Shown here: piece by piece, positions 1 to 64,000 of the stretch | How positions within the stretch are numbered: the first letter of the stretch is position 1 | How the letters are laid out: every line of letters starts with the position of its first letter | IMG/VR virus record: IMGVR_UViG_3300045988_177034 | Source: a virus | DNA length: 64,000 nucleotides | Reading direction: 5' to 3' (one strand) | Translations under genes and position numbers: made by a program | Notes under the pieces: model-generated | What the model saw: the letters and a program-made list of their open reading frames with translations, nothing else | What the model was told of the DNA's origin: nothing | Database searches by the model: none

Positions 1-116
1 CCTCTTACGCTGCCACTGATGTGAATACACGGGTTGTTTTGGATGTACTTGGCGGATTTACCCGTTCGCTGCTCATATTCTTTGCGCGAACGATAATAAT
101 GCCCTGTCGCTTTCAT
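1..116 (-). CDS. hypothetical protein, N-terminal part only (gene runs off the window start)
   Basis: ATG at 116..114 preceded by AAAGGTG ribosome-binding site; frame MKATGHYYRSRKEYEQRTGK... stays open to position 1; too short for the ORF track. Confidence 0.3.
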   Translation of the reverse strand, partial: MKATGHYYRSRKEYEQRTGKSAKYIQNNPCIHISGSVR

Positions 117-126
117 GTTGCACCTT

Positions 127-891
127 TCAATCTACTAAGTAGCCATTTTTAGCGTATTGTTTAAACGCATCATCCAACTGCATATTGAAACGCTCGCCGA
201 TGTCAGCGTCCTTGAATTTACGGATTTTGGCGAGAGCCTTGGCGTAATTGATGTCATGTCCCTCTCCATAGTGCCACAAAGCAGGACTACTTCCAGCCCA
301 ATTCATAGAGCCGTTGTTGAAAGCTAAACAATCGTGCAAAGGAAAATCACGCGTATTATGCACGATATTAAAGCAGCTTAAATAACTGGTGCCATAGGAA
401 AAGCCGGTCGATTCGCGCATCGCAAAAGCACAACCACTCACTGGCACATAACACTTAACTGAGTTGTAGCCTCGTTCTCCGTCTCGATTCCAGGTTTCGA
501 TGGTAATAAGTACGCCGGAATTCAGATTCGCCCATACATCAAAGATATTGTCTTTGTCAATGTCTTCTTTGTATTCATGTGCAAAACCGAGCTCCTGTAA
601 AATACGAGTCAGTTCCTCATACGGAACAGCCTCTACTTCACCAGTTTTTTCGTTGTATTCCTCGTAGAAGTCATAAGAAACATTCTTCATCGTGGCGAGA
701 ATGCAGTTTTCTCTGTTTTCAAAGGAAACCACTTTGCCATATCCTACATGAAGGCTCTTCCAATTTTTGATGATAATAACCTTCCCGTACTCGTTATAGG
801 AAATGAGCTTACCATTCTTTTTGGACCTCCGGATACGGTAGACATTATCTGCGCTGATTCCGCTCAGGTCAATAGTATCGTTCATATTCAT
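127..891 (-). CDS. hypothetical protein (254 aa)
   Basis: ORF track; GAGG ribosome-binding site upstream of ATG at 891; same strand as neighbours; no recognisable motif. Confidence 0.6.
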   Translation of the reverse strand: MNMNDTIDLSGISADNVYRIRRSKKNGKLISYNEYGKVIIIKNWKSLHVGYGKVVSFENRENCILATMKNVSYDFYEEYNEKTGEVEAVPYEELTRILQELGFAHEYKEDIDKDNIFDVWANLNSGVLITIETWNRDGERGYNSVKCYVPVSGCAFAMRESTGFSYGTSYLSCFNIVHNTRDFPLHDCLAFNNGSMNWAGSSPALWHYGEGHDINYAKALAKIRKFKDADIGERFNMQLDDAFKQYAKNGYLVD

Positions 892-916
892 AAATCTTAC
901 CTCACTTCACTTTTTG

Positions 917-1225
917 TCAAGTTGTAGATACAACCGTTTGAATTTTCTCGGCAATCATAGTTGCCATACGCTTTGCCTCTTTTTCCGCACATGCGTCCCA
1001 GACCTCAAAATACTGGTAACCATAATAGCAACCATGAATTTCGGAATCACTCCCGCTTTGGTGGAACCAGATAGCTGAACCTTTTTTATCTTGCATTGCC
1101 TGCCGCACAGCGACCACAAAGTTCGTCGCATCAGCATCCCAGAATGGCCGCTCATAATTGAAGTCGATGCCCCAACCGTGGCAAGAATCTGGCTTGTGAA
1201 TTCTAATAGGAGAAATAGCTGTCAT
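917..1225 (-). CDS. hypothetical protein (~102 aa; start at internal Met MTAISPI...)
   Basis: ORF 917..1261; the first 12 codons overlap the leader hairpin, so I placed the start at ATG 1225, which has an AAAGGAA ribosome-binding site. Confidence 0.5.
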   Translation of the reverse strand: MTAISPIRIHKPDSCHGWGIDFNYERPFWDADATNFVVAVRQAMQDKKGSAIWFHQSGSDSEIHGCYYGYQYFEVWDACAEKEAKRMATMIAEKIQTVVSTT

Positions 1226-1242
1226 CTTCAATTCATTCCTTT

Positions 1243-1279
1243 CGCAAAAAATAGCGGCCATCTCTAACGAGATGGTCGC
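1243..1279 (-). terminator. intrinsic-terminator-like hairpin (CCATCTC-GTTA-GAGATGG stem plus T6) lying in the 5' leader between promoter and ribosome-binding site
   Basis: minus-strand read gcgaCCATCTCgttaGAGATGGccgcTATTTTTTgcg; sits downstream of promoter 1351-1378 and upstream of the start at 1225. Confidence 0.5.
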
Positions 1280-1350
1280 AATGTAACTTGATTTTAAATT
1301 AAGATAATAGTAGCTAACAAATAGCGCTTTTTATTTATCTTAGTGCTTTT

Positions 1351-1378
1351 ATTGTAGCTACTTTGCAGCAGTTTGCAA
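1351..1378 (-). promoter_or_regulatory. family-1 conserved promoter: TTGCAA - 16 nt (ACTGCTGCAAAGTAGC) - TACAAT
   Basis: -35 TTGCAA at 1373-1378 and -10 TACAAT at 1351-1356 (minus strand), exact 16-nt spacer; 7 near-identical copies in the window. Confidence 0.6.
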
Positions 1379-1391
1379 GAACTGTATCCTC

Positions 1392-2798
1392 TTAGACATG
1401 TTCAGGCAACCACTGCTGTGGGTAGGTTCGAAGTTTGTCCCGTGGCACGCAATCGTTCAGGGCGGAGTTTTCAGCAAGCGCCATGTCGATGATGTAATAA
1501 TCATCACCATTGCGCATCACATCAATACTCCACTGTCCTACCAGTTCGACAGCGGGAAGAATCTTCTTGATTTCATCCAAAATCATCCTAGCACTGTCAT
1601 CATATCGAGACTGCAGGATATCCTCGTGCATCTGATAGATGACATAGTCGTGGCGTTCCTGCGGTGTGCTTGCGTTTTTGAACTTACCCTTCATCACATC
1701 GGCTCGCCAATAAGGACTGATACCAAGCACCTCATCAGCGTCGAAATCGACGAATACGCGGTACTCAGTATGCAGCGGCAAACCGTTGTAGATGGTCGGG
1801 TTGTGTTCCTTGTCCTTGATATATTCCCTGAGCACCCACTCGTTTGTTGTATTAGCACCATAGAAGCAGGCATTATTCAACGGCGAAGCCATAGAACAGG
1901 TCAGATGATTCAGGAACAGGAAATACTCGCCCATCTCATTGATTTCCTTTGGGTCATGGATATGAGCGTTGCGAAACTCATACTTGGAAGAATAAGTTCC
2001 GGTCTTGATGAAGTAATCCTCGTGCTCATCCAGCTTGAATATCCGCTTGCAATAACGGTTCACGATTTCCTTGGTTACGGGATTCAGGGTTTCAAAACCA
2101 AGGCGAGTGAGCTGCAGCATCGGCAGCGGAACACGCAAAATCTTGGTATCAGGAATCCTGAAGAATTTGTTCCCGTACAACGCTTTTGCCAGCGGCGGAA
2201 GCCAGAATCCCATCGTGTTGGGATTCATTTCGAGCATCTGGTAGGTGAAGTCGTCGAGGTCAAGAATATCAAGACCCTGACGGAACTGGTTGTAGTAGAA
2301 CTTTTTCGTGCGGTCATCGCGTGCATCCTTGTACTCGGCGTAATTCTGAAGCAGAATCTTATACGACGGCTCCGAAATATCGACCTTCACGAGATTTCCT
2401 GTCAGCTGAGGTCTGAGCTCTTCCGGGTATTTTTTCAGGTCATCGTTCGTTACCGTTACAGCGTATCGAGATGCCGCATAGTTCACATAGTATCCGCCGC
2501 GTTTTTCGTTGTAGATGTACAGGCGAGTACCATCTGTTAACTCACCTACGATACGGTCGATAAGCGCTTCGAGGTCCCGTGTAAACGGCACCCTCTTGTC
2601 GAGCATAGCCTTGACAGTAGCGGTATCCCACTGTAAAAAGTTCTCGGATAATGCTCCGCTTTCCAGAACCTGTTTTTTATAGGCGTCCTCAAACGCTTTG
2701 AGGGCGTCAGGGCTGGTTTTCAGCATTGCGGCAAGTTCTTCGTAGGAAAACGATTTATCTTCCTTTTTGGTCATCATTTTACCGATTTTGGCAATCAT
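1392..2798 (-). CDS. putative ATP-grasp-fold enzyme (468 aa)
   Basis: AGGAGG ribosome-binding site 10 nt upstream; motifs EYRVFVDFD and YYIIDMALAENS (E-x-N) resemble the ATP-grasp C-terminal half; assignment is tentative. Confidence 0.55.
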   Translation of the reverse strand: MIAKIGKMMTKKEDKSFSYEELAAMLKTSPDALKAFEDAYKKQVLESGALSENFLQWDTATVKAMLDKRVPFTRDLEALIDRIVGELTDGTRLYIYNEKRGGYYVNYAASRYAVTVTNDDLKKYPEELRPQLTGNLVKVDISEPSYKILLQNYAEYKDARDDRTKKFYYNQFRQGLDILDLDDFTYQMLEMNPNTMGFWLPPLAKALYGNKFFRIPDTKILRVPLPMLQLTRLGFETLNPVTKEIVNRYCKRIFKLDEHEDYFIKTGTYSSKYEFRNAHIHDPKEINEMGEYFLFLNHLTCSMASPLNNACFYGANTTNEWVLREYIKDKEHNPTIYNGLPLHTEYRVFVDFDADEVLGISPYWRADVMKGKFKNASTPQERHDYVIYQMHEDILQSRYDDSARMILDEIKKILPAVELVGQWSIDVMRNGDDYYIIDMALAENSALNDCVPRDKLRTYPQQWLPEHV

Positions 2799-2824
2799 AT
2801 TTTAGATTTCCTCCTTTTTGGGAA

Positions 2825-3850
2825 TCAGGTGTTTTCAAAATCCGGATTCTTCCAAATCAACTTATTCCCGTAATAGACTTCGGGAATGTACTTGATGGGA
2901 ATTCTGCGATTGTCTTCGAGTTGCGAATCGTTGTTCGCGATAAACTCCTCGATGCGATTTTCTTCACTGCGCGGGGTGATGTTGCAAGTCGAGAAACCTC
3001 CACCGTACAGGATATCACTGTTCATCATACCTTTGACCGGATACTTTACTTCGGTCGTTTTACCGTTGATGTTCAGGACAAGGCGAACGGTTTTGTATTG
3101 CTTAGCAAGTTCCACAAGAAGCTTGAACATGATTTCCTGAGTGTTCGGACTATTGTACTTTCTCATATACTCTTCCGTCAACTCTTCCACCACAGCCAAT
3201 GTAATCCCGTATAGGCGTCCAGACCGCCCGGAATTTGCCTTTTTGATTTTCTCCATCGTCCGTTCAGCCCAGCCGGTTGGATTAGCAAGATAATCCACTA
3301 CCAGTTCATCGGCATTTGTGGATGTCAGGCCAAAGCAAGACCCATTTCCAATCTCATCGACAATGCTGTCAATAGGGCTGCGATAATTCTTATGCTCATT
3401 TATTATGCGACAGAAAGCGTTCTGTCGTGCTATCTTGTCGTAATAACCGCCCTTGAGAATTTTCTTCTTGTCTTCTTCCGTCACATTCTCTCGGAACATA
3501 TCGAACAGCTTCTGTGCCATTTCCTCTGTGACAGAATCCGAGGTAAAAGAAGAACGGCAGAAAATCGTTTTGAAGTCCTGTGTTTCATTGACGGTTTTGG
3601 CATTGTCGACAACGAGGCAAAGGAAGCGTATCTCCTGATTGAATGTTACGGGTTTCTTTTCCAAGGTTCCATAAAACCGCTGCCCGTACAAGGCATCTAC
3701 CTTGTGCTCGCCATTGGCGAGCGGCACACGAATGAAACGGTAGTAGCGCCCGGACGGTTTTCCGGTATCGGGAATTGTGTTGCCTTCGAACACGGATGCG
3801 CCGGATTTGATAGCCTGCTCAAAATCCTCACGAGTTAAATTGATAGTCAT
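2825..3850 (-). CDS. hypothetical protein (341 aa; start MTINLTRE)
   Basis: ORF 2825..3901 trimmed to the ATG at 3850, which has an AAGGAAG ribosome-binding site; 30-nt gap to the upstream gene. Confidence 0.6.
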   Translation of the reverse strand: MTINLTREDFEQAIKSGASVFEGNTIPDTGKPSGRYYRFIRVPLANGEHKVDALYGQRFYGTLEKKPVTFNQEIRFLCLVVDNAKTVNETQDFKTIFCRSSFTSDSVTEEMAQKLFDMFRENVTEEDKKKILKGGYYDKIARQNAFCRIINEHKNYRSPIDSIVDEIGNGSCFGLTSTNADELVVDYLANPTGWAERTMEKIKKANSGRSGRLYGITLAVVEELTEEYMRKYNSPNTQEIMFKLLVELAKQYKTVRLVLNINGKTTEVKYPVKGMMNSDILYGGGFSTCNITPRSEENRIEEFIANNDSQLEDNRRIPIKYIPEVYYGNKLIWKNPDFENT

Positions 3851-3879
3851 AATTTCTTCCTTTCTGTTTTTATTATTTT

Positions 3880-4665
3880 TTAGCTGTTTTCTTCGATGCA
3901 CAATTTGCTGCTACGAATGTTTTCCAACCATTTTTCATCCATAACATTGCCAATACGATACTTCCTCTGGGATTCATAGGACCAGTCACAACCGACGACA
4001 ACATCACCGATGGCATTCAGATACAGTTCTCCATCAGTGATATTGATTCCGGCTTCATTTCTCGGTTTACAATCTCTCTCATATTCAATCACAAGTTCCG
4101 AAACTATAGGTTCTCTCTTTAGAATCTGATTTGCGTTGATAGTTTTGGCACGACCCTCGTTAATGAGATATTGCTTGCGAAAATCCGTTACTTTATCATT
4201 ACGATTATATCTCAAACCGCTAAGAATACTCGCACTTTCGCGGGGAATTTCTTCATGAAAATCATCGCTGCTGATACAAAGACCACACGAATAGTCATCC
4301 TTGTCATCGCAATAATTCCACCATTCGAGGCTCGCCAAAGCGAGTTCTACCATCTTATCGACGGCTTTCCCGTTGGTTACCATATAAAAACTCCCAACGG
4401 AAATGTTTCGCTCTCTTACGGCGTTCAAAGTATAGCGGATAGCAGGAATATTCAAAGAAATTTCTCCACCCGTAAAGGTCAAGGAACTGATGTATCCTGC
4501 ATTAGCAAAACTGTCAAGAAACGCATCGATATATCTTTCCTGAATATCGACCGCCTCCGCATCACCACGCAAACAATGCGCACAGCACATATTACAGCGA
4601 CGAGTAACCTCAATTACCACATCACACGCGCTCGAAATATACATTCTATTTACTCCTTTCATCAA
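3880..4665 (-). CDS. radical SAM enzyme (MoaA/viperin-like core, 261 aa)
   Basis: CX3CX2C motif (RRCNMCCAHC) near the N-terminus, GGE motif (TFTGGEIS), TNG motif, ISSDDFHEE (resembles ISxDSxxEE of the MoaA/viperin clade), extra Cys C119/C127/C130/C233; start codon overlaps the upstream stop (ATGA). Confidence 0.8.
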   Translation of the reverse strand: MMKGVNRMYISSACDVVIEVTRRCNMCCAHCLRGDAEAVDIQERYIDAFLDSFANAGYISSLTFTGGEISLNIPAIRYTLNAVRERNISVGSFYMVTNGKAVDKMVELALASLEWWNYCDDKDDYSCGLCISSDDFHEEIPRESASILSGLRYNRNDKVTDFRKQYLINEGRAKTINANQILKREPIVSELVIEYERDCKPRNEAGINITDGELYLNAIGDVVVGCDWSYESQRKYRIGNVMDEKWLENIRSSKLCIEENS

Positions 4666-4970
4666 TTCTCGTCCGCAAAGCTCTCATTGCGGTCAACGAT
4701 GATATCCACATCCAGTGGTGTAATTTTACCCAGACCGTAATTCAAGAAGAACGAGCCGGGAATGTCATCGACATCGCCCCAGTTCCAGCAACCACAGTTG
4801 ATTTCAAGCTGTCGTTTGCCTTCGTCCGTCTTGAGATAATCTTTGATTGCGCCGCGCAGGACGCTTTCCGGGTCATTGATTTGCTCCGGATTATAGCTAA
4901 ACTGAATCAGTGTGCATTCCACTGCACGGTCAACAATCTCATTAGCAACAATTGTAAAAACCTTTGTCAT
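4662..4970 (-). CDS. small hypothetical protein (102 aa, MTKVFTIVANEIV...), translationally coupled to the radical SAM gene
   Basis: GGAGG ribosome-binding site 6 nt upstream of ATG 4970; stop overlaps the radical SAM start; contains CGCWNWGD. Confidence 0.55.
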   Translation of the reverse strand: MTKVFTIVANEIVDRAVECTLIQFSYNPEQINDPESVLRGAIKDYLKTDEGKRQLEINCGCWNWGDVDDIPGSFFLNYGLGKITPLDVDIIVDRNESFADEN

Positions 4971-4992
4971 AGTAATCCTCCTCAATAAACAG

Positions 4993-5448
4993 TCAGGCAC
5001 AACGAACGCGAATGACATTATCATCATTCGACAAGCAAACAATCACGTCCACATCCGGTCCCTCTTTCTCAAGAGCACCTTCAAGGATTGGCTTGATTTT
5101 GTGCCATTGATTTTCTGTGATTTTACAGCCGGGGCTCATAAGCAGAATATTTGCTTCGGCCAGCTTTGCTTTCATGACCACTTGTAGGAAACAACCGTAT
5201 AAGTATCCGTAATTCACCTTGTTATTTTCAAGACAAATCATATCTGCTATTACGGTCCTTTTATTACCATAGCAGTTCACAACATGTCCCAAGTGATGTT
5301 CAGATTTGTCATACCGTACCTTGGCATCCGGAAACATGCTTTCAATAGATTCGTTTTTGAAAACACCACTGCTATCACAAAAAACACAAACGATATTTTT
5401 GCCGGGAAACTCCTGACTTGATAAACAGCTTTTTGTCTTTTTTATCAA
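4993..5448 (-). CDS. hypothetical protein (151 aa; apparent TTG start, first ATG is at residue 37)
   Basis: ORF track; the frame begins TTG ATA AAA at 5448 with AAGGA 13 nt upstream; start codon uncertain. Confidence 0.45.
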   Translation of the reverse strand: MIKKTKSCLSSQEFPGKNIVCVFCDSSGVFKNESIESMFPDAKVRYDKSEHHLGHVVNCYGNKRTVIADMICLENNKVNYGYLYGCFLQVVMKAKLAEANILLMSPGCKITENQWHKIKPILEGALEKEGPDVDVIVCLSNDDNVIRVRCA

Positions 5449-5474
5449 TTTTTCTTCATCATCCTTTCGGCGAT

Positions 5475-5512
5475 AACAAAAAATACCGCCACCTCTTACG
5501 AGATAGCGGTAT
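5475..5512 (-). terminator. intrinsic-terminator-like hairpin plus T6 in the 5' leader (CTATCTCGTAAGAGGTGG core, related to the 1243-1279 hairpin)
   Basis: minus-strand read aTACCGCtatctcgtaagaggtgGCGGTAttttttgtt; downstream of promoter 5557-5584. Confidence 0.5.
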
Positions 5513-5556
5513 GTTGATTTTGAATTGTAATTGTATTTTATCTATCGAATATACTT

Positions 5557-5584
5557 AGTATATCGATTTTGCAGCAATTTGCAA
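5557..5584 (-). promoter_or_regulatory. family-1 conserved promoter: TTGCAA - 16 nt - TATACT
   Basis: minus-strand read gcgcTTGCAAattgctgcaaaatcgaTATACTaagtatattcgATAGATAAAAT. Confidence 0.55.
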
Positions 5585-5641
5585 GCGCAGCTATTTAGTG
5601 GCGCTTCAACTTTTTTCGGGGGTTTTATTTTTTCGCTTTAC

Positions 5642-6439
5642 TTACAGCAAACTCATCTCTGCACGATATGCATCGGCATCGTAGCCCCAGATATTACAAG
5701 CAAAATCGATTGCTGCGTTACCTTCGCTGGGATAACCGTCGTCAACAAAATCTCCTTTGCAAAGCGCATACCAGCCACAATTACTTCCGATATCCTCATC
5801 CGCATATTTTACACGAATATTGGCGTGTGGAAATTTACGGCTCAGTTCGACAATGGCGCATGTAGGCGTATTCCAAGGAGTCTTAAAGTTAACAGTGATT
5901 TCCGTATCATTTGTTCTACGGATACTCACATCGAAAACATCCCACTTTACGCCCCAGTTTGCGACACGCCAATAATACCACGAGGCATATCCATAGCTTA
6001 CGGCGTTTTCCAATGTACGTTCCGCCACAGCGTCGAACTCCTCGATATTATAGGGGATACGTTTCAGGTTGATGAGTTTGCTATCTTTCACATGTTCCAG
6101 TTTGGAGCGAGCTTCCGCAGCTTCTTTGCAAACACCAACCATATCTGATGCAGTAAGTTTTTCCTTCCTGTGCAGGAGAAAAGTTTCTCTGCAAATAGCC
6201 TTTCTTACGTTTTCCGGATACTTCTCCGGGTCAATTCCGTATTTATTTACGGCCGCCCATGCGAGCATCCTGTCACATGGCGATACGATTTGCAGTGATT
6301 CCGGCATAGGAACAACAGACTGAAGCGAAAAATCTTTTTCGCCATCATCGTCTTTTCCCTTGACACGATTCAGAAAATCCTCCAACTCTGCCTGAGAATT
6401 GAAAGAAACGGACATGATATTCATGATATTGTTTGCCAT
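5642..6439 (-). CDS. Api92/YubB-like protein (DUF1281 ferredoxin-like domain), 265 aa
   Basis: AAGGAG ribosome-binding site 7 nt upstream; motif WRVANWGVKWDV resembles the NWGTKWN signature of DUF1281 proteins found in plasmid leading regions; assignment tentative. Confidence 0.5.
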   Translation of the reverse strand: MANNIMNIMSVSFNSQAELEDFLNRVKGKDDDGEKDFSLQSVVPMPESLQIVSPCDRMLAWAAVNKYGIDPEKYPENVRKAICRETFLLHRKEKLTASDMVGVCKEAAEARSKLEHVKDSKLINLKRIPYNIEEFDAVAERTLENAVSYGYASWYYWRVANWGVKWDVFDVSIRRTNDTEITVNFKTPWNTPTCAIVELSRKFPHANIRVKYADEDIGSNCGWYALCKGDFVDDGYPSEGNAAIDFACNIWGYDADAYRAEMSLL

Positions 6440-6456
6440 TTATTTTCTCCTTTGTC

Positions 6457-6645
6457 TTACGCAGGTATGCGTACGCAAGAATAGTGGCAAGCTCCACAAT
6501 TCAGGAACTTTGCCCGCTTCATCGCCTCATCCAAGCTGAACCGCGTCGCTTCGTTAATGTTGGCAGTATCACTCTTACACTCTACGTAAAAACGCACATC
6601 TCCAAAAAACGGGTCTTTACGGCTTAGCGCATACATATTTTCCAA
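6457..6645 (-). CDS. small hypothetical protein (62 aa), TTG start
   Basis: GAGGAGG ribosome-binding site 7 nt upstream of TTG at 6645; its N-terminal region is duplicated as a degenerate copy at 7161-7230. Confidence 0.4.
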   Translation of the reverse strand: MENMYALSRKDPFFGDVRFYVECKSDTANINEATRFSLDEAMKRAKFLNCGACHYSCVRIPA

Positions 6646-6752
6646 AATAAGTCCTCCTCAAATATACTTCTCTCAGAACTTCTCGAATTCCTCGCTCGGC
6701 ATCTGTACTTTCGCTTCATCCAGCAGTCTTTTGTAGGAATCGCTGGAAACAT
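6553..6752. repeat. direct repeat copy B (200 bp), partner of 7161-7326
   Basis: aligned by eye: cgttaatgttggcagtatcactcttac...ggaatcgctggaaacat against copy A; copy A lacks 35 bp present in B. Confidence 0.7.
6646..6752 (-). pseudogene. remnant of the 3' end of a gene homologous to 7232..7972 (encodes ...VSSDSYKRLLDEAKVQMPSEEFEKF*, no start codon)
   Basis: about 88% identical to 7232-7326; an in-frame TAG lies immediately upstream, so the fragment cannot be translated from a start. Confidence 0.5.
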
Positions 6753-6772
6753 TTCCTTTCTATTTATTTTCA

Positions 6773-7114
6773 TCAAATGATAACGGCTTCCAATGCTACA
6801 GCACCAGACCCAATTTCATCAGCAACTTTTGATGCTGTTGCAAAATCGTTGTGAGCATACGGTCCTTGCGAATCCATATAAGTGACTCGGTAGGCATAAT
6901 CTGGCTCAAATGATGGGCTTACAATAATGTAAATACCAGTGTTTAACTGATATGTGATGGCATCAGCTTTTTCGATTTGAGCGATGATTTCCTTTCGACG
7001 CTTAGCTTCCGACTGCAAGTATTCAGATGCTGCTTCTTTAATAGGGTCACAAAGGAAAATATCGTCTGGATTACCCGTAATCGGGGGTAGGTCACCCGGA
7101 TAATAGGATATCAT
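6773..7114 (-). CDS. hypothetical protein (113 aa), flanked by the direct repeats
   Basis: AAGGAG ribosome-binding site upstream of ATG 7114. Confidence 0.6.
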   Translation of the reverse strand: MISYYPGDLPPITGNPDDIFLCDPIKEAASEYLQSEAKRRKEIIAQIEKADAITYQLNTGIYIIVSPSFEPDYAYRVTYMDSQGPYAHNDFATASKVADEIGSGAVALEAVII

Positions 7115-7160
7115 GCTTTCATCTCCTTCTTTTTGTCTTCAGCGATGACTTTTTGGAACA

Positions 7161-7326
7161 CGTTAATGTTGGTGGTATCGCTCTTACGCTTTACGGCTCA
7201 ACACATACATATTTTCCAAAATAAGTCCTCCTCAAATGTATCTCTCCCAGAACTTTTCGAATTCCTCGCTCGGCATCTGTGCTTCCGTTTCATCCAACAG
7301 TCTTTCGTAAGAATCACTGGAAACAT
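7161..7326. repeat. direct repeat copy A (166 bp), partner of 6553-6752
   Basis: spans the 3' end of gene 7232..7972, the intergenic ribosome-binding site and a truncated start (MYVLSRKA*) of a copy of the 62-aa gene. Confidence 0.7.
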
Positions 7327-7972
7327 CGGTGCCAATAAAATCAGCAACGGCATCATGACCGCGCTGCATCAAGGCGTCTTTCAGAATCGCCCAACGACAT
7401 TCGTGAATGGCATCATCCAGCGTTTTGTTGCCATCAGGCTGCCAATACTCGCCTGTCTGCTGAATTCTATAAAACTCATCCAGCGCATCATCAACATTGT
7501 TTTCGAGAAGAATATCGTCAATAAAATTGACAGGATAATCCTTGCCGTTGATTGTCACTTCTGCATAACTGAAACAGTCGTCGTCACACGGCATTGCTGC
7601 ACAGGTGACATCGAAAATTTCGTGCGTTTTCTTGTTTACCTTGCAAGGCAACTGGAATGTTGCTCCGGACTCGAAGTAAGAAAAGACAACCGCTTCCTCA
7701 ACATCGTTGTCGGGACATTTCGCAGACTGGATGAATTCCGGCATAGACAGCACATCAATACTCTCTCTTCGGTCGCCCATGGCAGGATAAACCTTCATGA
7801 TTGTATAACCATCATGCTGCAGCTTTCGGATAGCACGGCACAGGTCGAGATGCATTTCATGAAGGCTGATGCCACTACCTCGTCCGTCTTTTTTGGTATA
7901 GATTTCGACAACTACATCTTCAGAGGTGGTCTGAACAACATAATAAGTCTTATCATTACAAATCTTAAACAT
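7232..7972 (-). CDS. hypothetical protein (246 aa; start MFKICNDK)
   Basis: ORF 7232..7993 trimmed to the ATG at 7972, which has a GGGAG ribosome-binding site 9 nt upstream. Confidence 0.6.
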   Translation of the reverse strand: MFKICNDKTYYVVQTTSEDVVVEIYTKKDGRGSGISLHEMHLDLCRAIRKLQHDGYTIMKVYPAMGDRRESIDVLSMPEFIQSAKCPDNDVEEAVVFSYFESGATFQLPCKVNKKTHEIFDVTCAAMPCDDDCFSYAEVTINGKDYPVNFIDDILLENNVDDALDEFYRIQQTGEYWQPDGNKTLDDAIHECRWAILKDALMQRGHDAVADFIGTDVSSDSYERLLDETEAQMPSEEFEKFWERYI

Positions 7973-7993
7973 AGCACTTATCTCCCTTCTCAA

Positions 7994-8191
7994 TCAAACA
8001 AAAGCCAGAAAATCGTTGGCCGGAATCTGTCGCTGGGCATCGTAAGCGGTGCCGTAGACATCATCACCCCAACTGATTTGCACATCCTTCGTCCACAGAG
8101 CAAGCTCAGACATTTTTGCTGCCACGGCTTTTGCGGAGCTGCAGATATACTTCTTGACGGCGTTGTTTTCTTTTACGTTAATTGTAAACAT
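7994..8191 (-). CDS. small hypothetical protein (65 aa; start MFTINVKEN)
   Basis: ORF 7994..8275 trimmed to the ATG at 8191 with a GGAGG ribosome-binding site 8 nt upstream; the larger ORF would overlap the leader hairpin. Confidence 0.45.
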   Translation of the reverse strand: MFTINVKENNAVKKYICSSAKAVAAKMSELALWTKDVQISWGDDVYGTAYDAQRQIPANDFLAFV

Positions 8192-8210
8192 TTCAATTTC
8201 CTCCTTAACA

Positions 8211-8243
8211 CAACAAAAAACAGCCATCTCGATTGAGATGGCT
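8211..8243 (-). terminator. intrinsic-terminator-like hairpin (CAGCCATCTC-aatc-GAGATGGCTG plus T6) in the 5' leader
   Basis: minus-strand read gtgCAGCCATCTCaatcGAGATGGCTGttttttgttgtgtt, followed by the AAGGAGG ribosome-binding site and ATG 8191. Confidence 0.5.
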
Positions 8244-8308
8244 GCACGAACAGATTTTGAACTAAAACAAGTCAAGGAATTGATACTTTGATTTATCTTA
8301 GTTCCTTA

Positions 8309-8336
8309 ATTATATCTACTTTGCAGCAATTGACAA
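8309..8336 (-). promoter_or_regulatory. family-1 conserved promoter: TTGTCA - 16 nt - TATAAT
   Basis: minus-strand read ctatcTTGTCAattgctgcaaagtagaTATAATtaaggaactAAGATAAAT. Confidence 0.65.
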
Positions 8337-8366
8337 GATAGCCACAACAGGAATACGGCATCGTAT

Positions 8367-8588
8367 TCACGGTACTTTTTCAACGGCATCTTCACCATAA
8401 ACCACGAACAGACCAGAACCGTTATCCCAGCGAACCATGATACTGCCGGTATCGTCTATACCTGAAACTGTGCCGAGTGTTCCAATAGGCGGAGCCTGAA
8501 TATCATCCATTTTCAGCAGTTTCACGCGTGTTCCGGCTGGATATTCGGCACGGAGCGCAGCAACGATTTCTCGATTTGGAAAAATCAT
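8367..8588 (-). CDS. DUF4314-like small protein (73 aa)
   Basis: GAGGTG ribosome-binding site; motif IMVRWDNGSGLFVVYGED resembles the DUF4314 proteins common on Firmicutes mobile elements; tentative. Confidence 0.5.
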   Translation of the reverse strand: MIFPNREIVAALRAEYPAGTRVKLLKMDDIQAPPIGTLGTVSGIDDTGSIMVRWDNGSGLFVVYGEDAVEKVP

Positions 8589-8604
8589 AAATACACCTCG
8601 CCTC

Positions 8605-9153
8605 TTAGTATGTCACGGTGTCAAAGAACTCCTGACATTCCTCATCGTTCAACACAACACCAAAGTAGGCAACACGCTCGACGGTGGTTTCCCACACCTT
8701 AACGGTACGCGTCATAGGCTGAACGACCCACGAATGCTGTCGCCAAAGGCCATCTTCACTCAGGGCATATCCGGTCGCAATCTGACATCTGCCACGATTT
8801 GCATCCCACAGATAAGCAGCGTTCTGATGGCAACGACAATCTTCGCCCTTCTTCATGTACCTGGAGTTATAAAAAAACTGTCCTCGTTCCAGCACTTTCT
8901 CCGCATCTTCGTCACGAGTATTGAGCAAAACCTCATCGCCACCGAAAGTTAAAATTCTGTCACGCAGAGCACGCAAAGTCTTTTTCATTTCGTTTGTGAG
9001 CCAAGGCGCGGTAGCGTCCTCGTTGTACAGCTGCATCGCCTCTACTCGTTTTTTCCAGTCCTCACTCATCGGATTCCACTTGATAGGGTTTGCAACCATA
9101 TCAGGAGAGGTCATGGGTGTTTTGGCATTCCAACTGAATTTCTTATTTGCCAT
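8605..9153 (-). CDS. hypothetical protein (182 aa)
   Basis: AAAGGAG ribosome-binding site; a 60-bp degenerate copy of an internal segment recurs at about 9384-9442. Confidence 0.65.
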   Translation of the reverse strand: MANKKFSWNAKTPMTSPDMVANPIKWNPMSEDWKKRVEAMQLYNEDATAPWLTNEMKKTLRALRDRILTFGGDEVLLNTRDEDAEKVLERGQFFYNSRYMKKGEDCRCHQNAAYLWDANRGRCQIATGYALSEDGLWRQHSWVVQPMTRTVKVWETTVERVAYFGVVLNDEECQEFFDTVTY

Positions 9154-9167
9154 CGTAATACTCCTTT

Positions 9168-9202
9168 CGAAAAACCCGCTTACCAGTAGAGGTAAGCGGG
9201 TT
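9168..9202 (-). terminator. intrinsic terminator (AACCCGCTTACC-tctact-GGTAAGCGGGTT plus T5) immediately upstream of the ribosome-binding site of gene 8605..9153
   Basis: perfect 12-bp stem followed by TTTTTCG on the minus strand. Confidence 0.6.
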
Positions 9203-9254
9203 ATATTTTATTTATGCGAGCATGGGATATATTTCTTTTTTGCCACCCACATAT

Positions 9255-9289
9255 TTCAATCTAACGCAACCCATGAGGGTTGCAACAGC
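9255..9289. repeat. 35-bp repeat copy 1, TTCAATCTAACGCAACCCATGAGGGTTGCAACAGC, with internal palindrome GCAACCC-N4-GGGTTGC
   Basis: direct repeat of 9445-9479 with about 5 mismatches. Confidence 0.6.
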
Positions 9290-9444
9290 CCCTTCTTAAA
9301 AACTCATTCACTTCTATTTGTACAAGATAGAAACGACCTTTCATCGCACGGTTTAAACCGTGGGTTCTCTTAGTCTGCCTTTATAAGCAGTGTTCTGATA
9401 ACAACGGCAACTTTCGCCATTCTTCATGTATTTGGAGCCGTAAT

Positions 9445-9479
9445 TTCAATCAAACGCAACCCGCATGGGTTGCAACAGC
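9445..9479. repeat. 35-bp repeat copy 2, TTCAATCAAACGCAACCCGCATGGGTTGCAACAGC
   Basis: direct repeat of 9255-9289; lies in the 340-bp non-coding region 9203-9542. Confidence 0.6.
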
Positions 9480-9542
9480 AAACTTGCACAAACGAAGCGA
9501 CAAGTTGTCATACATTTTGTACAATGTTTGTCTGCTTTTATT

Positions 9543-9839
9543 TCATCCCCACACTTCAGTGACTTTTCTGGGGATTCCGTGCTTGTCGATTTGCCGTCGA
9601 TAAATCGTGAACTTGCTCTTGGGATGAGCATTCACGTAATCGTTTCTTGCGACATCGGTGTTCGCAATCAGCAGATTTTTATCAGCAATAAGAACGCTTT
9701 CCCATCCAGAATCGAGAAGCGTACTGGCAACATCCTTGAAAGATACGTCTGCAGGCGTATCGCACTTACAAACCCCTCGTGCGATAGGATGCGCAGTGGC
9801 AATGATTTTTGCTGCCGTCATCACAGTCTCGTAACTCAT
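9543..9839 (-). CDS. hypothetical protein (98 aa)
   Basis: GGAGG ribosome-binding site upstream of ATG 9839. Confidence 0.55.
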   Translation of the reverse strand: MSYETVMTAAKIIATAHPIARGVCKCDTPADVSFKDVASTLLDSGWESVLIADKNLLIANTDVARNDYVNAHPKSKFTIYRRQIDKHGIPRKVTEVWG

Positions 9840-9851
9840 AGTGTCCTCCTA

Positions 9852-10103
9852 TCACGCCACCTCGAAATACTTTTCGACATCGCTGTTGATAGAACGCGCA
9901 GGAACACCCTTGGTCTTCTCACTGTAGTAGCCACGCTTTTTCAGCGTGTTCTTAACAATAGAAATGCTCTTGTCGCTGCGCATGGTACGCTTTCTCTTTT
10001 CGATGCGTGCAGAACGAATGCGCTTTTCGTACTTCTGCATACGAACAGCGTCCATAATGATAGGAGCAGTAGTCTCCGCGACATACTCATTAAAAGTTTT
10101 CAT
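9852..10103 (-). CDS. hypothetical basic protein (83 aa; start MKTFNEY)
   Basis: GGAGGA ribosome-binding site 9 nt upstream of ATG 10103. Confidence 0.5.
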   Translation of the reverse strand: MKTFNEYVAETTAPIIMDAVRMQKYEKRIRSARIEKRKRTMRSDKSISIVKNTLKKRGYYSEKTKGVPARSINSDVEKYFEVA

Positions 10104-10135
10104 ATTCACATATCCTCCGTAATATATTATTTTTC

Positions 10136-10174
10136 TAAATAAAAAAGGCAGCTATTTTCTCAAAAATAGCTACC
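10136..10174 (-). terminator. intrinsic-terminator-like hairpin plus T6 in the 5' leader of gene 9852..10103
   Basis: minus-strand read GGTAGCTATTTTtgagAAAATAGCTGCCttttttattt; lies between promoter 10267-10294 and the ribosome-binding site. Confidence 0.5.
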
Positions 10175-10266
10175 TTTAGTACATTGTGATTGGCGATAAT
10201 TCAATCATGCACGCCCATAAAACTCTGGTGCGATGCATTGTGTGATTTTATTTATCGGATAACTAT

Positions 10267-10294
10267 ATATTATTAACTTTGCAGCAATTTGCAA
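10267..10294 (-). promoter_or_regulatory. family-1 conserved promoter: TTGCAA - 16 nt - TAATAT
   Basis: minus-strand read tgtaCTTGCAAattgctgcaaagttaaTAATATatagttatccGATAAAT. Confidence 0.6.
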
Positions 10295-10306
10295 GTACAG
10301 GATACA

Positions 10307-10340
10307 ATAAAAAGCGCCTCCCGTATTACGGGGAAGCGCC
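10307..10340 (-). terminator. strong intrinsic terminator (GGCGCTTCCCCG-tatta-CGGGGAGGCGC plus T5) after gene 10351..10950
   Basis: 11-bp GC-rich stem followed by TTTTTATTG on the minus strand, between the stop at 10351 and the -35 at 10294. Confidence 0.7.
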
Positions 10341-10350
10341 TTAGTGTTAT

Positions 10351-10950
10351 TTATTCTTTGTTATCCGAAGGAATTTTCGGAGACTTCTTCTTCTCAACGA
10401 AAGCATCAATCGTTCGGCCGAAACGATTAAGAAGCATTGCGCCAAGATAAAGAATGATGCCGCTAATCATGATACCAACATCAAGCGTCTCAAATCCTGC
10501 GAAACTCTTGCAATAAATAGAACTGACTGCGAGAGCGCCAAGCGTTGGCAGAGAAGCAATCGTTACCGTGAGTGCCGCATACACAACACTATTCAGAACA
10601 GTACCAATGCTTGCAATGATGCCGCGCTTTTTAAAAGTGCGCTGCTTATCGTAGGACATCTGATAAGCCCCGATAAGACTTGGTTCACGAATAATGTCGC
10701 GCAGATGCAGCAGGCACCACGCCAAAACAGCACACCCGATGCCGCAGCCGACCTTATAGGCACTCATGCGAGAACCCCACAGGTCATTTGCGTTGGCGGG
10801 AACGACGAACGCCAGAATGTTGAACAGGACGGCAAACAAGACGAACATTGCCATGTGGGGATTCTTGGCAGTGTTGCGAGCCTCGTTCTTTGCCTTACTT
10901 GTGATTTCCTCGGTCTGATTGTGAATTTTCACATTGAGAATCTTTTCCAT
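10351..10950 (-). CDS. integral membrane protein (199 aa, about 4 predicted transmembrane helices)
   Basis: AAAGGAAAGG ribosome-binding site; long hydrophobic segments; no motif recognised. Confidence 0.6.
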   Translation of the reverse strand: MEKILNVKIHNQTEEITSKAKNEARNTAKNPHMAMFVLFAVLFNILAFVVPANANDLWGSRMSAYKVGCGIGCAVLAWCLLHLRDIIREPSLIGAYQMSYDKQRTFKKRGIIASIGTVLNSVVYAALTVTIASLPTLGALAVSSIYCKSFAGFETLDVGIMISGIILYLGAMLLNRFGRTIDAFVEKKKSPKIPSDNKE

Positions 10951-11071
10951 TTTTACCTTTCCTTTCTTGCGAACGATTTAGTTATAAATCGTTTTTTAGT
11001 CGTGATAGTGATGCGAAATACCGTATATGATTGCGAGCGCTAATGCAATGTAGATATAAAGATATCCCTTT

Positions 11072-11182
11072 TCAATCAGCCTCAATGATTCCGTTCCAGT
11101 CGAGAGCGGCGATGAAGCTGACTCCCATGGTGAAAATCCACAAAAACGCGGCAACGAGAACGATACTGTCAAGCACATTCAT
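11072..11182 (-). CDS. small hydrophobic peptide (36 aa, MNVLDSIVLVAAFLWIFTMGVSFIAALDWNGIIEAD)
   Basis: GGAGG ribosome-binding site 8 nt upstream of ATG 11182; I prefer this to the overlapping 60-aa ORF 10996..11178, which has no ribosome-binding site. Confidence 0.35.
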   Translation of the reverse strand: MNVLDSIVLVAAFLWIFTMGVSFIAALDWNGIIEAD

Positions 11183-11233
11183 AGTAAATACCTCCATAGT
11201 TTAAAGAGTTGTAAATATCGGACATCTATATAA

Positions 11234-11271
11234 ACAGCAAAAAGCCGCCAATGGGACAATCCACTGGCGGC
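11234..11271 (-). terminator. intrinsic-terminator-like hairpin (GCCGCCAGTGG-attgtc-CCATTGGCGGC plus T5); also the likely terminator of the sec-sortase operon
   Basis: lies downstream of sortase gene and promoter 11326-11353 and upstream of the small peptide gene. Confidence 0.55.
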
Positions 11272-11325
11272 TCAGTTGCCGATTGCAATAATACAGTTAA
11301 ATCATTTGATTTATGTTATGTCTTA

Positions 11326-11353
11326 ATTATATTAACTTCGCAGCATAATGCAA
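11326..11353 (-). promoter_or_regulatory. family-1 conserved promoter: TTGCAT - 16 nt - TATAAT
   Basis: minus-strand read acacTTGCATtatgctgcgaagttaaTATAATtaagacataacATAAAT. Confidence 0.6.
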
Positions 11354-11360
11354 GTGTTTT

Positions 11361-12332
11361 TTAGAAAATCTGGTCAAGCTTTGCGCATACAATAAAACGA
11401 GTATCGTAATTATCACTGCCGGAACAGGTGGACAAAATCAAGACCTTATCATTCAATCCAACTTCTGTGGCGTACTGATTGTAAGAGTAAGCTTTCATAC
11501 TTGCAATCTCTGTCAGGAAATACGAATCATCCGGATTCGCAATGGTATAACTTGGGTCAATAGGATAATCGGCAACAGCAAAGATTTTCCATCGTGTCTG
11601 CTGTTCACCCAAGGTAAGATAAATATACCGATGTTCCTTTGCAAAGTTGACATCGCGAAAGTATTTCAAAACACTGAATTTCTTGTGCATACTATTTCCG
11701 TTGCTATGTCCAAAAATAACAGTTACTCTGTACATATCGTCAACATTGCTGACATTCCATTCGGAGGGAACAAAATAAGCGCCCCAGATGCTTTCCCTAT
11801 CGAACTCATTGTGAGTCAGGTAATAATCATCGTCTGTGGGATGCTGCAAAATGGGCTCATCTGTAACATCAACGCCGGGAACGGTTAAGTAACCAACGGT
11901 GTTTTTGGAATACGCTGGCTTTGGTGTCGGTTCCGGTTCTGAATCACTCTCACTTGAATTAGAAGACGGGATAAGAATCGAGGGAGTAGAAACAGGTTCT
12001 TCTACATCATCGGAGATGTTTCCTGTCTCATATGCAGGGATATGATAGTAATCATACGCTTTCCATCCAATATAGCCAATCATGGCAATAAGAACGATGC
12101 AGATTACGACCAACAAAACTGTCCAGATGGAAAATCGCCGTTTCTCTTTGTCCTCTGACGCGTCCATCGCATCCATCGATTCATTGTCATCCTCGTCATG
12201 ACTTGCCTTTTGATGAGGGAAGTTTTCACCAGTTCCATCATCCTCATCATTTGGAATGTAATTGTACGCACCAAGTTCCTGCTCGAAATGTTCTTCTTCA
12301 GGCAGCGGTGGAATAATAGGTGTTTTTGCCAT
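11361..12332 (-). CDS. sortase-family transpeptidase (class B-like), 323 aa, with N-terminal membrane anchor
   Basis: catalytic motifs VIFGHS (His), LILSTCS (TLxTC-type Cys) and downstream Arg (YDTRFIV); one N-terminal transmembrane helix after an acidic cytoplasmic stretch; AAGGTGA ribosome-binding site; 12 nt after the upstream gene. Confidence 0.8.
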   Translation of the reverse strand: MAKTPIIPPLPEEEHFEQELGAYNYIPNDEDDGTGENFPHQKASHDEDDNESMDAMDASEDKEKRRFSIWTVLLVVICIVLIAMIGYIGWKAYDYYHIPAYETGNISDDVEEPVSTPSILIPSSNSSESDSEPEPTPKPAYSKNTVGYLTVPGVDVTDEPILQHPTDDDYYLTHNEFDRESIWGAYFVPSEWNVSNVDDMYRVTVIFGHSNGNSMHKKFSVLKYFRDVNFAKEHRYIYLTLGEQQTRWKIFAVADYPIDPSYTIANPDDSYFLTEIASMKAYSYNQYATEVGLNDKVLILSTCSGSDNYDTRFIVCAKLDQIF

Positions 12333-12343
12333 AATACATCACC

Positions 12344-13507
12344 TTATTCAGCTGCGGCAGACCGCTCGTACACATCAATGCAGTAGTTGCCCATAATCTT
12401 GTTGTACATGCACTCCTGTGCCAAAGGACCTGCCCCATAGGTATCAACGGCGTTATCGTAGTTACTGCCAATATAAGCTTTCACTTCATCGACAGACGGT
12501 TTATAGTCCTGTTCCTCTGCCAGATACTGCGCAACAAGGCTCAGTAAAACATTTTCTTCCGTCTGACTACGAAGACTTTCTGAATACTCCTCCGAGGTCT
12601 TATAATTGCTGTATGTCTGAACGAATGTCTCCAAGTCCATATTGTAGGCAGTTGCTTCGTTTTCGACATACTTCAAGTTGGTTTCAAGACTCAGGTTGAC
12701 AAGGTCTGTCGTATCCTTTTTGAGTTTTACATTATCAATGAAATACTGTTCAATCTCATTCTGAATCTTATTCATCCGAAGATTCTCTTCAACATATTCA
12801 CGAAGCAGAGCTACTGTGGTTACAGCAGTGCCGTCTTGCAGCTTGTAGCCACTCATGATACCGGCGACATCAGCATCTGTCATGCTATATTGAGAAATTT
12901 TATTAAGCGTTACATGGAAAACAGCTTCCTTGTTGGCGAGTTCGATAGTCTGCTCTCCTGTAGTTCTATCTGTTGTACTGCTATATCCATCAGGGAATGT
13001 TACCGTAACATCAAACGAATCCCCCGTGTTATGCCCGACGATTTGCTCTTCAAATCCGTCAATAAAGGTATTGGAACCGAGTTCCAAATCGTAGTCTTCT
13101 GTTGCTCCACCGGTAAAAGCAACACCATCAACCGTACCCTCATAGTCAATGTTCACAACATCGCCTTCCTGTGCGGCGCGGTCTGTTACCTCTGTCGTCA
13201 GCTTGTAATTGGACTGAAAATAATCCAACTCGCTTTGAATCTCCTCGTCTGTAACGGCGTATACATCTTTGCTGACCGTATACTTCTTATAATCCTTGGG
13301 CATCTTTATGTATTTGGACGCAGTCACATCACGAAAATACCCATCATCATCAAGACCGAGGTCATACTCAACAGCGGAAGCTGTTTCGGAGGTGGCTGTT
13401 TCCGCAGTCTCAGATGCACTTGTATCGGCCATATCTTTACTGCACGCGGTCAATGCAATACATGCAGCACTGATGACTGCCAAAATCACTTTTCCATTTT
13501 TTTTCAT
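12344..13507 (-). CDS. lipoprotein with trigger-factor/FKBP-type peptidyl-prolyl isomerase domain (387 aa)
   Basis: lipoprotein signal peptide MKKNGKVILAVISAACIALTAC; segment DVVNIDYEGTVDGVAFTGGATEDYDLELGSNTFIDGFEEQIVG matches the trigger-factor prolyl isomerase consensus; AAGGAG ribosome-binding site. Confidence 0.7.
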   Translation of the reverse strand: MKKNGKVILAVISAACIALTACSKDMADTSASETAETATSETASAVEYDLGLDDDGYFRDVTASKYIKMPKDYKKYTVSKDVYAVTDEEIQSELDYFQSNYKLTTEVTDRAAQEGDVVNIDYEGTVDGVAFTGGATEDYDLELGSNTFIDGFEEQIVGHNTGDSFDVTVTFPDGYSSTTDRTTGEQTIELANKEAVFHVTLNKISQYSMTDADVAGIMSGYKLQDGTAVTTVALLREYVEENLRMNKIQNEIEQYFIDNVKLKKDTTDLVNLSLETNLKYVENEATAYNMDLETFVQTYSNYKTSEEYSESLRSQTEENVLLSLVAQYLAEEQDYKPSVDEVKAYIGSNYDNAVDTYGAGPLAQECMYNKIMGNYCIDVYERSAAAE

Positions 13508-13565
13508 GAAAGAAACTCCTTTATAAAAAGACCCCGGCAGACAGGTTGCCTACCGGGGCAGTATT

Positions 13566-13817
13566 TTAAACGAACAGGAACGGAACGTGAAGTAACAGAG
13601 CGTATGCCGCATCCATAATGCCAATAATAACGGCGGATACAGCACTCACAGCAAGAACTGCTCCGGTTCGACGGAGCGTGTTGTGCATACTCGGCCAAGT
13701 CACATTTTTGGGTGCAACCAAATTGTGCAGCTTCTTAGGCGTGCTCTTGACGAAAGAAGGAATTGCCTTCACGAAATTCGCAATAGCCGTTCCTACCTTT
13801 TTCAGTTTATCTTTCAT
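13566..13817 (-). CDS. secE: SecE-like protein (83 aa; start MKDKLKK)
   Basis: segment KNVTWPSMHNTLRRTGAVLAVSAVSAVIIGIMDAAY fits the SecE core (K-V-x-WP ... transmembrane helix ... D); GGAGG ribosome-binding site; ATGA overlap with the upstream gene. Confidence 0.5.
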   Translation of the reverse strand: MKDKLKKVGTAIANFVKAIPSFVKSTPKKLHNLVAPKNVTWPSMHNTLRRTGAVLAVSAVSAVIIGIMDAAYALLLHVPFLFV

Positions 13818-14068
13818 GCCGCACCTCCTACTCCGGTTACTACGAACATGATGATTGCGATAACAAGCAGAATAGCTGTACATACAGCAACCAGTTTATT
13901 TGCGGACGTTTTCGTGCTGTCTTTAGCACTCGAGCGCATTGTATCACTGATTCCGGTGATAACACTAAGACTGTTCTTGTCAGCCTTATCCATGGAAAGC
14001 GTAACCGCACAAACCAGAACAGAAACCAGCAGAATCAAGATGCACAGAATGATTTCATAAATTGCCAT
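13814..14068 (-). CDS. secG: SecG-like small membrane protein (84 aa; two transmembrane helices flanking a polar loop)
   Basis: topology and size match SecG/Asp5-like proteins; loop LSVITGISD loosely resembles the SecG glycine loop; assigned mainly because it sits between SecY and SecE. Confidence 0.4.
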   Translation of the reverse strand: MAIYEIILCILILLVSVLVCAVTLSMDKADKNSLSVITGISDTMRSSAKDSTKTSANKLVAVCTAILLVIAIIMFVVTGVGGAA

Positions 14069-14083
14069 TGTGTTGCCCTCCCG

Positions 14084-15424
14084 TCAATTCAAGAAACCCT
14101 TGTGATGGCGAACCACCAAATGGCTGTTAAGAGAATCGATAACTTCAAGCGTAACACCTGTGACAATCAACAGACTGGTACCGCCAAAGTGCATGTTCAG
14201 ACCTGTAACCGCAGTTGCCAAGATAGGCACACATGCAATAACCGAAAGAACAAATGCTCCCGAACCGGCGAGAGAATGGCAAGCATTGCGCAGATAATCA
14301 CTGGTAGCTTTGCCTGCTCGAATACCGGGGATACTGCCGCCGTTCTTGCGCAGGTTGTTTGCCATTTCGATGGGGTCGAATGTGATGTCGATGTAGAATA
14401 AGTTGAATGCGAAAATCAGGGCTACATACGCAACATCATAAATCCAATTCCGCGAATTCCAAGATGCCAGCGCCATATACAGGCTGGGGTGCTTGTTGTA
14501 ATCGAGGAACATCGTCACGAGAGACGGCATACTGCAAATGGTGGACGAGAAAATAATAGGCATAACACCCGACATAATCAGTTTGATGGGGATATAACTG
14601 GACTGACCAGTGGATGCTTTGTTCCCTACATTTTTACCGGCATACTGAACAGGAACGCGGCGCTCTGCATCGCTTGCGAAAACGACATAGAAGGTGGCCG
14701 CCAAAACAAAGAGGATGACGCCGGGAATCATCAGATAATACCACCATCCATTTTCTTTGCCCATTGCAATAGAGTTCTGGAACAACGAGATGACAGCATC
14801 CCATCTGGAAATGATACCGGTAAAGATGATAAGGGAAATACCGTTGCCAATACCTTTTTCGTCAATCAGCCATCCAAGCCAGATGACGATTTGAGAACCA
14901 GCAGTCAGAATGGCAATAACAGTAATGGCTTCCACGACCTGCGAAATGCCGGAAGTGTATTTCATCGCACCGTAGTTCTTCATAATAAAGAAGTACCCGA
15001 TAGCTGTTACGACCGCCAAACCACAACCAACATACTGCGTGATTTTATTGATTTGCTTCTGCCCGCCGATGTCCTTGCTGATTTCTTCCAGTTTCGGAAT
15101 CGCAACAGTCAAAAGCTGGATGATGATGCTTGCGTTGATGTATGCAGATACGCCAATCGCAAATACCGCACACTGAGAAAGTGCGCCACCGGAAACCAGA
15201 TTGTAATAATCCAGTACAGAGGTGCTTCCGAACATAGTCTGAAGCGCAGCGGTGTTTACGAACGGAATCGTAATACCGCAACCCAGACGATAAATCAGAA
15301 GACAAAGGATGGTGAAGAGAATCTTGTTGCGAACATCATCCACCATCAGCTTCTGAAAGATGGTGCTGTTCGAATAAGACTTTTTGAGTTTCGGCTTTTT
15401 CGCCGGATTTTTAATGTTGTCCAA
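14084..15424 (-). CDS. secY: SecY-family translocon subunit, accessory or second copy (446 aa; TTG start)
   Basis: strong SecY motifs: GGALSQ, GIGNGISLIIF, RVPVQYAGK, YIPIKL, IPGIRAGK, GGTSLLIVTGVTLEVIDSLNSHLVVRHHKGF; not in a ribosomal-protein operon context; AAGGAG ribosome-binding site 6 nt before TTG. Confidence 0.9.
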   Translation of the reverse strand: MDNIKNPAKKPKLKKSYSNSTIFQKLMVDDVRNKILFTILCLLIYRLGCGITIPFVNTAALQTMFGSTSVLDYYNLVSGGALSQCAVFAIGVSAYINASIIIQLLTVAIPKLEEISKDIGGQKQINKITQYVGCGLAVVTAIGYFFIMKNYGAMKYTSGISQVVEAITVIAILTAGSQIVIWLGWLIDEKGIGNGISLIIFTGIISRWDAVISLFQNSIAMGKENGWWYYLMIPGVILFVLAATFYVVFASDAERRVPVQYAGKNVGNKASTGQSSYIPIKLIMSGVMPIIFSSTICSMPSLVTMFLDYNKHPSLYMALASWNSRNWIYDVAYVALIFAFNLFYIDITFDPIEMANNLRKNGGSIPGIRAGKATSDYLRNACHSLAGSGAFVLSVIACVPILATAVTGLNMHFGGTSLLIVTGVTLEVIDSLNSHLVVRHHKGFLN

Positions 15425-15448
15425 TGCTTACTCCTTCCGCGACTGAGA

Positions 15449-15724
15449 TTATCGAGCAAAGAAAGCAACGATGATTCGCATCAGAAAGGCTACAACGGCC
15501 AACTTCGTTGCAAGCCACATGAACCAATCGAGTTTGTCGATACCTTCGTCGAATACATTTGTTGCGGCAGCATCTTTTTTGTTGCTGTCGCAATCCCCGT
15601 CAACATGGTTTTTCTTGATTTTGTTGCGATTAAGCACAAACAAAGTTCGAAACAAAGCCCATGTTGCAATACAGAATCCGTATACGATTAGAAGCTCAAT
15701 ACAGAAACTGTGCAAAGACGACAT
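15449..15724 (-). CDS. small membrane protein (91 aa, 2 transmembrane helices)
   Basis: ORF track; start overlaps the stop of the upstream gene (TAATG). Confidence 0.5.
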   Translation of the reverse strand: MSSLHSFCIELLIVYGFCIATWALFRTLFVLNRNKIKKNHVDGDCDSNKKDAAATNVFDEGIDKLDWFMWLATKLAVVAFLMRIIVAFFAR

Positions 15725-16401
15725 TAAGCGGATGCGCCGTTGGCGTCAGGAGTCGTATTGGAGGCGGTCTCGGCAGCGGCCTCTACCGGAGTTTCCGTGA
15801 CAGTCTCTGCGGGAGAAGTAATATCCCCGGTGATTGCGGGGACATTGGCATCTTCTGCGACCGACTCATTGACGGGCGCTTCAATAACCGCATCCTTGAC
15901 TCCATCAGCAGTCACTTTCTTTGCTGCGATTTTTGCGAAGTGCTCATTGCGCTTTTCACGGCAAGCCTTGCAGCGGGTGGGGAGCTTGTAGTCATGGACG
16001 ACATACCAGTACAGCTCGCGGTTGGTAAACTGCAGCTTCTGACCGCAATCTGCGCAGGTGTCTTCCAGACCGATGTTATCCAGCCCGCGTTTCACGAAGT
16101 CGCGATGAATCTTGCGGCATTCCGGGCAGCGGTTCGGCAGAGAATAACCGTGACTCTCGAAGAAATCGCGGTCACGATTGGTGATGTCGAATTCATGACC
16201 GCAGTCAACGCACTTGCGGGTCTCAAACACCTCATTGCTCTTTGCATCAGCTTCCTTGCGAGCTTCATCCTCTGCGCGGCGCTTTGCGAAATCGTCACGC
16301 ATACGACACTCGCGGCACAGCACCTCGCTCTCATTGGCGGTGCTGAACGGCTTGTTGCACTTCTCACAGGTCTTGCGGAACTTCTTTGCTGCATCTTTCA
16401 T
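15724..16401 (-). CDS. protein with three tandem Cys4 zinc-ribbon modules and an acidic tail (225 aa)
   Basis: repeated CxxC-(17-20)-CxxC modules (KCVDCGHEF...CPECRKIHR x3). Confidence 0.6.
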   Translation of the reverse strand: MKDAAKKFRKTCEKCNKPFSTANESEVLCRECRMRDDFAKRRAEDEARKEADAKSNEVFETRKCVDCGHEFDITNRDRDFFESHGYSLPNRCPECRKIHRDFVKRGLDNIGLEDTCADCGQKLQFTNRELYWYVVHDYKLPTRCKACREKRNEHFAKIAAKKVTADGVKDAVIEAPVNESVAEDANVPAITGDITSPAETVTETPVEAAAETASNTTPDANGASA

Positions 16402-16444
16402 GGTTAAGTCTCCTTTATGGTAAAAAAATTAAAATAATGATTGA

Positions 16445-16960
16445 TTAGGCGTTGGGACCAGAAAAAGAATCGATAATTTCATCGATGTGGACGTCCAAGT
16501 CGGACTTGTCATCCTCTTTCTTGGCAGGCTGTTTTACAGGAACAACGATATCAGGCTCATTCTTCTTTTCCTCCGCCGCCTTTTCTTCAACAGGCTTCTC
16601 TGCGGATTCATCCTTGGCCTCAGTGACCTCGGACGCGCTATCGGAATCCACCTTGCCGGATTCATCCTTATCGGCATCAGGATTCGCCTCGGTTGCCTTA
16701 TCAGCATCCTTTTTCGGCTCATCATGCTTGCGCTCTACGCGGATGACATGAACGGCAGCCACGGGCGCATGATGAATATCATCGATGCAATCATCACAAC
16801 CGCAGCACTCATCACAGTCATCACAATCGTCGTCATCATAAAGATAACCGTCATCCTCCAACTCTTTGATGACCTCGTTCTTCACATACTTGGTCGTGAG
16901 TTTCAGGGCAACGGCTGCAACGGTGGCGGCACCAATAACGGACAGAATGTTCTTCTTCAT
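16445..16960 (-). CDS. N-terminally membrane-anchored acidic Cys/Asp-rich protein (171 aa)
   Basis: AGGAG ribosome-binding site; N-terminal transmembrane helix; CDDCDECCGCDDCIDD cluster; first gene after the family-2 promoter at 17008-17036. Confidence 0.6.
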   Translation of the reverse strand: MKKNILSVIGAATVAAVALKLTTKYVKNEVIKELEDDGYLYDDDDCDDCDECCGCDDCIDDIHHAPVAAVHVIRVERKHDEPKKDADKATEANPDADKDESGKVDSDSASEVTEAKDESAEKPVEEKAAEEKKNEPDIVVPVKQPAKKEDDKSDLDVHIDEIIDSFSGPNA

Positions 16961-17007
16961 AAATTTCTCCTTTGACTAAAAAGCAATGTTTCGCTTGGAA
17001 TATTTAT

Positions 17008-17036
17008 ATTATACCACATAAATATAATGTGGTCAA
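17008..17036 (-). promoter_or_regulatory. family-2 conserved promoter: TTGACC - 17 nt ending TGTGG - TATAAT (extended -10, core TGTGGTATAATATA)
   Basis: minus-strand read gtaTTGACCacattatatttatgtggTATAATataaat; likely drives the operon 16960 to 11361 (three unknown genes, then secY, secG, secE, prolyl isomerase, sortase). Confidence 0.65.
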
Positions 17037-17051
17037 TACAAATTGCGAATA

Positions 17052-17079
17052 AAAAAATGCCCCGCCAAAGCAGGGCATG
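17052..17079 (-). terminator. intrinsic terminator (ATGCCCTGC-tttg-GCGGGGCAT plus T7)
   Basis: follows the stop of gene 17098..17751; canonical terminator-then-promoter order here. Confidence 0.65.
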
Positions 17080-17097
17080 TAAAATATCATAAGTGTC

Positions 17098-17751
17098 TTA
17101 TCGAATACCGTATCCCATATCTTGTCGTACAAGTTTTATTTCTGAAGTGCTTTTCAGACTATCGGGGAACATCTCTTTAGCGTAATCCTGATAGCGTTTC
17201 GTAACATACTTTACGCCGAGTTCTTCCGGTTTGATATCTGCTGCGGTCTTTCTGATACGTTGATTCGATGCGCGAGAAGAACATTTCTTGCATAAGCAAA
17301 GCGCGACATTAGAAATGCCTTCATTCCCGCAGACGGCGCATTTTGCATGCGTCTTATCTCTATCCCATTCCTTTATTTCTTTTCCGTTTTCCGGGTCTAT
17401 TACAAGGCGGTTGCGCTTACAGCGGCGCACATAGAACACGCTTTGGCAGCAGGCAACGCATAAGCCTAAATCTTTGCGGTAGTGAGAAGAGAGACCATCT
17501 GTGACTTCACCGCACAAAAGGCATTTATTTTGAGAAACAATATTCTTGTACTTATTAGCCTTGTTCTCTAATAGCTTTTTTATGATTTCACCGGTCTTAT
17601 CTGGTTCAGGAGGATACGCATCCCATCCGTTTACAGGAAAAAAGCTGGAAAAGTCGTTCCATTCATCATCAGAAAACGAACAGCCGACAGGTTTGAGTAT
17701 CTTAGGGAGTTTATTGGACCATACTTTTTCTGCATTAGACTTCTTCGGCAT
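17098..17751 (-). CDS. Cys-rich hypothetical protein (217 aa; start MPKKSNAEK)
   Basis: ORF 17098..17808 trimmed to the ATG at 17751 with a GGAGG ribosome-binding site; several CxxC pairs. Confidence 0.6.
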   Translation of the reverse strand: MPKKSNAEKVWSNKLPKILKPVGCSFSDDEWNDFSSFFPVNGWDAYPPEPDKTGEIIKKLLENKANKYKNIVSQNKCLLCGEVTDGLSSHYRKDLGLCVACCQSVFYVRRCKRNRLVIDPENGKEIKEWDRDKTHAKCAVCGNEGISNVALCLCKKCSSRASNQRIRKTAADIKPEELGVKYVTKRYQDYAKEMFPDSLKSTSEIKLVRQDMGYGIR

Positions 17752-17782
17752 ACAGGCTCCTCCTTTGGAAGGAGTGACAGAA

Positions 17783-19207
17783 TCAATATTCTGCCACGAT
17801 GTTATCATCGGGTTTCTTCTTTATCAAAGAGTCCCCGAATCGATTTACATGTTCTTTCGGCGGTTCAATGACCTCGATATCGGTATCCTCCACCTTTTCG
17901 ATTTCGTCAGAGGAATCGTCATCTTTTTCGTTCTGAACCTTATCCGATGGATTGGTGATTTGTGCATCCTCTTTTGCAACATCTGAAAGCAAATCAAATG
18001 TCAACTGAGAATTTGAGGACGCTGGTTTCTTTTCTCTTTTCTTGGTTGTTTGGCGTTTTTTGGAAGTTCTTTTTGACTTTACAGGTTCATTGGAACCACC
18101 ATCGCTTGTTTTTGCACTTGCTGTATTTGAATCAGCAACCGCATCCGCTGAAGCCTTATCCTTGTTTGTTTCTGTGACGGGTTCCTGAACCTTTTTGTTT
18201 TTTGATAAATCATCTTTGTCGGATTGTTTTGATTCCAAAGCAGAAGACTCTTGTGCGTTTGAGCCTTGCTCTTCTTGCACTACAGATTCTTCCTTTACTG
18301 GAACCTTGGCAGTTCCCTTCTGCAAAAGGCCATCGATTGCTACAACGGCCTCAGACTTCTTTTCTTCGGACTCCGCCTTCTGTACTGCACGGCGAATCGC
18401 CTCGGTTTTTTCTTTCTTTTCTTTTTCTGCTGATGCGGTATTTTCGTTTTCCTTTATCTCAGCAGGCACATTCATGTCAGATTTCGAATTCCACCACTTT
18501 TCAATAGTAGTAATCGTTCTTTCTACTAATATTATACCACAAAATTTGTGGTTTGACAACTTGCGGCTCGGTACAAAGCATACAATGCCGCACAGAGAAA
18601 CAACCAGTAAAACAATAGCAAGTCCTGCATCAAAAATAAAACAGATAAACGACACCGGAATCAGCAGCTCGCAGATACCGCGCATGATAAATACTGTTTT
18701 ATCTCCTTGGTCTTTTCGGTTTTGCATAAAACTGTCTCTCCCCTTCTGCGGGTGATAAGACAAACCACTTGACAAGCCGTTTGTTGCCCAATCACAAGGT
18801 ATCTCGTAAGTCTTTTCTCCTAAGCTGTCTGTGTACTGAATTACAGCAATATCAAAATACTCACCATTCTTCTGTGATGCCAAGAATGCACGTAAGAATT
18901 CATTTCCAACAGACCGCGCAGGAACAATAATCGTTTCGATGCCGTCAGAATCTTTTGCGGCGATATCTACTACATAGGTATCATCTTCACCGCGCCATAC
19001 GTTCTGCACAATACCGCGCACCAATATACCGCGCTTATGAACACGCCTTCCCATAAAAGTAAAGGAGTTTTCAGAATACCACGTGTTTACCATGCAATAC
19101 GCAGCAATAATAAGCAATGTAAGGTACTTAACATTTATGGTGATAATGCTTAAAGAAAAAATATACGGAACGAGCATCAGCAAGACGAATGATACAAAGC
19201 TATTCAC
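17783..19207 (-). CDS. membrane protein (474 aa): transmembrane helix - soluble domain - transmembrane helix, then a long K/E/S-rich tail
   Basis: ORF track; hydrophobic segments at residues 5-40 and 175-215; contains an in-frame copy of the family-2 promoter at 18531-18559. Confidence 0.6.
18531..18559 (-). promoter_or_regulatory. family-2 promoter copy embedded inside the coding sequence of ORF 17783..19207
   Basis: minus-strand read gTTGTCAaaccacaaattttgtggTATAATattagt with the full TGTGGTATAATAT core; an in-frame ATG (MNVPAEIK) follows at 18475. Confidence 0.4.
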
Positions 19208-19887
19208 TTTGAATCACCGCCTTCGCCAAATCCGTCCAAAAAGACAAGATTTTCTTTTGTGTGTTTCTTTTTTTGTTCAATAACTTCTTTTTCAGCTTCT
19301 TGTTTGACTTTATCGTACGCTTCCAACGGACTCATAGAAGGTACTGATTTCTGCGTATCAGCAGGGACGATAGTATCATCGTTTTTGACGGCTGTCGTTA
19401 CACGACTGCAGGTTACGAGATTTCTGTCATTAAACGCAGTTACGCCATCCTCATTTGATTTAAAAATAAAGTCATACATAGCACCAACGAAGAAAGAGTT
19501 TTTAACGTTTTTCTTTGATTCGTTGACGCTGAGGAAAAAATCGTATTTTCCGTTTTTGTCGATAAACTCTCCATCCTCATTGACAGGGATGATTCGATAG
19601 GTTGAAATCTGCTGGCGAATCATATTTTTGCTGGACTCATCGGATACAACAATTCCCTTAACAGTCTTATACCGTTCATTTTTTTCATCATTATGAATCT
19701 CATAAATTTGAAAAATAAAATAAGCGGCGCACATCAAGCCGATGAGAAGAATCTTCCACTCCTGCATTACAACAACACCGAAAATAGAAGCAATCAAGAA
19801 CAGAATAGCGATAAGCCCATTCTTCACATACATAGATGTGATAAGAGATTTGCAATCCGGATGATAAATCTTAGACATTTTATTCAC
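19204..19887 (-). CDS. membrane protein (227 aa; 2 N-terminal transmembrane helices plus a soluble domain)
   Basis: ORF track; overlaps neighbours by 4-8 nt, suggesting coupling. Confidence 0.6.
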
Positions 19888-20866
19888 CGCCTTCTACGTT
19901 AGAATCTTTATCTGCGCTGTTTGTCGTACTGGCAGACTGTAAAATGCTTGCACCCTGCTCATTCAAAACATCCTCGATTGTCTTGTCGCGTAGTTTGATG
20001 CTGGACAAAACGACATCGTAAGACTCCCCAGACGAAGTAGTTACCCGTGCGATATATTGAATGGTCGTATCCCCCGCAAGCAATGCGCCATCTATTGTTT
20101 GCTTCTGACGATTTCCATCCTTATCTTCGGTCTCAACCACATACATATCCTGTGACGCTTTTTGTGCAGATACAGAAGACGTCATAACAATATCTCCGGC
20201 CTTCATATCAGAGGTCGCGAACTTGTTTACGATGGAACCTGTTCTATCCACAAAGAACACGGGGGTATCCTGCTGCATCTTCCCGTCGCCATCTACAAAA
20301 TGCGAACCGCATAAGGATTCGTATTCGTTGACACTCAAAGTCTTATAGCTGAGTTCTGAATCCTCAATGGTATCCCCGGAAGGAATATCCACATTTACGA
20401 CAGCAACTTTATATTCTCCGGTAAGCTGTCCACTGATTTGGACCCAGTTTGTGTATACGAAGAAGCCAATAGCGATGGCGACAACGGCAACAATGAACAT
20501 TGCGATACCGATATTACGCTTGTTATTGTTTTTGATGATTTGTGCCTGTTCTAGGATTTCCTTACTGGCATGCTTAGTATCTTTAAGCGTCTGGTTTGCT
20601 TCATCCAGTGTATCGCTTGTCTTTGTAAGCACTTCGTAAGCTTTGGTCTCTCTATGGCCGACATTCACATTCAGCCCTTTTGCGCCATTGTTATTGGCAG
20701 ACTTTGCGTTGTTGTATTCGGCGCGAAGCGTTTCCACAACGGAATCGTCAAGCGTCATCTGTTCCCCGTTGGGCAGAATTACCGTACCATCATCATAGAC
20801 ATCGAAAACACGTTCCTTGCCTTCATACATGGCGCGTACCTGACCGATAACATAATGTTCGTTCAT
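19880..20866 (-). CDS. single-pass membrane protein (328 aa; start MNEHYVIG)
   Basis: ORF 19880..20941 trimmed to the ATG at 20866 (AAGGGGTG ribosome-binding site), which removes the overlap with gene 20881..21375. Confidence 0.55.
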   Translation of the reverse strand: MNEHYVIGQVRAMYEGKERVFDVYDDGTVILPNGEQMTLDDSVVETLRAEYNNAKSANNNGAKGLNVNVGHRETKAYEVLTKTSDTLDEANQTLKDTKHASKEILEQAQIIKNNNKRNIGIAMFIVAVVAIAIGFFVYTNWVQISGQLTGEYKVAVVNVDIPSGDTIEDSELSYKTLSVNEYESLCGSHFVDGDGKMQQDTPVFFVDRTGSIVNKFATSDMKAGDIVMTSSVSAQKASQDMYVVETEDKDGNRQKQTIDGALLAGDTTIQYIARVTTSSGESYDVVLSSIKLRDKTIEDVLNEQGASILQSASTTNSADKDSNVEGGE

Positions 20867-20880
20867 GTTTATCACACCCC

Positions 20881-21375
20881 TTATCTCTTGTACTTTTCGA
20901 ACACCTTGCGCGAAGGAGCTCTCGGGCCGCACATCTTGCACTTTTTACTCTGCTCAACATAATCAATGAGCATCTGACGTTCCCATTCAAGGTATTCGTC
21001 CATATTTTTTTCTTTCCATGAATCGAATTTGCCGTATGAAACACCGAGATAACTGGCGAATATGCTGACAGCATTCAGCATATAATCATTCGGGATTACA
21101 ACCCTTTTCCCGTCCAGATTGTAAGCATGTCCCGTAGTGATTTTGTTTCTTGTCTGTCCTATCTTCATTCGCCTCGTTTCTGTGTTCTTCTTTACCTGAG
21201 TTTCTCTTCTTAGGGTACTGCAGGACTTACAATATTGAGTGTTTTTGGCGGTAGAATAAAAAATCCTGCCGCATTCCTTGCATTTGCGTTCGTACGTTAT
21301 GGTTTTAGGAGTTGTACTTTGTTTTTGGGTTTCTGTATGGTTGCTGTTTTCAGAAGTACAATGATTCCGAGCCAT
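20881..21375 (-). CDS. zinc-ribbon-containing hypothetical protein (164 aa)
   Basis: CKECGRIF...CKSC and CKMCG motifs. Confidence 0.55.
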   Translation of the reverse strand: MARNHCTSENSNHTETQKQSTTPKTITYERKCKECGRIFYSTAKNTQYCKSCSTLRRETQVKKNTETRRMKIGQTRNKITTGHAYNLDGKRVVIPNDYMLNAVSIFASYLGVSYGKFDSWKEKNMDEYLEWERQMLIDYVEQSKKCKMCGPRAPSRKVFEKYKR

Positions 21376-21391
21376 AATCTGTACCTCTTAT

Positions 21392-22453
21392 TTAAACGCG
21401 AGCGTCAATCAGGCAATTCAGCAGCCCGTTCGCGTCACAGCCAAACAATAAGCATCCGAACACACCAATGGCATGCCCTTTTCTGGTAGAGAATGTTCCT
21501 GCCGTAACACCAAGATGCCCGGCAATCTGCTCATCTGTCCAGTTGTACTTTTTCCCCTCAATCATTGCAAGGATAACGTCATAATAACGTTGACCAAGCG
21601 GAAACTGTTTCATGATTTCGACAGCCCCTCGTATGAGTTTCACATACTCCACAATGAGATAGGCATCGCTTCTGTTTTTATCAGAAACTTTGATTTTACT
21701 CAAATCTTCGTACGAAGAAGACCCAAGCAGTTTCATGGCGGGGTCCTTTGACCGTGAGGCACGATACAGAATACGCGTGTATTCCGTAAGAAGCAGCGGA
21801 ACATTATGATAAAGGCTTGCTTCTTCTACCCCGTCCACATCACTGCTTGTCATCAGGATTTTATAATATTCCTTGATAACACTACCTGCTGTATTGTAAA
21901 CGGATTCAATGCACCGCTCGCAATACTTCATGATTTTGATGCGTCCATTCTTCGGAAGAACAGCGGGATTCAAAAAGCAATCAAACACCTCCCGCATGCT
22001 GGAACAATAATCGACTTCGTACAAGAGTTCTAACCGCGACTCCTCAATGGCGTCAAGAAGCATCTGACAACTTTCGAAGTATTCTTTGCGTTTCCTGAAA
22101 TGCAAAGACTCTTCCTCAATGTTCGGAGCCAGCCAGCTCTGAATACGGCGCAGACGGGAAATGGCTTCGACATCGCACATCTCATCGTCGTGAACGTTTT
22201 CACAGTTCTGCATCATGACATCAAGGTCTTGTGCCTGCATCATCCATTTGAGTGCCGGATACAATATCATCAGAACAGCCGCTTCTTTCAGTTCCGGCCT
22301 CTCTTCCACAACACGGTTTACGCACTTTGTCAGCACATAAGAATTGGGAATGTCTCCGCCAAAACTTCTACGCAGAACAATGTTGTCCTGCATAATAGCA
22401 TCGAGCAATGCGTAAAGCTGCTGCTCTTGGGCTTTATTCAATGCTTCGGACAA
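21392..22453 (-). CDS. putative transcription regulator with a sigma-70 region-4-like C-terminal helix-turn-helix (353 aa; TTG start)
   Basis: C-terminal segment NWTDEQIAGHLGVTAGTFSTRKGHAI resembles the sigma-70 region-4 helix-turn-helix; GGAGGGAAGG ribosome-binding site before TTG 22453. Confidence 0.5.
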   Translation of the reverse strand: MSEALNKAQEQQLYALLDAIMQDNIVLRRSFGGDIPNSYVLTKCVNRVVEERPELKEAAVLMILYPALKWMMQAQDLDVMMQNCENVHDDEMCDVEAISRLRRIQSWLAPNIEEESLHFRKRKEYFESCQMLLDAIEESRLELLYEVDYCSSMREVFDCFLNPAVLPKNGRIKIMKYCERCIESVYNTAGSVIKEYYKILMTSSDVDGVEEASLYHNVPLLLTEYTRILYRASRSKDPAMKLLGSSSYEDLSKIKVSDKNRSDAYLIVEYVKLIRGAVEIMKQFPLGQRYYDVILAMIEGKKYNWTDEQIAGHLGVTAGTFSTRKGHAIGVFGCLLFGCDANGLLNCLIDARV

Positions 22454-22893
22454 TTTGCCTTCCCTCCTTTCGCAAGATTCGTTTCAATATGAATATGCGT
22501 GTTATCATGTACGGTTTCGGACAAAAGGCCACTATAATGGAACATAACCTTGTACTTCTTTGCGCTACAGGCATATTTGAGTCGAGCCCAAAGGTCTTTG
22601 TTATGACTGGGCTCAGTATCGCCGTCCTCTACGCCAAAAGAAGCACCAGTACGCGCAATCGCATTATCGCTGCTGAATACGACAATCTGAGACCCTGTCG
22701 GCAAACCGATGTTCTCGATAATGCGGCAGAGCTCTGCCAATTTCAGCCTTGTATAACCAATTGGAGTAGCCATAAAATAAGTATCCTTCTGTCTATCCGA
22801 CTTGGCGGAAGGATTTACGACAAAACTGTGAACGCACACCTCCCCATTCAGTTCCGGCGTTTTGACGATATCAAGATAAATAATAGCGGCCAT
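22438..22893 (-). CDS. hypothetical protein (151 aa), possibly RNase H-like fold
   Basis: ORF track; weak resemblance only. Confidence 0.5.
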   Translation of the reverse strand: MAAIIYLDIVKTPELNGEVCVHSFVVNPSAKSDRQKDTYFMATPIGYTRLKLAELCRIIENIGLPTGSQIVVFSSDNAIARTGASFGVEDGDTEPSHNKDLWARLKYACSAKKYKVMFHYSGLLSETVHDNTHIHIETNLAKGGKANCPKH

Positions 22894-22919
22894 AAATCGC
22901 TCCCCCTAATGTACAGTAA

Positions 22920-22948
22920 TTGACTTTTTCGCGTTTTTGTGGTATTAT
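22920..22948 (+). promoter_or_regulatory. family-2-type promoter on the plus strand: TTGACT - 17 nt ending TGTGG - TATTAT
   Basis: plus-strand read aaTTGACTttttcgcgtttttgtggTATTATataag, 100 nt upstream of the only sizeable plus-strand gene (23048). Confidence 0.55.
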
Positions 22949-23047
22949 ATAAGTGCAGTAAAGGTATAATTTATATTACCGGTTACAAAGATTGTTGTTT
23001 TCGGTAATTATATAAACTTGTCTGTTAAACCAAGCAGGAGGGAAATT

Positions 23048-23710
23048 ATGAGTAACAATATCAACAACAACCACGAATCGGTAGAGAATATCTTCAATGC
23101 TTTCTTGATGGGAGGCAAAATGAACACTGCTTCCAAGCAAGAACGGGCAAAAATTGTAGATACCTTTATGGAACAGGCAAAATCTTGCTTTGTTGACACG
23201 GAGAATACCGTGAAATATCTGAATGTTCTGATGGAACGGACGAGACTCCGTTATGGGTTTACCGCTGATGAATTTGCAGCAATGTTGGGATACAGCAGCA
23301 CTGCCGCTTACAACAAGACATTCATGCAACCAAATGCAAATTTTGGAACTGTAGTATTTCCTTATGTGGTTCAGTTTTGCTATCTGTTTGGCTATAATCT
23401 GTCAATTCCTGATTCCGTGTCTGCTCCGCAAACAGTGGCAGACCTATACTCTTTGGAACTGGCTTCTTTTCTGATTTCTCTTGGCCCCGATGCAATGGAT
23501 GATATTTCAAGAACATTGGTCGGTGCCGAATATCTTGACCCGAATTTAAGAAAAACAAGTTCTCAAATACTTTCAAAGGCAAAGAAATACTTCTATGGTA
23601 ATGATGGTGAAGCGTTACCCAATGAAGTTCAGTACCGCAACAGATTAGATAACGCTGAGAATAAGATTAAGCGTCTCGATAAAATAGAGAAAGCCAATCA
23701 CGACAAATGA
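23048..23710 (+). CDS. putative DNA-binding regulator (220 aa) with helix-turn-helix-like segment
   Basis: AGGAGGG ribosome-binding site 6 nt upstream of ATG 23048; GFTADEFAAMLGYSSTAAYNK resembles a helix-turn-helix; transcribed divergently from the main gene direction. Confidence 0.65.
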   Translation: MSNNINNNHESVENIFNAFLMGGKMNTASKQERAKIVDTFMEQAKSCFVDTENTVKYLNVLMERTRLRYGFTADEFAAMLGYSSTAAYNKTFMQPNANFGTVVFPYVVQFCYLFGYNLSIPDSVSAPQTVADLYSLELASFLISLGPDAMDDISRTLVGAEYLDPNLRKTSSQILSKAKKYFYGNDGEALPNEVQYRNRLDNAENKIKRLDKIEKANHDK

Positions 23711-24175
23711 TTAGCCGCCAAACATATCGGCTAACTGTAATGCAAGCATCGCTTCTTCTGAAATAGGAGGCGGTGCTTCTTCTGTTTTGGGAGTTGTGTT
23801 GATGGTTTGTGTGTCTGTAATGTTTTGGGGGGAGTCATTTGAAGCTGGCGCAGCTACCGCAATCCCGTTTTTCTGAATGCTGCTTGTCACTGCATCTACA
23901 ATCTGAGGAATACAGCTTCTGATTTCTTCTGCTATTGTGTTTTGCAGTTCCTCTTTTAAGACGGACTGCGCTTCTTGCATCTCATGTTGTTTTGTAGCCT
24001 TGTCGATTATAGCATTTACAACCGCATCAGTTTTTCCGCCGCGTTGCAAACTGTTCAGATAATCATATACAAGTACATGATTGTCTTTGCTTAAATCAAA
24101 AACAAGTGTGGTTCGTACCGTCGTGCCAACGGTTTCTTTTTCTGCTTCATTCTTTTTGGGACGTCCACGCGGCAT
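23711..24175 (-). CDS. ParR-like DNA-binding adaptor with AT-hook (PRGRPKK), 154 aa
   Basis: lies immediately downstream of the ParM-like gene; N-terminal AT-hook; partition-adaptor role inferred from position. Confidence 0.5.
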   Translation of the reverse strand: MPRGRPKKNEAEKETVGTTVRTTLVFDLSKDNHVLVYDYLNSLQRGGKTDAVVNAIIDKATKQHEMQEAQSVLKEELQNTIAEEIRSCIPQIVDAVTSSIQKNGIAVAAPASNDSPQNITDTQTINTTPKTEEAPPPISEEAMLALQLADMFGG

Positions 24176-24208
24176 TCAGTGCTCACCACGCTTTCAAAAA
24201 CGGTGCTC

Positions 24209-25168
24209 TTAAATTTCACCGCTCATGGTCAGCTTTGCACGAGCCATGATTTCATATCCTTTTGCATTTGCGGTTACATCCGTCAAGAAGAAAAGGTTCT
24301 TGGTGTCAATGGCTCGCTCGATGCTTTCGCGCATCATAGCAGAACCACCGCCCATAAAGATGAAATAGGATGTTTTGAAGTCGTCCTTGATTTTTTCGGA
24401 AATCGTACGAATCAATGCTGTTGCATAATTGTCTGCGGTTTCCTTGGCAATTTTCACGGCGTTTTCATCGACCAGCATGTTGTTGTTCCCTGCAAGGATT
24501 GCCTCAGCCATGTAGTCATCGACCGACAAGGAACAATGGACACGCAGCTCGCTCTCGACAGTGCTCAGGAGTTCAATGACTCCACGGTCATAGCTTTCGC
24601 AGAAAGAAAGGTCCGGAGCATAAGTGTTGCCACGACCAGAGAAACGAATCACATCCGTTGTATACCCGCCGATGTCTACAACATAAGAACGGGGATAGCG
24701 CTTGATTTCCTTCTGAATCTCGCCTGCTGCCGTAATAGAAAAGCCCTGAGGATAGACAAAGACATGCTTGACAGTAATCTCGAACGGGATATCTTTGTAC
24801 ATGAAATTGATGAGTTTCCCGTTTTTGCCGAAATACTCATCATACTTCGCTTTCAGGGACATATGCTGCGGGGGCAAGCCCATCGCGAGGCATACATCGT
24901 ATTTGTAGAATTTCTGATTGGGATACTTCTTTATGAGGTTCTTTGCTACGGCAATCAGCGTCAGCAAAAAGTAAGTGTCATCCTTCGTCTTATCCTGCTG
25001 ATAAGGCGTACGGCTGTCATTGAGGGAATAATACTTCCCCATGTAGCACATCGTCTCTCCCTTGATAGCCGGTTCAGTCGTACCATGACGAACAAGACCA
25101 GTGGGAAACGGCTCACAGCCAGGCGTCTTCATTGCCTTGTTTCCGGTATCTACTCCAATAATCTCCAT
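24209..25168 (-). CDS. parM: ParM/StbA-family actin-like segregation ATPase (319 aa; start MEIIGVDTGN)
   Basis: actin-fold phosphate motifs IGVDTGN and VVDIGGYTTDV, adenosine motif FMGGGSAMM; GGAGG ribosome-binding site 7 nt upstream of ATG 25168. Confidence 0.8.
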   Translation of the reverse strand: MEIIGVDTGNKAMKTPGCEPFPTGLVRHGTTEPAIKGETMCYMGKYYSLNDSRTPYQQDKTKDDTYFLLTLIAVAKNLIKKYPNQKFYKYDVCLAMGLPPQHMSLKAKYDEYFGKNGKLINFMYKDIPFEITVKHVFVYPQGFSITAAGEIQKEIKRYPRSYVVDIGGYTTDVIRFSGRGNTYAPDLSFCESYDRGVIELLSTVESELRVHCSLSVDDYMAEAILAGNNNMLVDENAVKIAKETADNYATALIRTISEKIKDDFKTSYFIFMGGGSAMMRESIERAIDTKNLFFLTDVTANAKGYEIMARAKLTMSGEI

Positions 25169-25333
25169 AAAAAATCCTCCGAACGAGTCGCAATATAGTT
25201 GAAAGTACGAATTTTGGGATACTCTGCGTGATAAAATATAAGTGTCTACCAGATAACAATGGGACTCACTGACTGATGTATAGCGGTTGTTAAAACGGAA
25301 AGAACAACTAATATACAACTATCTGTTGTTATC

Positions 25334-25362
25334 ATGATACCACACATGCAGTTGTCCAGCAA
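25334..25362 (-). promoter_or_regulatory. candidate parM promoter (family-2-like variant: TTGCTG - 17 nt ending TGTGTGG - TATCAT); ACAAC/GTTGT iterons downstream
   Basis: minus-strand read cgTTGCTGgacaactgcatgtgtggTATCATgataACAACagataGTTGTatattaGTTGTTc. Confidence 0.35.
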
Positions 25363-25406
25363 CGAACTTTTGTTCGCATAGACAACAAAAAAGAAAGGAG
25401 TTATTT

Positions 25407-25637
25407 ATGCCATCCACCTTTGATACCATGGTAGGAAAGCGAATCAAAAAGCAACGAATGGAAATCAATTACAGCCAAGAACAGTTGGCGGCAAGCACGA
25501 ATTGTTCCTATCGCTGCATCCAAAAATGGGAGTCAGGAAAGACGATGCCGCGAGCGCAGATGCTATGTAATTTAGCAAAAGCCTTACATGTTTCGTCTGA
25601 CTGGCTGCTGGGTATTTCCAATGACAGGAACGGTTAA
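25407..25637 (+). CDS. XRE-family helix-turn-helix transcriptional regulator (76 aa)
   Basis: AAGGAG ribosome-binding site; classic XRE helix-turn-helix (YSQEQLAASTNCSYRCIQKWESGKTMP); inverted repeat TTGTT-N8-AACAA at about 25370-25388 upstream, a likely operator. Confidence 0.85.
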   Translation: MPSTFDTMVGKRIKKQRMEINYSQEQLAASTNCSYRCIQKWESGKTMPRAQMLCNLAKALHVSSDWLLGISNDRNG

Positions 25638-26983
25638 TCGTTTACCGGGAAAACCAGCGTCTTAGCGATTGTCTCGGCAAGGTCCTGAAACTCGCTCTCA
25701 ACGTGCTCCGGGATAAAACCGATAGCAGCTTCCCTCTTCAAAACGTCGATAGCCTTCGTAAACTGAGAACGGGTGTACGAATACCCCCAACGAAGACCAT
25801 CGGCGTTTTGCTGTAGAATTTCGCAAAGCGGGTCCAGCACAACAAACATGATTTCCTTCACGTTGTTTTCCGTGCAGATACGCATAGCCTCGATAGCTCC
25901 GGCAAAGCCGTACTCCCATTCATCGCTCGTGTGTCCACACATACCGTGGATGATTCGCTTATCTCCCATATCTACCACGATACCGTAAGCGCCTTCACGC
26001 GTCTCGTCGTTGTAAACGCAAGTGAGGAATACATTCGTACGGAATGCATTCGAAGCCTTCATGGCGGAATCATATTTTGAACCACGGTCGCTCTTCATCG
26101 GAACAATGCCGGTAATAGAAAGCTTGTCTGTCTTAGGCTTCTCCATCTGCATACCGGACTGTCCACGAGCCATGATTGCACTATTCCCTTTCTGAGGAGA
26201 TTCTGTGCGCTGTGCAGGCTGTGAAACAGGCTTCTGAACGGGTTTCGCCTCTGACTTCATTTCCGGCGCAGAAACCGTCTTATCCGTCACGGGCTTTTTA
26301 TCCTTAACCGGAATGACAGGAGGCTTGGGCTGTTCCGAAATCTGTTCGGAAACAGAAGGCTTTGCAATCACCGGAGCAACCTTCTTCTGTTCCGGTTCGG
26401 CATCTTTCGGCCCTTGTTCGTTTTCTTCCGTTTTGTTCAGAACCGTTTCAAAAACATGGAGCGCTTCCTTCGTTTTAGACTCGGTAGCCTCATTCTTGGA
26501 TTCGTCCTTTACAGGAAGAGATTCTTCTTTTACGGGTTCATCCTTTGTTGCAGGCTTGACGACGGGATTTGATTGCGGTTTCGGCTCTTTCTTAGCGGTG
26601 ACACCGAAAAGATTTGCGAGACGTTCTTCCTCTTTCTTCTTCCTTTCAGCTTCCTGCTTCTTGCGTTCTTCCGCAAGCTTACGTTCCTGCTCTGCCTTTT
26701 CGGCTTCTTCCTTTTCAATTTGCTTGCGCATCTTTGCGCGGCGAGCCTCCTCAATGCGCTTTGCTTCTTCTTCTTCTTTCTTTTTCTTTTCGAGATACTC
26801 AGAGTGAATCGGACGAGATGTCGTGGGAGCTGCCTGCAGAGGCTTCTTTGCTTCCACCTGTTCCCCCTTATTCTCCTCCTTCTTGAGTTTTTCCTTTTCT
26901 GCGGCATCAACTTTGCGCTGTGTCATATTGTTGAACAGCTTATTCAACGCCTCAGACTCGGCGATATAAGACTCCTTACTCAT
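25634..26983 (-). CDS. protein with a long K/E/A-rich low-complexity N-terminal region and an RNase H-like C-terminal domain (449 aa)
   Basis: C-terminal segment VFLTCVYNDETREGAYGIVVD...DEWEYGFAGAIEAMRI...VVLDPL...EHVESEFQDLAETIA fits an RNase H-like D-E-D pattern. Confidence 0.65.
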   Translation of the reverse strand: MSKESYIAESEALNKLFNNMTQRKVDAAEKEKLKKEENKGEQVEAKKPLQAAPTTSRPIHSEYLEKKKKEEEEAKRIEEARRAKMRKQIEKEEAEKAEQERKLAEERKKQEAERKKKEEERLANLFGVTAKKEPKPQSNPVVKPATKDEPVKEESLPVKDESKNEATESKTKEALHVFETVLNKTEENEQGPKDAEPEQKKVAPVIAKPSVSEQISEQPKPPVIPVKDKKPVTDKTVSAPEMKSEAKPVQKPVSQPAQRTESPQKGNSAIMARGQSGMQMEKPKTDKLSITGIVPMKSDRGSKYDSAMKASNAFRTNVFLTCVYNDETREGAYGIVVDMGDKRIIHGMCGHTSDEWEYGFAGAIEAMRICTENNVKEIMFVVLDPLCEILQQNADGLRWGYSYTRSQFTKAIDVLKREAAIGFIPEHVESEFQDLAETIAKTLVFPVND

Positions 26984-28646
26984 TACCGGTTGCCTCCTTT
27001 TTCGTGATGAGTGTATAGATTAACTCCTCTGTAAGAGGAATAGATGTAACATTGGGCAGATGCTCGAATCGAATACCACGAGCCTTACAAATCTGCTTCG
27101 CCTTTCCGTACAAAGAATGACTCATCTGTGTAACACGGAAAATAACAATGTCACTGTTTGCGATAAGCGCATCGCAGGTAGCCAGATTACACTGGTCAAC
27201 ATACGAGATGTCCGGCTGTGCATTACGAAGCATGTTGACAAAGTTCTGCTGTCCACCGCAGAAAACAATTTTCTTGTTCTTTGCCATCTGATTCAGCTCT
27301 TTATGATAGTCTATGACTTCTGTTTCCTGTTCACAGATACCTGCATCGGAATCATCAAAGTCATCAAACTCGGAAGTTTCTGGCCGAAGCTGAATGAGCT
27401 TTCGCTCTGCGTTCGCCAACAGCTTTTCCAGTTCATGGATTCTACTCTCGGCATCATCGTTCTTTTTGCGCAAAGCCGTTTCTCGTTTCATGGATGTGGC
27501 CTTGAAATCGTAAAGTTCTTTTTTGACCTTTTCCAGTTTGGCGTTTGTGCTTGCCTCAGCCACTTCCTTTTTGACTTCGGAAGCTTTTTGCTTTAGCTGC
27601 TCCTCGTATTTTTTGTTTTCGAGTTCGCGTTTTCTCAGCTTTCTCTGGTTATAGATTGTAGTGCTCTTTTCGAGAATCGCATTCTTTTGCTGCTTTTCTC
27701 CAAAAGAAGAAACAACATATTGCCAGACAAGAGCAATATAAGCATCACGAATTCCTCTGTCGATAGACGCTCTATGTACCATCTTTCTCGGGTCTACTGT
27801 GCAGCTCATTGCCATAATTGCGCAAATTCGCTCTTTCATTTTCTCCGTGATAGGGAACTTATAAAGCGAATGATGATTGACACCGATACTGGTGGAAATC
27901 CGGAAAGAGCTCATACACATATCGATACGCGGACGACTGGACATATTTAACGGAGGCGCTGGAGCAACGCCATTCTTGACGGCTTGCGTAAAGAAATCAG
28001 CCATTTCCGGCATATCCCAGCTGTTACAGTCACTGTCGTATCGCAGCGCATAAATCATATCGCCGAGTGTGGCGACATCCCAGATATCGGACACTGCTTC
28101 TTTCACAAAGGCCATCATCGCTTCCGTGCCGCTGTCAGAGAAGGAGTTATCGAAATCTTTGACGATTTTCCTGATACTGTCTCCGTCCTTCACGGATGCT
28201 GCCTGAAAAATGTCCAATGCAGCCTTAAATCCACGCGTAATGGTTCTCTTACTCAAATCATTCTCGTGGAACATCTTTTCGAATAGCTTATCCGATTCGC
28301 CGTCGATTTTCTTTACAATCTGGTACAGCGTGGGATTCGTCTTATCGGCTTTGATGACCAGATACGAAAGAATATCAAGTGCCGTATCTGTCAATCCATC
28401 ATTCCCTGCAAGAATGATGGTAAGGTCATTTTCGCCTTTAAGGATTTTCCTTTTCATCTTCTGGCAATCGTTGTCTGACTGAGCCAGTTCAATGATTTCC
28501 TTCCTCAAAGGGAAGCACTCGATTAGAAAAGCAATCCGCTGATACACAAAATCAACGGTGCTGATTTTAAATTCTCGCGGGAAATCCCTGATTTCAGCAA
28601 TATCATCAGGAATCACAAAGCCGTTAATCACATTCTGTGTAACCAA
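26976..28646 (-). CDS. hypothetical protein (556 aa) with a central coiled coil
   Basis: ORF track; 8-nt overlap with the downstream gene; no confident motif. Confidence 0.65.
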   Translation of the reverse strand: MVTQNVINGFVIPDDIAEIRDFPREFKISTVDFVYQRIAFLIECFPLRKEIIELAQSDNDCQKMKRKILKGENDLTIILAGNDGLTDTALDILSYLVIKADKTNPTLYQIVKKIDGESDKLFEKMFHENDLSKRTITRGFKAALDIFQAASVKDGDSIRKIVKDFDNSFSDSGTEAMMAFVKEAVSDIWDVATLGDMIYALRYDSDCNSWDMPEMADFFTQAVKNGVAPAPPLNMSSRPRIDMCMSSFRISTSIGVNHHSLYKFPITEKMKERICAIMAMSCTVDPRKMVHRASIDRGIRDAYIALVWQYVVSSFGEKQQKNAILEKSTTIYNQRKLRKRELENKKYEEQLKQKASEVKKEVAEASTNAKLEKVKKELYDFKATSMKRETALRKKNDDAESRIHELEKLLANAERKLIQLRPETSEFDDFDDSDAGICEQETEVIDYHKELNQMAKNKKIVFCGGQQNFVNMLRNAQPDISYVDQCNLATCDALIANSDIVIFRVTQMSHSLYGKAKQICKARGIRFEHLPNVTSIPLTEELIYTLITKKEATGNE

Positions 28647-28670
28647 GTTATCAACTCCTTCACCGGCAGT

Positions 28671-28952
28671 TTAAGTTCGATGAACTTTGTTTTTCATACA
28701 ACAAGGAAGGCAACAGACGCCGTATGTGTTATTGCCCCACTCGCAGTGCGCCCGACTGCAAATAACACCGTGTTGGGCTTTGACGGTTTTCTTCTCTTCT
28801 TTCTTCTTTTCGATTTCGCCTTCCCGAAGAATGGTCTTTACTTCCTTTGTTGTGATGCCATACTTTCTGGCAATCTGAACGACCGTTTTTCCTCCGTTGA
28901 ATTCCTCTACAGTCTGTTCATGTGTTACGCCACAGCCAAATTTTCCGTACAT
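28671..28952 (-). CDS. small helix-turn-helix protein with a Cys-rich C-terminus (93 aa)
   Basis: TVVQIARKYGITTKEVKTIL helix-turn-helix-like segment; C-terminal CxxxHCxW...CCLPCC. Confidence 0.5.
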   Translation of the reverse strand: MYGKFGCGVTHEQTVEEFNGGKTVVQIARKYGITTKEVKTILREGEIEKKKEEKKTVKAQHGVICSRAHCEWGNNTYGVCCLPCCMKNKVHRT

Positions 28953-28976
28953 GATTTAACCCTCACTCTAAATACG

Positions 28977-29024
28977 GCAAAAAGGCCATGCGCTCTATTT
29001 CCTATAAGAAATGGCGGTATGGCC
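28977..29024 (-). terminator. intrinsic terminator after the dam gene (AGGCCAT ... ATGGCCT extended hairpin plus T5)
   Basis: minus-strand read cAGGCCATaccgccatttcttataggaaatagagcgcATGGCCTttttgcc. Confidence 0.5.
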
Positions 29025-29036
29025 TGTTTGCCTCGC

Positions 29037-29555
29037 TTAAATAATCGAGAACTTACGCTTTTTGTTTGTGAATTCAACAATCATAGAAGGACGACGACTG
29101 CCGATAGTCTCTTTCCGATTCTCAGAGTCAATGAACAGATAAGGGTTCGTCATCTTGATTCTGGCAGGTAGAAACTTTACCCTTACTCCCTGCTGTCCAT
29201 AAATGTATCTCTGGAACCAGTCAGAGTCCGTAGAAACGGGTAAAAGCATGACGACCGTGGTATTCTTTTTCCTTGACTCCTCGTACGCCTTGCGCACCCA
29301 CAACTTAAAGGACTTGTGCCCTGTCGGGGGATTGCAAAATACTGTTTCACCTTTCCAGTCCTGCAAGAGACCATCGACACGCTCCGTGTAATATTTCTTG
29401 CATTTGTGATTCTTGTCCGATGCAGCCGCATCCAGAGTGAAACCGTATTCCTTGTTCAGGTCATCGAAAAGCCCCTGAGGCGTCTCCCATTCCTGTTTGT
29501 GAGTATTCTTGACTGCATAAGTCTTATCCGTTGTTTTTGTTTCTACGCTGTTCAT
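29037..29555 (-). CDS. dam: phage-type DNA N6-adenine methyltransferase (Dam family, 172 aa)
   Basis: WETPQGLFDDLNKEYGFTLDAAAS...YYTERVDGLLQDWKGETVFCNPPTG matches the phage Dam family; motif IV reads NPPTG rather than NPPY. Confidence 0.8.
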   Translation of the reverse strand: MNSVETKTTDKTYAVKNTHKQEWETPQGLFDDLNKEYGFTLDAAASDKNHKCKKYYTERVDGLLQDWKGETVFCNPPTGHKSFKLWVRKAYEESRKKNTTVVMLLPVSTDSDWFQRYIYGQQGVRVKFLPARIKMTNPYLFIDSENRKETIGSRRPSMIVEFTNKKRKFSII

Positions 29556-29584
29556 GGCAATCTTCCCCTTACGATTGATGATGT

Positions 29585-30223
29585 TTATTTCGTGGTCTTT
29601 GGACCTTTTAAAAGCCCCTTGGTTCTGAGAATGTTCCGCACATATGCAAGGCGTCTTCTGCCAAAGCCATGTGCATTCTGCTTACTTTTATTTTCGGCAT
29701 AAGCCATATCAGAATACTTGATGCCGTCTTTGTAATGCTTCAAGAGATAATCCGTAACAGTCGTATCTCTGATTGAAAGAATAGCATCGACAATTTTCGC
29801 TTCTTCTTTTTTCGAATAAGGATAATCGTCGATGTTATACCTGACCCCGTCCAGCCCGCAAATGATATTCACGGGCCAACCCTTACGGAAGGCAATGTTT
29901 GCTTCGCGGATATTCCGTTCTGTCATGACATCGCCGGTCTTATCTCTTCTGTGCCTGTACAATGTTCGCTGCGCACAGGCTTTGCATACACCACGCGCAT
30001 ATATGATAGAAAGCCTATTGCAAATAGGGCATTCTTCGATTCGGACATGCTTTCCAGACTTAACGGTTTGATAATCCAATCCGTTGATGTAAGTCTTGTT
30101 GTTAAAAGTGATTGTTTCCGCACCCTTGTATTCAGGGAACTCATCTCCCGTATAAGTTCCCTTCATCTCTGCGGGAAGGGTATCTGCGTCGCTTTGAAGT
30201 ACGTAGAATTTCTTTTTGCTCAT
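29585..30223 (-). CDS. hypothetical protein (212 aa) with a CPICN...CKAC zinc-binding motif
   Basis: ORF track. Confidence 0.6.
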   Translation of the reverse strand: MSKKKFYVLQSDADTLPAEMKGTYTGDEFPEYKGAETITFNNKTYINGLDYQTVKSGKHVRIEECPICNRLSIIYARGVCKACAQRTLYRHRRDKTGDVMTERNIREANIAFRKGWPVNIICGLDGVRYNIDDYPYSKKEEAKIVDAILSIRDTTVTDYLLKHYKDGIKYSDMAYAENKSKQNAHGFGRRRLAYVRNILRTKGLLKGPKTTK

Positions 30224-30242
30224 GGTCTACCACCGTTTCTGC

Positions 30243-30962
30243 TTATCCTGCGATGCTGCTTTCAGCAACCTCGAATGGCTTTACATCAACAAGCCTTACA
30301 GAAACAATGGTAGCAAGCAGGTCTTTGGTGCTATTGAAGATGATGTTCTTCTTCTCGCCAAAGGTATCATAGAACTGAGCAGAGCAGCGATTCGGATTGT
30401 CATCGGTATCCAGCATTTTGAATCCGCTCTCTCCTCTGCACAGCATCGTGGTAATATAACTACCCATGTTGCAGAAGAAATCGGTTGTAGTGAACCGGAA
30501 TACCGGAGGCGTTTTCTTACGGATGGTGATGTACCGTTCGTAAAGTTCTCCGTTGATTTCCGTAACCATCAGAAGTTCAAAGGTACAGATGAACTGCCCT
30601 GCTGTCGGTGACGGAATTCCGTGTGTAGGAGTTCCCTTGTGCTGTGCCGCACTCTCCGCCTCGTACATAATTCCGTACTGTGTAACGTTGACGGTGCCGA
30701 GATTGTCAATCTTCTTGACAGTCTGATGTTTGACGAGATAGCCGTCGTACATAAGACGGTCAATAATTCTCTCGCCCTTGGCTTTCAGATTGTCGCCCTC
30801 AATCGTTGAAACGACTTCGTCAGAACCCTCGTACTGATAGCCAACGACACGACCAAAACATGCAGGCGCATCGTTTTCACTTTCTACTTTCAGGGACATA
30901 ACTGACCCGAAAGGGCAATACTCCGGAATTCTTTTCTTTGCTACATAACGTTTTTCTACCAT
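30243..30962 (-). CDS. hypothetical protein (239 aa)
   Basis: ORF track; preceded by a 260-nt leader that carries the family-2 promoter. Confidence 0.6.
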   Translation of the reverse strand: MVEKRYVAKKRIPEYCPFGSVMSLKVESENDAPACFGRVVGYQYEGSDEVVSTIEGDNLKAKGERIIDRLMYDGYLVKHQTVKKIDNLGTVNVTQYGIMYEAESAAQHKGTPTHGIPSPTAGQFICTFELLMVTEINGELYERYITIRKKTPPVFRFTTTDFFCNMGSYITTMLCRGESGFKMLDTDDNPNRCSAQFYDTFGEKKNIIFNSTKDLLATIVSVRLVDVKPFEVAESSIAG

Positions 30963-31126
30963 TGAATCTGTCCCCCGTGTTTGCTTGTTGATTCGTATGA
31001 TATTGCCTATTTATTCTAATATAGTCAACATCAAAAAACTGCGTAAAAAATCGCACAGATGTTCTTCTGCGCTGTTCCACCATAGAAATATCACCGATAT
31101 TCCCTGTTCATCTTGAACATATCTAT

Positions 31127-31155
31127 ATTATACCACATTAAAACAAGGTAGTCAA
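31127..31155 (-). promoter_or_regulatory. family-2 conserved promoter: TTGACT - 17 nt - TATAAT
   Basis: minus-strand read gtcgTTGACTaccttgttttaatgtggTATAATatagat. Confidence 0.6.
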
Positions 31156-31159
31156 CGAC

Positions 31160-31200
31160 AAAAACCGTCGCAAATGTTAGTTTTCGCATTTACGACGGCT
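31160..31200 (-). terminator. intrinsic terminator after the flotillin gene (GCCGTCGTAAATGCG ... CATTTGCGACGG plus T5)
   Basis: 12-bp stem with 1 mismatch, followed by TTTTTG; terminator-then-promoter order. Confidence 0.6.
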
Positions 31201-31223
31201 GAAGTTATATTTTTTTGAGCAAA

Positions 31224-32759
31224 TTATTTTATGTCGCTTGCGCTTTCGTCAGGTTCGATGTGTGCATTGTCATCAGCCTTCTCGATTGCAGGCAAACCGT
31301 GAATGTTGATATTGCGGTCGGTCTTAGCATTGATACTGTTCGCGCGAACGATATCGGCCATATCAATACCGGTAGCTTCCTTGACAGTCTGCATGGTCTG
31401 TGCCATCAGCACGGGGACATTCCCAGACACGCCGGACACGCCAGATGCATCGCCGCCGATGATAGATACCTTATCGATTGCGGACAAGGGCTGAGCCACA
31501 TTCTTAGCAATATCAGGCAGGACCTTGATAAGCATTTCGGCGACAGCGGCATCGTTGTACTGCTTGTAAGCCTCCGCCTTTTGCTTCATAGCTTCGGCTT
31601 CAGCAATACCCTTCTGACGGATAGCCTCAGCTTCTGCCTTACCTACAAGGGCAATACCTTCGGCTTCCTGCTGCTTTGCAAATTTCTGAGCCTCAGCAGC
31701 GCGTTCGGCTTCGTATTTTTTTGCTTCTGCTTCTTTTTGGCGTTTATACAATTCGGCATCCGCAGCTTTGCGAACCTCTGCATCCAGTTTTCTCTGCTGA
31801 ACCTCGGCTTCCTGCGCAGCAAGGTCGACCATCTTCTTCTGCTTTGCGATTTCCGCATCGGCTTCGGCTTCCTTGATTTCCTTGGCACGAAGATTTGTCT
31901 GAATCTGTCCTGCAGCATTGGCATCAGCAGCAGCCTTGTCAGCCTCGGCCTTCAATTTGGCCTTTGCCAGCTGCAATTCATTGTTGCGCTGTGCAATAGC
32001 AGTCTGGGCTTCAACTTCCTTTTCATTGGCTGCCATTTCAGCGTCAGCCTTTGCGCGAGCAATATCACGAGCGGCTTCGGCACGAGCAATCTCTGCACGT
32101 TTCTTAACGGCTTCTTCCTGCTCAATACCAATAGCCTCAATGACACCGTGATTGTGACCTTGCGCATCGACGGCGTCTTTTACATCCTGCACATTGAAGG
32201 TTACAACTTCGAGGCCCATCTTTGCAAGGTCAGGACGGGCATTTTCGATTACTGACAGCGCCATTTGTTTACGATTTGTGAGAATCTGGTCAACCGTCAT
32301 ATCCGAAACGATTTCGCGCAGGTTGCCTTGCAAGACATCATTTACTTTGTCATTGATGCCTTTTTCGTCCATGCCAAGGAAGTTCGAAATAGCCGACTGC
32401 TGACGACCCGTAATATATTCCTTGACATCCTTTGCACCAGATGCCTGAACCTCAGAGTCGAGAACAGTAGAATTATCGCTGTATACCTGAATCGTTACAA
32501 CAGAATCAATCCAGAGCGATACACCTTCTTTTGTCTTGACACCCGTCTCAGGGGTTTTGACATCAATTTTCAGAAGACGCATATTCAGCTTATCTGCACG
32601 CTGCAGCACAGGGATGACAAATGTACCCTTTCCGCAAACGACTTTGGGCTTTTTCAAACCAAATCCAGTCACAACGATGGCTGCTGTAGGAGGCGCTTTT
32701 TTGTAGCATGTGAATGCGAACAAAACAAACAATACGACAATAATGATTCCTAAAAACAT
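31224..32759 (-). CDS. flotillin-like SPFH (band-7) domain protein (511 aa)
   Basis: N-terminal transmembrane helix, SPFH-like core, then a long A/E/K-rich coiled coil (EAEAKKYEAERAAEAQKFAKQQEAEG...), as in FloT/YqiK. Confidence 0.8.
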   Translation of the reverse strand: MFLGIIIVVLFVLFAFTCYKKAPPTAAIVVTGFGLKKPKVVCGKGTFVIPVLQRADKLNMRLLKIDVKTPETGVKTKEGVSLWIDSVVTIQVYSDNSTVLDSEVQASGAKDVKEYITGRQQSAISNFLGMDEKGINDKVNDVLQGNLREIVSDMTVDQILTNRKQMALSVIENARPDLAKMGLEVVTFNVQDVKDAVDAQGHNHGVIEAIGIEQEEAVKKRAEIARAEAARDIARAKADAEMAANEKEVEAQTAIAQRNNELQLAKAKLKAEADKAAADANAAGQIQTNLRAKEIKEAEADAEIAKQKKMVDLAAQEAEVQQRKLDAEVRKAADAELYKRQKEAEAKKYEAERAAEAQKFAKQQEAEGIALVGKAEAEAIRQKGIAEAEAMKQKAEAYKQYNDAAVAEMLIKVLPDIAKNVAQPLSAIDKVSIIGGDASGVSGVSGNVPVLMAQTMQTVKEATGIDMADIVRANSINAKTDRNINIHGLPAIEKADDNAHIEPDESASDIK

Positions 32760-32774
32760 GGTATACTCCTTTTC

Positions 32775-33005
32775 TTATCTGCAATGGGATTTGCAATACT
32801 TTGACACTTTGCTGGCGACCTCTTTCTTGAATGCATATTCGTCACATTGTGCCAAACGCATTTTATATATCTCCTGCTGTTTGGCAACACGAGCCGAATA
32901 GCCTTCGCATACGGAATGACATCCAGCTTTGCGATGTGGGCATTGATAACAGGTTCTAAAAATGTCGTGTTCGCTCGCACTTCCAGTATTGCTGTTCGAT
33001 GTCAT
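32775..33005 (-). CDS. small Cys-rich protein (76 aa)
   Basis: ORF track; CxxC-type pairs; preceded by promoter 33044-33072. Confidence 0.45.
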   Translation of the reverse strand: MTSNSNTGSASEHDIFRTCYQCPHRKAGCHSVCEGYSARVAKQQEIYKMRLAQCDEYAFKKEVASKVSKYCKSHCR

Positions 33006-33043
33006 AAATGGAATTCCCCCTGTCTTTCCAATCGATATATTAT

Positions 33044-33072
33044 ATTATACCACAAATAAGCAAACGAATCAA
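33044..33072 (-). promoter_or_regulatory. family-2 conserved promoter: TTGATT - 17 nt - TATAAT
   Basis: minus-strand read gaTTGATTcgtttgcttatttgtggTATAATataata. Confidence 0.55.
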
Positions 33073-33123
33073 TCAAAAAGACGAGCAAGATACTTCTCAC
33101 TCGCCTTCTGCTTTTTTGTGTTG

Positions 33124-34212
33124 TTAGGCTTCTTCGCTGTCTTCGCTATCTTCTTCTTTGCGACTATCCTTAGAGAACCCGACAAAACCGCATGCGCCTG
33201 CAGAAATTCCAAAGATTACTGCCATGATGGGCATGATGAGTCTGTTTCGATATACAGCGCCTACAATGAAATTGGCGTTAGCTACCTGCTCCAATACATA
33301 GTGTGCAATCGCGCAAATTGTAAGTTCAGAAGCGTTACCGAACGATTCATCAAGACCGATGCTGAGCAGCGACATGGAATAGGTTGCGCTGGCTACATAC
33401 TTGATTTCGATAGGTGCAGCGGTTTCGTATACAGCTACATAACTCTTGCCGGTATTCTTTTGACCGTAGATAGACAGTGTGCGGTAGAATCCGCCTTCTG
33501 CCCTTGCTACTGGGTCGCTTGTCCACTTACCGCCTGTGATTTTATAGGAATCACTGTTCAGACCGATGGCAGACATCAAATCGCTCTTATAACCATCCCA
33601 AAGCGGTGTGGCGGGATTGTATGTGTGGACTTTTCCGAGATAGACATATGCGGTAGCACCTTCCGGAATTACGACTTGTCCATCAATCGTGAAATCGACC
33701 CATGTATCGGTGTCTTCGACTTCATTGACCTCTTTCAGAACGCCTTCAATTTCCGTACCATCATCAAGAGTGAAGGTCTTGTTTTGCGGGGCGTTCGGTT
33801 TCTTGTCTTCGCCCTTGTACTCCACTGTCATTTCTGTGGGAATATCGGCTTGCTCTTCCGTGTACTGAACATCTTCGAGCGGCAATTCATACTGTTCTCC
33901 GCCCAGCGTTACAGTATAAGTCTGAGGAACTTCTTTTACAGTCAAATCCGTATATTCTACGGTTTCTTGATACTTGGTATTGAGTTCCCTTTGCTGATAA
34001 TCTACGCTGTCTTCGTCGAGGACATAGGTATTACCGTTCTCCTCAATTTCCTTCGGAAGAGGATTGGCATCGGCTTCTTCTTGGTCCTTGTAATTGAACT
34101 CACGAGTGATATCAATATCAATATCACCAAGAGAAGTCAACGCTTGTGTAGAAATACATCCTACACAAAGCAGCGCACTTACAAAAGCAAGCACTCTCAT
34201 TACATTTTTCAT
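33124..34212 (-). CDS. secreted or surface protein with signal peptide and C-terminal hydrophobic anchor plus acidic tail (362 aa; start MKNVMRV)
   Basis: ORF 33124..34467 trimmed to 34212 because the longer version would run through the terminator and promoter at 34277-34336; N-terminal signal LAFVSALLCVGC; C-terminal transmembrane helix plus SKDSRKEEDSEDSEEA. Confidence 0.6.
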   Translation of the reverse strand: MKNVMRVLAFVSALLCVGCISTQALTSLGDIDIDITREFNYKDQEEADANPLPKEIEENGNTYVLDEDSVDYQQRELNTKYQETVEYTDLTVKEVPQTYTVTLGGEQYELPLEDVQYTEEQADIPTEMTVEYKGEDKKPNAPQNKTFTLDDGTEIEGVLKEVNEVEDTDTWVDFTIDGQVVIPEGATAYVYLGKVHTYNPATPLWDGYKSDLMSAIGLNSDSYKITGGKWTSDPVARAEGGFYRTLSIYGQKNTGKSYVAVYETAAPIEIKYVASATYSMSLLSIGLDESFGNASELTICAIAHYVLEQVANANFIVGAVYRNRLIMPIMAVIFGISAGACGFVGFSKDSRKEEDSEDSEEA

Positions 34213-34276
34213 AGCTTTTTTGGGCGTCTTAGCAGCTTGTCTGCCTGTACGCCGCCTCCTTTCGAATTCTCCTTTT

Positions 34277-34304
34277 ATTGTATCTACTTTGCAGCAAATA
34301 GCAA
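34277..34304 (-). promoter_or_regulatory. family-1-type promoter variant: TTGCTA - 16 nt (TTTGCTGCAAAGTAGA) - TACAAT
   Basis: same ATTGCTGCAAAGTAGA spacer core as the other family-1 copies. Confidence 0.5.
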
Positions 34305-34336
34305 AGAAAAAAGCCGAGCGGCTTATCACCGCTCGG
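34305..34336 (-). terminator. intrinsic terminator (GCCGAGCGG-tgataa-GCCGCTCGGC plus T6)
   Basis: perfect 9-bp GC stem followed by TTTTTTC; immediately upstream of promoter 34277-34304. Confidence 0.7.
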
Positions 34337-34351
34337 CGTCCCCATCTTATT

Positions 34352-34903
34352 TCAATTTTCGTTTGAATCTTCATCGAAGCTTGTGCTGACCCGTTCCTCT
34401 TTCGGAATGTACTTGGGTGTGGGTTTACAGCGACATTTAAGTACATACTCACTGTCTCCAAATGCAAGCTCCATCAATGCTAACGGGTAGGCAAAAAATA
34501 GTTTCTTAGCAAACGCTTCATCTTTATCAAATGCTCTGGCAAGCTTCTTGTAAAAAAACCAGCAATAAATCGCCAATGCAATGGTACAGACTACATAATC
34601 GCAATCCAAAATCGTAAAGCGTGGATGTTGAACTCTATCCATAAAGAACGCAATCCAAAAGAACGATGGAATGCATGGGGCAATAGAACCGACACCGTAT
34701 ACTATGGGATATACACCGTAAGAGCCGTATGCGAAAATTAACGGCGATGCGCCTTTCTTGTACGCTTTATAAGACATTTTCATAACGCATACAAAAACAG
34801 TTATGAGCACGGCGTAAATCGGGAGCATGGCAATAACATGGAAAATACCGAGCTCTCTTGTAAAGGTGTACAAAAGTGTGCTTAAAAATAAAATAACTGG
34901 CAT
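34352..34903 (-). CDS. polytopic membrane protein (183 aa)
   Basis: GAGGAGG ribosome-binding site; 5-6 hydrophobic helices. Confidence 0.6.
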   Translation of the reverse strand: MPVILFLSTLLYTFTRELGIFHVIAMLPIYAVLITVFVCVMKMSYKAYKKGASPLIFAYGSYGVYPIVYGVGSIAPCIPSFFWIAFFMDRVQHPRFTILDCDYVVCTIALAIYCWFFYKKLARAFDKDEAFAKKLFFAYPLALMELAFGDSEYVLKCRCKPTPKYIPKEERVSTSFDEDSNEN

Positions 34904-34925
34904 TCTTATTCCTCCTCTTTTTTAT

Positions 34926-34954
34926 ATTATACCACATTTTGTTTTAATGGTCAA
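34926..34954 (-). promoter_or_regulatory. family-2 conserved promoter: TTGACC - 17 nt - TATAAT
   Basis: minus-strand read agTTGACCattaaaacaaaatgtggTATAATataaaaaagAGGAGG. Confidence 0.6.
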
Positions 34955-34965
34955 CTTGTATAATA

Positions 34966-35001
34966 CAAAAAAGATAGCCACCCATTTCTGAGCGGCTATC
35001 T
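34966..35001 (-). terminator. intrinsic terminator (AGATAGCCGCTC-agaaatgggt-GGCTATCT plus T6) after the lipoprotein gene
   Basis: hairpin followed by TTTTTTG on the minus strand. Confidence 0.6.
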
Positions 35002-35151
35002 GAAGATTTGAGGTTCGCATTCAGTGCCTAAACACTGTTTTGCTTCCCTGATGACTGGTTTTATCGTTGCTCGCCAACCGCAGGTCTATACATCCTGCAT
35101 CGCACTTTGAGAAAATAATCGAGTTTATGTGCCAGCCTCACAAGGCGTCTT

Positions 35152-35811
35152 TTAGCCTACTGCAGTTTCGTCAGCAGGGGCCTCGGACTCAGCAGCAGAA
35201 TCAGCCTCGGCAGTATCCTCAGAGGAAGCCTCCTCAGTGGATTCGGCGGCATCGCCATCAGTCTCGGCGCTTTCAGCCTCGCTGTCGGAAGCCTCACTGT
35301 CAGCAGCTTCAGATTCAGCAGTGCTCTCAGCCTCGGATGCGGCCGCTTCCTCAGCAGGCACGGAGGTAGCCACCAGCAGATTGCCCTCGGCATCAGCCTG
35401 ACCACAGTTGTACAGATATGCGAACGCGGCGCTCAGATTGTCGAACTTGGACAGGTCAGGAACCTCAACAGTAGAACCGTCATCAGCGGTCTTGGTACCG
35501 TCGAAATGAACGCTGCCATCCTCGTCATAGCGAACGGTGACGGTATAGCCATCGCTTGCCAGAGCCTCGGTCATATAAGCGGCATAAGCGTTCATGGTGG
35601 TCTTCATCTGGTCCTCACTCAGAGAAACACCATCGGGCATCTCAGTCAGCTTGCTGTTATCCAGAACCTCAACTGCGGACTCACTGGTCGCGCCGCTTGC
35701 ACTGGCAGCATCATCCTTCTTGCCACAACCAACAAATGCAGTGCAGGCCATTGCCATAGCAAGACACAGCGCAGCACCCTTCTTTACAGAACTCTTGTTA
35801 ACCTTCTGCAT
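35152..35811 (-). CDS. lipoprotein with acidic Ser/Glu/Ala-rich C-terminus (219 aa; start MQKVNKSS)
   Basis: AAGGAG ribosome-binding site 9 nt upstream of ATG 35811; lipobox LAMAMACTAFVGC. Confidence 0.65.
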   Translation of the reverse strand: MQKVNKSSVKKGAALCLAMAMACTAFVGCGKKDDAASASGATSESAVEVLDNSKLTEMPDGVSLSEDQMKTTMNAYAAYMTEALASDGYTVTVRYDEDGSVHFDGTKTADDGSTVEVPDLSKFDNLSAAFAYLYNCGQADAEGNLLVATSVPAEEAAASEAESTAESEAADSEASDSEAESAETDGDAAESTEEASSEDTAEADSAAESEAPADETAVG

Positions 35812-35878
35812 GAGTAACTTCTCCTTTTTCATGTGTGTTTGTTTGATGTGCATAAACAAGCTTCATGCACTATGCTTA

Positions 35879-35907
35879 TATTATACCACCAAAAACATAA
35901 ATAGTCA
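35879..35907 (-). promoter_or_regulatory. family-2 conserved promoter: TTGACT - 17 nt - TATAAT
   Basis: minus-strand read tgTTGACTatttatgtttttggtggTATAATataagc. Confidence 0.6.
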
Positions 35908-35987
35908 ACAAAGAATAGCGCCCCACAGATTTACCTGCGGAGCGCTATATGTTATCTCTTACGCGGAGTAGAGATTATTTCAGTTGG

Positions 35988-38900
35988 TTACTGCTTCTTT
36001 TCCTCGGTTTTATCTTCGGTCTTTTCAGCAGCTTTTTCTTCGCTATCGCCCTTCTTCTTCTTAACGATGACAAATGCGCCAACGCCAATCAGAGCAACAA
36101 CAACGATAACAGGAACGATGATGTCTGCGCCAAAACCAACGCCAGTCTTGTAGTTAACTACAACAGGTGCCGGAGTGGGAGCAGGTTCATTCTTGACTAC
36201 AGGAGTCGGAGTCGGTCTGCTTTCTTCCGGAGGATTCTCCAGCTTAACGCTTGCTACCCGGACATCGCCGTAGTTGCCTGCCTTATCAACTGTACGGGTC
36301 ACAATGTAACCAGTCCAATCGGGGCTCAGCTTGAAGGTAACGTAACCGTTGTCCTTATCAATGTTTGTAACATTGACAGTCTCGAACTTGGTTTCGTCGA
36401 AGGTGTAATCGCCATCAGCACTCTTGGCAATAGCAGAACCATTGACCTTGTAATACTGAATCTTAGCGACACCGGAGTTGTATTCGCCATCAAGAGCGGA
36501 GATAGCAGGAACGGAATCCTTGACCTTTACAACAGGCACGAAGTCGGGGTCTTCGGTATCATCCTTGCCACCGTTTTCGTCGGGAGTAGCAACGACATCG
36601 TTACCGTTTTCATCACCGGTCTCGTCGCCGGTTGTGAAGAGAGCGGGCTTACCATGAGCAATACGAAGCGTAGTGGCTTCGGTCTTGTCATCGGTTGTTT
36701 CGGTCTTCTCGGACTCGCTGGGAACTTTCTCCTCGGTACCGGATTCGGTTTCATCCTTCTTGTCGGAATCTTCCTTCTTATCGGTATCGTCCTTCTTGTC
36801 GTCTTCCTTCTCAGGTGCCTTGCCGGTCTCTTCACCAGTAATGAACACATTGATGGTGCTCTCGAACTTGACGAACTTCTCGTTCAGCAAATCGGTCTTA
36901 TTGGTGGAATCAACCTTATCGGCAGCGAAAGCAGAAGCAACGACAGGAGCTTCGGTATCAACAGATGTGGTGATAGTTCCCATCTCGGTAATGGCACCTG
37001 TCTTCAGGTCAATCAGGTAATAGGTAGAAGTAACCTTCTCACTATTAGCGGAAATGACCATCTTCTCGGCCCACTCAGCATCGGTCAGGGAATCGCTGGT
37101 TCCGATTGCGTAACCCTTAGGAGCGATAACTTCAACCTTAGAGTTGAAGTACAGGCCACTCAGGTCATCAGTCGTCTTCTTGGTAACCTCAACAGGCTTA
37201 CCGGTCTTTTCGTCAGCCACAGTACCAACGATAGTTGCGGGCTCTACATCGGCAAGATGCAGACGCTGAACTTCGAGGTCTCCGGTGGTAGGCAGGTAAT
37301 TGTAGTTGTCGTAAGCGCCGCCAACATACTTGAAAGCGTCCTTCGTCAAGCCAACATTACCGAAGATACCATCGATGCTGGAAGCAACAATGAGTTCGAA
37401 GGAAGGCAGCTTAACGGTTTCAGCAGTCTCGTCGAAAGCGTAACCACTGGTCTTGATTTCGGGAATTTCCGTCTTGGTGCCATACAGCTTGACGACGGGG
37501 TTCGGGTCGAGAGTAACCGTCAGGTCTTTGCGAGCGATAACGAACTGACCATCGGCTTGGTTCTTATCGGCATCAACGACATTGATTGTTACTGCGTAAT
37601 TCTGCTCAACAGCAGCATCGTAATCAGAGGTAACGGTGTAGGTGTAAGTACCAGCGTTCTTGACATTCTCAGTCTTGAACTGGCTGTCGCTCTCCACGCC
37701 GTCATCGCCGCTTGCGATGTCAGGAGTCAGAGTCGCCTTTGCATCAGCAGTCAAGGGAGCAGTCTGTGCATTGTCGGTGGTCTTGTCATTCTCGAAAGGA
37801 GTATAAACAAGTGCCATCTTCAGGCCCAGAGAATCAGGTTTGACAGCTGCACCGTGTGTACCGTCGCCATTGGTGGCAACAGCATTTACGGTGAAGTCGG
37901 GGTTAGTGGTATCGCCATAGACGATATCCTTGGGCTCGGTGACAGTGACTTCGACCAGACGTTCGCCAATGGTATAAACGCCATTAACAATCGTAATCAG
38001 GTAATCGTCATTGTCGTAAGAACCGACCATGTCGTATGCACCGTAATTCTTGACAGATTCGGGCACGCTCTCCGCAACCAGAGAAGCAGCACCGTCAGCA
38101 GACTTCATGGAAATCTCTTCGGCAACCGCATTCTCAACATCCTTCTGAGTGATGCTGATAATAGCTTTCAGGTCATCGCCATTTACGATGGTCTTCTTAT
38201 CGGCATCGCCAGTATAGGTAAGAGTATTGCTCAGTTCAGCCATTTTATTGCCGTAGACAGAACCAACAGTGCCGATGGTCCAAGTCAGAGGACGCTGAGT
38301 GACCGTGTAAGTGCCGTTCATAGCAGTTACCAGATAATCCTGATAAGAAGCCTGACCGACGCGGTGAGCCAGACCGGAGAAGGAAGGAACAATGTCATAG
38401 CCTCCGACATGGCTTGCAGAAGTGACGAGGCACAGGTTCGTGCCTTCCAGAATATCACCATTGACCAGAGCTGCTTTGGCAGTGTCACCAGTGTATTCCA
38501 GAACGTTCACGGTACCGTAATCAGACCAATCTTCAACAGCAACATCGTCGCCATAGATAGAAGTCTGGGGTTTAGCGGTGACAGTGATGGGACGCTTGTC
38601 GATAACAAAATCAACGGGAGCGTAAACAAAGGTGTAGTTGTTTGCTGCGGCATTCTCAACATTTGCAGGAACGACCTTGCCGGTACCAGCGTGAGAAGCT
38701 ACCGTTGCGGGAGCTCCCTCAGCATCGGTAAAGTTGAAGGTCAGGTTTGCAATGCCCAGGACACCAGCATCATCGGGAGTGGTGTTGCCCTTGACGGGTT
38801 TCACAACGAATCCATCGAAAATCAGGTCGTCGCCGGAGAGAACAGGGTTCTCATCGCCGTAAATCTTGCTCTGAGCTGCCAGAGTGACATTCAGAGTAGC

Positions 38901-41900
38901 AGGAGTGATTTCGAAGGTGTTGTTTACGCGGGTGATGTTGAAGTTGACATCGTCGCCCTCGATAATCATCGGGTGCTTGCCGACATCCTCACCAGCATCG
39001 GTGCCAGCGTCAGGACGAACAACCTTCAGGTTTGCAAGGTCACCTGCATCTTCGCTTACATAGTAAGCGCCGTCGCCAGTTGCAGTCCAAGTCAGTTCGG
39101 GGTCAGCCTCGCCGTAGACCTTCTTCTGGCCTTCGTCAACAACCACGATTACATCGCGCTTATCGACATGCAGAGAACCATCAACAAAGACGATGGGGTC
39201 ATAGTTCTTTGCGCCCTTGTTTTCCAGACCGCTCATGGTGATGACATAATCGCCAGCAGCAGGACGAGCAGGAATCTCGGACAGAGAACCGTCAGCATTC
39301 TTGATGTTGTAGACAACCGAGCCAGTGAATGCGGAAGCAACGGTGTCATTGTTCTTCAGGCCAGTAACGGTGTAGCTGAACGTGGGAACGGTGCCGCCAT
39401 AAATCATGGAGTAACCGCCAGCCACGGTAAAGGTGACCTTAACGGGCTTGATGGTCAGAGTAGCAACTTCCATAGCTTCGGGCTCGGTGGTGGAAGAACC
39501 AACGTCGACGGAAGTGCCGGAGCCAGTCACGATGGTGATGGTGTAGTTACCGTACTTGTTGTACAGAGTAGAGCTGATGGGGTATTCACCGACATCCTCA
39601 CCGGCTTTGCGAGTAACAGAGCCGCTCAGAGCACCAGTAGTCAGTTCCAGCGTATTCTTCTTCAGACCATCGTTGGAAATGTTGCCGGAAATCTCGCTGT
39701 AAGAGAATGCGGGGTCTGCATCGCCGTAATCCTTCTCGTAGTTGGAGAAAGTCAGGGTGATGGGACGAGGAGTGATGGTGAGGGTAGAATCAATCACCGT
39801 CAGGTCGTAGTTGGCAGGCTGTGCGTAGATAGCTTTCAGAGCATAAGTGCCAACGCTTGCGGAAGCAGAAGTTGCACCGGAAGTCAGGGTAATGCCCTTA
39901 AGAATCTTTTCGGCTTCTGCTGCCTGAACATCAGTAGTAGTCAGCAGACCAGTGCCGCCCTTGATGTAATCCTTCACGTTCATAGAAGTGAGGGTCTCAC
40001 CATAGGTCTTTTCGGTTTCGAGCAGGTTGATAACGGCAGTACGCTTATTGATGGTGAAGCGAACATCATTGGTGAAGCTGATACGATAGTTCTTTGCCAT
40101 CGTCTGCTCATAGATGTTACCGCTGTAAATCGGATAAGTGCCAGCGTTCTCGCCTGCTTCACGGCTCAGACGAGCCTGTGCGAAGTCGGCCTTGGGTTCT
40201 GCGAAGCTGGTGGTGTTGTAGTCGAAGATGACATAAGTATCATTGACTGCAAAGCTGGGGTCAGTCTCGCCGTAAGTCTTGGACAGGCCATAGCGAGGAG
40301 TGATGGTCAGGGGCATCTGATGAACAATCAGCATGTTCTTGCCATCGGGCTCAGACAGCTTAACGCTGTTTGCAGGCTGGTTATCCAGACGGAAGGTCAG
40401 GTTGTAAGAACCTGCATCGTACAGACCAGAAGCGTTCGCAGTAGCCTCAACGGCGATACGAACAACGCCCAGAGAAACATCCTTGCCGTCCATCTTGATG
40501 TTGACGGTTTCGCCATCGTGGTAAATCTGAGTGCCATCGGAGGTGTTCACATTGACGGAAACTTCCTTGGCGATGGTATCGGGCTTCTTCTCGCCGTAGG
40601 TAGTCTGCAGAGCGTTGAAGGTGACAGAGACATCAGCCTCGGTGACTTGGAACGTGGCCTGCGGAGCAATCGTTACGATGTAGTTGGGGTTCTCATCATA
40701 GGAGATGGTAGCCTCATAGTTGCCAACAACCGTGGTGGGGTCTTCCCACTTGGTCAGGTCGATGTGGATGTTCAGCGGGCTGCCCTGCGGGTCAACCACA
40801 TTGATAGCCTGAGAACCGGTCTCGTCATACAGCGCATAGCTGGGGGTGTTCTTACCGGCAACGCCGTACTTACGGACGCTGTTGGTAGTACCCTTGATGG
40901 TGACAGGCAGTGCATTGATAGTCAGTGTACCGCTTGTACCATCGCTGTAAGTACCGGTATAAACGATGTTGTAGTTGGGGTTGGTGTAACCGGAAACAAC
41001 GATAGGATAGGTACCGACACCAGTCAGCTTACCAACGGTATTATCAACGCCATACTTGATGGTGACAGTGCCGCCAAGAGAAGCGACGGTATCATGGATG
41101 CCGATTTCATCGTTGCTTGCAAAGTTCTTGTATTCCAGTGCGCCGGTAATGTCGGCATCGCTGGGATTTTCAGAACCATACAGACGCTCACGGTTCGGAA
41201 CGGTGATAGTCAGAGTACGCTTGGTGATAGTGTACTTATCGGGAGCATTGAAGGTGATGTCGTAGTTCTTGGCGATTTCAGCAGTCTGGAACTGTGCATC
41301 GCTGTAAGCGTAAGAACCAACGGTCTCGCCGACCTCACGGGTCACAACGCAGCCAGCAAAGTCGGAACCAACACGGCCGCCCTTGCCATTGACGGGGTCA
41401 AGAGTAAAGGCAACGCCGCCCTTGGCATCACTGTCGCCGTAAACCTTCGTTTGACCACCCATCACATTGATGGCGATAGGACGCTTGGTGACGGTCAGCT
41501 TGCTGTTGACAAAACGAACCAGATAGTTGTCGTAACGGTCGTAGTTCTTGCCATCGGCATTGGGGTCCCAGTCAGAAGACCAACGCTCCTGAGAAGCACC
41601 CTGCACAGATGCGCTGACGGTGTATTCGCCAACATTGGCAGTTGTAGGAGTGCCGCTGTTGCCAGCCGCATCCACCATGGTAAAGCCAAGCTTATCCTCG
41701 GTCAAACCGATGCTTGCCTGTGTATCGTTCAGCTTGAAACCTTCGATGGATTTAATCTTGCCGGAACGAGCAGCGCCATACATTGCGGACAGGTCATCGA
41801 GAGTGACAGTCAGCATTGCAGGATGGATGATGTACTTGCTGTTGATGACCTTAACGTCATAGTAAGCAGTGCATGCAGGGGGAACTTCGACAGTCATCGG

Positions 41901-43931
41901 ATATTCGCCAACATTCTTATTGTCGATATCCTGACGCTGTGTTGTCAGAACCATGCTGACCAGCTTGTTCACACCGTCATCAGCGGTGATGTCGGAACCG
42001 GCGACAATACGCTTATCGGAGGCCACTGCCTGAGCAGCACCGTTATAAGCAACAGCGTCGAAGGTAATGGTGGAAGACTTGCCCTTTTCAGCCTCACCAT
42101 AGATGGCATCAATCTGGTCGTTGGTGATGGTTACGTTACGCTTGGTAATTTCAAACGTTGCGGTAGCAAGGTTGATGTTATAACCATTGATAGGCGCATT
42201 CGTCTGGATATTGCCGATTGTAACAGTGTAGCCACCGGGAGCAGAGGTAATGCTGGGCAGAACAACGGTGGGTTCACCGCTCAGACCAAGCATCTCTTTC
42301 AGAGCAACTGCGTTGGACTTGTGCTCGTTGTTGGTCTTATACTCGAAATTCGTCTTATCGGTATCAGACCAGCCGGTAATCACGAAGTCAACCTGAGGAT
42401 TCTGCTGACCATACTGACGAGTGGCTTTGCTGCCGGTCGTCTGTACGCCATCATTGCCCTTGAAGACAAATACAGGAGTCAGGGTCAGAGTCTTTTCAGA
42501 AACGACAACATACACATCGCCGGTATTGGGCTGAATGTCGATGTTGTAGTTCGTGTTGCTCTTCGCGGAGGAACCTAAGATGATTTTGTAAGAACCGGTA
42601 GTGTCCTTATCAAAGTTCTCTGTGGTCAGAACATCCGCAGGAAGCAGGTCGCCGTCAACCAGACCACCATTGGTGTCCATGACTGTGTAGTTAATCTGGC
42701 TGATGGTATTGCCCTTCGTAACATAAGTAGTATGAGGGACAATGTAAATCTGACGCTTGTTGATAGTCACGCCCGTGTCATTGCGGATATTCTTAGAAGA
42801 ATCCAAGTTGGAACCGTCAATGATGGTGTAATTCAGACCATTCACAGTAACGCTTGTGGCACCTGTATCAACATAAGTCGGATAAGTACCGGCATTGCAA
42901 TGAATGTCTGTGGGATTCTGGCCGTCGCCGTCAGCCGGAGCATACATGATGAAGCTCAGACCGTCGATAGCTGCCTGAATATCCTTTTCGACTTCCTGAG
43001 AAGTACGGGAATCAGCAGTGCTGTATTCGATGGTCAGACCCTTAGACTTGAAGGAGTCACCGTAGGTGTAGGTAACAGTCTGAGGCAGAATGCGAATAAC
43101 ATTCTCCTGACCGCTAATCTTGGTATACTGAATACCAGTGCCTGCGGCAATCTGCTTACCAGTCTCAGCAGCGGTAATTGCCTGATAGTCCCCGATGACA
43201 GTCGTAGAACCGCCGCCATCAAACGCGCTGGCACCGCTGTTGTCTACGGGGTTTTCCTGACGGTCGCAAACCTGCAGATACAGGTCAGACATATCAAGGT
43301 ATGCATTCATGACGGGCTCGGCGACCTGCTCATCCTCGCTCAGAGAATAATACATGTCCTCAATGGGTTCCCAGTCATAAACTGCATCCAGTTCCTCAGT
43401 GCGACGCGTGACCATCGCATCAAGAACCGCATTTTCCTTGTCAGCCTGCCATGCCTTGCTTGCAAGACCGAAGTTGTTTGCAGCAGTCAGAATTTCATCT
43501 TTACGGCTTACAAGGGCGTTAGCCGCATCGATAAATGCCTGTGCTGCTTCACTGATGCTGCCAGTGGTAGAAGCTTCGCTGGAAGTGCTGGTGCTTGCAC
43601 CAGTATCAGAGGCAGCACTGTTTGCGTAGGCAGTGGTCGTTTCAGACCCCGCCTGACTTGTAGCCTCAGAAGAAACATCGCTCGTCACAGAAGTGTCGCT
43701 GGACGCGGAACTTGCTGTGTCGGTAACATCGCTTTTCGGCGCGGGAGTAGTAGCGGAAGAGTCGGAGTTTGTTGTCGTAGTGCTGAGTGCATCAGTTTCC
43801 TTCGGAGCTTCTTCACTCTGCGTGATTCCACTCGCGCTCTCTACTGCATAAGCAGTGACAGGAGCAAACTGAGACAGGCACATTGCTACGGCGACAATCG
43901 CACTCAAAAACCGCTTACGAGGTTTCTGCAT
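35988..43931 (-). CDS. giant cell-surface adhesin 1 (2647 aa): signal peptide, many MBG (YGD/E-type) repeats, Pro/Thr linker, C-terminal transmembrane anchor
   Basis: AGGAGGG ribosome-binding site 8 nt upstream of ATG 43931; signal peptide ending AYA; dozens of K(V/T)YG(D/E)xDP...T motifs; C-terminal VVNYKTGVGFG plus hydrophobic helix plus KKKK tail. Confidence 0.9.
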   Translation of the reverse strand: MQKPRKRFLSAIVAVAMCLSQFAPVTAYAVESASGITQSEEAPKETDALSTTTTNSDSSATTPAPKSDVTDTASSASSDTSVTSDVSSEATSQAGSETTTAYANSAASDTGASTSTSSEASTTGSISEAAQAFIDAANALVSRKDEILTAANNFGLASKAWQADKENAVLDAMVTRRTEELDAVYDWEPIEDMYYSLSEDEQVAEPVMNAYLDMSDLYLQVCDRQENPVDNSGASAFDGGGSTTVIGDYQAITAAETGKQIAAGTGIQYTKISGQENVIRILPQTVTYTYGDSFKSKGLTIEYSTADSRTSQEVEKDIQAAIDGLSFIMYAPADGDGQNPTDIHCNAGTYPTYVDTGATSVTVNGLNYTIIDGSNLDSSKNIRNDTGVTINKRQIYIVPHTTYVTKGNTISQINYTVMDTNGGLVDGDLLPADVLTTENFDKDTTGSYKIILGSSAKSNTNYNIDIQPNTGDVYVVVSEKTLTLTPVFVFKGNDGVQTTGSKATRQYGQQNPQVDFVITGWSDTDKTNFEYKTNNEHKSNAVALKEMLGLSGEPTVVLPSITSAPGGYTVTIGNIQTNAPINGYNINLATATFEITKRNVTITNDQIDAIYGEAEKGKSSTITFDAVAYNGAAQAVASDKRIVAGSDITADDGVNKLVSMVLTTQRQDIDNKNVGEYPMTVEVPPACTAYYDVKVINSKYIIHPAMLTVTLDDLSAMYGAARSGKIKSIEGFKLNDTQASIGLTEDKLGFTMVDAAGNSGTPTTANVGEYTVSASVQGASQERWSSDWDPNADGKNYDRYDNYLVRFVNSKLTVTKRPIAINVMGGQTKVYGDSDAKGGVAFTLDPVNGKGGRVGSDFAGCVVTREVGETVGSYAYSDAQFQTAEIAKNYDITFNAPDKYTITKRTLTITVPNRERLYGSENPSDADITGALEYKNFASNDEIGIHDTVASLGGTVTIKYGVDNTVGKLTGVGTYPIVVSGYTNPNYNIVYTGTYSDGTSGTLTINALPVTIKGTTNSVRKYGVAGKNTPSYALYDETGSQAINVVDPQGSPLNIHIDLTKWEDPTTVVGNYEATISYDENPNYIVTIAPQATFQVTEADVSVTFNALQTTYGEKKPDTIAKEVSVNVNTSDGTQIYHDGETVNIKMDGKDVSLGVVRIAVEATANASGLYDAGSYNLTFRLDNQPANSVKLSEPDGKNMLIVHQMPLTITPRYGLSKTYGETDPSFAVNDTYVIFDYNTTSFAEPKADFAQARLSREAGENAGTYPIYSGNIYEQTMAKNYRISFTNDVRFTINKRTAVINLLETEKTYGETLTSMNVKDYIKGGTGLLTTTDVQAAEAEKILKGITLTSGATSASASVGTYALKAIYAQPANYDLTVIDSTLTITPRPITLTFSNYEKDYGDADPAFSYSEISGNISNDGLKKNTLELTTGALSGSVTRKAGEDVGEYPISSTLYNKYGNYTITIVTGSGTSVDVGSSTTEPEAMEVATLTIKPVKVTFTVAGGYSMIYGGTVPTFSYTVTGLKNNDTVASAFTGSVVYNIKNADGSLSEIPARPAAGDYVITMSGLENKGAKNYDPIVFVDGSLHVDKRDVIVVVDEGQKKVYGEADPELTWTATGDGAYYVSEDAGDLANLKVVRPDAGTDAGEDVGKHPMIIEGDDVNFNITRVNNTFEITPATLNVTLAAQSKIYGDENPVLSGDDLIFDGFVVKPVKGNTTPDDAGVLGIANLTFNFTDAEGAPATVASHAGTGKVVPANVENAAANNYTFVYAPVDFVIDKRPITVTAKPQTSIYGDDVAVEDWSDYGTVNVLEYTGDTAKAALVNGDILEGTNLCLVTSASHVGGYDIVPSFSGLAHRVGQASYQDYLVTAMNGTYTVTQRPLTWTIGTVGSVYGNKMAELSNTLTYTGDADKKTIVNGDDLKAIISITQKDVENAVAEEISMKSADGAASLVAESVPESVKNYGAYDMVGSYDNDDYLITIVNGVYTIGERLVEVTVTEPKDIVYGDTTNPDFTVNAVATNGDGTHGAAVKPDSLGLKMALVYTPFENDKTTDNAQTAPLTADAKATLTPDIASGDDGVESDSQFKTENVKNAGTYTYTVTSDYDAAVEQNYAVTINVVDADKNQADGQFVIARKDLTVTLDPNPVVKLYGTKTEIPEIKTSGYAFDETAETVKLPSFELIVASSIDGIFGNVGLTKDAFKYVGGAYDNYNYLPTTGDLEVQRLHLADVEPATIVGTVADEKTGKPVEVTKKTTDDLSGLYFNSKVEVIAPKGYAIGTSDSLTDAEWAEKMVISANSEKVTSTYYLIDLKTGAITEMGTITTSVDTEAPVVASAFAADKVDSTNKTDLLNEKFVKFESTINVFITGEETGKAPEKEDDKKDDTDKKEDSDKKDETESGTEEKVPSESEKTETTDDKTEATTLRIAHGKPALFTTGDETGDENGNDVVATPDENGGKDDTEDPDFVPVVKVKDSVPAISALDGEYNSGVAKIQYYKVNGSAIAKSADGDYTFDETKFETVNVTNIDKDNGYVTFKLSPDWTGYIVTRTVDKAGNYGDVRVASVKLENPPEESRPTPTPVVKNEPAPTPAPVVVNYKTGVGFGADIIVPVIVVVALIGVGAFVIVKKKKGDSEEKAAEKTEDKTEEKKQ

Positions 43932-44075
43932 GTTAGTTGCCCTCCTAATAATGTGAGTATTCTGTGGTTTTACCACAGCCGGATTTATATACACCCTTAC
44001 CTACTCCCTAGTGTGCAGCCTCGATTGTAGATAAGAAAGTATATCAAAACACAAGCAATCAAATTGCATATTTAC

Positions 44076-44104
44076 AATATGCCACAAAAAGACAGAAAAG
44101 TCAA
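44076..44104 (-). promoter_or_regulatory. weak family-2-like promoter: TTGACT - 17 nt ending TGTGG - CATATT
   Basis: conserved -35 and spacer, degenerate -10. Confidence 0.3.
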
Positions 44105-44248
44105 TCAAAAAATTTGGCACAAAAATGCCACCCATGAACGCATTCTCATATTTCGTATGGACATGGATGGTTGAAACATTAACGCAAAACCTGCTTGACT
44201 ATGGCTATTATTTGTTCTGAGAAATTTGATGCTGTATTTATATCTATT

Positions 44249-44276
44249 ATATTACTTACTTTGCAGCAACGGTCAA
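44249..44276 (-). promoter_or_regulatory. family-1 conserved promoter: TTGACC - 16 nt (GTTGCTGCAAAGTAAG) - TAATAT
   Basis: minus-strand read ttaTTGACCgttgctgcaaagtaagTAATATaatagatATAAATA; upstream of giant adhesin 1. Confidence 0.55.
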
Positions 44277-44308
44277 TAATTATTCTGAAAATTAGAAGCT
44301 TTTTACGC

Positions 44309-44346
44309 AAAAAAAAAGAGCGGCGGCTCTTTCGAACCACCGCTCT
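44309..44346 (-). terminator. strong intrinsic terminator after giant gene 2 (AGAGCGGTGG-ttcgaa-AGAGCCGCCGCTCT plus T9)
   Basis: long GC-rich stem and 9 T residues on the minus strand, directly after the stop at 44360. Confidence 0.75.
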
Positions 44347-44359
44347 ATTGTTTTACCGC

Positions 44360-47300
44360 TTATTCAGCGGAATCATCCTTATGGTTATCTTTGTTGTCGT
44401 TTTCGTCCTTCTTGCGCTTGTGGTTTACTACCACCAGAGCAGCGACGCCAATGCCAACCATTGCTACCAGACCAACAATGCTCTGTGCAAATCCGATACC
44501 CGTCTTCTTGTTGCTCGTGAAGATAGAGAAGAGGGAGAAGGGTTTGCCGTCTACCTTGAAGATATCGAGCCAGCCAATCGGCGGGGTCTTGGGCTTCTCA
44601 GTAGGAACAGGGGTCGGAGTAGGCTTCGGGTTGTCAGGAGTCGGAGTCGGTTTAGGCTCGTCAGGCGTTGTGGGAGTAGAGGGTTTCACAACAGGGACTT
44701 TCACCTCGTTGGAAGGTTTCTCTACATCTTCATCAATCGGCTTAGACGGGTCCTTACCATGACCCGGATTTTCGGGGTCTTCGGGATTCTGACCCGGAGC
44801 CTTAGCGACAGCCACGTTAATGACATCGTGTCCGGCATCCGCGTCAACGGCAACATAAGAATAGGTCAGAGTGAAGGATTCGCCAACGGGGATACGAGCA
44901 ATAGTGAACGTTGTCGTTGCGCTATTGTAAGTATATCCATCACCGTTCTGGGCTTCAATATGGCTTGCGCCGTCATTGTTGTCCTTTACGGTTACATTGA
45001 CAAGGTCTACTTCACCGGTATTGGTTACTACCACACGATAATTGATGGTTTCACCGACATTGACTTTCGTCTTATCAGCACTCTTCACAATCGTGAGGCT
45101 CTTTTCGAGCGGGATGTCAGTTTCCGTGCCGGAACCCGGAACTTCCACATCGACCTTGTTGGACGGAATATCCGTATCAGGGTCAATCGGTTTCGTTGGG
45201 TCTTTACCCTGTCCGGGATTCTCCGGGTCTTCAGGGTTCGTACCGGGAACATGAATCGTCGCTACGTTTTCAAGAATGTGCGTGGTCACATCGGCGATAC
45301 CGACAGTATAAGCGTAGTGGACAACCACATCGCCGCCAGCAGGAATCGTGTCGATGGTGAATACACCATTCTCATAGTGATAACCAGCGCCATCCACTGC
45401 GAAAATGCTTCCGGAGAAGTTATTCTCATCAGTCAGAGCAGCATTCTGAATATCGTGGTCTTTGCCATTGTGTACCGTTACGGTATAGGTGACAGTCTCA
45501 CCCGGCTTTGCGACAGTCTTGTTTGCAGACTTCCAGATGGTGACAACGCCATCATCAGGCTTCTTCACATCGACTGTATTGGACGGGATATTATACTGCT
45601 CGCCATCGTGCGTGTACTTAATGGTTGCGGTATTTTCCATAACGCTCTCATCGGTCGTCTCTACCGTATAGGTATAAACGATATCAAGAGCCTCACCGGC
45701 ATCCAGATAACCGATAGTCCAAGTGCCGTCTCCGTTATAGGTATAGCGGTTAGAACTCTCAGCCGTAACATCACCCGCAAAGTTGTTATGGTCTGCGACA
45801 GTGATATCGTTTACGGTTTCATCTGTCGTGTTCTTCACCGTAATGGTGTAGGTCACAACATCCGTTACCTTAGCAATATACTTATCGGCATCCTTTTCAA
45901 CATCGATAGGCGGTGTCGGGTCTTTCACAACAGCAGCGTTCAGAACCTTAGGAGCATCAGCGGTAACTACCACATAGGTGAAGTTAAGCGTTACGCTCTC
46001 GCCAGCCTTTACAGTGCTGATGGTATAGGAGTTGTCGCCGTTATCCGCAACGCCATCCATGGACACAAAGTTGAGCGTTCCGTTGCCATCGAAGAAGTCT
46101 TCGACCACAACATTTTCCGCATCAGCCTTGCCTTTATTGGCGACAGTAACCGTATAGTTGAGCGTATCGCCAACCTTGGCCTCTGCCTTATCAACGGACT
46201 TGGTGATTTCGATTACAGGAATCTCTGTTTCGGTTTCAGAGCCGGGAACTTCCACATCAACCTTGTTGGACGGAATTTCCGTATCGGGGTCAATGGGTTT
46301 CTCGGGGTCTTTGCCGTGACCCGGATTATTCGGGTCTTCGGGATTCGTGCCGGGAACATGGATTGTTGCAATGTTTTCGAGAATCTGCGTGGGCACATCA
46401 GCAATTTCAACCGTATAGGTGTAGTGGATAACCACATCACCGCCTGCGGGAATCTTATTGATTGTGAATTCGCCGTTCTCGAAGGTGTAATCTGCACCGT
46501 CAACACTTACGATTTCGCCAGCAAAGTTGTTGGTGTCTGTCAGACGAGCGTTTTCGATGTCGTGATTCTTTTCGTTATGAACCGTGACGGTATAGGTTAC
46601 AACCTCGCCCGGCTCAGCCTTTGTCTTATCTGCAGCCTTGCGGATGGTGACAACACCATCATCGGGCTTCTCGACATCGACGGGATTGGAGGGGATATTG
46701 TAATCTGTGCCATCCTTGCTGTAAGTCACATTTGCAATGTTTTCGATGACGGTGGCATCCTCAGCCTGCATTGTATAGGTGTAGGTGATATGGATGGTCT
46801 CGCCAGCGGCAATAGTCGGAATAGTCCATGTCTTATTGCCATTGTAAGTGTACTTGTCAGCGTTTTCGGCCTTGATTTCGCCCTTGAAGTTGTTAGTATC
46901 GGTGACAGTTACATTGTCAACAGGCTCAGAAGTGGTGTTCTTCACGGAAATCGTGTAGATTACAACCTCATCTACCTTTGCAATGTGCTTGTCGGCTTCC
47001 TTCTCAACGTCAACAGGCGGTGTCGGGTCTTTGATTACTGCGGCGTTCAGTACGAGAGGTTCGTCTCCTTCAACTACAACATAGCTGAAACGAAGCTTTA
47101 CGCTCTCCCCTGCTTTGACCGTAGAAATAGTGTAGGTGTTGTCTCCGTTATCTGTCACGCCATCCATGGCCTTGAAGTTCAGCGTTCCGTTTCCGTCAAA
47201 GAAATCCTTAATCAGGATATTCTCAGCATCCGCGTTACCGCCGTTCTTGACAGTGACGGTGTAGTTTAGCGTATCACCAATCTTGGCAGTAGGCTTATCT

Positions 47301-50300
47301 ACAGACTTGGTAATAGAGATTTCCGGAATCTCGGTCTCAACTTCGGAACCGGGGACTTCCACTTCGACCTTATTGGACGGAATGTCCGTATCGGGGTCTT
47401 CCGGATTCGTGCCGGGCACATGTGCCGTGGCAACATTTTCCAGAATGTGAGTGGGTACATCTGCAATCTGCACCGTGTAGGTGTAGGTCAGAACAGCGTC
47501 TGCACCAGCAGCAACCTTATCGATTACAAAGTGTCCGTCAACGAACTTGTAGCCGACACCATTCGTGCCGGTAATCGTTCCAGCAAAGTTGTTGGAATCG
47601 CTTACGACCACATTGGTGATGTCATGCGCCTTGCCGTTGTGAATCGTAACCGTGTAGGTCACGACCTCACCGGGTTCTGCAATCTTCTTGTCACCGCTCT
47701 TGACAATCGTAACTTCGCCATCCTTCGGGACAACGACTTCAACGGGGTCTGCCTTGATGACATACTCGCCGTCATCGGTCGTGTAGCGAACATCAGCTTC
47801 GTTGACCAGCGTAGAGGGGTCGGTAGTCTTCACCGTATAGGTGTAGAGAATATCGATGCTCTCACCAGCCTTGATGCTGGGGATAGTCCAAGTATGGTTG
47901 CCATTGTAGGTGTACTTGGCGTTGTCTTTAGAGGTGATTGCGCCTGTAAAGTTGTTGGTGTCGCTGACCAGCAGGTCGGTAACGGTCTTATCAGTCGTGT
48001 TTTTCACCGTGATGGTATAGTTGACGACTTCATCGACCATCGCTACATGCTTGTCTGCGGTCTTCTCGATGTCAACGGGAGGCGTCGGGTCTTTCACAAC
48101 AGCAGCGTTCAGGACCATCGGCGCATCTCCGGCAACGACCGTGTAAGTGAAGCGGAGCGTAATGCTCTGACCCTTCTCCACATTCGCAACCGTGTAGGTG
48201 TAATCACCGTTATCCGTCACACCGTCCATCGGAACGAAGTTCAGGACACCGTTACCGTCAAAGAAATCCTTGACGACAGCGTTCTTGACTGCCTGTCCGC
48301 CAACATTCGTCAGCGTAATCGTGTAGTTCAGCGTATCGCCAACCTTGGCTTCCGTTTTGTCTACACTCTTAACGATTTCGAGCTTGCCTTCCGGCACATC
48401 AACGTGCGTGCCGTCACCGGGAACCTCAACATCGACCTTGTTGGAAGGAATCTCCTCGTCAGGGTCGCCGGGGGTCTTGCCGGGAACGTGAGCCGTTGCA
48501 ATGTTTTCAAGAATCTTGGTCGGAACATCGGCAATCTGGACTGTGTAGGTATAACGGACCACTGCGTCACCGCCAGCAGGAATCTTGTCAATGACAAATT
48601 CGCCGTTGGTGAACTTGTAGCCAGCGCCATCTACGCCTTCAATCTTGCCCGCGAAGTTGTTCGCGTCAGTCAGACGGACATTCTTGATGTCGTAATCCTT
48701 ACCGTTATGAATCGTAACCGTATAGGTAACGACCTCGTTCGGTTCAGCCTTGGTCTTGTCGGCAGTTTTAAAGATGGTAACGACACCATCGTTAGGCTTT
48801 TCGACTTCGACGGGGTTGGACGGAATATCGTAGTCAGTACCGTTGTGGCTATAACGCACATCGGCAGTGTTTTCAATAACAGTTTCATCGCTTGCCTGCA
48901 TCGTATAGGTGTAGGTAATGTCGATGGACTTGCCGGATTCGAGCGTTGCGATGGTCCAAGTCTTATCACCGTTGTAGGTGTAGCCCTTGCCATCCTTGGC
49001 TTCAATTTCGCCCTTGAAGTTGTTCATATCGCTTACCAGCAGATTCGTCAAGGTGTCCTTGGAATTGTTCTTCACCGTAATGGTGTAGGTAACAATCTCA
49101 TTAACCTTAGCGATATGCTTGTCTGCGCTCTTCACAATATCCGTGGGCGGTTCGGGAGTTGTGATGACTGCCGCGTTCAAAACCTCAGGTGCGTCTCCGT
49201 CAACTACCACATAGGTGAAGTTGAGCGTTACGCTTTCGCCAGCCTTGACACTTGCAATCGTGTAAGTGTCATCACCGTTATCGGTGACGCCATCCATAGC
49301 CACGAAGTTCAGTGTGCCCTTGCCGTCGAAGAAGTCCTTGACTGTGACATTCTCAGCATCGCCCTTGCCGTTGTTCTTGACAGTAATCGTGTAGTTCAGA
49401 GTATCACCGACAACGGCTTCATTCTTATCCACACTCTTTGTCAGAACAAGGTCAGGAATCTTGGTTTCAGTCTCGGAACCCGGAACCTCAACATCGACAG
49501 GATTCGAAGGAATCTTCTCATCGTTATCGATAGGCTTGTTCGGGTCTTTACCGTGACCGGGGTTGTTCGGGTCTTCGGGATTCGTACCGGGAACATCAGC
49601 CGTAGCGATGTTTTCCAGAATCTGAGTAGGCACATCACCAATTTCAACCGTGTAGGTGTAGGTCAGAGTGACCGAAGCGCCTGCGGCAATCTCAGCAATA
49701 TGGAACTCACCGTTCTCGAAGGTGTAGTCCGCGCCGTCAACACCAGTGATTTCACCAGCGAAGTTGTTGGCATCAGTTACTACAACATCGTGAACATCGA
49801 AGCCCTTGTTGTTGGTAACGGTGACATTGTAGGTGACGACCTCACCCGGCTTAGCCATCTTCTTGTCCGCTTCCTTGTGGATGGAGACAGTGCCCTTATC
49901 GGGTACGACCACATCGACAGTCGGCGTATCAAGTTTCACGGTATCGCCGTTCTCGGAATACGTCACATCAGCCTTGTTCTCGAGGAGCTTTTCATCATTG
50001 CTCTGTACCGTGTAGGTATAGGTAATGTCGATGGTCTCCCCTGCTCCGATTTCCGGAATCGTCCAAGTATTATCGCCGTTATAGGTGTACTTGTCTGTAT
50101 TGGCGGCATTGATGCTGCCAACAAAGTTATTGGTATCCTTGACAGTGACATTCGTCTTTGCCTTGGTATCGGGGTTATACACGCTGATGGTGTAAGTCAC
50201 GATTTCATCGACAAATGCGAACTTCTTGTCAGCCGTCTTGGTGGGTTCGAGCGGCGGGTCAACGGGCGGTGTCGTGACGACAGCGGCGTTCAGGACCTCA

Positions 50301-53300
50301 GGCTCATCGCCTTCCACGATAACATAGGTGAAGCGGAGCTCCATGAATGTACCGGCAGGCAGTTTGTTGATAGTGTAGGTGCCATCACCGTTCACTACAA
50401 CACCGACAGTCGGGATGTAGTTGAGCTTGCCGTGTCCATCGAAGAAGTCTTCGACCAGAATATTTTTCAGTTCGCCATCGCCAACATTAGACACCTTAAC
50501 GGTGTAATGCAGCATATCGCCAACAGAAGCACTCTTCTTGTCTACGAATTTCTCGACTTTCAACTTGCCCTCGGGCGGGTTGACAGGAACAGGTACATCA
50601 CTGCCGGGAACCTTGACGGTGACCTCGTTAGAAGGCTTCGTCTTTTCATTCTCAGGAGTCTGGTCTTCGTCAGCGAACCAGTAATGCAGCGTAGCCACAT
50701 TCTTCAATTCGTTGTAAGTATCCTGACCCTTACCGGCATCGGTGTTCAGCACAATGTAATCATATTCTACCGTGACAGTCTTGCCAGCCGGAATAGTGCC
50801 GACCTTGATGACTGCGGAACCGGCAGATGCAGATTCCAGAGTGCCGTTCTTGACATTCGTGATAACGCCGTTGAAGTTGTTCTTGTCGTGCAGCGCTGCA
50901 TTCACATAGTCAACAGTGTCATTGTTGTGCATGACGACGGTGTAATGCACCGTATCGCCGATGTTTGCAATGGCCTTGTCTGCCTGTTTTACAACGGTGG
51001 GTCCGACATGTTCCGGCGTGGGAGTTTCGGGGATGACAGGGATATCAACCTCATTGGAAGGAATCTTTACCTTGCCGGAATCCGTCACATATGTCATTTC
51101 GGCGTTATTGACAAGCATGGTATTGGGAGCATCTTCATTCATTACCGTGTAGGTGTAGACAATGTCTACGCTCTCACCAGCGCCGATAGAAGAAATATTC
51201 CAGACCTTGTCGCCAATATAGCTTACAACATCAGTGTTTTCGGCAGGCGTGATAACACCCGTGAAGTTGTTTGTATCCTTGACCTCAACATTCGTCTTGG
51301 TCTCGTTAGTCGTATTGGTAACGGTAATGGTGTAAGTCACCACCTCGCCAACCACTACGGTCTGTTTATCTGCCTTCTTCTCGATTTCGGGAACTTCCGG
51401 AATCTCAACAGCAGCATTGTTTACGGTGCCCTTGTCGCCTTCCTGTACGGTATAGGTGACAGGAATCTCAACGACCTCACCAGCCGCAATTTCTGCGATG
51501 GTGAAGGAATGAGTCGCTGCGTCATAGGTGTACTTGTCGGAACTTGCAGCATTGATTTCACCAATGCCGTCATTGAAGTCGCGCACAACTACATTCTGAG
51601 CAGTCATTGCACCGTTGTTCGTAACGGTAATGGTGTAGTGAATGGTATCGCCAATCATCACACTGGATTCAAGAGAAGTCTTCACAACGCGAATATCGCG
51701 GTCAGGCACTTCGCCTACATGGACAGTCTCAGTATCGGGGTCGCTCGTAACAGTCTTGTTGTCGGGGTTCTTGCCCTCAGCAACAGCCGTATTCACGATG
51801 TTACCGTTATCGAGGTTCATGTCCTCTGCCACAGCAGTGTAGATATAAGTGATTTCAACGGATTCGCCTGCGTTCAGCTCAGGAATCATCCACTTGCCGT
51901 TTCCGTCATACATCAAATCGCCGGTGTACTCGACAGTGCCATTGCCGTTGGATGTATCGGTAACGATAACATTCGTCAGCTTGGTATTGCCGCTGTTCTT
52001 AACGGTCAGAGTATAGGTTACGGTCGTGTCATTGCCGTTCATATCAACGAAGCCCTTGTCAGCGTTCTTTACGATGGTCAGTTCATCACGGAGCACATCA
52101 ACCTCAACAGGCTTAGAAGGCTCTTCGATGTCCTTGTCACCCGGAATCTCAGTATCGGGATTCTTGGGAGCGTGAGCAGTAGCTACGTTGATAATCGTTT
52201 CGGGGTCACCGTTCTGCACAATATACAGGTAATTCAGCGTAACGGAATCGCCGACATTCAGAGCAGGAATGGTGAACAGTCTGGTTTCGGGGTTATAGGT
52301 ATATCCGTCGCCGGTAGAGACGATAAACATACCCAGAGCATTGGTGTCATCGGAGACGGTAACATTCGTCATATCGACAGTGCCGTCGTTCGTGACAGTG
52401 ACCTGATACTTGACGACTTCGCCGGGATAAGCGTGGTCGCGGTCAGCAGACTTGACAATCGTCAGGTGCTTGTAGTACAGCGGCACGATTACTTCGTTGG
52501 AATCGACAGGTTTCTCAGGAATAGTCGGGTCTTCGCGAGCAGGAATCGTTGCGGTAGCAATGTTATCCAGCTTGCCGTTTGCGAGGTCATCTGCAACAAC
52601 CGTGTACTTATAGGTAATGGTTACGGACTTACCAACGCCAAGGCTGGTGATTGTCCATGTTCCATCATCGTTGACACGATAGCCGAAGTGGAGCTTCGTG
52701 TTCTCGACAGGCTCGCCCATGAAGTTGTTCGTATCCTTTACGACAACATTTTCAAGCTTCGTGTTGCCCGTATTGGTGACTTTCAGCGTGTAAGTGACGA
52801 CATCACCTACGCCAGCCTCAGTCTTATCAGCACTCTTTTCGATGGTCAGATTCTGACGGATGATTTCCACATCAACATCAGGAGTCTCAACCAACCAATC
52901 CTTGTTAGGCTCGGTATAGTTCGGAGTGGTGCTGCCATCAGGGTTCTCCGTATAGCTCTCGACTACCTTCATATCGGTAATCTTGGCGTTGTTTTCGAGG
53001 ATATCGTTGTTGTTGGTGCCGTGGTCGGTCGGGTCTACCGTGTAGGTATAGGTGAACGTTACGGCATTGTTATGGGTTTCATCGCGCAGATGGGAAATCT
53101 CTGCGATAACGAACTCGCCCTTCTCTGCATCATAGGTCACACCGTTTGCCTGAGACAGGACAGGAACACCAACGAAGTTGTTGGTATCTTTAACGATGAC
53201 GTTGTGCAGGTCATGACTGGTCGCATTCGTAACAGTAATCGTGTAGCGAATCACATCGTAATCCGTAGCGCGTTCACGGTCAGCAGATTTCTCGATAGAG

Positions 53301-56300
53301 ACAATTTCCTTATCGCGAACGGTCAGAGTACCATCCACATACTTGATGATGTAGTTGGCATTGCTGCCGCTGCCATCTTCTGTGTTGATGATAACTGCAT
53401 CGCTGGGAACGTTCTTGCTGGAACCCACTTCGGTCTGAGAACCGGTTACGGTCACAGAATCCATCTTATCGTGAATGCCAAGCAGGTCGTTATCTACGAG
53501 TTCTGGAGCGTAGGTATAGCCGGGTTCCGTCAACGGAGTGCCGTCATATACCTTTTCTGCGGAGTTTGCAGTAATGGTTACCTCACGCGGGTCAATGAAG
53601 AAATGTCCGGGAGTTACTGTGCCAATCTCAATGTTATCTACCTCAGTATAGGTAGGAACAATGGAATAGCCGGGGTTCTCAGTACGAACATTCTCACCCG
53701 GAACACGAGCTGCATCCAGATTCAGGGCACGGTCGATATAATCGCGCAGGTCCTTATCCGGAGTGTAAGGCTCATCTTTCTCGTTCGTGAGCGTATAGGA
53801 AACATTGAACTTATCGGGGTCGTTATCACCGTAGGTCTTGCGGTCGTCTTCTGCCTTGATGTTAATAATCAAGGGTTTAACGGTCAGCTTACCATCGATG
53901 TAAACGAAATCGTAGTTCGGGTTATGGAAAGTAGAATCCTTGGCAGATACAGGATATTCACCAACAGGGCTCCACTTCTCTGCATCAGTCTTGGTCTTGA
54001 GCGCATCTTTACCACCGATATCATCGATGGTGTCACCGCGCTTATAGCCGGTAATGGTTACGTTGGGTGTCGGGTTATCTTCGCCGAAATACTTTTCGTC
54101 GTCAATAACTGTAACAACGATGGTTGCAGGAACAATGGTCAGAGTTCCGGGAGTGGTAATGATTTCGTAGTTGCCGGACGGGTCAGTGCCATCAATGGTG
54201 ATGGGATACTTGCCTACCTGCTCACCGTCATCAGTATCAGCGCCGGGACGCTTTGTGGTGATATCGAAGAAGTCTTCGTCACCGGGATTGACCAGTTCTT
54301 CGGGGTCAGTAATCGTCCAAGTCAGCGGGTCGGGGTCTTTCTCTCCGTAAACCTTCTGCTGGTCATCTGCCTTCACATGGATAGGTTTCTTACCAATCGT
54401 CAGGTCACCGCCAACATAGATAAACTTGTAATTGCTGTTGTCAGCAACCAACTGCTGTCTATCGTAGTTGATGGGATAATTACCAACTTTCGTCTTATTC
54501 GTTACGGGATTGCCAGCGTTATCGTTGCAGTACATTGTAGCAGTGCCGGAAACCTTGGATTCATCGTCCTTGATACCGGTACCTGTTTCGTCCTTAACGT
54601 CACGACCGACAAAACCTGTGATGGAATAAGTGAATTCGGGAATCTCATCGCCGTAGGTGGTCTTGTATCCGCCATCGACCGTAACAGTGAGCGTTGCGGG
54701 GATGATTTTCAGAGAACCATCGTATACGGTAACGGCATAGTTCTTGTTGTTTGTATCGTACTTTGCGGAAATGAGGTAATCACCATCATAGAGGGTAGTT
54801 CCCCACTTATTGAGAGAATCTGCTGCAGTGACATCGCCGCGCACAACATTCTCACCCTTGGTGCGGTACAACTCAACATTCAGCGGGCTGTTTTCGGGGT
54901 CAATCAGGCCAATCACATTGCCAGCATTGTCTTCGTAATGGAAGGTAAATGCCGGGTCAGCAGTGCCGTAGGTCTTGACCTTATGGTCAATGCGAACAAT
55001 CAGTTCCTTCGGGTTGACAGTGATATCGCCATTGACATAGCGGATAACATAGTTCTTCTCGAAGTTTGTGTTGCTCTTGACTTCGAAAGTGGAGCCGATA
55101 TGCTCTTCACCGTCTTCCAGAACAACGCAATCCGGGTTCACCGCATCCTCGTTGTTGTTGCCAGCAGTTACGATGTACTTGCCAGCGTCAGACAGGTCGA
55201 AGCACAGAGTAGCGAAGCCAAGTTCACCGTTCAGAACGGTTTCCTTCGTGTCATCACGCTTGAAGCCGGTAATATCGGCATCAAATGCGGGATTCTCTTC
55301 GCCATAGGTCTTGGAATAGCCACCCTTTACGGTAACAACCAGCTCAGCCGGAGTAATCGTAAAGTTGCCATTCTCCATGGTAATAACGTAGTTGGTGATG
55401 CCATCCTTGCTGACAGGGCTGATATCGTTGGCGTTGATGGCGTAAGCCTTGCCGAACGAATGCTCGCCAGTCCAGACATCCTCACCGGGTTCACGAGTCA
55501 CGCCAGTACCTTCGAGGTCGCCGGGCTGGACAGGCACATCCGCGCCTTCCTTCTCGGTGAGAACGGGACCGTTTGCGTACTCAATGTAGTAGTTGCCATC
55601 TTCGCCACGGACACCGTCATGGAGCGTGTACTTCAATTCGGGGTCAGCGTCGCCGTAAACCTTGGTGTTATCCTCAGCAATAACGGAAACGGGGCGAGGA
55701 ATGATAGTCAGGTTGCCAGCGGTAATCGTGATGTCATCATCATCATAGATGGTGCTGTGGACACCGGACAGGCTAATGCAATCCTTGTAAGTGCCGCTGG
55801 AACTGGTCTGTGTATCCAGATGGGTAAATGTAAAGGAATTGGTGTTGATACCGGCTTCCTCTGCCGTGATTTCAACAGCCTCGCCGTTTTCTACCTTAAA
55901 CACATGATAGGTGTAATCGGTAGAACCATCGTAGAAGCGGTTGACACGGTCGCCGTAATAGCGAACCTTATCATCCACGGTAATCATCAGACCCTGACGC
56001 TTGACAATGAGGTCGTTTGCGTAACGGTACTCAAAGTCGTAGTTCGGGTTATCCAGCTCAAGCTGTTTCTGGTCGTTTGCTGCGAGGTTTCCAATCTGAC
56101 GGTCCTGCGGCGTGGAGTAGACGGGATAAGAACCGACTTCTTCACCCTCTGCACGAACCAGATTGAAGACGATGGGAACCTTATCGGGGTTCACAACAAC
56201 GCTTGCATCCGTGATACGGCTGCCTGCGCCGAGCTTCTGCTGACCATTTACGGAATTATGGGTAATCATATCGGTCAGGGTGAAATCCTGAACCTTATCA

Positions 56301-59300
56301 GCATCGCCCAGTTCCTTCTGCCAGCCAGTGACTTCCAGCAGCATCGGACGAGGTTTGATAGTCAGAACACCGGGTGTGTAGTTCGCAATCGTATAGTTAT
56401 AACCGCCATCTGCGTTTTCACGAGGTACGAGAATCGTATGCTCTTCGCAGTAACTCTTATCGCCATACAGGTAGTTGGAGCCAACATCGGTGTACTTATT
56501 GTAAGTCAGGTTGATGTAATCGCTCAGAGTATTCTTTGCGGTTTCAAGAACCTTTGCGGTTGCGCCATCGTTATTCTTCAAAGCAACATCAGCAGTATCG
56601 CCGTGCTTCAAGCCAACAACGGTCAGCGTGTAGTCGTTTTTGTTATCTTCGCCGTAGTAACGCTCCTGATTACTAAATACGATTGTCAGCGGGACAGGCG
56701 TAATGGTCATCTTGGCGTCGTTCGTTTCGACGATATAGTTGCTTGCTGTGCTCTTTTCGTAAGAGATACGGATGGTATAGCCTTCGTCACGGACATTCTC
56801 GCCGCTGTCACGAACTGCCTTGATGCCGAGCATTTCGCTGGTAGGCTTAATGATTTCGCCATCGACAGTCCACTTCAATGCGGGTTCCGTGCCGCCGTAT
56901 GCCTTCGTTGCATCGAGAGCCGCAATGCGAATCAGACGAGGATGTACTTTCAGAACATTGGACTCGTAAACGAGTTCGTAGTTGGAAACTACCTGTCCTT
57001 CACTGTTCGTGACGGTCTTGATGCCAAGAGTATTGCCGTAACCGGTGTTTTCGTTCACGGATACAGGATATCCGTTTACGGGAACATGGGTATGCGGATG
57101 GTCATCGTCATGATAATGCTCATGACCCTTGTGCATTTCGTTGTATTTCTCCAAGCAGTAAGCGCATTCTTCTTCAGGAACATCCGTCTGATAGATTACA
57201 TCACTGCTCTGTGTAGCGGTTGTCAGATAAGGCAGATTAGAAGTGCCGTTCTTGAATGCCAGAGCGGTGCGGGAAGCGCCGTTTACGACTTCAACCACAT
57301 TACCGATGGTATCATTACCAATCAGATGCATGTTGTTGTAATCAACGGTAGCGTCATCGCCCAGAACGGTCCAGTTGTTTTCGTCCGAAACATCCAGTTC
57401 ATTGCCTTGGTCATCTGTGCCAAGAACCTTGAATGTGGAGTTGAAGAACGGGTTCGTTGTACCGTAAATCTTCTGGCTTTCGTCAACGGAAATCATAATC
57501 TTGCGGGGCTTGACCTCGATAGAACCGGGGTCTTCCGTGACAACATAGTTCTTCAACACATCATAGTTGAATTCGTTCAGACCAATGTAAGATACGGGGT
57601 AAGAACCAGCATCTGTTGTCTCACTCGGTACTACATTGTAAACGAACTTGCTCTGATAGTTGTTTGTTTTCTTCGCTTTCAGGTCGAGTTTTTCATCGTC
57701 CTGTGCAGCAGTCTTATGGTCTTCGACCAGACCTTCCATGGTCAACCAGCTGTCAGAACCCTTATTCCAGTAGTAGACATCGTCTGCATACGGAAGCTTG
57801 ATGTTCTTGAAACCGTGTCCATAAGTGGTGCTTACGCTCTTGACCTGCGCACGCAGCGTCGTACGGTAAATACCACCGCTGAAAGTCTTGTCTGCGATAT
57901 AGTAGTCGTTGTAGTTGTTGTTCACAAGGTACATTTCGTTGTTCTGCTCAATGTCACGTACCAGTGCGTTCGTATCATCGATATCCTGTACAGTGTACTC
58001 AAATTCGATGTTTACGGTACCGCCGACCGGAATCGTGTCAATGTAGAACTCTGTGCCCTGCTGGTTCATACGAATGCCATTGGTGGATTTCAGAGTGATG
58101 GGGCCATTGCCTGCAAATCTGCTCTTGAGACGCAGGTTCTGGATAGCAACAGGAGCAACATAGTTATTCTGCGCGGCCAGACCATATCCGGTATCCTTGT
58201 TCGTAACTGCAATCGTAACAGTCATCTTCTGACCAACCTGCGGGGTGGTCGTGCTGTAGCTGTACTTTACAGAATACGGCAGATGGCGAATCGTATTCGT
58301 CGAAAGACCATTGTAACGGTCTTCCTTGATGACACCATTGTCGCCGTTTGCATCATACCCGGTCAGCTGTTCGCCAGCATTGCTGTCAGCATAAGAACCA
58401 ACATAGGTCTGAGCATTCAGTTCAACGGAATCGTAGTTGGTGATATTATCAATATAGATATTTCCCTGTCCTTCTTCACCGATATTGGCGTTGTAGTAGG
58501 AATCATATACCTTGATGTTGTTCGGATTCACTACCGTGTTCTGGTAGTTATCCTGTTCGGTCTTGGTATAGCGGGTAATATCGATGTTTTCCTGTTTACC
58601 AGCAAGAATCATTTCATATGCCTGCTCGATAGTCACATTCTGATTATCGTAGACAGTCGTGTCGGTCAGATACTTGCCGTTTCCGATATCATTGGAGTTA
58701 CCATCGTAGTTCCACTTGTATTTGTTCACATCATGATACTGACTGTGAACATACAGAGGACGAGGATTGATGGTACCAGTGAAATCTTCACTTGCAATAT
58801 AATAGTTGTCGAACGGGTTGTTAATCAGTTCAAGAATCGTAACGGTCTTAATACTGTGCAGACCCGTATGGATGGACTCTCTGAAACTCGTCTTTGCGAA
58901 GTCCTCAGGAGCATAGTTTTCGCAATAATAGCCGTAAGCCAGTGTGCTGTTCAGCGCGACAGTATCGCCGTGAACAATACCGGAATCAGCAGTTGCTGCT
59001 TTGATTTTAATATCAGATACCTTTGCGGTGCTGATATTGTCGTAAATCTTATTGTTGTCATAGCTGTAAAGATGCAGCGGGCGCGGATAAATATCGAAGT
59101 ATACGACATTACCGTTGCCGGATACATATTCATCAGGTGTAGTGCTTTCGCCACGGACTACATAAGTTTTGCCGGGCTTCGTGTTCTCCCAGCAGAAAGT
59201 AACTTCGTACTTGCCCGTGTAGGTTGCCGTAGCAGTGTAGGAACCGGTACGAACGAGAGGCTTCTTCTTGCTATCGGTAGTAGCGTTTGTAGGATATGTG

Positions 59301-62300
59301 ATGTTGGGAGATTCGTTGTTCGAATAGGTGATGTTTACGCCGCGCAGGATTTCCTGCTCATCGATACCTGCATCGGTATCGCCGTCCCATACAACGTGTG
59401 CGGTAACAGTCAACTGGTTGCCGTCGTACATCTTATTAGCAACAGTCAGCATGACCTTGGCACGAGTAGGAGTGCATTCGTTTGCATCCTCGAAGCCAAT
59501 ATCCATTGCGTTCTTGCCAACGCGACGATACAGACGCTTATTCAGGTCAACAACCTTGATTTTTGCACGACCAGCCTGGCCAATACCGGAACCGGCACCG
59601 TCATTCAGCTGGTTTGCACCAGTGACGTTTGCTTTAATGATGATGTTGCCGTTGTCAAGGTTTGTACCAACAGAAGCGGCATAAGAAGAACCACGCAATG
59701 CACCATCGGTAGAAGCAGACTGCCAACCAGAACCGCCGCCGTTTTCGTGCAGTGTGTTGTTGTAGCCTTCCTCGTCTTCTCGCTGCATTTTGATATCACT
59801 GCTGTGGGTGCCACTGTAAGTCCAGCCACAGATATCGCCATGATGGTATTCGTAGCCGTCGCTGAAGACCTTGTCTTCCTTTAATGCACAGTGATAACGC
59901 TGACCACTGTTGTTTGAACCGGAACCACCGACACCGCGCGTGGTGTATCCGTTGCCGGAAATTATCGCAGCACCGGAACCACCGCCAGCAACGCCGAACA
60001 TCGGCGAGCCGTCACCGTAGTTTTTCAGCTGTCCATCGCCGATAAGACCAAAAGCAACCGTGGTAGCGCCACCACCACCGCCAAAGCCTATGGGAGAATT
60101 GCTGTGGTAGCTGTGGTCAGGGTCGCCTCCCCCTTTATAGCAGTCATAGAACACTGCGCCGACACCACCGGAACCACCGCCGTTATAGCCACCGGAACCA
60201 CCGGAACCACTGCCGGTAGAACCGCCACCGGAACCACCACCGGAACCGCCACCGCCTGCACCGCCAGCGACAAAGTAGAGGGTCGTGCCTTCCTTAATGT
60301 CTGCTGTGATAATGGTGTGGCTGCCGGAGTTGCCGCTGATACCATCTGTCATACTTGCATTGCCGCCGCCAGCACCCCACAGGTCAATCTGATAGGTTGC
60401 ATCGAACGGAGCGGTCCAAGAAGAAGTGGGATTGTTTCCGTCATTGGCTTTGAACGACTTGTCGGCCGCACGAACATTCTTTTCATCGATGTAGAAGAAA
60501 ACCTGTTCGTTGGTGCCGTCAAACTCTTCCATGTCGTAGCAATGATACTGGATAGCATTGCGCCAGAACCATTGCCAGATTTCCTTCGGGTAAGAATAAT
60601 CGGACCATAATGCATAGCCGTGGTCCAGATAAGGCGCATAGTCCTCGTTGTTCTTGTCCAGATATCCGCGTTCATCGAGGGAAATGCCAAGTTCAGCCAT
60701 CGTCTTGCCCTGAACATCAATCTGAGAAGGATTGCCGTTCATGTCATAACGAGTAACGGTTGTCATTTGTCCACGATACTGAGTACCGAGATTGACGCTC
60801 AGATGGTCACTCTGGTTAAACACAGTACGAGAAGTGTCTCTGTGCTTGCCATACGGGAACTCATTCACAATCTGATAGCGGGACATAATGTACCGAAGTC
60901 CATTAGGCGCTTCAATTGTCAGTTCGGGATACATGAAAATAGAGTGCTTATCAACGCCGCAACTAACAAGATTGCGCTCGTTTGCATGGATACTGATATT
61001 GTAATCCAGCCACAACTCTGCACCAGTGTCTGTGTTATCTTCATCGATACCGCCGTTCACATAGTCAAAGTTATGAGCAAGGGTATTTGTGATTGTCTGA
61101 CTCTTCAGTTTCGTGCTGTTGTAGCCGCGAATGTATTCCAGATACGGCTTGCACTGGAAATAGAAGTGCTCAGTACCGAAGTCCATCGGGTTCGTTGCGG
61201 ATTCAATGTGCAGGCTTGTGGTAATGCTCCACTTAGCATATGCACTATTGATGTCAAACGGCTGACCATTCAACATCGTATCCTCAACAGGTTTGATATC
61301 ATCAATGGTGATGTAGGCGGTGAACTTGCCGAACGGAGAACCAGAGTGTTCAGTTTCGATTGCGTCCACGACCTGCTTCATCACAGAACTGTCATCTGTA
61401 TTGATGTCGTATCTGGTTTTGACGATATTTGCCCAGTCTTTGTAGTTTTCGGTAGTCAAACCGTTACCGTTGTTAGCGTACCCGTTGATATTGATGGGAG
61501 CAATGACGGGCTTGTACTCTGTGGATGTAGAATTCAAGTCGTCTTGGAAACCCCACTGCAATACAGGGATAAGGATACGGTTTCCGGATTCTGTCAATTT
61601 GCTGGGAGAGAATGTGATAGTCGTTGTATAAACGGCCACGTTCTTATCAGAAATCAACGGGTTATTGGAATCGCCTCTGCTGGCATTCCAGTTATCCACT
61701 TGGTCTTGCGTTGTCTCAACAGACCAGTAATTCTGACCAAAATCGCCAGTCGCATCGCCCTCGCTGTTATGCTCCTGCATCATCAATGCACGAGCTTCCA
61801 GCATGGTTGCGGAAACGAAAGGTGCATCGACCTGCAACAGGCCATAACGGGAAGTGTCGAATCCTGCGTTGTCAGCATCACCGATTGCGCTGTAGGAGTT
61901 CTCGACCTTGGTTCTCTTTTCGTTAAAGCGATAGCTTGCAACGATACGGAAATAATATCCGGACCAGTTGTAATCTGCCGCGTGCAGGGTAAGGGTGATA
62001 GTAGTGTGTTTCTGAGCACACTGCTGGTCAGTGAAACCATCAGGACGCCAGAAATCAGCAGGCAACCATTTGTTGTCATGAATCATACTTGCGGTCTCTT
62101 TCCCCTTTGCGAGGGTATCGACCGTATGTGCTTCAATGTCAACCTTGTTTACCTGACTATTATCTACGGTATTCAGTGTATAAGTACCGCCGAATGTAAC
62201 GGATGTGGCAAGAGTCTGCCAATCGTCATCATAGGGGTCTTTGTACTGAACATCGTAGCTGTAGCCCTTATCATCAAGGCCCTTCCAGTAATCTGTTTCA

Positions 62301-64000
62301 AATACAAAGGTTGCTTCGTCCTGAGTCATAACACGCTGATTCGGTGCCTGCGTCATGGACATGGGGCGCTCTTCGATTTGAATGATACCAGAAGCTTCCG
62401 GAGTGATTACGCCGGGGTCGATGGTGGAATAAGTTTTGCCCTCAACCTCGTAATCTGTACGAAGCTGAATAGCGTTTCCTGTATATGCCAGCATTTGCAG
62501 CTGTACATCCACGGAACTGTGCGGGTAATTGTATACACCATCATTGCCGTCGTGGAATACCGGCGTTTTGATGATACCTGTTACGGCACCGTCTTCGGTA
62601 GTGAACTGACCGTAATGACCAATCTTGACCCAGTCGCTCAGAGCATTACTGGTATTGCGCAGGTCAACCACGCGGTAATACCATGTTACGGATTCATTGC
62701 TGATGGGCTGATTGTAGATGATACCGGAACCTTCGAGAACCTTAGTGGTCTCGCCTTCCCAGTAACGGTAGTTCTCAATAGGTGTTGCTTCGATTGTCAG
62801 CAGTTCCAGAGGAACCGTTTCGCAGTCGTTCCAGAAATGAGGAGGAACCTTTGCAACGATAGGACCGTATTTGGTGACCTCATTGCCAGCCTTGTCATAT
62901 ACGCGGGCACGAAGAATCGTTTTGCCGCCTACGTAAATACAGGGAAGGTTAGAAATACAATACTGGTCTACGTTGTTGACTACGCAGCTGAAGTCGTCGC
63001 CTTCCTGCAGCAACGCAGTGTTGTCCTCGTACCGGATATGAACGGTATATCCCTCGTGAATCTGACCATCGTTGAACAACTTTGCGTCGCTCAGCTTGCC
63101 GTAGATACGAGCGATACCGGTGGTACGAACGGACGGAGAGCTGTTACCGCTGTCCTTAAAGACAGTGTCCCAGCCCTTGGACTTATCAGTGCCAAGGTTC
63201 CAGTCGTTGCCGTCTCCGGTACGATATGCACCCAAATCACCGGTGGTGTTATCGAACAGAGCACCGTCTTTGGGAACTTTTACATCGAAGTATTTGCTGT
63301 TCCAGTGACCTGTGAAGTTCTTGATGGGCTTCCAAGTCGTGGAATCAAAGCCCAGCTTCGTCAGGTCGAGGTCTTCCATCAGTTCGTAGCAATCGCTCAG
63401 AGGATACCAGTAGCTGCCGCCGTTGGCGAGAGCTGTCAGAATCTTCTTGGCGTTTGCTGCATTGACACGATGGACAAAGTGCGTCATCTGCTGGTCGGCT
63501 TGGTCAGCGGCACAGACTTCACACTGCTTGCGCTGAGAAATCCACATCAGGGTGTTGACGCAAAGCTGCATCTCCTCAGAAGAAGCGTGGTTGATTTGAC
63601 GACCACCTACTTCAATCGGCAAGTGACCAATCTGGTTCATAACAAAGTTGCCGGAACCAGCCAGATAGAAGTTATTAGTGCCGCTGCGTCCATCAACGGT
63701 GGGTTCATACAACTTGCCAAGTCCAGCATTTGTAAACACGCTAGAGCATCCATTGTATTGAACCCAGATGTCATCGAATGCGACCTGACCATTACTGTGC
63801 GTCAGAGCAGCAGGAATCGTCTGCCCTACACTGAACTTATAAGGCCAGTTGGTTGGTGTACGATGCTTGATGTCGGGGTTGACCATTGCCTCTTCGTATG
63901 TGAAACCGCCGTTAGAACGGATACGTAAGGAGGTGCTGCCGTATATAGTAGTCTTCAAGAACGGTCCATGGGAACCACCGGAAGACATGATAGCGGAAGG
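44360..64000 (-). CDS. giant cell-surface adhesin 2, 5'-truncated by the window edge (more than 6542 aa): beta-rich N-terminal region, Gly-rich segment, MBG repeats, long array of DUF11-type repeats, Pro/Thr linker, C-terminal transmembrane anchor
   Basis: frame open from 63988 to the window end with no ribosome-binding site, so the N-terminus lies outside; repeats of the form TIVKSADKT.A.PGEVVTYTVT.HN and MBG motifs KVYGDADPELKYT; C-terminal SNKKTGIGF plus hydrophobic helix plus HKRKK tail. Confidence 0.9.
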   Translation of the reverse strand, partial: PSAIMSSGGSHGPFLKTTIYGSTSLRIRSNGGFTYEEAMVNPDIKHRTPTNWPYKFSVGQTIPAALTHSNGQVAFDDIWVQYNGCSSVFTNAGLGKLYEPTVDGRSGTNNFYLAGSGNFVMNQIGHLPIEVGGRQINHASSEEMQLCVNTLMWISQRKQCEVCAADQADQQMTHFVHRVNAANAKKILTALANGGSYWYPLSDCYELMEDLDLTKLGFDSTTWKPIKNFTGHWNSKYFDVKVPKDGALFDNTTGDLGAYRTGDGNDWNLGTDKSKGWDTVFKDSGNSSPSVRTTGIARIYGKLSDAKLFNDGQIHEGYTVHIRYEDNTALLQEGDDFSCVVNNVDQYCISNLPCIYVGGKTILRARVYDKAGNEVTKYGPIVAKVPPHFWNDCETVPLELLTIEATPIENYRYWEGETTKVLEGSGIIYNQPISNESVTWYYRVVDLRNTSNALSDWVKIGHYGQFTTEDGAVTGIIKTPVFHDGNDGVYNYPHSSVDVQLQMLAYTGNAIQLRTDYEVEGKTYSTIDPGVITPEASGIIQIEERPMSMTQAPNQRVMTQDEATFVFETDYWKGLDDKGYSYDVQYKDPYDDDWQTLATSVTFGGTYTLNTVDNSQVNKVDIEAHTVDTLAKGKETASMIHDNKWLPADFWRPDGFTDQQCAQKHTTITLTLHAADYNWSGYYFRIVASYRFNEKRTKVENSYSAIGDADNAGFDTSRYGLLQVDAPFVSATMLEARALMMQEHNSEGDATGDFGQNYWSVETTQDQVDNWNASRGDSNNPLISDKNVAVYTTTITFSPSKLTESGNRILIPVLQWGFQDDLNSTSTEYKPVIAPININGYANNGNGLTTENYKDWANIVKTRYDINTDDSSVMKQVVDAIETEHSGSPFGKFTAYITIDDIKPVEDTMLNGQPFDINSAYAKWSITTSLHIESATNPMDFGTEHFYFQCKPYLEYIRGYNSTKLKSQTITNTLAHNFDYVNGGIDEDNTDTGAELWLDYNISIHANERNLVSCGVDKHSIFMYPELTIEAPNGLRYIMSRYQIVNEFPYGKHRDTSRTVFNQSDHLSVNLGTQYRGQMTTVTRYDMNGNPSQIDVQGKTMAELGISLDERGYLDKNNEDYAPYLDHGYALWSDYSYPKEIWQWFWRNAIQYHCYDMEEFDGTNEQVFFYIDEKNVRAADKSFKANDGNNPTSSWTAPFDATYQIDLWGAGGGNASMTDGISGNSGSHTIITADIKEGTTLYFVAGGAGGGGSGGGSGGGSTGSGSGGSGGYNGGGSGGVGAVFYDCYKGGGDPDHSYHSNSPIGFGGGGGATTVAFGLIGDGQLKNYGDGSPMFGVAGGGSGAAIISGNGYTTRGVGGSGSNNSGQRYHCALKEDKVFSDGYEYHHGDICGWTYSGTHSSDIKMQREDEEGYNNTLHENGGGSGWQSASTDGALRGSSYAASVGTNLDNGNIIIKANVTGANQLNDGAGSGIGQAGRAKIKVVDLNKRLYRRVGKNAMDIGFEDANECTPTRAKVMLTVANKMYDGNQLTVTAHVVWDGDTDAGIDEQEILRGVNITYSNNESPNITYPTNATTDSKKKPLVRTGSYTATATYTGKYEVTFCWENTKPGKTYVVRGESTTPDEYVSGNGNVVYFDIYPRPLHLYSYDNNKIYDNISTAKVSDIKIKAATADSGIVHGDTVALNSTLAYGYYCENYAPEDFAKTSFRESIHTGLHSIKTVTILELINNPFDNYYIASEDFTGTINPRPLYVHSQYHDVNKYKWNYDGNSNDIGNGKYLTDTTVYDNQNVTIEQAYEMILAGKQENIDITRYTKTEQDNYQNTVVNPNNIKVYDSYYNANIGEEGQGNIYIDNITNYDSVELNAQTYVGSYADSNAGEQLTGYDANGDNGVIKEDRYNGLSTNTIRHLPYSVKYSYSTTTPQVGQKMTVTIAVTNKDTGYGLAAQNNYVAPVAIQNLRLKSRFAGNGPITLKSTNGIRMNQQGTEFYIDTIPVGGTVNIEFEYTVQDIDDTNALVRDIEQNNEMYLVNNNYNDYYIADKTFSGGIYRTTLRAQVKSVSTTYGHGFKNIKLPYADDVYYWNKGSDSWLTMEGLVEDHKTAAQDDEKLDLKAKKTNNYQSKFVYNVVPSETTDAGSYPVSYIGLNEFNYDVLKNYVVTEDPGSIEVKPRKIMISVDESQKIYGTTNPFFNSTFKVLGTDDQGNELDVSDENNWTVLGDDATVDYNNMHLIGNDTIGNVVEVVNGASRTALAFKNGTSNLPYLTTATQSSDVIYQTDVPEEECAYCLEKYNEMHKGHEHYHDDDHPHTHVPVNGYPVSVNENTGYGNTLGIKTVTNSEGQVVSNYELVYESNVLKVHPRLIRIAALDATKAYGGTEPALKWTVDGEIIKPTSEMLGIKAVRDSGENVRDEGYTIRISYEKSTASNYIVETNDAKMTITPVPLTIVFSNQERYYGEDNKNDYTLTVVGLKHGDTADVALKNNDGATAKVLETAKNTLSDYINLTYNKYTDVGSNYLYGDKSYCEEHTILVPRENADGGYNYTIANYTPGVLTIKPRPMLLEVTGWQKELGDADKVQDFTLTDMITHNSVNGQQKLGAGSRITDASVVVNPDKVPIVFNLVRAEGEEVGSYPVYSTPQDRQIGNLAANDQKQLELDNPNYDFEYRYANDLIVKRQGLMITVDDKVRYYGDRVNRFYDGSTDYTYHVFKVENGEAVEITAEEAGINTNSFTFTHLDTQTSSSGTYKDCISLSGVHSTIYDDDDITITAGNLTIIPRPVSVIAEDNTKVYGDADPELKYTLHDGVRGEDGNYYIEYANGPVLTEKEGADVPVQPGDLEGTGVTREPGEDVWTGEHSFGKAYAINANDISPVSKDGITNYVITMENGNFTITPAELVVTVKGGYSKTYGEENPAFDADITGFKRDDTKETVLNGELGFATLCFDLSDAGKYIVTAGNNNEDAVNPDCVVLEDGEEHIGSTFEVKSNTNFEKNYVIRYVNGDITVNPKELIVRIDHKVKTYGTADPAFTFHYEDNAGNVIGLIDPENSPLNVELYRTKGENVVRGDVTAADSLNKWGTTLYDGDYLISAKYDTNNKNYAVTVYDGSLKIIPATLTVTVDGGYKTTYGDEIPEFTYSITGFVGRDVKDETGTGIKDDESKVSGTATMYCNDNAGNPVTNKTKVGNYPINYDRQQLVADNSNYKFIYVGGDLTIGKKPIHVKADDQQKVYGEKDPDPLTWTITDPEELVNPGDEDFFDITTKRPGADTDDGEQVGKYPITIDGTDPSGNYEIITTPGTLTIVPATIVVTVIDDEKYFGEDNPTPNVTITGYKRGDTIDDIGGKDALKTKTDAEKWSPVGEYPVSAKDSTFHNPNYDFVYIDGKLTVKPLIINIKAEDDRKTYGDNDPDKFNVSYTLTNEKDEPYTPDKDLRDYIDRALNLDAARVPGENVRTENPGYSIVPTYTEVDNIEIGTVTPGHFFIDPREVTITANSAEKVYDGTPLTEPGYTYAPELVDNDLLGIHDKMDSVTVTGSQTEVGSSKNVPSDAVIINTEDGSGSNANYIIKYVDGTLTVRDKEIVSIEKSADRERATDYDVIRYTITVTNATSHDLHNVIVKDTNNFVGVPVLSQANGVTYDAEKGEFVIAEISHLRDETHNNAVTFTYTYTVDPTDHGTNNNDILENNAKITDMKVVESYTENPDGSTTPNYTEPNKDWLVETPDVDVEIIRQNLTIEKSADKTEAGVGDVVTYTLKVTNTGNTKLENVVVKDTNNFMGEPVENTKLHFGYRVNDDGTWTITSLGVGKSVTITYKYTVVADDLANGKLDNIATATIPAREDPTIPEKPVDSNEVIVPLYYKHLTIVKSADRDHAYPGEVVKYQVTVTNDGTVDMTNVTVSDDTNALGMFIVSTGDGYTYNPETRLFTIPALNVGDSVTLNYLYIVQNGDPETIINVATAHAPKNPDTEIPGDKDIEEPSKPVEVDVLRDELTIVKNADKGFVDMNGNDTTVTYTLTVKNSGNTKLTNVIVTDTSNGNGTVEYTGDLMYDGNGKWMIPELNAGESVEITYIYTAVAEDMNLDNGNIVNTAVAEGKNPDNKTVTSDPDTETVHVGEVPDRDIRVVKTSLESSVMIGDTIHYTITVTNNGAMTAQNVVVRDFNDGIGEINAASSDKYTYDAATHSFTIAEIAAGEVVEIPVTYTVQEGDKGTVNNAAVEIPEVPEIEKKADKQTVVVGEVVTYTITVTNTTNETKTNVEVKDTNNFTGVITPAENTDVVSYIGDKVWNISSIGAGESVDIVYTYTVMNEDAPNTMLVNNAEMTYVTDSGKVKIPSNEVDIPVIPETPTPEHVGPTVVKQADKAIANIGDTVHYTVVMHNNDTVDYVNAALHDKNNFNGVITNVKNGTLESASAGSAVIKVGTIPAGKTVTVEYDYIVLNTDAGKGQDTYNELKNVATLHYWFADEDQTPENEKTKPSNEVTVKVPGSDVPVPVNPPEGKLKVEKFVDKKSASVGDMLHYTVKVSNVGDGELKNILVEDFFDGHGKLNYIPTVGVVVNGDGTYTINKLPAGTFMELRFTYVIVEGDEPEVLNAAVVTTPPVDPPLEPTKTADKKFAFVDEIVTYTISVYNPDTKAKTNVTVKDTNNFVGSINAANTDKYTYNGDNTWTIPEIGAGETIDITYTYTVQSNDEKLLENKADVTYSENGDTVKLDTPTVDVVVPDKGTVSIHKEADKKMAKPGEVVTYNVTVTNNKGFDVHDVVVTDANNFAGEITGVDGADYTFENGEFHIAEIAAGASVTLTYTYTVEIGDVPTQILENIATADVPGTNPEDPNNPGHGKDPNKPIDNDEKIPSNPVDVEVPGSETETKIPDLVLTKSVDKNEAVVGDTLNYTITVKNNGKGDAENVTVKDFFDGKGTLNFVAMDGVTDNGDDTYTIASVKAGESVTLNFTYVVVDGDAPEVLNAAVITTPEPPTDIVKSADKHIAKVNEIVTYTITVKNNSKDTLTNLLVSDMNNFKGEIEAKDGKGYTYNGDKTWTIATLESGKSIDITYTYTMQASDETVIENTADVRYSHNGTDYDIPSNPVEVEKPNDGVVTIFKTADKTKAEPNEVVTYTVTIHNGKDYDIKNVRLTDANNFAGKIEGVDGAGYKFTNGEFVIDKIPAGGDAVVRYTYTVQIADVPTKILENIATAHVPGKTPGDPDEEIPSNKVDVEVPGDGTHVDVPEGKLEIVKSVDKTEAKVGDTLNYTITLTNVGGQAVKNAVVKDFFDGNGVLNFVPMDGVTDNGDYTYTVANVEKGQSITLRFTYTVVAGDAPMVLNAAVVKDPTPPVDIEKTADKHVAMVDEVVNYTITVKNTTDKTVTDLLVSDTNNFTGAITSKDNAKYTYNGNHTWTIPSIKAGESIDILYTYTVKTTDPSTLVNEADVRYTTDDGEYVIKADPVEVVVPKDGEVTIVKSGDKKIAEPGEVVTYTVTIHNGKAHDITNVVVSDSNNFAGTITGTNGVGYKFVDGHFVIDKVAAGADAVLTYTYTVQIADVPTHILENVATAHVPGTNPEDPDTDIPSNKVEVEVPGSEVETEIPEISITKSVDKPTAKIGDTLNYTVTVKNGGNADAENILIKDFFDGNGTLNFKAMDGVTDNGDNTYTISTVKAGESVKLRFSYVVVEGDEPLVLNAAVIKDPTPPVDVEKEADKHIAKVDEVVIYTISVKNTTSEPVDNVTVTDTNNFKGEIKAENADKYTYNGNKTWTIPTIAAGETIHITYTYTMQAEDATVIENIANVTYSKDGTDYNIPSNPVDVEKPDDGVVTIRKAADKTKAEPGEVVTYTVTVHNEKNHDIENARLTDTNNFAGEIVSVDGADYTFENGEFTINKIPAGGDVVIHYTYTVEIADVPTQILENIATIHVPGTNPEDPNNPGHGKDPEKPIDPDTEIPSNKVDVEVPGSETETEIPVIEITKSVDKAEAKVGDTLNYTVTVANKGKADAENVVVEDFFDGNGTLNFVSMDGVADNGDNSYTISTVKAGESVTLNFTYVVVTADAPKVLNAAVVKDPTPPIDVEKDADKYIAKVTDVVTYTITVKNTTDETVNDITVADHNNFAGDVTAESSNRYTYNGDGTWTIGYLDAGEALDIVYTYTVETTDESVMENTATIKYTHDGEQYNIPSNTVDVKKPDDGVVTIWKSANKTVAKPGETVTYTVTVHNGKDHDIQNAALTDENNFSGSIFAVDGAGYHYENGVFTIDTIPAGGDVVVHYAYTVGIADVTTHILENVATIHVPGTNPEDPENPGQGKDPTKPIDPDTDIPSNKVDVEVPGSGTETDIPLEKSLTIVKSADKTKVNVGETINYRVVVTNTGEVDLVNVTVKDNNDGASHIEAQNGDGYTYNSATTTFTIARIPVGESFTLTYSYVAVDADAGHDVINVAVAKAPGQNPEDPENPGHGKDPSKPIDEDVEKPSNEVKVPVVKPSTPTTPDEPKPTPTPDNPKPTPTPVPTEKPKTPPIGWLDIFKVDGKPFSLFSIFTSNKKTGIGFAQSIVGLVAMVGIGVAALVVVNHKRKKDENDNKDNHKDDSAE
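45100..50550. repeat. tandem array of 5 or more units of about 1.07-1.1 kb inside giant gene 2, each encoding about 360 aa (three DUF11-like modules)
   Basis: a recurring nucleotide signature (ggaac(c/t)tc(a/c)aca/tcgac...ttggacggaat...ccgggaacatg...gttttc(a/c)agaat) appears at about 45135, 46240, 47345, 48415 and 49480; the protein units begin (V/I)KDPTPP(V/I)D(V/I)EK.ADK. Confidence 0.7.

What the first reader, a model, noticed from the sequence alone, without database searches (positions are those of the whole stretch)
17008..44104. Second conserved promoter family with an invariant extended -10 block TGTGGTATAATATA, segregated from family 1
Seven minus-strand copies (17008-17036, 18531-18559, 31127-31155, 33044-33072, 34926-34954, 35879-35907, and a weak one at 44076-44104) plus one plus-strand copy (22920-22948) share TTGAC(C/T), a spacer of exactly 17 nt ending TGTGG, and TATAAT followed by ATA. 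A degenerate variant at 25334-25362 precedes parM. Family 2 governs the 17-36 kb half (sec operon, flotillin, surface proteins, the divergent regulator). Family 1 governs 1-11 kb and the junctions at 34.3 and 44.2 kb. Two sharply distinct, internally near-identical promoter classes suggest two temporal or regulatory programmes, comparable to early and late phage promoter classes. The sigma region-4-like protein at 21392-22453 is a candidate regulator that could tell them apart.
Basis: seen in the sequence. Interest (0 to 1): 0.6.

Follow-up and report, generated by a model that had tools for sequence, protein, structure and literature searches.

The report
Housekeeping-type promoters on a gut megaplasmid
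The repeated TGTGGTATAATATA blocks are real and are almost certainly strong, ordinary housekeeping-sigma promoters of a large human-gut "Hodor" megaplasmid, each usually sitting just after a terminator, so this is useful annotation and not a new kind of control element.

Summary
Eight sites carry TTGAC-like -35, a 17-nt spacer ending TGTGG, and TATAAT (0.01 expected by chance). The window is very likely part of a "Hodor" megaplasmid of the human gut. Every conserved base lies where the primary sigma factor contacts DNA (-35, TRTG/-16 extended -10, -10). The spacers and the transcribed regions beyond about +2 are not conserved. In three lineages whose proteins are only 20-80% identical, the same blocks survive at the same gene junctions while all flanking DNA has diverged. 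One copy lies inside a coding sequence, encoded as K-L-S…C-G-I-I. Five of the eight follow a terminator hairpin directly. The exact 32-nt pattern is not specific to this element: it occurs in over 120 unrelated viral contigs, and a 16-spacer version occurs in over 120 genomes, mostly Clostridia. What is lineage-specific is the flavour: a pyrimidine at the sixth -35 base, G at -16 and -13, and an ATAARTAT start region. Family 1 is different: it is element-specific, has a conserved spacer, and carries a conserved leader plus terminator. The two families interleave gene by gene across the plasmid. The likely contrast is default-on against gated units, not two sigma classes. The 353-aa protein does have a sigma-region-4-like C-terminal domain, but nothing links it to either family.

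The parts
17005..17036 (-). Family-2 promoter: TTGACC, 17-nt spacer ending TGTGG, TATAAT, then ATA. First promoter upstream of the 171-aa gene, the zf_Tbcl gene and the SecY/SecE block.
   Evidence: Downstream genes.
17057..17078 (-). Terminator hairpin plus U-run, 20 nt upstream of the -35 of the 17005 promoter.
   Evidence: (-16.5 kcal/mol, z -3.4).
18528..18559 (-). Family-2 promoter (TTGTCA-17-TGTGGTATAATATT) embedded in the 474-aa ORF, at codons K-L-S…K-F-C-G-I-I.
   Evidence: both hexamers are kept in L015 (with TGTGG) and in L012 (without TG). L009 has lost them and has a promoter after the gene instead.
22920..22951 (+). Family-2 promoter (TTGACT-17-TGTGGTATTATATA) for the divergent 220-aa gene that starts at 23049.
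   Evidence: The orthologous site is invariant in all four lineages.
25334..25362 (-). Degenerate variant (TTGCTG-17-TATCAT with TGTGG) upstream of the ParM-like gene. A CGAAC/GTTCG inverted repeat lies just upstream of it.
   Evidence: read directly; ParM domains. L009 has TTGAAA-17-TGTGGTATTAT at the same junction.
31124..31155 (-). Family-2 promoter (TTGACT-17-TGTGGTATAATATA) for the operon from the 239-aa gene to the Dam gene.
   Evidence: Orthologous alignment.
31163..31200 (-). Terminator hairpin plus U-run directly upstream of the 31124 promoter.
   Evidence: -19.2 kcal/mol, z -4.7.
33041..33072 (-). Family-2 promoter (TTGATT-17-TGTGGTATAATATA) upstream of the flotillin/SPFH gene.
33076..33109 (-). 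Terminator hairpin plus U-run directly upstream of the 33041 promoter.
   Evidence: -18.6 kcal/mol, z -3.1.
34923..34954 (-). Family-2 promoter (TTGACC-17-TGTGGTATAATATA) with a short leader to the 183-aa membrane protein gene.
34972..35001 (-). Terminator hairpin plus U-run upstream of the 34923 promoter.
   Evidence: (-22.1 kcal/mol, z -4.95).
35877..35908 (-). Family-2 promoter (TTGACT-17-GGTGGTATAATATA) for the 235-aa putative lipoprotein gene.
35915..35948 (-). Terminator hairpin upstream of the 35877 promoter.
   Evidence: (-26.4 kcal/mol, z -4.8).
44073..44104 (-). Weak family-2 copy (TTGACT-17-CATATT with TGTGG) upstream of the 2668-aa MBG-domain surface protein gene. It lies in tandem behind a family-1 unit.
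44249..44276 (-). Context: family-1 promoter (TTGACCGTTGCTGCAAAGTAAGTAATAT). Other family-1 copies are at 1351-1378, 5557-5584, 8309-8336, 10267-10294, 11326-11353 and 34277-34304.
21392..22453 (-). It has a novel helical N-terminal part and a sigma-region-4-like C-terminal helix-turn-helix domain.
   Evidence: Negative results.
25407..25637 (+). 76-aa Xre-type HTH protein gene, divergent from the ParM-like gene. A candidate local repressor.
   Evidence: HTH_3/HTH_19/HTH_31 on the identical gene in L001-L008.

Best explanation
Family 2 is the set of strong promoters of this megaplasmid that need no extra factor. They are read by the host's primary sigma factor (sigma-A, the sigma-70 type).

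The assignment of conserved bases to sigma contacts rests on established knowledge, not on a test here:
- TTGACy is the -35 element for sigma region 4.
- The exact 17-nt spacer sets the geometry.
- TGTG(G) is the Gram-positive '-16 region', also called the extended -10 (TRTG), for sigma region 3.
- TATAAT is the -10 element for sigma region 2.
- The A/T-rich ATAARTAT covers the discriminator and the start site. Transcription should begin about 7 nt after TATAAT, probably at an A (inferred).

Most copies sit a few bases downstream of an intrinsic terminator. Each gene or short operon is therefore an insulated unit that restarts transcription at full strength (inferred). The family carries no operator-like conserved sequence and no conserved leader, so its default state is probably 'on' (inferred).

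The contrast with family 1 is not a different sigma. Family 1 carries a conserved spacer motif (TGCTGCAAAGT), a conserved leader and a terminator in front of the genes, so it looks like the gated class (inferred).
For: - The motif is real and non-random. All eight copies have a 17-nt spacer, and these are the top-scoring sigma-70-type matches in the region.
- Information content is confined to the -35, positions -17 to -7, and about 8 nt downstream. It is near zero in the spacer and in the leader.
- Flanks of the eight copies are unrelated, with 47% mean column identity, so this is not a repeated DNA element.
- In three diverged lineages (L009, L012, L015) synteny is kept and proteins are 21-80% identical. 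Across all four lineages, window included, the intergenic alignments keep only TTGAC and TGGTATAATA invariant at the same junctions.
- The copy inside a coding sequence is retained in 3 of 4 lineages. Where it is lost, a promoter appears after the gene.
- Five of the eight copies follow a hairpin plus U-run with z from -3.1 to -4.95. In the wider sample, 26 of 38 non-allelic sites have a T-run within 30 nt upstream.
- In unseeded Clostridia-rich genome DNA, the commonest 5-mers in front of TATAAT are TRTGn, which is the known motif.
- The exact 32-nt pattern occurs in at least 120 stretches of IMG/VR. With a 16-nt spacer it occurs in at least 120 viral stretches and at least 120 genome stretches. 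Only 3 of 357 such loci are related to this element.
- About 38 non-allelic sites of the family occur elsewhere in the same plasmid lineage.
Against: - There are no transcription start or expression data. The host is unknown, so its own promoter consensus could not be examined.
- Several fixed positions are not explained by the generic consensus. The sixth -35 base is T or C in 36 of 38 sites, against A in 89 of 122 generic sites (Fisher p = 2e-14).
- G at -16 and -13 is nearly universal here, although unrelated genomes use the TRTGn variants about equally.
- ATAARTAT is conserved in the close lineage but not in L012 or L015.
- The Hodor preprint reports the giant gene and its three downstream neighbours as co-transcribed (PMC12934698). 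The terminators between them must then leak, or the promoters there add little.
- The 44073 copy is weak.
Confidence: 0.8

Rival explanations
1. Family 2 is a plasmid-specific promoter class. Its fixed non-consensus positions (pyrimidine at the sixth -35 base, G at -16 and -13, ATAARTAT) would be read by a plasmid-encoded factor, for example a sigma-like or RNA-polymerase-binding protein such as the 353-aa sigma-4-domain protein. Families 1 and 2 would then be two separately recognised programmes.
For: - The lineage-specific invariants are statistically strong.
- A sigma-4-like domain protein family is encoded next to a family-2 promoter and is syntenic in all four lineages.
- Its distant relatives fall in DUF1492, a family of phage late-gene activators (PMC3753634).
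Against: - All conserved positions are housekeeping-sigma contact positions, and there is no extra conserved box.
- The identical sequence is widespread in DNA unrelated to this element.
- A promoter with near-perfect -35, spacing, TG and -10 does not need an activator (established knowledge).
- No sigma region 2 was found in the 353-aa protein.
- Both families have sigma-A-like hexamers.
Confidence: 0.08
2. The copies are similar because of recent duplication or gene conversion of a promoter cassette within the plasmid (concerted evolution), and not because each base is under selection.
For: - Near-identity runs from -17 to about +2, including positions that tolerate variation in other genomes.
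- Other mobile elements show tight arrays of even longer identical promoter units, for example L273 with five copies.
Against: - Homology stops at the promoter edges, and the spacers are unrelated.
- The same blocks are kept at orthologous junctions in lineages with saturated intergenic divergence.
- T-to-C exchanges at the sixth -35 base preserve a pyrimidine.
- One copy is maintained inside a reading frame.
Confidence: 0.07
3. The block is a protein operator or another non-promoter site (for example a partition or recombination site) that only resembles a promoter.
For: Two copies have CCACA…TGTGG palindromes across the spacer (17005 and 18528; output).
Against: - The palindrome is absent from the other copies and from the orthologues.
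- Orientation always matches the downstream gene. Position is right after a terminator and 20-100 nt before a ribosome-binding site and start codon.
- Spacing to the -35 is fixed at 17 nt.
Confidence: 0.03

Closest known systems
Gram-positive sigma-A promoters with the '-16 region' / extended -10 (TRTGnTATAAT; described for Bacillus subtilis and other Gram-positives; recalled from my own knowledge of Helmann 1995 and Voskuil & Chambliss 1998, not read here)
   Same: - -35 TTGACA-like hexamer, 17-nt spacer, T-R-T-G at -17 to -14, TATAAT, and an A/T-rich region downstream.
- Located upstream of genes and oriented with them.
- TRTGn is also the commonest context of TATAAT in the unseeded Clostridia-rich genome sample.
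   Different: - The family here is fixed on one variant: G at -16 and G at -13.
- It avoids the consensus A at the sixth -35 base (36 of 38 sites are T or C).
- In the close lineage it keeps ATAARTAT after the -10.
Clusters of near-consensus host-sigma promoters on phages (early promoters of phi29, SPO1, T5, T7 A1-A3; recalled from my own knowledge). Examples seen here: IMG/VR contigs L273 (5 copies) and L299 (4 copies).
   Same: Many nearly identical promoters on one mobile element, very close to consensus and read by the host enzyme. L273 and L299 carry exactly TTGAC-N13-TGTGGTATAATATA.
   Different: Here the copies are not clustered in an early region. They are spread over a roughly 350-kb plasmid, usually one per gene or short operon and directly behind a terminator. 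One copy is inside a gene.
Plasmid-wide regulons with a repeated operator in many promoters (for example KorA/KorB of RK2, or the R388 network; recalled from my own knowledge)
   Same: This applies to family 1, not to family 2. Family 1 has an element-specific conserved motif between the -35 and -10, repeated in 50 or more units.
   Different: Family 2 has no such motif. Family 1 additionally has a conserved leader and a terminator, which those operator systems lack.
Hodor conjugative megaplasmids of the human gut (bioRxiv 10.64898/2026.02.21.707213, PMC12934698)
   Same: - Contigs of 190-354 kb from human gut samples, and an IMG/VR 'viral' label.
- SecY/SecE/trigger-factor block, a giant protein over 6500 aa next to a roughly 2650-aa MBG-domain protein, ParM, and a degraded CRISPR-like repeat pair.
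   Different: No direct sequence comparison with the published genomes was possible. The preprint's main text has no match for the search stems 'promoter', 'sigma' or 'regulat'.

Membership tests
Sigma-70/sigma-A housekeeping promoter with extended -10 (-16 TRTG) | -35 hexamer close to TTGACA | tested here: met
   4-5 of 6 matches in all eight copies (44073 read directly).
Sigma-70/sigma-A housekeeping promoter with extended -10 (-16 TRTG) | Spacer of 17 ±1 nt between the hexamers | tested here: met
   17 nt in all eight copies.
Sigma-70/sigma-A housekeeping promoter with extended -10 (-16 TRTG) | TG at -15/-14, with T-R at -17/-16 | tested here: met
   TGTG in seven copies. Copy 35877 has GGTG, so it keeps the TG.
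Sigma-70/sigma-A housekeeping promoter with extended -10 (-16 TRTG) | -10 hexamer TATAAT | tested here: met
   Exact in six copies. TATTAT in copy 22920 and CATATT in copy 44073.
Sigma-70/sigma-A housekeeping promoter with extended -10 (-16 TRTG) | Upstream of a gene and oriented with it; conserved at orthologous sites while flanks diverge | tested here: met
   One copy is intragenic but still conserved.
Sigma-70/sigma-A housekeeping promoter with extended -10 (-16 TRTG) | Transcription starts about 7 nt downstream and depends on sigma-A holoenzyme | not testable with these tools
   No RNA data and no host are available.
Temporal promoter classes read by an element-encoded sigma or polymerase (phage early/late type) | A consensus that departs from the host housekeeping promoter | tested here: not met
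   Family 2 is close to the consensus. Family 1 also has TTGCAA-16-TAyAAT.
Temporal promoter classes read by an element-encoded sigma or polymerase (phage early/late type) | The element encodes a sigma factor or an RNA polymerase | tested here: inconclusive
   The 353-aa protein has only a sigma-4-like domain and no Pfam sigma match. Only 64 kb of about 350 kb, plus scattered loci, was examined.
Temporal promoter classes read by an element-encoded sigma or polymerase (phage early/late type) | The two gene sets are expressed at different times | not testable with these tools
   Needs time-resolved RNA data.
Operator-bearing plasmid regulon promoter | A conserved motif outside the RNA polymerase contact positions | tested here: not met
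   The family-2 spacer and leader carry almost no information. Family 1 does meet this feature.
Repeated mobile DNA (MITE/REP-like) | Homology that extends beyond the core, terminal repeats, or arbitrary position | tested here: not met
   Only the promoter columns are conserved. The repeat finder reports just the 37-42-nt core (families D15 and D18).

The most novel reading that the evidence does not exclude
The fixed non-consensus positions of family 2 (pyrimidine at the sixth -35 base, G at -16 and -13, ATAARTAT at the start) would be a recognition code of this plasmid lineage or of its still-unknown host. Together with family 1 (an element-specific promoter with a conserved leader and a terminator in 50 or more units), they would form a two-tier, plasmid-wide transcription plan. 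Family 2 units would be always on. Family 1 units would open only when an antiterminator or regulator acts, possibly one of the sigma-4-like proteins. In that case the promoter signature could also serve as a fingerprint to identify the unknown host, because genome hits to the block concentrate in Oscillospirales-type Clostridia.
Probability: 0.12. Interest if true: 0.55.

Novelty: new member of a known kind. Interest (0 to 1): 0.3.

Why it matters
Hodor megaplasmids were described only in 2026, are reported from thousands of human gut samples, and have no known host or transcription map.

What this analysis adds:
- It assigns about eight transcription units in this window, and about 38 promoter sites across the lineage.
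- It shows that the surface and secretion genes sit behind strong, probably constitutive, host-type promoters that are insulated by terminators.
- It qualifies the preprint's operon call for the giant gene and its neighbours.
- It narrows the search for real regulation to family 1.
- The near-consensus design fits an element that must be expressed in whichever Bacillota cell it enters. That last point is an inference.

Tried and rejected
- **Public record searches.** Megablast of 16-36 kb against PLSDB plasmids and INPHARED phages gave no match.
- **RNA genes.** Rfam at gathering thresholds and a tRNA scan of the window found nothing.
- **Host search.** A protein-pattern search of genome contigs with the 556-aa protein found no relatives, so the host could not be named.
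- **My error.** The collection scans used TTGAC+N12, which is a 16-nt spacer, one N too few. I repeated the viral scan with the correct 17-nt spacer.
- **The 353-aa protein.** The first AlphaFold model, built from 4 sequences, was poor (pLDDT 63.7), and its Foldseek search was meaningless. HMM searches against PDB sequences gave nothing. Pfam found nothing on the protein, even at E up to 10.
- **Other checks.** The preprint's supplements are not held. A literature search for the string TGTGGTATAAT found only scattered single promoters. L142, a 344,860-bp genome contig, looked like a possible Hodor but shares no similarity with the Hodor DNA sampled here.
- **Rejected readings.** Repeat element. 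Operator: the palindrome is present in only 2 copies. Dam/GATC control: the block contains no GATC.


Full report

Yes. TGTGGTATAATATA with up to one mismatch occurs seven times in the 64-kb window, against 0.00 expected from shuffles. The full pattern TTGACY-N12-TGTGGTATAATATA with up to three mismatches occurs eight times against 0.01 expected, at the coordinates given. A generic sigma-70 scan ranks these sites at the top of the 16.5-36.4 kb region, all with a 17-nt spacer and a TG before the -10.

- The 14-mer is exact in four copies, has one change in three, and is weak at 44073.
- Two copies lack TTGAC(C/T): TTGTCA at 18528 and TTGATT at 33041.
- The 18528 copy lies inside an ORF.
- The degenerate copy before the ParM-like gene is TTGCTG-17-TATCAT with TGTGG.

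Aligning 160 nt around the eight copies shows that only the promoter columns are shared (47% mean column identity). This is therefore not a dispersed repeat.

**2. What is the surrounding element?**

The region is not in PLSDB or INPHARED. The window's Dam-like protein is encoded, with identical sequence, in thousands of assembly blocks. The longest contigs are 200-354 kb and come from human gut samples. IMG/VR holds 89-346 kb contigs with the same genes.

The gene content comprises the following:
- SecY, SecE and a trigger-factor-like FKBP protein.
- A ParM-like actin.
- A flotillin.
- A 2668-aa MBG-domain protein next to an ORF of more than 6500 aa.

This matches the 'Hodor' conjugative megaplasmids described in bioRxiv 10.64898/2026.02.21.707213. 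Their host is unknown but is presumed to be Bacillota. That preprint's main text has no match for the search stems 'promoter', 'sigma' or 'regulat'.

**3. Anatomy of family 2**

All eight copies point at the next gene. Five of them (17005, 31124, 33041, 34923, 35877) begin 3-20 nt after a strong hairpin followed by a U-run (-16.5 to -26.4 kcal/mol, z -3.1 to -4.95). The intragenic copy, the divergent copy and the weak copy do not.

I sampled about 590 kb of Hodor-lineage DNA that was fetched through family-1 matches, so it is not seeded on family 2. It contains 46 distinct TGnTATAAT sites with a good -35, and 43 of these have G at -13. After collapsing allelic variants there are 38 sites. Their consensus is rTTGACy-N12-TGTGGTATAATATAARTAT. 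Information content is high only at the -35, at positions -17 to -7, and for about 8 nt after that. The spacer and the leader carry almost none. Twenty-six of the 38 sites have a T-run within 30 nt upstream.

**4. Comparative evidence that these sites function**

The 353-aa marker protein has relatives at 65%, 52% and 56% identity. Their contigs (L009, L012, L015) keep the gene order, and their proteins are 21-80% identical to those of the window. At the same gene junctions these lineages carry TTGAC(T/C)-N12-TGTGGTATAAT.

I aligned two orthologous intergenic regions across all four lineages. Only TTGAC and TGGTATAATA are invariant, and everything else has diverged. The trailing ATA is not conserved in L012 or L015, where it reads AAC, AGC or AAT.

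The 18528 copy lies within the 474-aa membrane protein gene, at the boundary between its conserved N-terminal part and a disordered tail.
- The -35 is encoded by K-L-S/T and the -10 block by C-G-I-I.
- L015 keeps TTGACC-17-TGTGGTATAAT there.
- L012 keeps TTGACT-17-TATAAT without the TG.
- L009 has lost both hexamers and instead has a family-2 promoter just after the gene.

This pattern is what selection for promoter function would produce.

**5. Is it specific to this element?**

No. The hits lie in many different contigs, mostly one per contig. Some other phage-like contigs carry arrays: L273 has five copies and L299 has four, both at 31-32% GC.

By my own mistake, searches used a 16-nt spacer. 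They still show at least 120 viral stretches and at least 120 genome stretches carrying TTGAC-N12-TGTGGTATAATATA. Of the 80 genome hits listed with titles, about 66 are Clostridia. Many are labelled Acutalibacteraceae, Ca. Fimenecus, Ruminococcus or Oscillospiraceae. Only 3 of the 357 loci from these three scans show any similarity to Hodor DNA.

In the genome loci, with the seeded sites excluded, the commonest 5-mers before TATAAT are TATGG, TATGC, TGTGA, TGTGT, TATGA, TGTGG, TGTGC and TATGT. This is the known Gram-positive '-16 region' motif TRTG, with no preference at -13. Family 2 therefore belongs to the ordinary housekeeping promoter type.

**6. What is special about the Hodor version?**

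- It uses essentially one TRTGn variant: TGTGG in 29 of 38 sites, and G at -13 in 43 of 46.
- The sixth -35 base is T or C in 36 of 38 sites. Generic sites with the same downstream block have A in 89 of 122 (Fisher p = 2e-14).
- The close lineage keeps ATAARTAT after the -10.

I cannot tell whether these features reflect the unknown host's polymerase, tuning of promoter strength or escape, or a plasmid factor. They are the only reason to keep a more novel reading open.

**7. Family 1, for contrast**

The family-1 core TTGC-N4-TGCTGCAAAGT-N3-TA occurs in 62 IMG/VR stretches. That list is complete. Nearly all hits lie in a handful of large contigs, including about 20 in the 345,980-bp Hodor contig. 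Family 1 is therefore element-specific.

Each unit has four parts:
- A sigma-A-like promoter (TTGCAA-16-TAyAmT) with a conserved spacer.
- A conserved start of the transcript (…A(A/T)AAATAAAA…).
- Often the sequence TTCAAAATCGA.
- A terminator hairpin (ATACCGCyATCTC-N4-GAGrTGGCGGTAT plus a U-run) that ends 73-125 nt after the -10, ahead of the first gene.

I found 53-56 distinct units, and the hairpin shows compensatory changes. Terminator-like sites are enriched in 1-16.6 kb, with 32 found against 14.4 ± 3.8 expected. In loci seeded on family 1, the two families interleave. The median distance from a family-2 site to the nearest family-1 site is 1.8 kb, and 39 of 45 pairs are on the same strand. 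In the window they already alternate at 34.3 kb and lie in tandem at 44.2 kb.

The difference between the families is therefore not two polymerase specificities. Family 2 is a bare strong promoter. Family 1 is a promoter with an operator-like spacer and a leader terminator, which looks conditionally expressed. That last step is inference.

**8. The proposed regulator**

- The 353-aa protein has no Pfam match even at E = 10 and no PDB sequence match.
- An exhaustive profile search finds 123 cluster representatives. The most distant, at 166-198 aa, align to residues of about 200-345, and several match DUF1492. DUF1492 is one of four families of phage late-gene activators in Gram-positive bacteria (PMC3753634).
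- With a 47-sequence alignment the AlphaFold model is confident (pLDDT 89.2).

No sigma region 2 was found, and nothing ties this protein to either promoter family. A 76-aa Xre-type HTH gene lies divergent from the ParM-like gene. A 93-aa protein has a weak Mor/sigma-4-like HTH.

**9. Verdict**

The best explanation, at confidence about 0.8, is that family 2 consists of the megaplasmid's default strong promoters, read by the host primary sigma factor and arranged as terminator-promoter punctuation.

Two classes with probably different regulation do exist. They are not comparable to early and late classes, family 2 is not element-specific, and the segregation is local to the window.

Novelty: a new member of a known kind. 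Interest is modest at 0.3. Family 1 and the fixed non-consensus positions of family 2 are the parts worth further work.

Noticed in passing
window 1351-1378, 5557-5584, 8309-8336, 10267-10294, 11326-11353, 34277-34304, 44249-44276 (all minus strand), each with about 75-125 nt downstream: Family 1 is a conserved module, not only a promoter. It combines TTGC-N4-TGCTGCAAAGT-N3-TAyAmT, a conserved transcript start (…AAAAATAAAA…, often TTCAAAATCGA), and a terminator hairpin with a U-run that lies before the first gene. There are 53-56 distinct units in Hodor-lineage DNA, and the module is element-specific (62 IMG/VR stretches, nearly all in a few large contigs). It could be a leader attenuator or antitermination target, or a family of small RNAs. 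It has no Rfam match.
   Followed up: partly
window 9253-9286 and 9443-9476 (minus strand): Two copies of a CRISPR-repeat-like 34-mer (GTTGCAACCC-N4-GGGTTGCGTT-N-GATTGAAAT) lie 190 nt apart. The stretch between them contains a piece similar to the downstream gene 8605-9153. This may be the 'degraded type I-C array' mentioned in the Hodor preprint.
   Followed up: no
window 6615-6752 and 7189-7326: A 138-nt direct repeat, 89% identical, duplicates the 3' end of one gene plus the following ribosome-binding region (family D20).
   Followed up: no
window 17783-19207 (minus strand), around 18528-18559: A promoter is kept inside a reading frame. The only residues conserved at the boundary between the membrane domain and the disordered tail (K-L-S/T … G-I-I) coincide with the -35 and -10 hexamers. 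This suggests that the DNA signal, not the protein, is what is conserved there. An in-frame ATG (MNVPA…) follows about 60 nt downstream.
   Followed up: partly
window 21392-22453 (minus strand); relatives P0006-P0127: The 353-aa protein belongs to an uncharacterised family of about 120 clusters at 50% identity. It has a confident all-helical fold, a sigma-region-4-like C-terminal domain, and a distant link to DUF1492 phage late activators.
   Followed up: partly
L142, L153, L163, L173, L184 (genome-contig loci): Several Ruminococcus- and Oscillospiraceae-labelled MAGs, plus L142 from an unclassified MAG ('uncultured bacterium'), share a longer conserved promoter, cTTGACAttyt…TGTGGTATAATATAAATAKAAAAAGGGT. 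It probably sits in front of the same conserved gene or RNA. More generally, genome hits to the block concentrate in Oscillospirales-type Clostridia, which may hint at the host range of this element.
   Followed up: no
L273 (IMG/VR contig 3300024270_000653, 14,456 bp, 32% GC), locus positions 350-2961: Five near-identical units of about 60 nt (…AAAAAA…TTGACAAAT-N10-TGTGGTATAATATATACAG…) lie within 2.6 kb. This is a phage-style array of the same promoter in an unrelated low-GC element.
   Followed up: no
window 22952-23017 (plus strand): Downstream of the divergent promoter there is a second GGTATAAT 24 nt further on and an inverted repeat ATTACCG…CGGTAAT in the leader. The unusual TATTAT -10 is shared with the orthologous site in L009.
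   Followed up: no
window 1-16600: Terminator-like hairpins are about twice as frequent as in shuffled sequence (32 against 14.4 ± 3.8). This is largely because of the family-1 leaders.
   Followed up: partly

Follow-up and report, generated by a model that had tools for sequence, protein, structure and literature searches.

The closest described counterparts of the locus analyzed here are the ParMRC partition systems of the Staphylococcus conjugative plasmid pSK41 (type II) and of plasmid R1 in E. coli. The pSK41 parC site is bound by a ParR dimer-of-dimers, with one dimer per 10 bp, and the system autoregulates (PMC4911067). In R1, a C-terminal peptide of the adaptor binds ParM (title of PDB entry 4a62). 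A preprint also describes a group of conjugative megaplasmids of the human gut named "Hodor", with circular genomes of more than 300 kb and a GC content of about 45–47% (Yuan et al., bioRxiv 2026, PMC12934698). Hodors are reported there to encode Rep_3, a T4SS, ParA, ParB, VirB4/VirD4 and a MOBH-like relaxase, together with a surface/secretion module in which SecY, SecE (SecG) and trigger factor accompany proteins of ~2,642 aa and >7,300 aa with MBG (YGX) domains. In the main text of the preprint ParM/StbA is listed as a marker gene, and ParR, a centromere, XRE and actin are not mentioned (PMC12934698).

Here we analyze a 64-kb stretch of DNA (hereafter the window) that carries a ParM-like gene, a small downstream gene and a divergent regulator gene (Table 1). 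We find that the locus is probably a partition cassette of type II (ParMRC-like), carried by a circular conjugative megaplasmid of ~355 kb from human-gut Bacillota that belongs to the Hodor type. An earlier interpretation made from the letters of the window (the sequence-only reading) was essentially right, and the kind of system is already known.

Table 1. Features of the partition locus and its control region, in window coordinates
Feature	Position	Strand	Details
parM-like gene	24209–25168	−	actin-fold (ALP) ATPase, 319 aa
parR-like adaptor gene	23711–24175	−	154 aa; 33 nt past the parM stop; GGTGA RBS
Regions of the adaptor			residues 2–8, AT-hook-like motif; ~19–66, ribbon-helix-helix-like; 104–139, disordered linker; 140–152, conserved C-terminal helix (EEAMLALQLADMF)
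Weak terminator-like hairpin	23692–23716	−	directly past the parR-like stop codon
Divergent XRE-family HTH regulator gene	25407–25637	+	76 aa
parM–XRE intergenic control region	25169–25406		238 bp
Core palindrome ACAAC-N5-GTTGT	25315–25329		ACAACTATCTGTTGT (other strand ACAACAGATAGTTGT); over the predicted parM transcription start
Further pentamers	25286–25308		GTTGT 25286–25290, ACAAC 25304–25308; the 25304 copy is 11 bp away from the core palindrome
GTTGT pentamer	25351–25355		inside the parM −35/−10 spacer
Outermost ACAAC pentamer	25382–25386		adjoins the XRE RBS
Palindrome CGAAC-TTTT-GTTCG	25363–25376		conserved core CGAA-N6-TTCG; abuts the parM −35, centered at about −42.5
Predicted parM promoter	25331–25362	−	−35 TTGCTG at 25362–25357; 17-nt spacer; TGTGG + TATCAT; −10 at 25339–25334
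Predicted extended −10 (TGATAAAAT)	25229–25237	+	XRE strand; faces the parM promoter; predicted purely from consensus

Profiles and fold together support assignment of the 24209–25168 product to the ParM/ALP family. The reading frame opens with an ATG at 25168 behind a GGAGG ribosome-binding site (25176–25180), and the coordinates of all three genes agree with the sequence-only reading. Three Pfam models match the protein above cut-off (MreB-like_C of the Ta0583 type, 1.8e-12; ALP_N, 2.3e-7; Alp7A_like_C, 1.5e-5), and PHROG 691 "partition protein" matches at 3.5e-29, in keeping with the ParM/StbA identity first proposed from motifs. Those motifs, IGVDTGN, VVDIGGYTTDV and FMGGGSAMM, are present in the translation and fall on invariant columns of a 31-member homologue alignment (D7-x-G9, D165-I-G-G-x-T170, with D165–G168, and G273-G-G275), where the phosphate 1, phosphate 2 and adenosine motifs for nucleotide binding are all intact and invariant. 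The AF2 model (pLDDT 92.2) retrieves only ParM/ALP structures at Foldseek ranks 1–26 (E 1e-16 to 1e-9), including Ta0583, R1, pSK41, CorM, clostridial, Alp12, Bt ParM and AlfA, while MreB and MamK first appear at E 3e-9. Its match to the Ta0583, R1, pSK41 and clostridial ParMs is ~10^6-fold better than to MreB. On this fold ranking an MreB or FtsA identity was rejected, and the profile matches likewise favor the ParM/ALP family over those two.

In its position and architecture, and in a sequence likeness that is weak but specific, the 154-aa downstream protein is what one would expect of a ParR adaptor. The sequence-only reading had seen a small AT-hook protein in the ParR position. The placement holds, since the gene has its own ribosome-binding site close behind parM and a family member lies directly 3′ of parM in every lineage fetched, down to a ParM identity of 44%. 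The N terminus reads MPRGRPKK, and its Pfam AT_hook match is sub-threshold (E 0.089), with weak matches in 5/24 family members. The family is small and unannotated (~60 clusters at 50% identity), and because a search with the single sequence reached only relatives of at least 87% identity, a profile search was needed for remoter ones. Conservation lies in the N-terminal part (R21, F26, L40, G46, T49, V53 and A55) and in the tail (L146, A149 and F152), with a variable linker between them; the C-terminal motif is A..AL.LA.MF, or DDAF..VM.LFG in remote members.

Structural and profile comparisons give the adaptor a weak likeness to ribbon-helix-helix proteins of the pSK41 ParR kind. AF2 gives an extended segment, a helix at 31–42, a turn, a helix at 50–103, a disordered stretch and a helix at 140–152; the model is of a monomer, so it cannot display a beta-ribbon. 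The beta-strand K-R-L-T-I-R-F resembles that of CopG-type ribbon-helix-helix proteins. Pfam, PHROG and NCBIfam scans and phmmer against the PDB returned nothing significant for the adaptor, and the RHH Pfam models did not match it. With the family profile, pSK41 ParR (2q2k) was the fourth-best match in the PDB (E 1.1, not significant database-wide), covering the helix-turn-helix part of the ribbon-helix-helix, a segment annotated as ParR in staphylococcal plasmids. Pairwise hhalign comparison of the family gave P = 2.8e-4 against pSK41-type ParR and 1.9e-4 against the ParM-downstream protein of Vescimonas pMM35_02.

The control region contains a conspicuous cluster of pentamers and two distinct palindromes. 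ACAAC (at 25304, 25315 and 25382) and GTTGT (at 25286, 25325 and 25351) occur 6 times within 101 bp, where 0.43 would be expected per 116 bp, and this is the only site in the window with such a density (0.03% of sliding windows, all in one cluster). The pair is the most over-represented intergenic pentamer (Poisson 3e-4, with no correction for the large number of pentamers tried), and 25315–25329 is the sole ACAAC-N5-GTTGT in the window. The repeats and palindrome of the sequence-only reading are real. CGAAC-TTTT-GTTCG also occurs once in the window. It accounts for a further inverted repeat of that reading, TTGTT-N8-AACAA: the two arms exist (TTGTT 25370–25374, AACAA 25384–25388), but they are spaced by nine nucleotides, and the repeat is a by-product of this better-defined conserved palindrome. 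A consensus scan places a promoter-like site at 25358–25331 on the minus strand; transcription is predicted to begin near 25325 on that strand and near 25244 on the plus strand. Rfam gives no match in the leader or intergenic region. Within the lineage, 14/15 variable intergenic positions sit in the 125-bp motif region, where 1/15 falls in the 40 motif-arm bases against ~4.5 expected. Spacer positions 25321 and 25322 of the core palindrome are polymorphic, and the single variant found in any pentamer is in the ACAAC at 25382.

Comparison across lineages shows that this motif architecture is conserved while the surrounding sequence is not. Seven lineages share a layout of CGAA-N6-TTCG, −35, extended −10 and ACAAC-N5-GTTGT at the predicted parM start, although overall intergenic similarity to other lineages is no better than in a shuffled control. 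CGAA-N6-TTCG starts exactly 34 nt before the extended −10 in all 7, the TGnTATAAT-type extended −10 of parM keeps the same relative position, and the arms of ACAAC-N5-GTTGT are invariant, with a different spacer in each of 9 copies. In other lineages a second palindrome, full or near-full, follows 4–36 bp downstream of the first. On the XRE strand, the scan accepts a TGnTATAAT-like element, located on the parM side of the palindromes, in 6/7 lineages, and L011 has a near match identified by eye (TGCTATATA). The proposal that ACAAC/GTTGT iterons form a candidate centromere survives in part: the sites are conserved, but "iterons" suits them less well than a single invariant 15-bp palindrome accompanied by one or two additional sites. 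Placed where parM transcription is predicted to start, they form a clear operator. As a centromere they are no more than a candidate, adjacent to a promoter and few in number. An alternative centromere in the intergenic stretch 22894–23017, beyond the convergent gene, was rejected as a parC candidate for this lineage; in clade A that stretch holds mainly a strong conserved promoter for the convergent gene (TTGACT-N17-TGTGGTATAAT) and no iteron array.

By analogy with R1 and pSK41, the locus would work as follows. The parM and parR genes would form a two-gene operon transcribed from a Gram-positive-type extended −10 promoter. The ParR-like protein would dimerize through its N-terminal ribbon-helix-helix, bind ACAAC/GTTGT sites ~10–11 bp apart across the parM transcription start, and present its C-terminal helix to the ends of filaments of ParM, a presumed polymerizing actin-fold ATPase. 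Growing filaments would push sister plasmids apart, and the same binding would turn off the parMR promoter. The XRE protein, expressed from a putative promoter facing that of parM across the ACAAC sites, would most likely bind the other conserved palindrome, CGAA-N6-TTCG, near −42.5, and the two proteins would thus cross-regulate. The analogy inclines us, by a modest degree, to the ParR-like protein as the ligand of ACAAC.

The main challenge to that assignment is the possibility, which we entertain tentatively, that ACAAC-N5-GTTGT (and perhaps the CGAA palindrome too) is instead the operator of XRE, that XRE controls the parMR promoter, and that the ParR centromere lies elsewhere on the plasmid. 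The regulator itself is secure: as the sequence-only reading had it, the divergent gene is of the XRE family, with a five-helix Cro/C1-type HTH domain (Pfam HTH_3, PF01381, 1.5e-13, 51 bits against a cut-off of 23, residues 13–67), and NCBIfam RstR- and DicA-type repressor models match below cut-off. It is present in all clade-A lineages and missing from sister clade B (L020 and L056), and both palindromes co-occur with it: clade B retains parMR but has no XRE gene, no upstream intergenic region and neither palindrome, so an upstream centromere is not universal. One or two 15-bp palindromes at a transcription start, with half-sites one helical turn apart, are also the classic operator geometry of an HTH dimer, as in 434/P22-type operators and controller-protein double boxes. 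Furthermore, a pSK41-type parC used as a positive control gave ~8 repeats at 10-bp spacing upstream of parM, far more sites than are found here. With one invariant palindrome and 1–2 extra sites per lineage against 8–10 repeats in the parC of pSK41 and R1, the locus resembles an operator for a repressor more closely than it does a centromere.

Other observations argue for ParR at the ACAAC sites. Two DNA-binding proteins are encoded locally, and the conserved palindromes are likewise of two kinds (AAC-N4-GTT and AAC-N5-GTT spacing), which favors a separate type of site for each protein. Between lineages the recognition helix of XRE varies (SYR, TVR, TAR and SDR) while the ACAAC arms stay invariant. 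The ParR beta-strand residues differ in clade B, so a different site would be expected there in any case. Multi-copy pentamers phased at ~10–11 bp also fit ribbon-helix-helix sub-sites, as in pSK41 (PMC4911067). Clade B differs in one more respect, with a clear hairpin and T-run after its parR-like gene at the place of the weak hairpin at 23692–23716. Of two scans of IMG/VR, one for double ACAAC palindromes, meant to find a co-travelling protein, was uninformative, since most matches were tandem repeats in coding sequence or phage operators with no relation to this locus; the other, for CGAACAAAAGTTCGTTG, returned 6 stretches, 3 of them on contigs identified as this element, and tblastn found no ParM, ParR or XRE relative at the other 3.

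Large low-copy plasmids frequently carry two partition systems, which weighs against reading the ParM/ParR-like pair as an actin-based aid to DNA positioning, replication or transfer on a megaplasmid inherited through ParAB. Hodors are reported to encode ParA and ParB as well (PMC12934698), which leaves room for a main partition system other than ParMR. ParM-like genes occur inside ICE modules of Firmicutes, and one ParM-like protein of 35% identity is encoded in an ICE-type module alongside genes for Toprim, SSB and a methylase; actin-like systems with adaptors are described as serving viral DNA replication in prophage CGP3 (PMC4446434, PMC5539076), and clade B has no adjacent centromere-like site. 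However, the nearest annotated relatives are ParM/StbA proteins of Clostridia plasmids, the pCY186 copy adjoins a replication initiator gene, and both the gene order and the build of the adaptor match type II partition loci. We consider such a role without partition improbable.

Several lines of evidence identify the carrier of this partition cassette as a megaplasmid. Five independent contigs of 352,028–355,450 bp from human-gut metagenome samples carry the gene at differing offsets, which indicates circular permutation, and the element is an extrachromosomal circular replicon of ~355 kb, as the sequence-only reading had supposed of its replication. Contig size and permutation rule out a chromosomal context. 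The SecY (7e-87), SecE and trigger-factor-like (FKBP plus Trigger_C) genes of the window are plasmid-borne accessory copies rather than flanking core genes of a chromosome. The window (GC about 0.42–0.52) also encodes a protein of 2,668 aa in which 5 MBG_2 stretches occur, as well as a giant DUF11/DUF7507 protein (>6,542 aa) that runs off its end; sortase B and SecG were not identified among the window ORFs scanned. In the index of a metagenome collection, the identical ParM protein occurs in 1,748 blocks. Megablast of 15–35 kb against PLSDB and INPHARED gave no match, and a scan of GTDB genomes with ParM turned up no close relative that could hint at the host.

These features match those of Hodor megaplasmids in gut source, ~355-kb circular size, SecY/SecE and trigger factor, a ~2,650-aa MBG protein with a giant neighboring protein, TnpB insertions and misclassification as viral. 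Hodor membership calls for a nucleotide identity of 90% or more to a G1 or G2 genome, across 80% or more of the length (PMC12934698), and our match is one of features rather than of genome alignment. Judged in the same way, the parM gene here is probably the very same gene as the Hodor ParM/StbA.

Of the earlier alternatives "plasmid or phage-plasmid", the first stands and the second is probably wrong. An XRE gene beside a par locus is typical of phage-plasmids and is found here, the element is filed in IMG/VR as viral, in contigs of up to 345,980 bp, and PHROG families match ParM and several neighboring genes. Yet a huge phage or phage-plasmid with the XRE/ParMR block as its lysogeny-maintenance module is very improbable, given that no capsid, portal, terminase or tRNA was seen among the ORFs scanned in the window and that Hodors are described as lacking TerL except where a separate prophage has inserted, as encoding Rep_3 and a T4SS, as distinct from phage-plasmids, and as misclassified as viral by geNomad and VirSorter2 (PMC12934698). 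Such elements are mis-binned as viruses or chromosome because they carry SecY/SecE/trigger-factor genes and match PHROG families.

The cassette offers a testable maintenance module for a very widespread megaplasmid: a motor, an adaptor family that had not been annotated before, and a control region of 100 bp that holds two defined palindromes. A functional parMR with its control region could stabilize shuttle vectors for gut Clostridia, and the module could be a handle for tagging or curing the megaplasmid. The conceptual gain for type II partition is little. A more novel arrangement, of which we are doubtful, is that parMR is wired into a conserved face-to-face promoter switch converging across ACAAC operators, with the second palindrome fixed at −42.5. 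In that case XRE would turn an actin-type segregation machinery on and off, for example coupled to conjugation or stress, and the sister clade without an adjacent site would imply that the centromere used by ParR, alongside ParABS, is a distant or unconventional one.

Known systems resemble the locus to different degrees. In the AlpC/AlpA/alpS system of the Corynebacterium glutamicum prophage CGP3, an actin-like protein and a DNA-binding adaptor with sites near the operon are described on a mobile element; that system serves viral DNA replication and transport, and the likeness is one of description rather than sequence comparison. R1 shares an actin-fold ParM (PDB 1mwk is the best sequence match, E 9e-4; Foldseek E ~1e-15), an adaptor gene downstream of parM and binding sites on both sides of the promoter core, but its parC has ten 11-bp iterons, its ParR has no sequence similarity to the adaptor and there is no XRE partner. 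The closest annotated ParM relatives (~31% identity) are the ParM/StbA proteins of Clostridia plasmids (Vescimonas pMM35_02, Subdoligranulum and Butyrivibrio pCY186), whose cassettes have a small unannotated gene directly 3′ of parM and palindromes or tandem repeats upstream. The repeat sequences are different there and no XRE gene diverges; the downstream protein of pMM35_02 shares the adaptor's N-terminal motif, while that of pCY186 is not detectably related. Finally, pSK41 differs in having a ParM without detectable pairwise similarity, no divergent XRE gene, a shorter adaptor (the one here has a 50-residue helix and a Pro/Thr-rich linker) and a parC of ~8 direct 10-bp repeats upstream of the promoter, as opposed to 1–2 palindromes downstream of the −10. 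Nevertheless, both loci run in the order control region, parM, parR; both adaptors combine an N-terminal beta-alpha-alpha part, DNA-binding in pSK41 and putatively so here, bearing the motif (I/V)(F/Y)D(F/Y)L..(V/L).RG.KT...(I/V)..A with an acidic C-terminal tail; both have repeats phased at ~10 bp that overlap the promoter, which implies autoregulation; and in both a convergent HTH gene directly follows parR.

The observation made in the sequence-only reading is confirmed apart from one spacer length, and its interpretation is supported: we identify a type II partition cassette, carried by an extrachromosomal megaplasmid. The parM-like gene carries the quoted actin-fold motifs, and Pfam, PHROG and Foldseek agree on a ParM-type actin ATPase. 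Its Pfam matches are MreB-like_C (Ta0583-type, 1.8e-12), ALP_N (2.3e-7) and Alp7A_like_C (1.5e-5), PHROG 691 "partition protein" covers its full length (3.5e-29), and the top PDB sequence matches are R1 ParM (E 9e-4) and C. botulinum ParM. By tblastn, it shows ~31% identity to "ParM/StbA family protein" genes on Vescimonas and Butyrivibrio plasmids and also matches unannotated Subdoligranulum plasmid records. Residues D7, G9, D165-I-G-G, T170 and G273-G-G are invariant in a 31-sequence alignment. With the AF2 model (pLDDT 92.2, pTM 0.88), Foldseek ranks 1–26 are all ParM-type actin-like proteins (ALPs; E 1e-16 to 1e-9), namely Ta0583, R1, CorM, pSK41 and C. botulinum ParMs, pCBH, Alp12, Bt ParM and AlfA; one PilM-containing entry aside, hits to MreB and MamK begin at 3e-9. 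On the ALP profiles and this fold ranking, an MreB or FtsA identity, set beforehand as grounds for refutation, is rejected. A separate ParM-like protein of 35% identity (P0115; L018/L019, 6001–6924) is encoded within an ICE-like module, alongside DUF3991/Toprim, SSB, a DNA methylase and three tandem tyrosine recombinases; a 355,056-bp contig carries one of the copies.

Features of the partition cassette and other genes in the window
Feature	Coordinates	Strand	Remarks
parM-like gene, 319 aa	24209-25168	-	ATG 25168, GGAGG RBS
Adaptor gene, 154 aa	23711-24175	-	33 nt downstream of parM; GGTGA RBS
XRE gene, 76 aa	25407-25637	+	divergent from parM; ORF map
parM-XRE intergenic region, 238 bp	25169-25406		ORF map and sequence
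Palindrome ACAAC-N5-GTTGT	25315-25329		single occurrence in 64 kb
Palindrome CGAAC-N4-GTTCG	25363-25376		single occurrence in 64 kb
Putative extended -10, TGATAAAAT	25229-25237	XRE strand	consensus and conservation
323-aa ORF adjoining secretion genes	11361-12332	-	no Pfam match
Trigger-factor-like FKBP/Trigger_C protein	12344-13507	-	secretion module 11361-15424
SecE	13566-13883	-	secretion module 11361-15424
SecY	14084-15424	-	plasmid-borne secretion module 11361-15424
2,668-aa protein	35988-43994	-	five MBG (YGX) stretches; domain scan
Giant protein, >6,542 aa, past window end	44360-64000	-	~22 DUF11 and ~20 DUF7507 repeats, CARDB, DUF7619, DUF7927

The adaptor, which follows parM directly at every locus with context fetched, is quite probably a ParR-type ribbon-helix-helix (RHH) protein. 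It has no match in Pfam, PHROG, NCBIfam or PDB, and single-sequence searches return only relatives of at least 87% identity. A profile made from syntenic copies retrieved 132 unannotated proteins, and 1.84 billion representatives, scanned in full with HMMER, yielded only 60 clusters at E ≤ 1e-3; the family is narrow and unnamed. A conserved N-terminal block (R21-x-T-x-x-F26 ... (V/A)YDYL40 ... G46-x-K-T49 ... V53-x-A55), a variable Pro/Thr-rich linker and a conserved extreme C-terminus (A..AL146.LA149.MF152; DDAF..VM.LFG in remote members) together form a conservation pattern of the ParR type. The AF2 model (pLDDT 66; extended 21–29, helix 31–42, turn, helix 50–103, disorder 104–139, helix 140–152) has the topology of an RHH monomer whose second helix is extended and whose C-terminal helix is tethered. 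Similarity signals are weak yet specific in direction. The fourth-best PDB match of the family profile is 2q2k_A (E 1.1, weak), aligning VYDiLknlgyGkkTdaiVdAl with IFDFLENVPRGTKTAHIREAL, a segment that 181 plasmid records (179/181 staphylococcal) label "plasmid segregation protein ParR". Pairwise hhalign gave P 2.8e-4 against pSK41-type ParR and a similar score (1.9e-4) for the N-terminus against the gene after ParM on Vescimonas pMM35_02. The earlier description of a small AT-hook protein in the ParR position holds for the position; the AT_hook match of the N-terminal PRGRPKK is below threshold, and this motif is absent in two lineages.

The parM-XRE intergenic region contains the ACAAC/GTTGT pentamers noted before (six in 25286–25386, with no other such cluster across the 64 kb) and the reported TTGTT/AACAA inverted repeat, whose spacer is N9 rather than N8. 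Cross-lineage comparison is the decisive evidence for its putative control architecture. Across seven lineages (identity to the window 69–80% for ParM, 38–43% for ParR and 37–52% for XRE), intergenic similarity is no better than the shuffled control (63–72% versus a mean of 65%). All seven nevertheless share one order of elements: a CGAA-N6-TTCG palindrome with a T(T/G)G -35 immediately after it; beyond 17 nt of spacer, an extended -10 of the TGnTATAAT type that always begins exactly 34 nt past the palindrome start; and, 5–10 nt beyond the -10, ACAAC-N5-GTTGT. The arms are identical in 9/9 copies of the latter and the spacers all different; a second palindrome, near-palindrome or half-site lies 4–36 bp beyond the first. 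Among 11 haplotypes of the window's own lineage, only one of 15 variable intergenic positions falls in pentamers and none in the CGAAC arms, while spacer positions 25321, 25322 and 25371 vary. A second extended -10, on the XRE strand and 45–130 bp toward parM, is present in 6/7 lineages. If real, the predicted XRE and parM promoters, both inferred from consensus and conservation, would be oriented toward one another, with the ACAAC sites between them. An Rfam search of the leader returned no match.

We slightly favor ParR as the protein bound at the ACAAC sites, with XRE on CGAA-N6-TTCG. The locus has two distinct palindromes and two local DNA-binding proteins; the multicopy pentamers, phased at 10–11 bp, resemble RHH sub-sites, and CGAA-N6-TTCG, 14 bp long, is of Cro type in its geometry and is located toward XRE. 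Binding of ACAAC by XRE itself is a less probable alternative: both palindromes are confined to lineages with XRE, and one or two palindromes are more operator-like than centromere-like. In addition, L020 and L056, sister-clade loci (ParM 44% identity) with parMR fused behind an upstream operon, lack XRE, the parM intergenic region and both palindromes. Some other arrangement of binders is improbable. A caveat is that the conserved site is an unproven candidate centromere and is missing from the sister clade.

The sister-clade loci also carry 4–7 ACTATAT(A/T)TTGTG-type palindromes (L020:10040–10510, L056:7120–7550) around a TGTGGTATAAT promoter beyond a convergent HTH gene, which could be operators of that regulator or the centromere of the XRE-less clade. 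In all lineages, parR is followed by a convergent gene (23018–23710(+) in the window, stop codons abutting) whose product is HTH-like by eye without a Pfam match; its near-consensus promoter, TTGACT-N17-TGTGGTATAAT, is conserved in 22894–23017. Upstream of XRE, 25634–28646(-) encodes two proteins whose genes keep synteny with parMR in every XRE-containing lineage: one of 449 aa, whose long N-terminal half is Lys/Glu-rich and of low complexity and whose C-terminal domain is conserved, and one of 556 aa that weakly matches DUF2325. The sister-clade counterpart of the former is 421–426 aa, with parM 2–18 nt after its gene. On the unrelated Butyrivibrio plasmid pCY186, a perfect palindrome upstream of ParM (L059:1417–1435; GTTGTTCAC-G-GTGAACAAC) has GTTGT/ACAAC in its arms, possibly by coincidence; a relation between the protein downstream of that ParM and our adaptor is not detectable.

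The metagenome-collection index lists the window's exact ParM protein in 1,748 blocks. Five independent assemblies gave contigs of 352,028–355,450 bp with quite different parM offsets and orientations, as expected from a circular ~355-kb molecule; the element is thus extrachromosomal, as claimed. No close relative was found in PLSDB, INPHARED or GTDB representative genomes, and the window has no tRNAs and no virion genes among scanned ORFs. It also encodes Dam and a flotillin-like protein. Very long ORFs are open on the opposite strand across 36–64 kb, presumably a by-product of repeat-rich, biased composition. An IS605/TnpB gene (OrfB_IS605, Cas12f1-like_TNB) lies around 18203–19306 in four fetched loci (L004, L005, L006, L009), at the equivalent of window ~15.9–17.0 kb adjoining a zf_Tbcl gene; this insertion is polymorphic, present in some samples' copies and absent from the window and other samples.

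The element matches the "Hodor" conjugative megaplasmids of the human gut (Yuan et al., bioRxiv Feb 2026, PMC12934698). Hodors are circular (mean 356.8 kb), encode SecY/SecG/SecE, trigger factor, sortase B, Rep_3, ParA, ParB, ParM/StbA and a T4SS, and carry TnpB insertions and giant MBG-domain proteins (>7,300 aa and ~2,642 aa); a class B sortase is placed in the SecY/SecE/trigger-factor neighborhood (PMC12934698). They are routinely misclassified as viral (PMC12934698), and our element is itself entered in IMG/VR under "viral" contigs, with lengths reaching 345,980 bp. ParM on these plasmids has been reported before; the main text of PMC12934698 does not mention ParR, centromere, XRE or actin. 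Our analysis adds the element's identity, an unannotated ParR-like family and a conserved two-palindrome promoter/operator architecture with probably convergent promoters. ParR of pSK41 occupies 10-bp repeats as a dimer-of-dimers and is autoregulatory (PMC4911067), a parallel to the RHH-like phasing of the window pentamers, and our control scan showed repeats spaced by 10 bp upstream of the pSK41-type parM; pSK41-type plasmids likewise have a convergent HTH regulator directly after parR.

Follow-up and report, generated by a model that had tools for sequence, protein, structure and literature searches.

How are the two giant surface proteins of this locus held on the surface of the host cell, and is it the sortase encoded on the same element that anchors them? 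The window, that is the whole stretch of 64,000 nucleotides that was analysed, is part of a "Hodor" conjugative megaplasmid of the human gut (preprint PMC12934698, Yuan et al., bioRxiv 2026). This preprint deals with this element and with both of its giant proteins under the term 'surface-associated gene module'. The proteins (>7300 and >2600 amino acids, each with signal peptide and, at the C-terminus, a sorting signal of motif, helix and K/R tail) are already called putative sortase-anchored there, so that the putative sortase-anchored layout of both giants had been described before and was reached independently. The main text of the preprint does not spell out the sorting motif and cites a supplementary figure instead. 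The related loci that we compared are human-gut contigs of 150–390 kb with the gene order of the Hodor module.

The C-termini of the giant proteins

The following features belong to the two proteins:

35988..43931, minus strand: giant surface protein 1, about 2647 amino acids when counted from the ATG at 43931; N-terminal signal peptide, MBG_2 repeats
36156..36233, minus strand: Pro/Thr-rich linker PPEESRPTPTPVVKNEPAPTPAPVVV upstream of the motif (from the translation)
36132..36155, minus strand: candidate sorting motif NYKTGVGF (from the translation)
36123..36131, minus strand: spacer GAD between motif and helix
36063..36122, minus strand: C-terminal hydrophobic helix IIVPVIVVVALIGVGAFVIV, 20 amino acids (translation, hydropathy)
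35991..36062, minus strand: cytoplasmic tail KKKKGDSEEKAAEKTEDKTEEKKQ, 24 amino acids, a KKKK cluster and then 20 residues of mixed charge
44360..64000, minus strand: giant surface protein 2, with DUF11/DUF7507/CARDB repeats; the gene runs off the end of the window
44489..44512, minus strand: candidate sorting motif NKKTGIGF of protein 2 (from the translation)
44480..44488, minus strand: spacer AQS between motif and helix
44426..44479, minus strand: C-terminal hydrophobic helix IVGLVAMVGIGVAALVVV, 18 amino acids (translation, hydropathy)
44363..44425, minus strand: cytoplasmic tail NHKRKKDENDNKDNHKDDSAE, 21 amino acids (from the translation)

The stop codon of protein 1 occupies positions 35988–35990. 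Its start is most likely the ATG at 43931 and not the GTG at 43994; the counterpart in the preprint is a protein of about 2642 amino acids (PMC12934698). Judged by eye, the signal peptide is MQKPRKRFLSAIVAVAMCLSQFAPVTAYA, followed by VE. The Pro/Thr-rich linker probably spans the wall, and a sortase cut is predicted between T and G of the motif. The best 17-residue hydropathy window within the last 80 residues averages 3.0. The window holds only the last 6546 codons of the protein 2 gene, with the stop codon at 44360–44362, and the helix of protein 2 is followed by (N)HKRKK. The full-length orthologue P0056 has 7323 amino acids and an N-terminal signal peptide, MQKGKTWQRVASAVLAVMMTMSTFSSTIAYA before AE, again judged by eye.

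The minus-strand translation agrees exactly with the C-termini quoted in the initial annotation, which had noticed that both giants end in a shared motif, a helix and a basic tail. The region given there, 35988–44500, holds both protein ends, but the motif of protein 2 extends 12 bases beyond 44500. The tails are indeed longer than usual; they measure 21–24 residues. After the K/R cluster a further 15–20 residues follow, which are largely acidic. The motifs begin 50–55 residues before the C-terminal end, whereas a previous study of sortase substrates worked with a window of 17–45 residues (PMC4155245). Taken together, the protein ends are arranged like a cell-wall sorting signal, as had been proposed; to the helix and K/R cluster come the signal peptide, the Pro/Thr linker and the T-G at the end of the motif. 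The protein encoded at 33124–34467 in the same gene row also ends in a helix and an acidic tail, which come without the motif.

Conservation and distribution of the motif

As protein 1 has MBG_2 repeats and protein 2 repeats of other families (DUF11/DUF7507/CARDB), the shared motif is not just one protein end that was duplicated. In the six frames of the window there are only two occurrences of the core T-G-[VI]-G-[FL], exactly at the two protein ends, and no other open reading frame of the window combines a C-terminal helix with the motif. Apart from one open reading frame of 44 amino acids, a search of 1.84 billion representative proteins with a profile built from the signal yielded nothing but orthologues of the two giants.

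NYKTGVGF is identical in all loci of the window's clade and is replaced by QAPTGVGL in the sister clade, which has NKKTGIGF on protein 2, as in the window's clade, and a sortase 75% identical to that of the window. In the P0060 lineage protein 2 carries NKQTGIGF. The form first proposed for the shared motif, N-x-K-T-G-(I/V)-G-F, therefore holds in its T-G-[VI]-G-[FL] part, which is constant, whereas N-x-K is variable (QAPTGVGL, NKQTGIGF). From about 60 related loci in five lineages we derive the corrected consensus [N/Q]-x-x-T-G-[V/I]-G-[F/L]. Throughout these loci P4 is always N or Q and the T-G, located six residues ahead of the helix, is invariant; variation is found at P3 and P2, in the residues further upstream, and in spacer, helix and tail. 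Every orthologue seen carries T-G-[VI]-G-[FL], and orthologues which lack the motif while helix and tail persist were not seen among them. As the core is invariant amid changing neighbours, this comparison of sequences suggests that selection acts on the motif itself.

The sortase and the sec gene row

The second group of features comprises the sortase gene and the genes upstream of it:

11361..12332, minus strand: class B type sortase, 323 amino acids (sequence, predicted fold)
12344..13507, minus strand: FKBP/trigger-factor-like foldase with a lipoprotein signal (…IALTAC, followed by S)
13566..13817, minus strand: SecE, 83 amino acids (Pfam SecE match on the orthologous gene in the loci L001–L003; open reading frame in the window)
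13814..14068, minus strand: small two-helix membrane protein, 84 amino acids, named SecG in PMC12934698
14084..15424, minus strand: SecY, 446 amino acids (TIGR00967, 330 bits, above cut-off)
15724..16401, minus strand: zinc-ribbon (zf_Tbcl) protein, first in the sec gene row and named 'hyp' in PMC12934698

The sortase lies, as initially annotated, in the sec gene row directly downstream of the genes for SecY, the SecG-like protein, SecE and the foldase, and the same position is found in both clades. The 84-amino-acid protein at 13814–14068 had no family match in our analysis. The stop codon of the foldase gene is 11 nt upstream of the sortase start. In the preprint the class B sortase is grouped with hyp, SecY, SecG and SecE as well as a 'trigger factor', and the foldase and sortase B genes are reported to be co-transcribed (PMC12934698). 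The adhesin genes are about 20 kb away from the sec and sortase genes in the window's clade and about 5.5 kb in the sister clade.

The designation of this gene as class-B-like is borne out by sequence and predicted fold. An acidic N-terminal extension of about 65 residues is followed by a membrane helix and, after a linker, by the catalytic domain. The catalytic triad His208 (GHSNGN), Cys302 (LSTC) and Arg311 (TRF) is invariant in 17 family members and aligns with the triad of SrtB in solved structures; the best sequence matches among solved structures are SrtB enzymes. In a Foldseek search with the AF2 model (pLDDT of the catalytic domain mostly 83–95, about 63–75 in three 10-residue blocks) class B enzymes take all of the ranks 1–19 (E 1e-15 to 2.5e-11) and the first match outside class B is a class A enzyme (E 5.7e-7). 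The model has helices at 259–262 and 268–281 between the strands 243–256 and 296–302, which is the helical insertion between beta6 and beta7 of class B sortases. However, the score against TIGR03064 is 78.1 bits and thus under the cut-off of 153.75. By this score the enzyme represents a divergent lineage and is no equivalog of SrtB. The lineage is found on large metagenomic contigs, and its nearest annotated plasmid relatives carry the annotation 'class B sortase'; 185,579 species genomes yielded only relatives of about 25% identity and one partial match of 44% identity.

The element thus has its own class B sortase, as the initial annotation held, but this is not the sole sortase, as class A sortases are reported for all Hodor plasmids and those of class C for one group (PMC12934698). 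A class A sortase was not found in the window or in the 10 kb on either side.

Comparison with known sorting signals

The signals score poorly against curated family models. For LPXTG_anchor (TIGR01167, NCBIfam, cut-off 15.9 bits) protein 1 reaches 13.6, 15.7 or 16.1 bits depending on the trimming, aligned over the helix only, and protein 2 remains under the cut-off with 13.3–13.4 bits. Rumino_NPXTG (NF033846) gives 8.1–11.8 bits for both signals, over the helix only, against a cut-off of 23.5, and the NCBIfam sortase B signal models match neither signal at E values up to 10. For the sorting domains of exosortases, archaeosortases and rhombosortases only sub-threshold, helix-driven scores for Loki-CTERM and PTPA-CTERM were obtained, and no enzyme of these types is among the open reading frames of the window that were scanned.

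It had been stated that the pentapeptide is nearer to class B substrates than to LPXTG. This is right insofar as it is not LPXTG and carries N at P4 and K at P2, but P3 is not Pro and the sortase B signal models remain unmatched. Set against the class B pattern NP(Q/K)(T/S)(N/G/S), the signals have N (or Q) at P4, K/Q (or P) at P2 and T at P1, but at P3 there is Y, K or A and in no case P.

Three groups of class B systems invite comparison. The N-initiated systems, among them S. aureus SrtB/IsdC with NPQTN (PMC3019223), resemble the system of the window in having an accessory sortase dedicated to one or two substrates and in the N at P4, K/Q at P2 and T at P1 of the signal; class B structures are the closest to our sortase model. 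On the other hand the motif of the window lacks the Pro at P3, the G at P1′ precedes the conserved [VI]-G-[FL], and the substrates are adhesins of 2,600–7,300 amino acids and not small haem-binding proteins. Further class B signals are NPKTG of B. anthracis and NAKTN of L. monocytogenes.

The second group is represented by Spy0129, the pilus sortase of S. pyogenes with the signal EVPTG (PMC3019223) or QVPTG. The QAPTGV of the sister clade is shaped like QVPTGV in that P4 is an amide or acid, P3 is small and hydrophobic and the Pro of P2 precedes T-G-V, and the Spy0129 structure 3psq is among the top matches to the sortase model. Spy0129 polymerises pilins onto lysine, whereas nothing in the window suggests polymerisation. 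The NCBIfam signal model of the QVPTGV class gave no match to the signals of the window.

Thirdly, C. difficile SrtB and the Ruminococcus NPXTG signals (NF033846) are of class B type, from gut Clostridia, and have x-x-K/Q-T-G signals cut between T and G, but again Pro at P3 distinguishes them from the motif of the window. A distant relative in an Acetatifactor genome adjoins a protein ending in SPKTG, helix and RREK. The substrates of C. difficile SrtB are (S/P)PxTG, cut between T and G; this enzyme did not cut NVQTG in vitro (PMC4155245), and therefore the N-x-Q-T-G shape is no guarantee of cleavage by a class B enzyme.

With regard to secretion, accessory Sec systems (SecA2/SecY2) export giant serine-rich LPXTG adhesins. 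They likewise combine a private translocon and helper proteins with very large wall-anchored adhesins. However, the SecY of the window scores as housekeeping type (330 bits; the SecY2 score of 147 bits is under the cut-off), no SecA2 or glycosyltransferases were seen, and the module is plasmid-borne with its own sortase.

Proposed anchoring of the adhesins

That the C-terminal signal is a sortase signal at all we consider probable. Which enzyme acts on it is less certain. Because a class A sortase, too, is reported for the plasmid, the assignment to the class B enzyme is inferred, and the chance that this enzyme is the one that acts appears to be about even. Our best explanation, that both giants carry genuine sorting signals of a non-LPXTG sortase type and that the class B enzyme acts on them, has the same balanced standing. 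It builds on the anatomy of the protein ends, their conservation, their restriction to two proteins, and the class and intact triad of the sortase. Counted against it are the quite different residues NYK, NKK and QAP at P4–P2, all of which one enzyme would have to accept, with P3 lacking Pro, the scores under the cut-offs of the signal models, the position of the motif at 50–55 residues from the C-terminus, the long tails, the 78 bits of the sortase against 153.75, the reported class A sortase and the distance of about 20 kb to the adhesin genes.

It is rather unlikely that the signal is genuine but served by another sortase, either the class A enzyme of the plasmid or a housekeeping enzyme of the host, with the class B enzyme acting on another substrate or at another step. 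The presence of class A in every Hodor plasmid and the wording 'class A and/or B' for the anchoring enzyme (PMC12934698) favour this possibility, as do the 20 kb between adhesin and sortase B genes in the window's clade and the score of the protein 1 tail just at the generic LPXTG_anchor cut-off. Class A enzymes, however, typically need L-P at P4–P3, which is missing from NYKTG, NKKTG, NKQTG and QAPTG. N or Q/E at P4, in contrast, characterises signals of class B (PMC4155245, PMC3019223). In addition the class B gene adjoins the sec and foldase genes in both clades, the adhesin genes of the sister clade are only about 5.5 kb off this row, and signal and sortase lineage are limited to the same group of large elements.

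We regard it as quite improbable that both giants are uncut type I membrane proteins in which T-G-[VI]-G-[FL] serves as a hinge next to the membrane or makes contact with something else, for instance the plasmid's Sec components or a cytoplasmic partner of the charged tail. The unusually long tails, which are conserved about as well as the adjacent domains, would fit such an anchor, and so would the helix of protein 1, with 17 of 20 residues identical between the clades better conserved than the N-x-K part of the motif, the motif-free helix and acidic tail of the 33124–34467 protein, and the curated signal models that do not match. But it leaves unexplained why two unrelated giants have the same 8-mer in the same register, why T-G is invariant amid changing neighbours, and why there is a Pro/Thr linker ahead of the motif and a dedicated sortase beside secretion genes. 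Finally, the notion of a resemblance without a separate function, which arose by chance or because one gene recently received the C-terminal cassette of the other, is effectively refuted because the motif is kept in every orthologue of diverged clades; both segments are compositionally biased and at least 6 of 8 motif identities appear anywhere in the pre-helix segments in 11 of 3,000 shuffles, but in the same register to the helix in just 1 of 100,000 composition-preserving shuffles, and the motif DNA uses different codons amid unrelated flanks.

For genuine sorting signals recognised by the class B enzyme we suggest the following course. The signal peptide would direct the precursor through a Sec channel, possibly through the plasmid's own SecYEG, and the C-terminal helix and the K/R cluster would hold it in the membrane. 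There a membrane-anchored sortase, most likely the plasmid's own class B enzyme, would cut between T and G and transfer the protein onto a peptidoglycan precursor as the presumed acceptor. The adhesin would thus become covalently attached to the wall of a Gram-positive (Bacillota) host.

Beyond the previous description of the module (PMC12934698), our analysis adds the consensus [N/Q]xxTG[VI]G[FL] with the variants QAPTG and NKQTG, the restriction of the signal to these two proteins among 1.84 billion sequences, and the assignment of the sortase to class B at the level of the fold.

C-terminal ends of the two giant surface proteins

The two longest minus-strand open reading frames of the window (35988–43994 and 44360 to beyond 64000) code for the giant adhesins, protein 1 and protein 2. 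Their C-termini as quoted in the initial annotation are identical to the translated sequences, and the coordinates were verified codon by codon. The candidate cut-site stretches of the signals are PVVVNYKTGVGFGA, FTSNKKTGIGFAQS, GGNKQTGIGFVQ and AAQAPTGVGLSA, and the ends are composed as follows:

36156–36233, minus strand, Pro/Thr linker of protein 1
36132–36155, minus strand, motif NYKTGVGF of protein 1
36123–36131, minus strand, spacer GAD of protein 1
36063–36122, minus strand, helix of protein 1 (20 aa)
35991–36062, minus strand, tail of protein 1 (24 aa, KKKK at its start)
44489–44512, minus strand, motif NKKTGIGF of protein 2
44480–44488, minus strand, spacer AQS of protein 2
44426–44479, minus strand, helix of protein 2 (18 aa)
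44363–44425, minus strand, tail of protein 2 (21 aa, beginning NHKRKK)

If translation of protein 1 begins at the ATG at 43931, the protein carries a plain Sec signal peptide. The gene of protein 2 exceeds the window, and its full-length orthologue P0056 (7323 aa) carries a signal peptide at the start; signal peptides and helices were assigned from sequence and hydropathy. The repeat families of the two proteins differ, with MBG_2 in the body of protein 1 and DUF11, DUF7507 and CARDB in that of protein 2. Six-frame translation of the window shows the core T-G-[VI]-G-[FL] only twice, at the ends of the two giants, and no other window ORF was found to have a C-terminal helix together with the motif.

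A 447-aa protein, encoded on the strand of protein 1 and three genes downstream of it (33124–34467, minus strand), ends with a hydrophobic helix and an acidic tail (…IMPIMAVIFGISAGACGFVGFSKDSRKEEDSEDSEEA); it is devoid of a T-G motif and has no Pfam match. Antisense to the giant genes are very long open reading frames of up to 4154 codons (35949–42578, 44195–47269, 47420–59884 and 60620–63928, plus strand), which we interpret as a probable side effect of the coding sequence on the opposite strand, this being repetitive and poor in stop codons.

Conservation and distribution of the signal

Orthologues of the giants were collected by protein searches, from IMG/VR and by a metagenome scan, and together with P0060, a third lineage of protein 2, they represent five lineages.

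Table. Motif and flanking residues in the five lineages. P4 to P4′ are positions around the predicted sortase cut, with T at P1 and G at P1′.
Protein and lineage; upstream; P4–P1′; P2′–P4′; spacer
Protein 1, window clade; PVVV; NYKTG; VGF; GAD
Protein 1, sister clade; IVAA; QAPTG; VGL; SAN
Protein 2, window clade; IFTS; NKKTG; IGF; AQS
Protein 2, sister clade; IITG; NKKTG; IGF; VQG
Protein 2, P0060 lineage; IFGG; NKQTG; IGF; VQG

The motif is the same throughout each clade, and changes are found in the spacer (GAD/GAE), the helix (V/I, A/V) and the tail. The initial annotation had taken N-x-K as the defining part of the motif. This does not hold across the five lineages, where [N/Q]-x-x-T-G-[V/I]-G-[F/L] is what stays constant; the motif itself, proposed there as a sorting signal, persists in the orthologues wherever helix and tail are kept. 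In the sister clade QAPTG and NKKTG stand side by side, and the adjoining sortase is 75% identical to that of the window. If both signals are served by this single enzyme, it must tolerate very different residues at P3 and P2.

A profile of the signal (51 positions, HMMER, E ≤0.001) matched eight of 1.84 billion representative proteins, of which seven correspond to the two giants (orthologues or fragments) and the eighth is P0061. Thus, the signal type is essentially private to the two giants. Among loci retrieved from IMG/VR with an alignment of the signal, only protein 1 orthologues were confirmed, since confirmation relies on the first sequence of the alignment, and this retrieval says little on further substrates.

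P0061 is a free-standing 44-aa ORF in a chromosomal context (…NPATGVDF, helix, KKRKK; full sequence MEVINIINPATGVDFSNEIIIAGIALVVLIGVGILSVVLKKRKK). It is located at 296–430 of contig L032 and 200–334 of contig L033, both chromosomal-looking, is preceded by an upstream stop codon and adjoins a YjeF/carbohydrate-kinase gene, so that it looks like a sorting signal without passenger protein. It scores 19.9 bits with LPXTG_anchor (cut-off 15.9) and 21.8 bits with Rumino_NPXTG (cut-off 23.5). Being free-standing, it is not a piece of some separate NPxTG protein, and it says little on substrates.

The plasmid-encoded sortase

The sortase (11361–12332, 323 aa) begins with an acidic stretch, which is followed by a membrane helix (residues 68–95 in the model), a low-confidence linker and the catalytic domain, and the residues His208, Cys302 and Arg311 are invariant in 17 members of the family. 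With the class B model TIGR03064 it scores 78 bits, under the cut-off of 153.75. The best sequence matches among solved structures are SrtB of C. perfringens, L. monocytogenes, C. difficile and S. aureus, and among the structural matches of its AlphaFold model 19 class B chains (E 1e-15 to 2.5e-11) rank ahead of the best-placed class A chain (5.7e-7). In addition, the helical insertion ahead of the Cys-bearing strand is present in this model. The sequence matches and the predicted fold agree with the class-B-like sortase proposed at this locus by the initial annotation, and the enzyme is a divergent sortase of class B type whose active site is intact. Residues 1–65 (12138–12332, minus strand) form an acidic, low-confidence cytoplasmic extension of ∼65 aa ahead of the membrane helix, which is highly variable between clades and missing in the most distant relatives P0036–P0039.

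Nearly all of the 42 homologues of the sortase come from metagenome-derived sequence collections, several of them on contigs of 100–380 kb. In a search of 185,579 species genomes only four weak matches turned up, with an identity of ∼25% in three and of 44% over a 66-residue fragment in the fourth; one of the four adjoins an SPKTG protein. With tblastn against PLSDB and GenBank phages only class B sortases of 28–34% identity were detected, and the neighbourhoods of these relatives (Butyrivibrio, Lactococcus plasmids) were uninformative on the signal. Within 10 kb of sortase relatives with 68%, 51% and 38% identity no adhesin with a comparable end was found. Sortases 38–68% identical to that of the window lie on other large contigs, L024 (345 kb), L026 (127 kb, termite gut) and L022 (128 kb), in the vicinity of genes for DNA polymerase III alpha, a topoisomerase, a sigma-70 factor and a RepB-type primase or of a row of sec genes. 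On the basis of the termite-gut contig, relatives of the element may exist outside the human gut.

Genetic context

By megablast, 25 kb of the window gave no match to PLSDB plasmids or GenBank phages, and genes of the window recur on human-gut metagenome contigs of 150–390 kb. A preprint (PMC12934698) gives these conjugative megaplasmids the name "Hodor" and describes precisely this surface module, with two giants (7309–7704 aa and ∼2642 aa) said to "conform to" the signal-peptide plus C-terminal sorting-signal paradigm; the motif itself appears only in its supplementary figure. The G+C content of the backbone is ∼44% in the window clade and ∼47% in the sister clade, and the preprint gives 44.6% for G2 and 47.1% for G1 (PMC12934698). 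Judged by G+C content, this suggests that the window is a G2 plasmid.

The sortase gene starts 11 nt past the stop codon of the FKBP/trigger-factor-like gene, and the preprint's account reports both genes as co-transcribed (PMC12934698). The "trigger factor" (12344–13507, minus strand) begins with MKKNGKVILAVISAACIALTAC followed by SKD, a lipoprotein signal with lipobox. It would thus be a lipid-anchored extracytoplasmic foldase of FKBP type with a PrsA-like role rather than a ribosome-bound cytoplasmic protein. Its score with TIGR00115 is 170.9 bits, under the cut-off of 180.2, and as the match begins at profile position 108, the ribosome-binding N-domain is absent.

The distance from the end of protein 1 to SecY is ∼5.5 kb in the sister clade (L018–L021) versus ∼20 kb in the window clade (15424–35988). 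Among the genes that lie between protein 1 and SecY in the window are:

24209–25318, ParM/Alp-like actin
29037–29555, Dam methylase
31224–32759, flotillin

The giant genes are flanked by genes of envelope proteins (6843–9807 and 40528–41187 on contig L084; 35152–35859, minus strand, in the window): upstream a multi-pass membrane protein (498 aa) and a lipoprotein (415 aa) whose tail is rich in Gln and Ala, and downstream a 219-aa acidic lipoprotein. None of the flanking envelope proteins has a Pfam match.

Discussion

On the sequence evidence, the best-supported reading of the giants' ends is that they are genuine sorting signals. Beyond their anatomy, conservation and restricted distribution, we infer how they would act: the helix and the K/R cluster would hold the exported precursor, a sortase would cleave between T and G, and the protein would be passed to a wall precursor. 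Plain membrane anchoring of the giants would account for the long, conserved tails and for the well-conserved helix of protein 1, but it fails to account for an invariant T-G that stands in register in two unrelated giants behind a Pro/Thr linker. Likeness of the motifs by chance or by copying of a cassette is excluded, as composition-preserving shuffles reached six of eight identities at matching positions relative to the helix once in 100,000 trials (at least six anywhere in the two segments in 11 of 3,000), the two motifs use different codons, and the motif is conserved in the orthologues.

We suggest that the acting enzyme would be the class B sortase, because in both clades its gene immediately follows those for secretion and the foldase, because signal and enzyme have the same narrow distribution, and because the motif is shaped like known class B signals, which carry N or Q/E at P4 and do not require L-P. 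Such signals are NPQTN and EVPTG (PMC3019223) and, in C. difficile, (S/P)PxTG, which is cut between T and G (PMC4155245). The assignment is made less certain by the precedent of NVQTG, which was not cut by C. difficile SrtB in vitro (PMC4155245), by the failure of the curated signal models, by the lack of Pro at P3, and by the long tails, which put the motif 50–55 residues from the C-terminus. It is also made less certain by a reported class A sortase of the plasmid. The latter was not found among the window ORFs, in the 10 kb upstream of the giant gene or in the 10 kb beyond the window start, which would place it elsewhere on the ∼350 kb plasmid; the weak sortase matches P0040–P0042 are unrelated class B-like enzymes.

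In shape, the motif of the giants comes closest to the N-x-[KQ]-T-G/N signals known from Isd systems; for the sister clade, the nearest counterparts are the [QE]-V-P-T-G-V signals found in S. pyogenes pilins. Functionally, the pair would correspond to an accessory class B sortase that serves one or two substrates of its own. Sortase and signal do not qualify for the Ruminococcus NPXTG domain, the NPxTN/NPxTG signal or the curated SrtB equivalog, and are best described as a divergent variant outside these families. The preprint already states that each giant has a C-terminal motif, helix and basic tail and is probably anchored by a sortase (PMC12934698); the present analysis adds the corrected consensus, its variants, the exclusivity of the signal and the fold-level class assignment of the sortase.

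A more speculative proposal, which we consider possible and rather doubtful, is that the plasmid's class B sortase reads a private code that mainly consists of T-G-[V/I]-G-[F/L], flanking and after the cut, and needs only an amide at P4. A broad-host-range plasmid could then secrete both giants with its own SecYEG, fold them with its own lipoprotein foldase and anchor them to the wall with its own sortase in any host among the Bacillota, irrespective of which signals the host's own sortase accepts. If the plasmid's own sortase cuts the signal, sortase and signal would be a pair with an unusual specificity weighted to the primed side, which would be of some interest for sortase-based protein ligation. 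The plasmid would then also be self-sufficient in the display of adhesins of 2,600 and 7,300 residues on any Gram-positive cell it has entered, and this would bear on the spread and persistence of the Hodor megaplasmids in the human gut.
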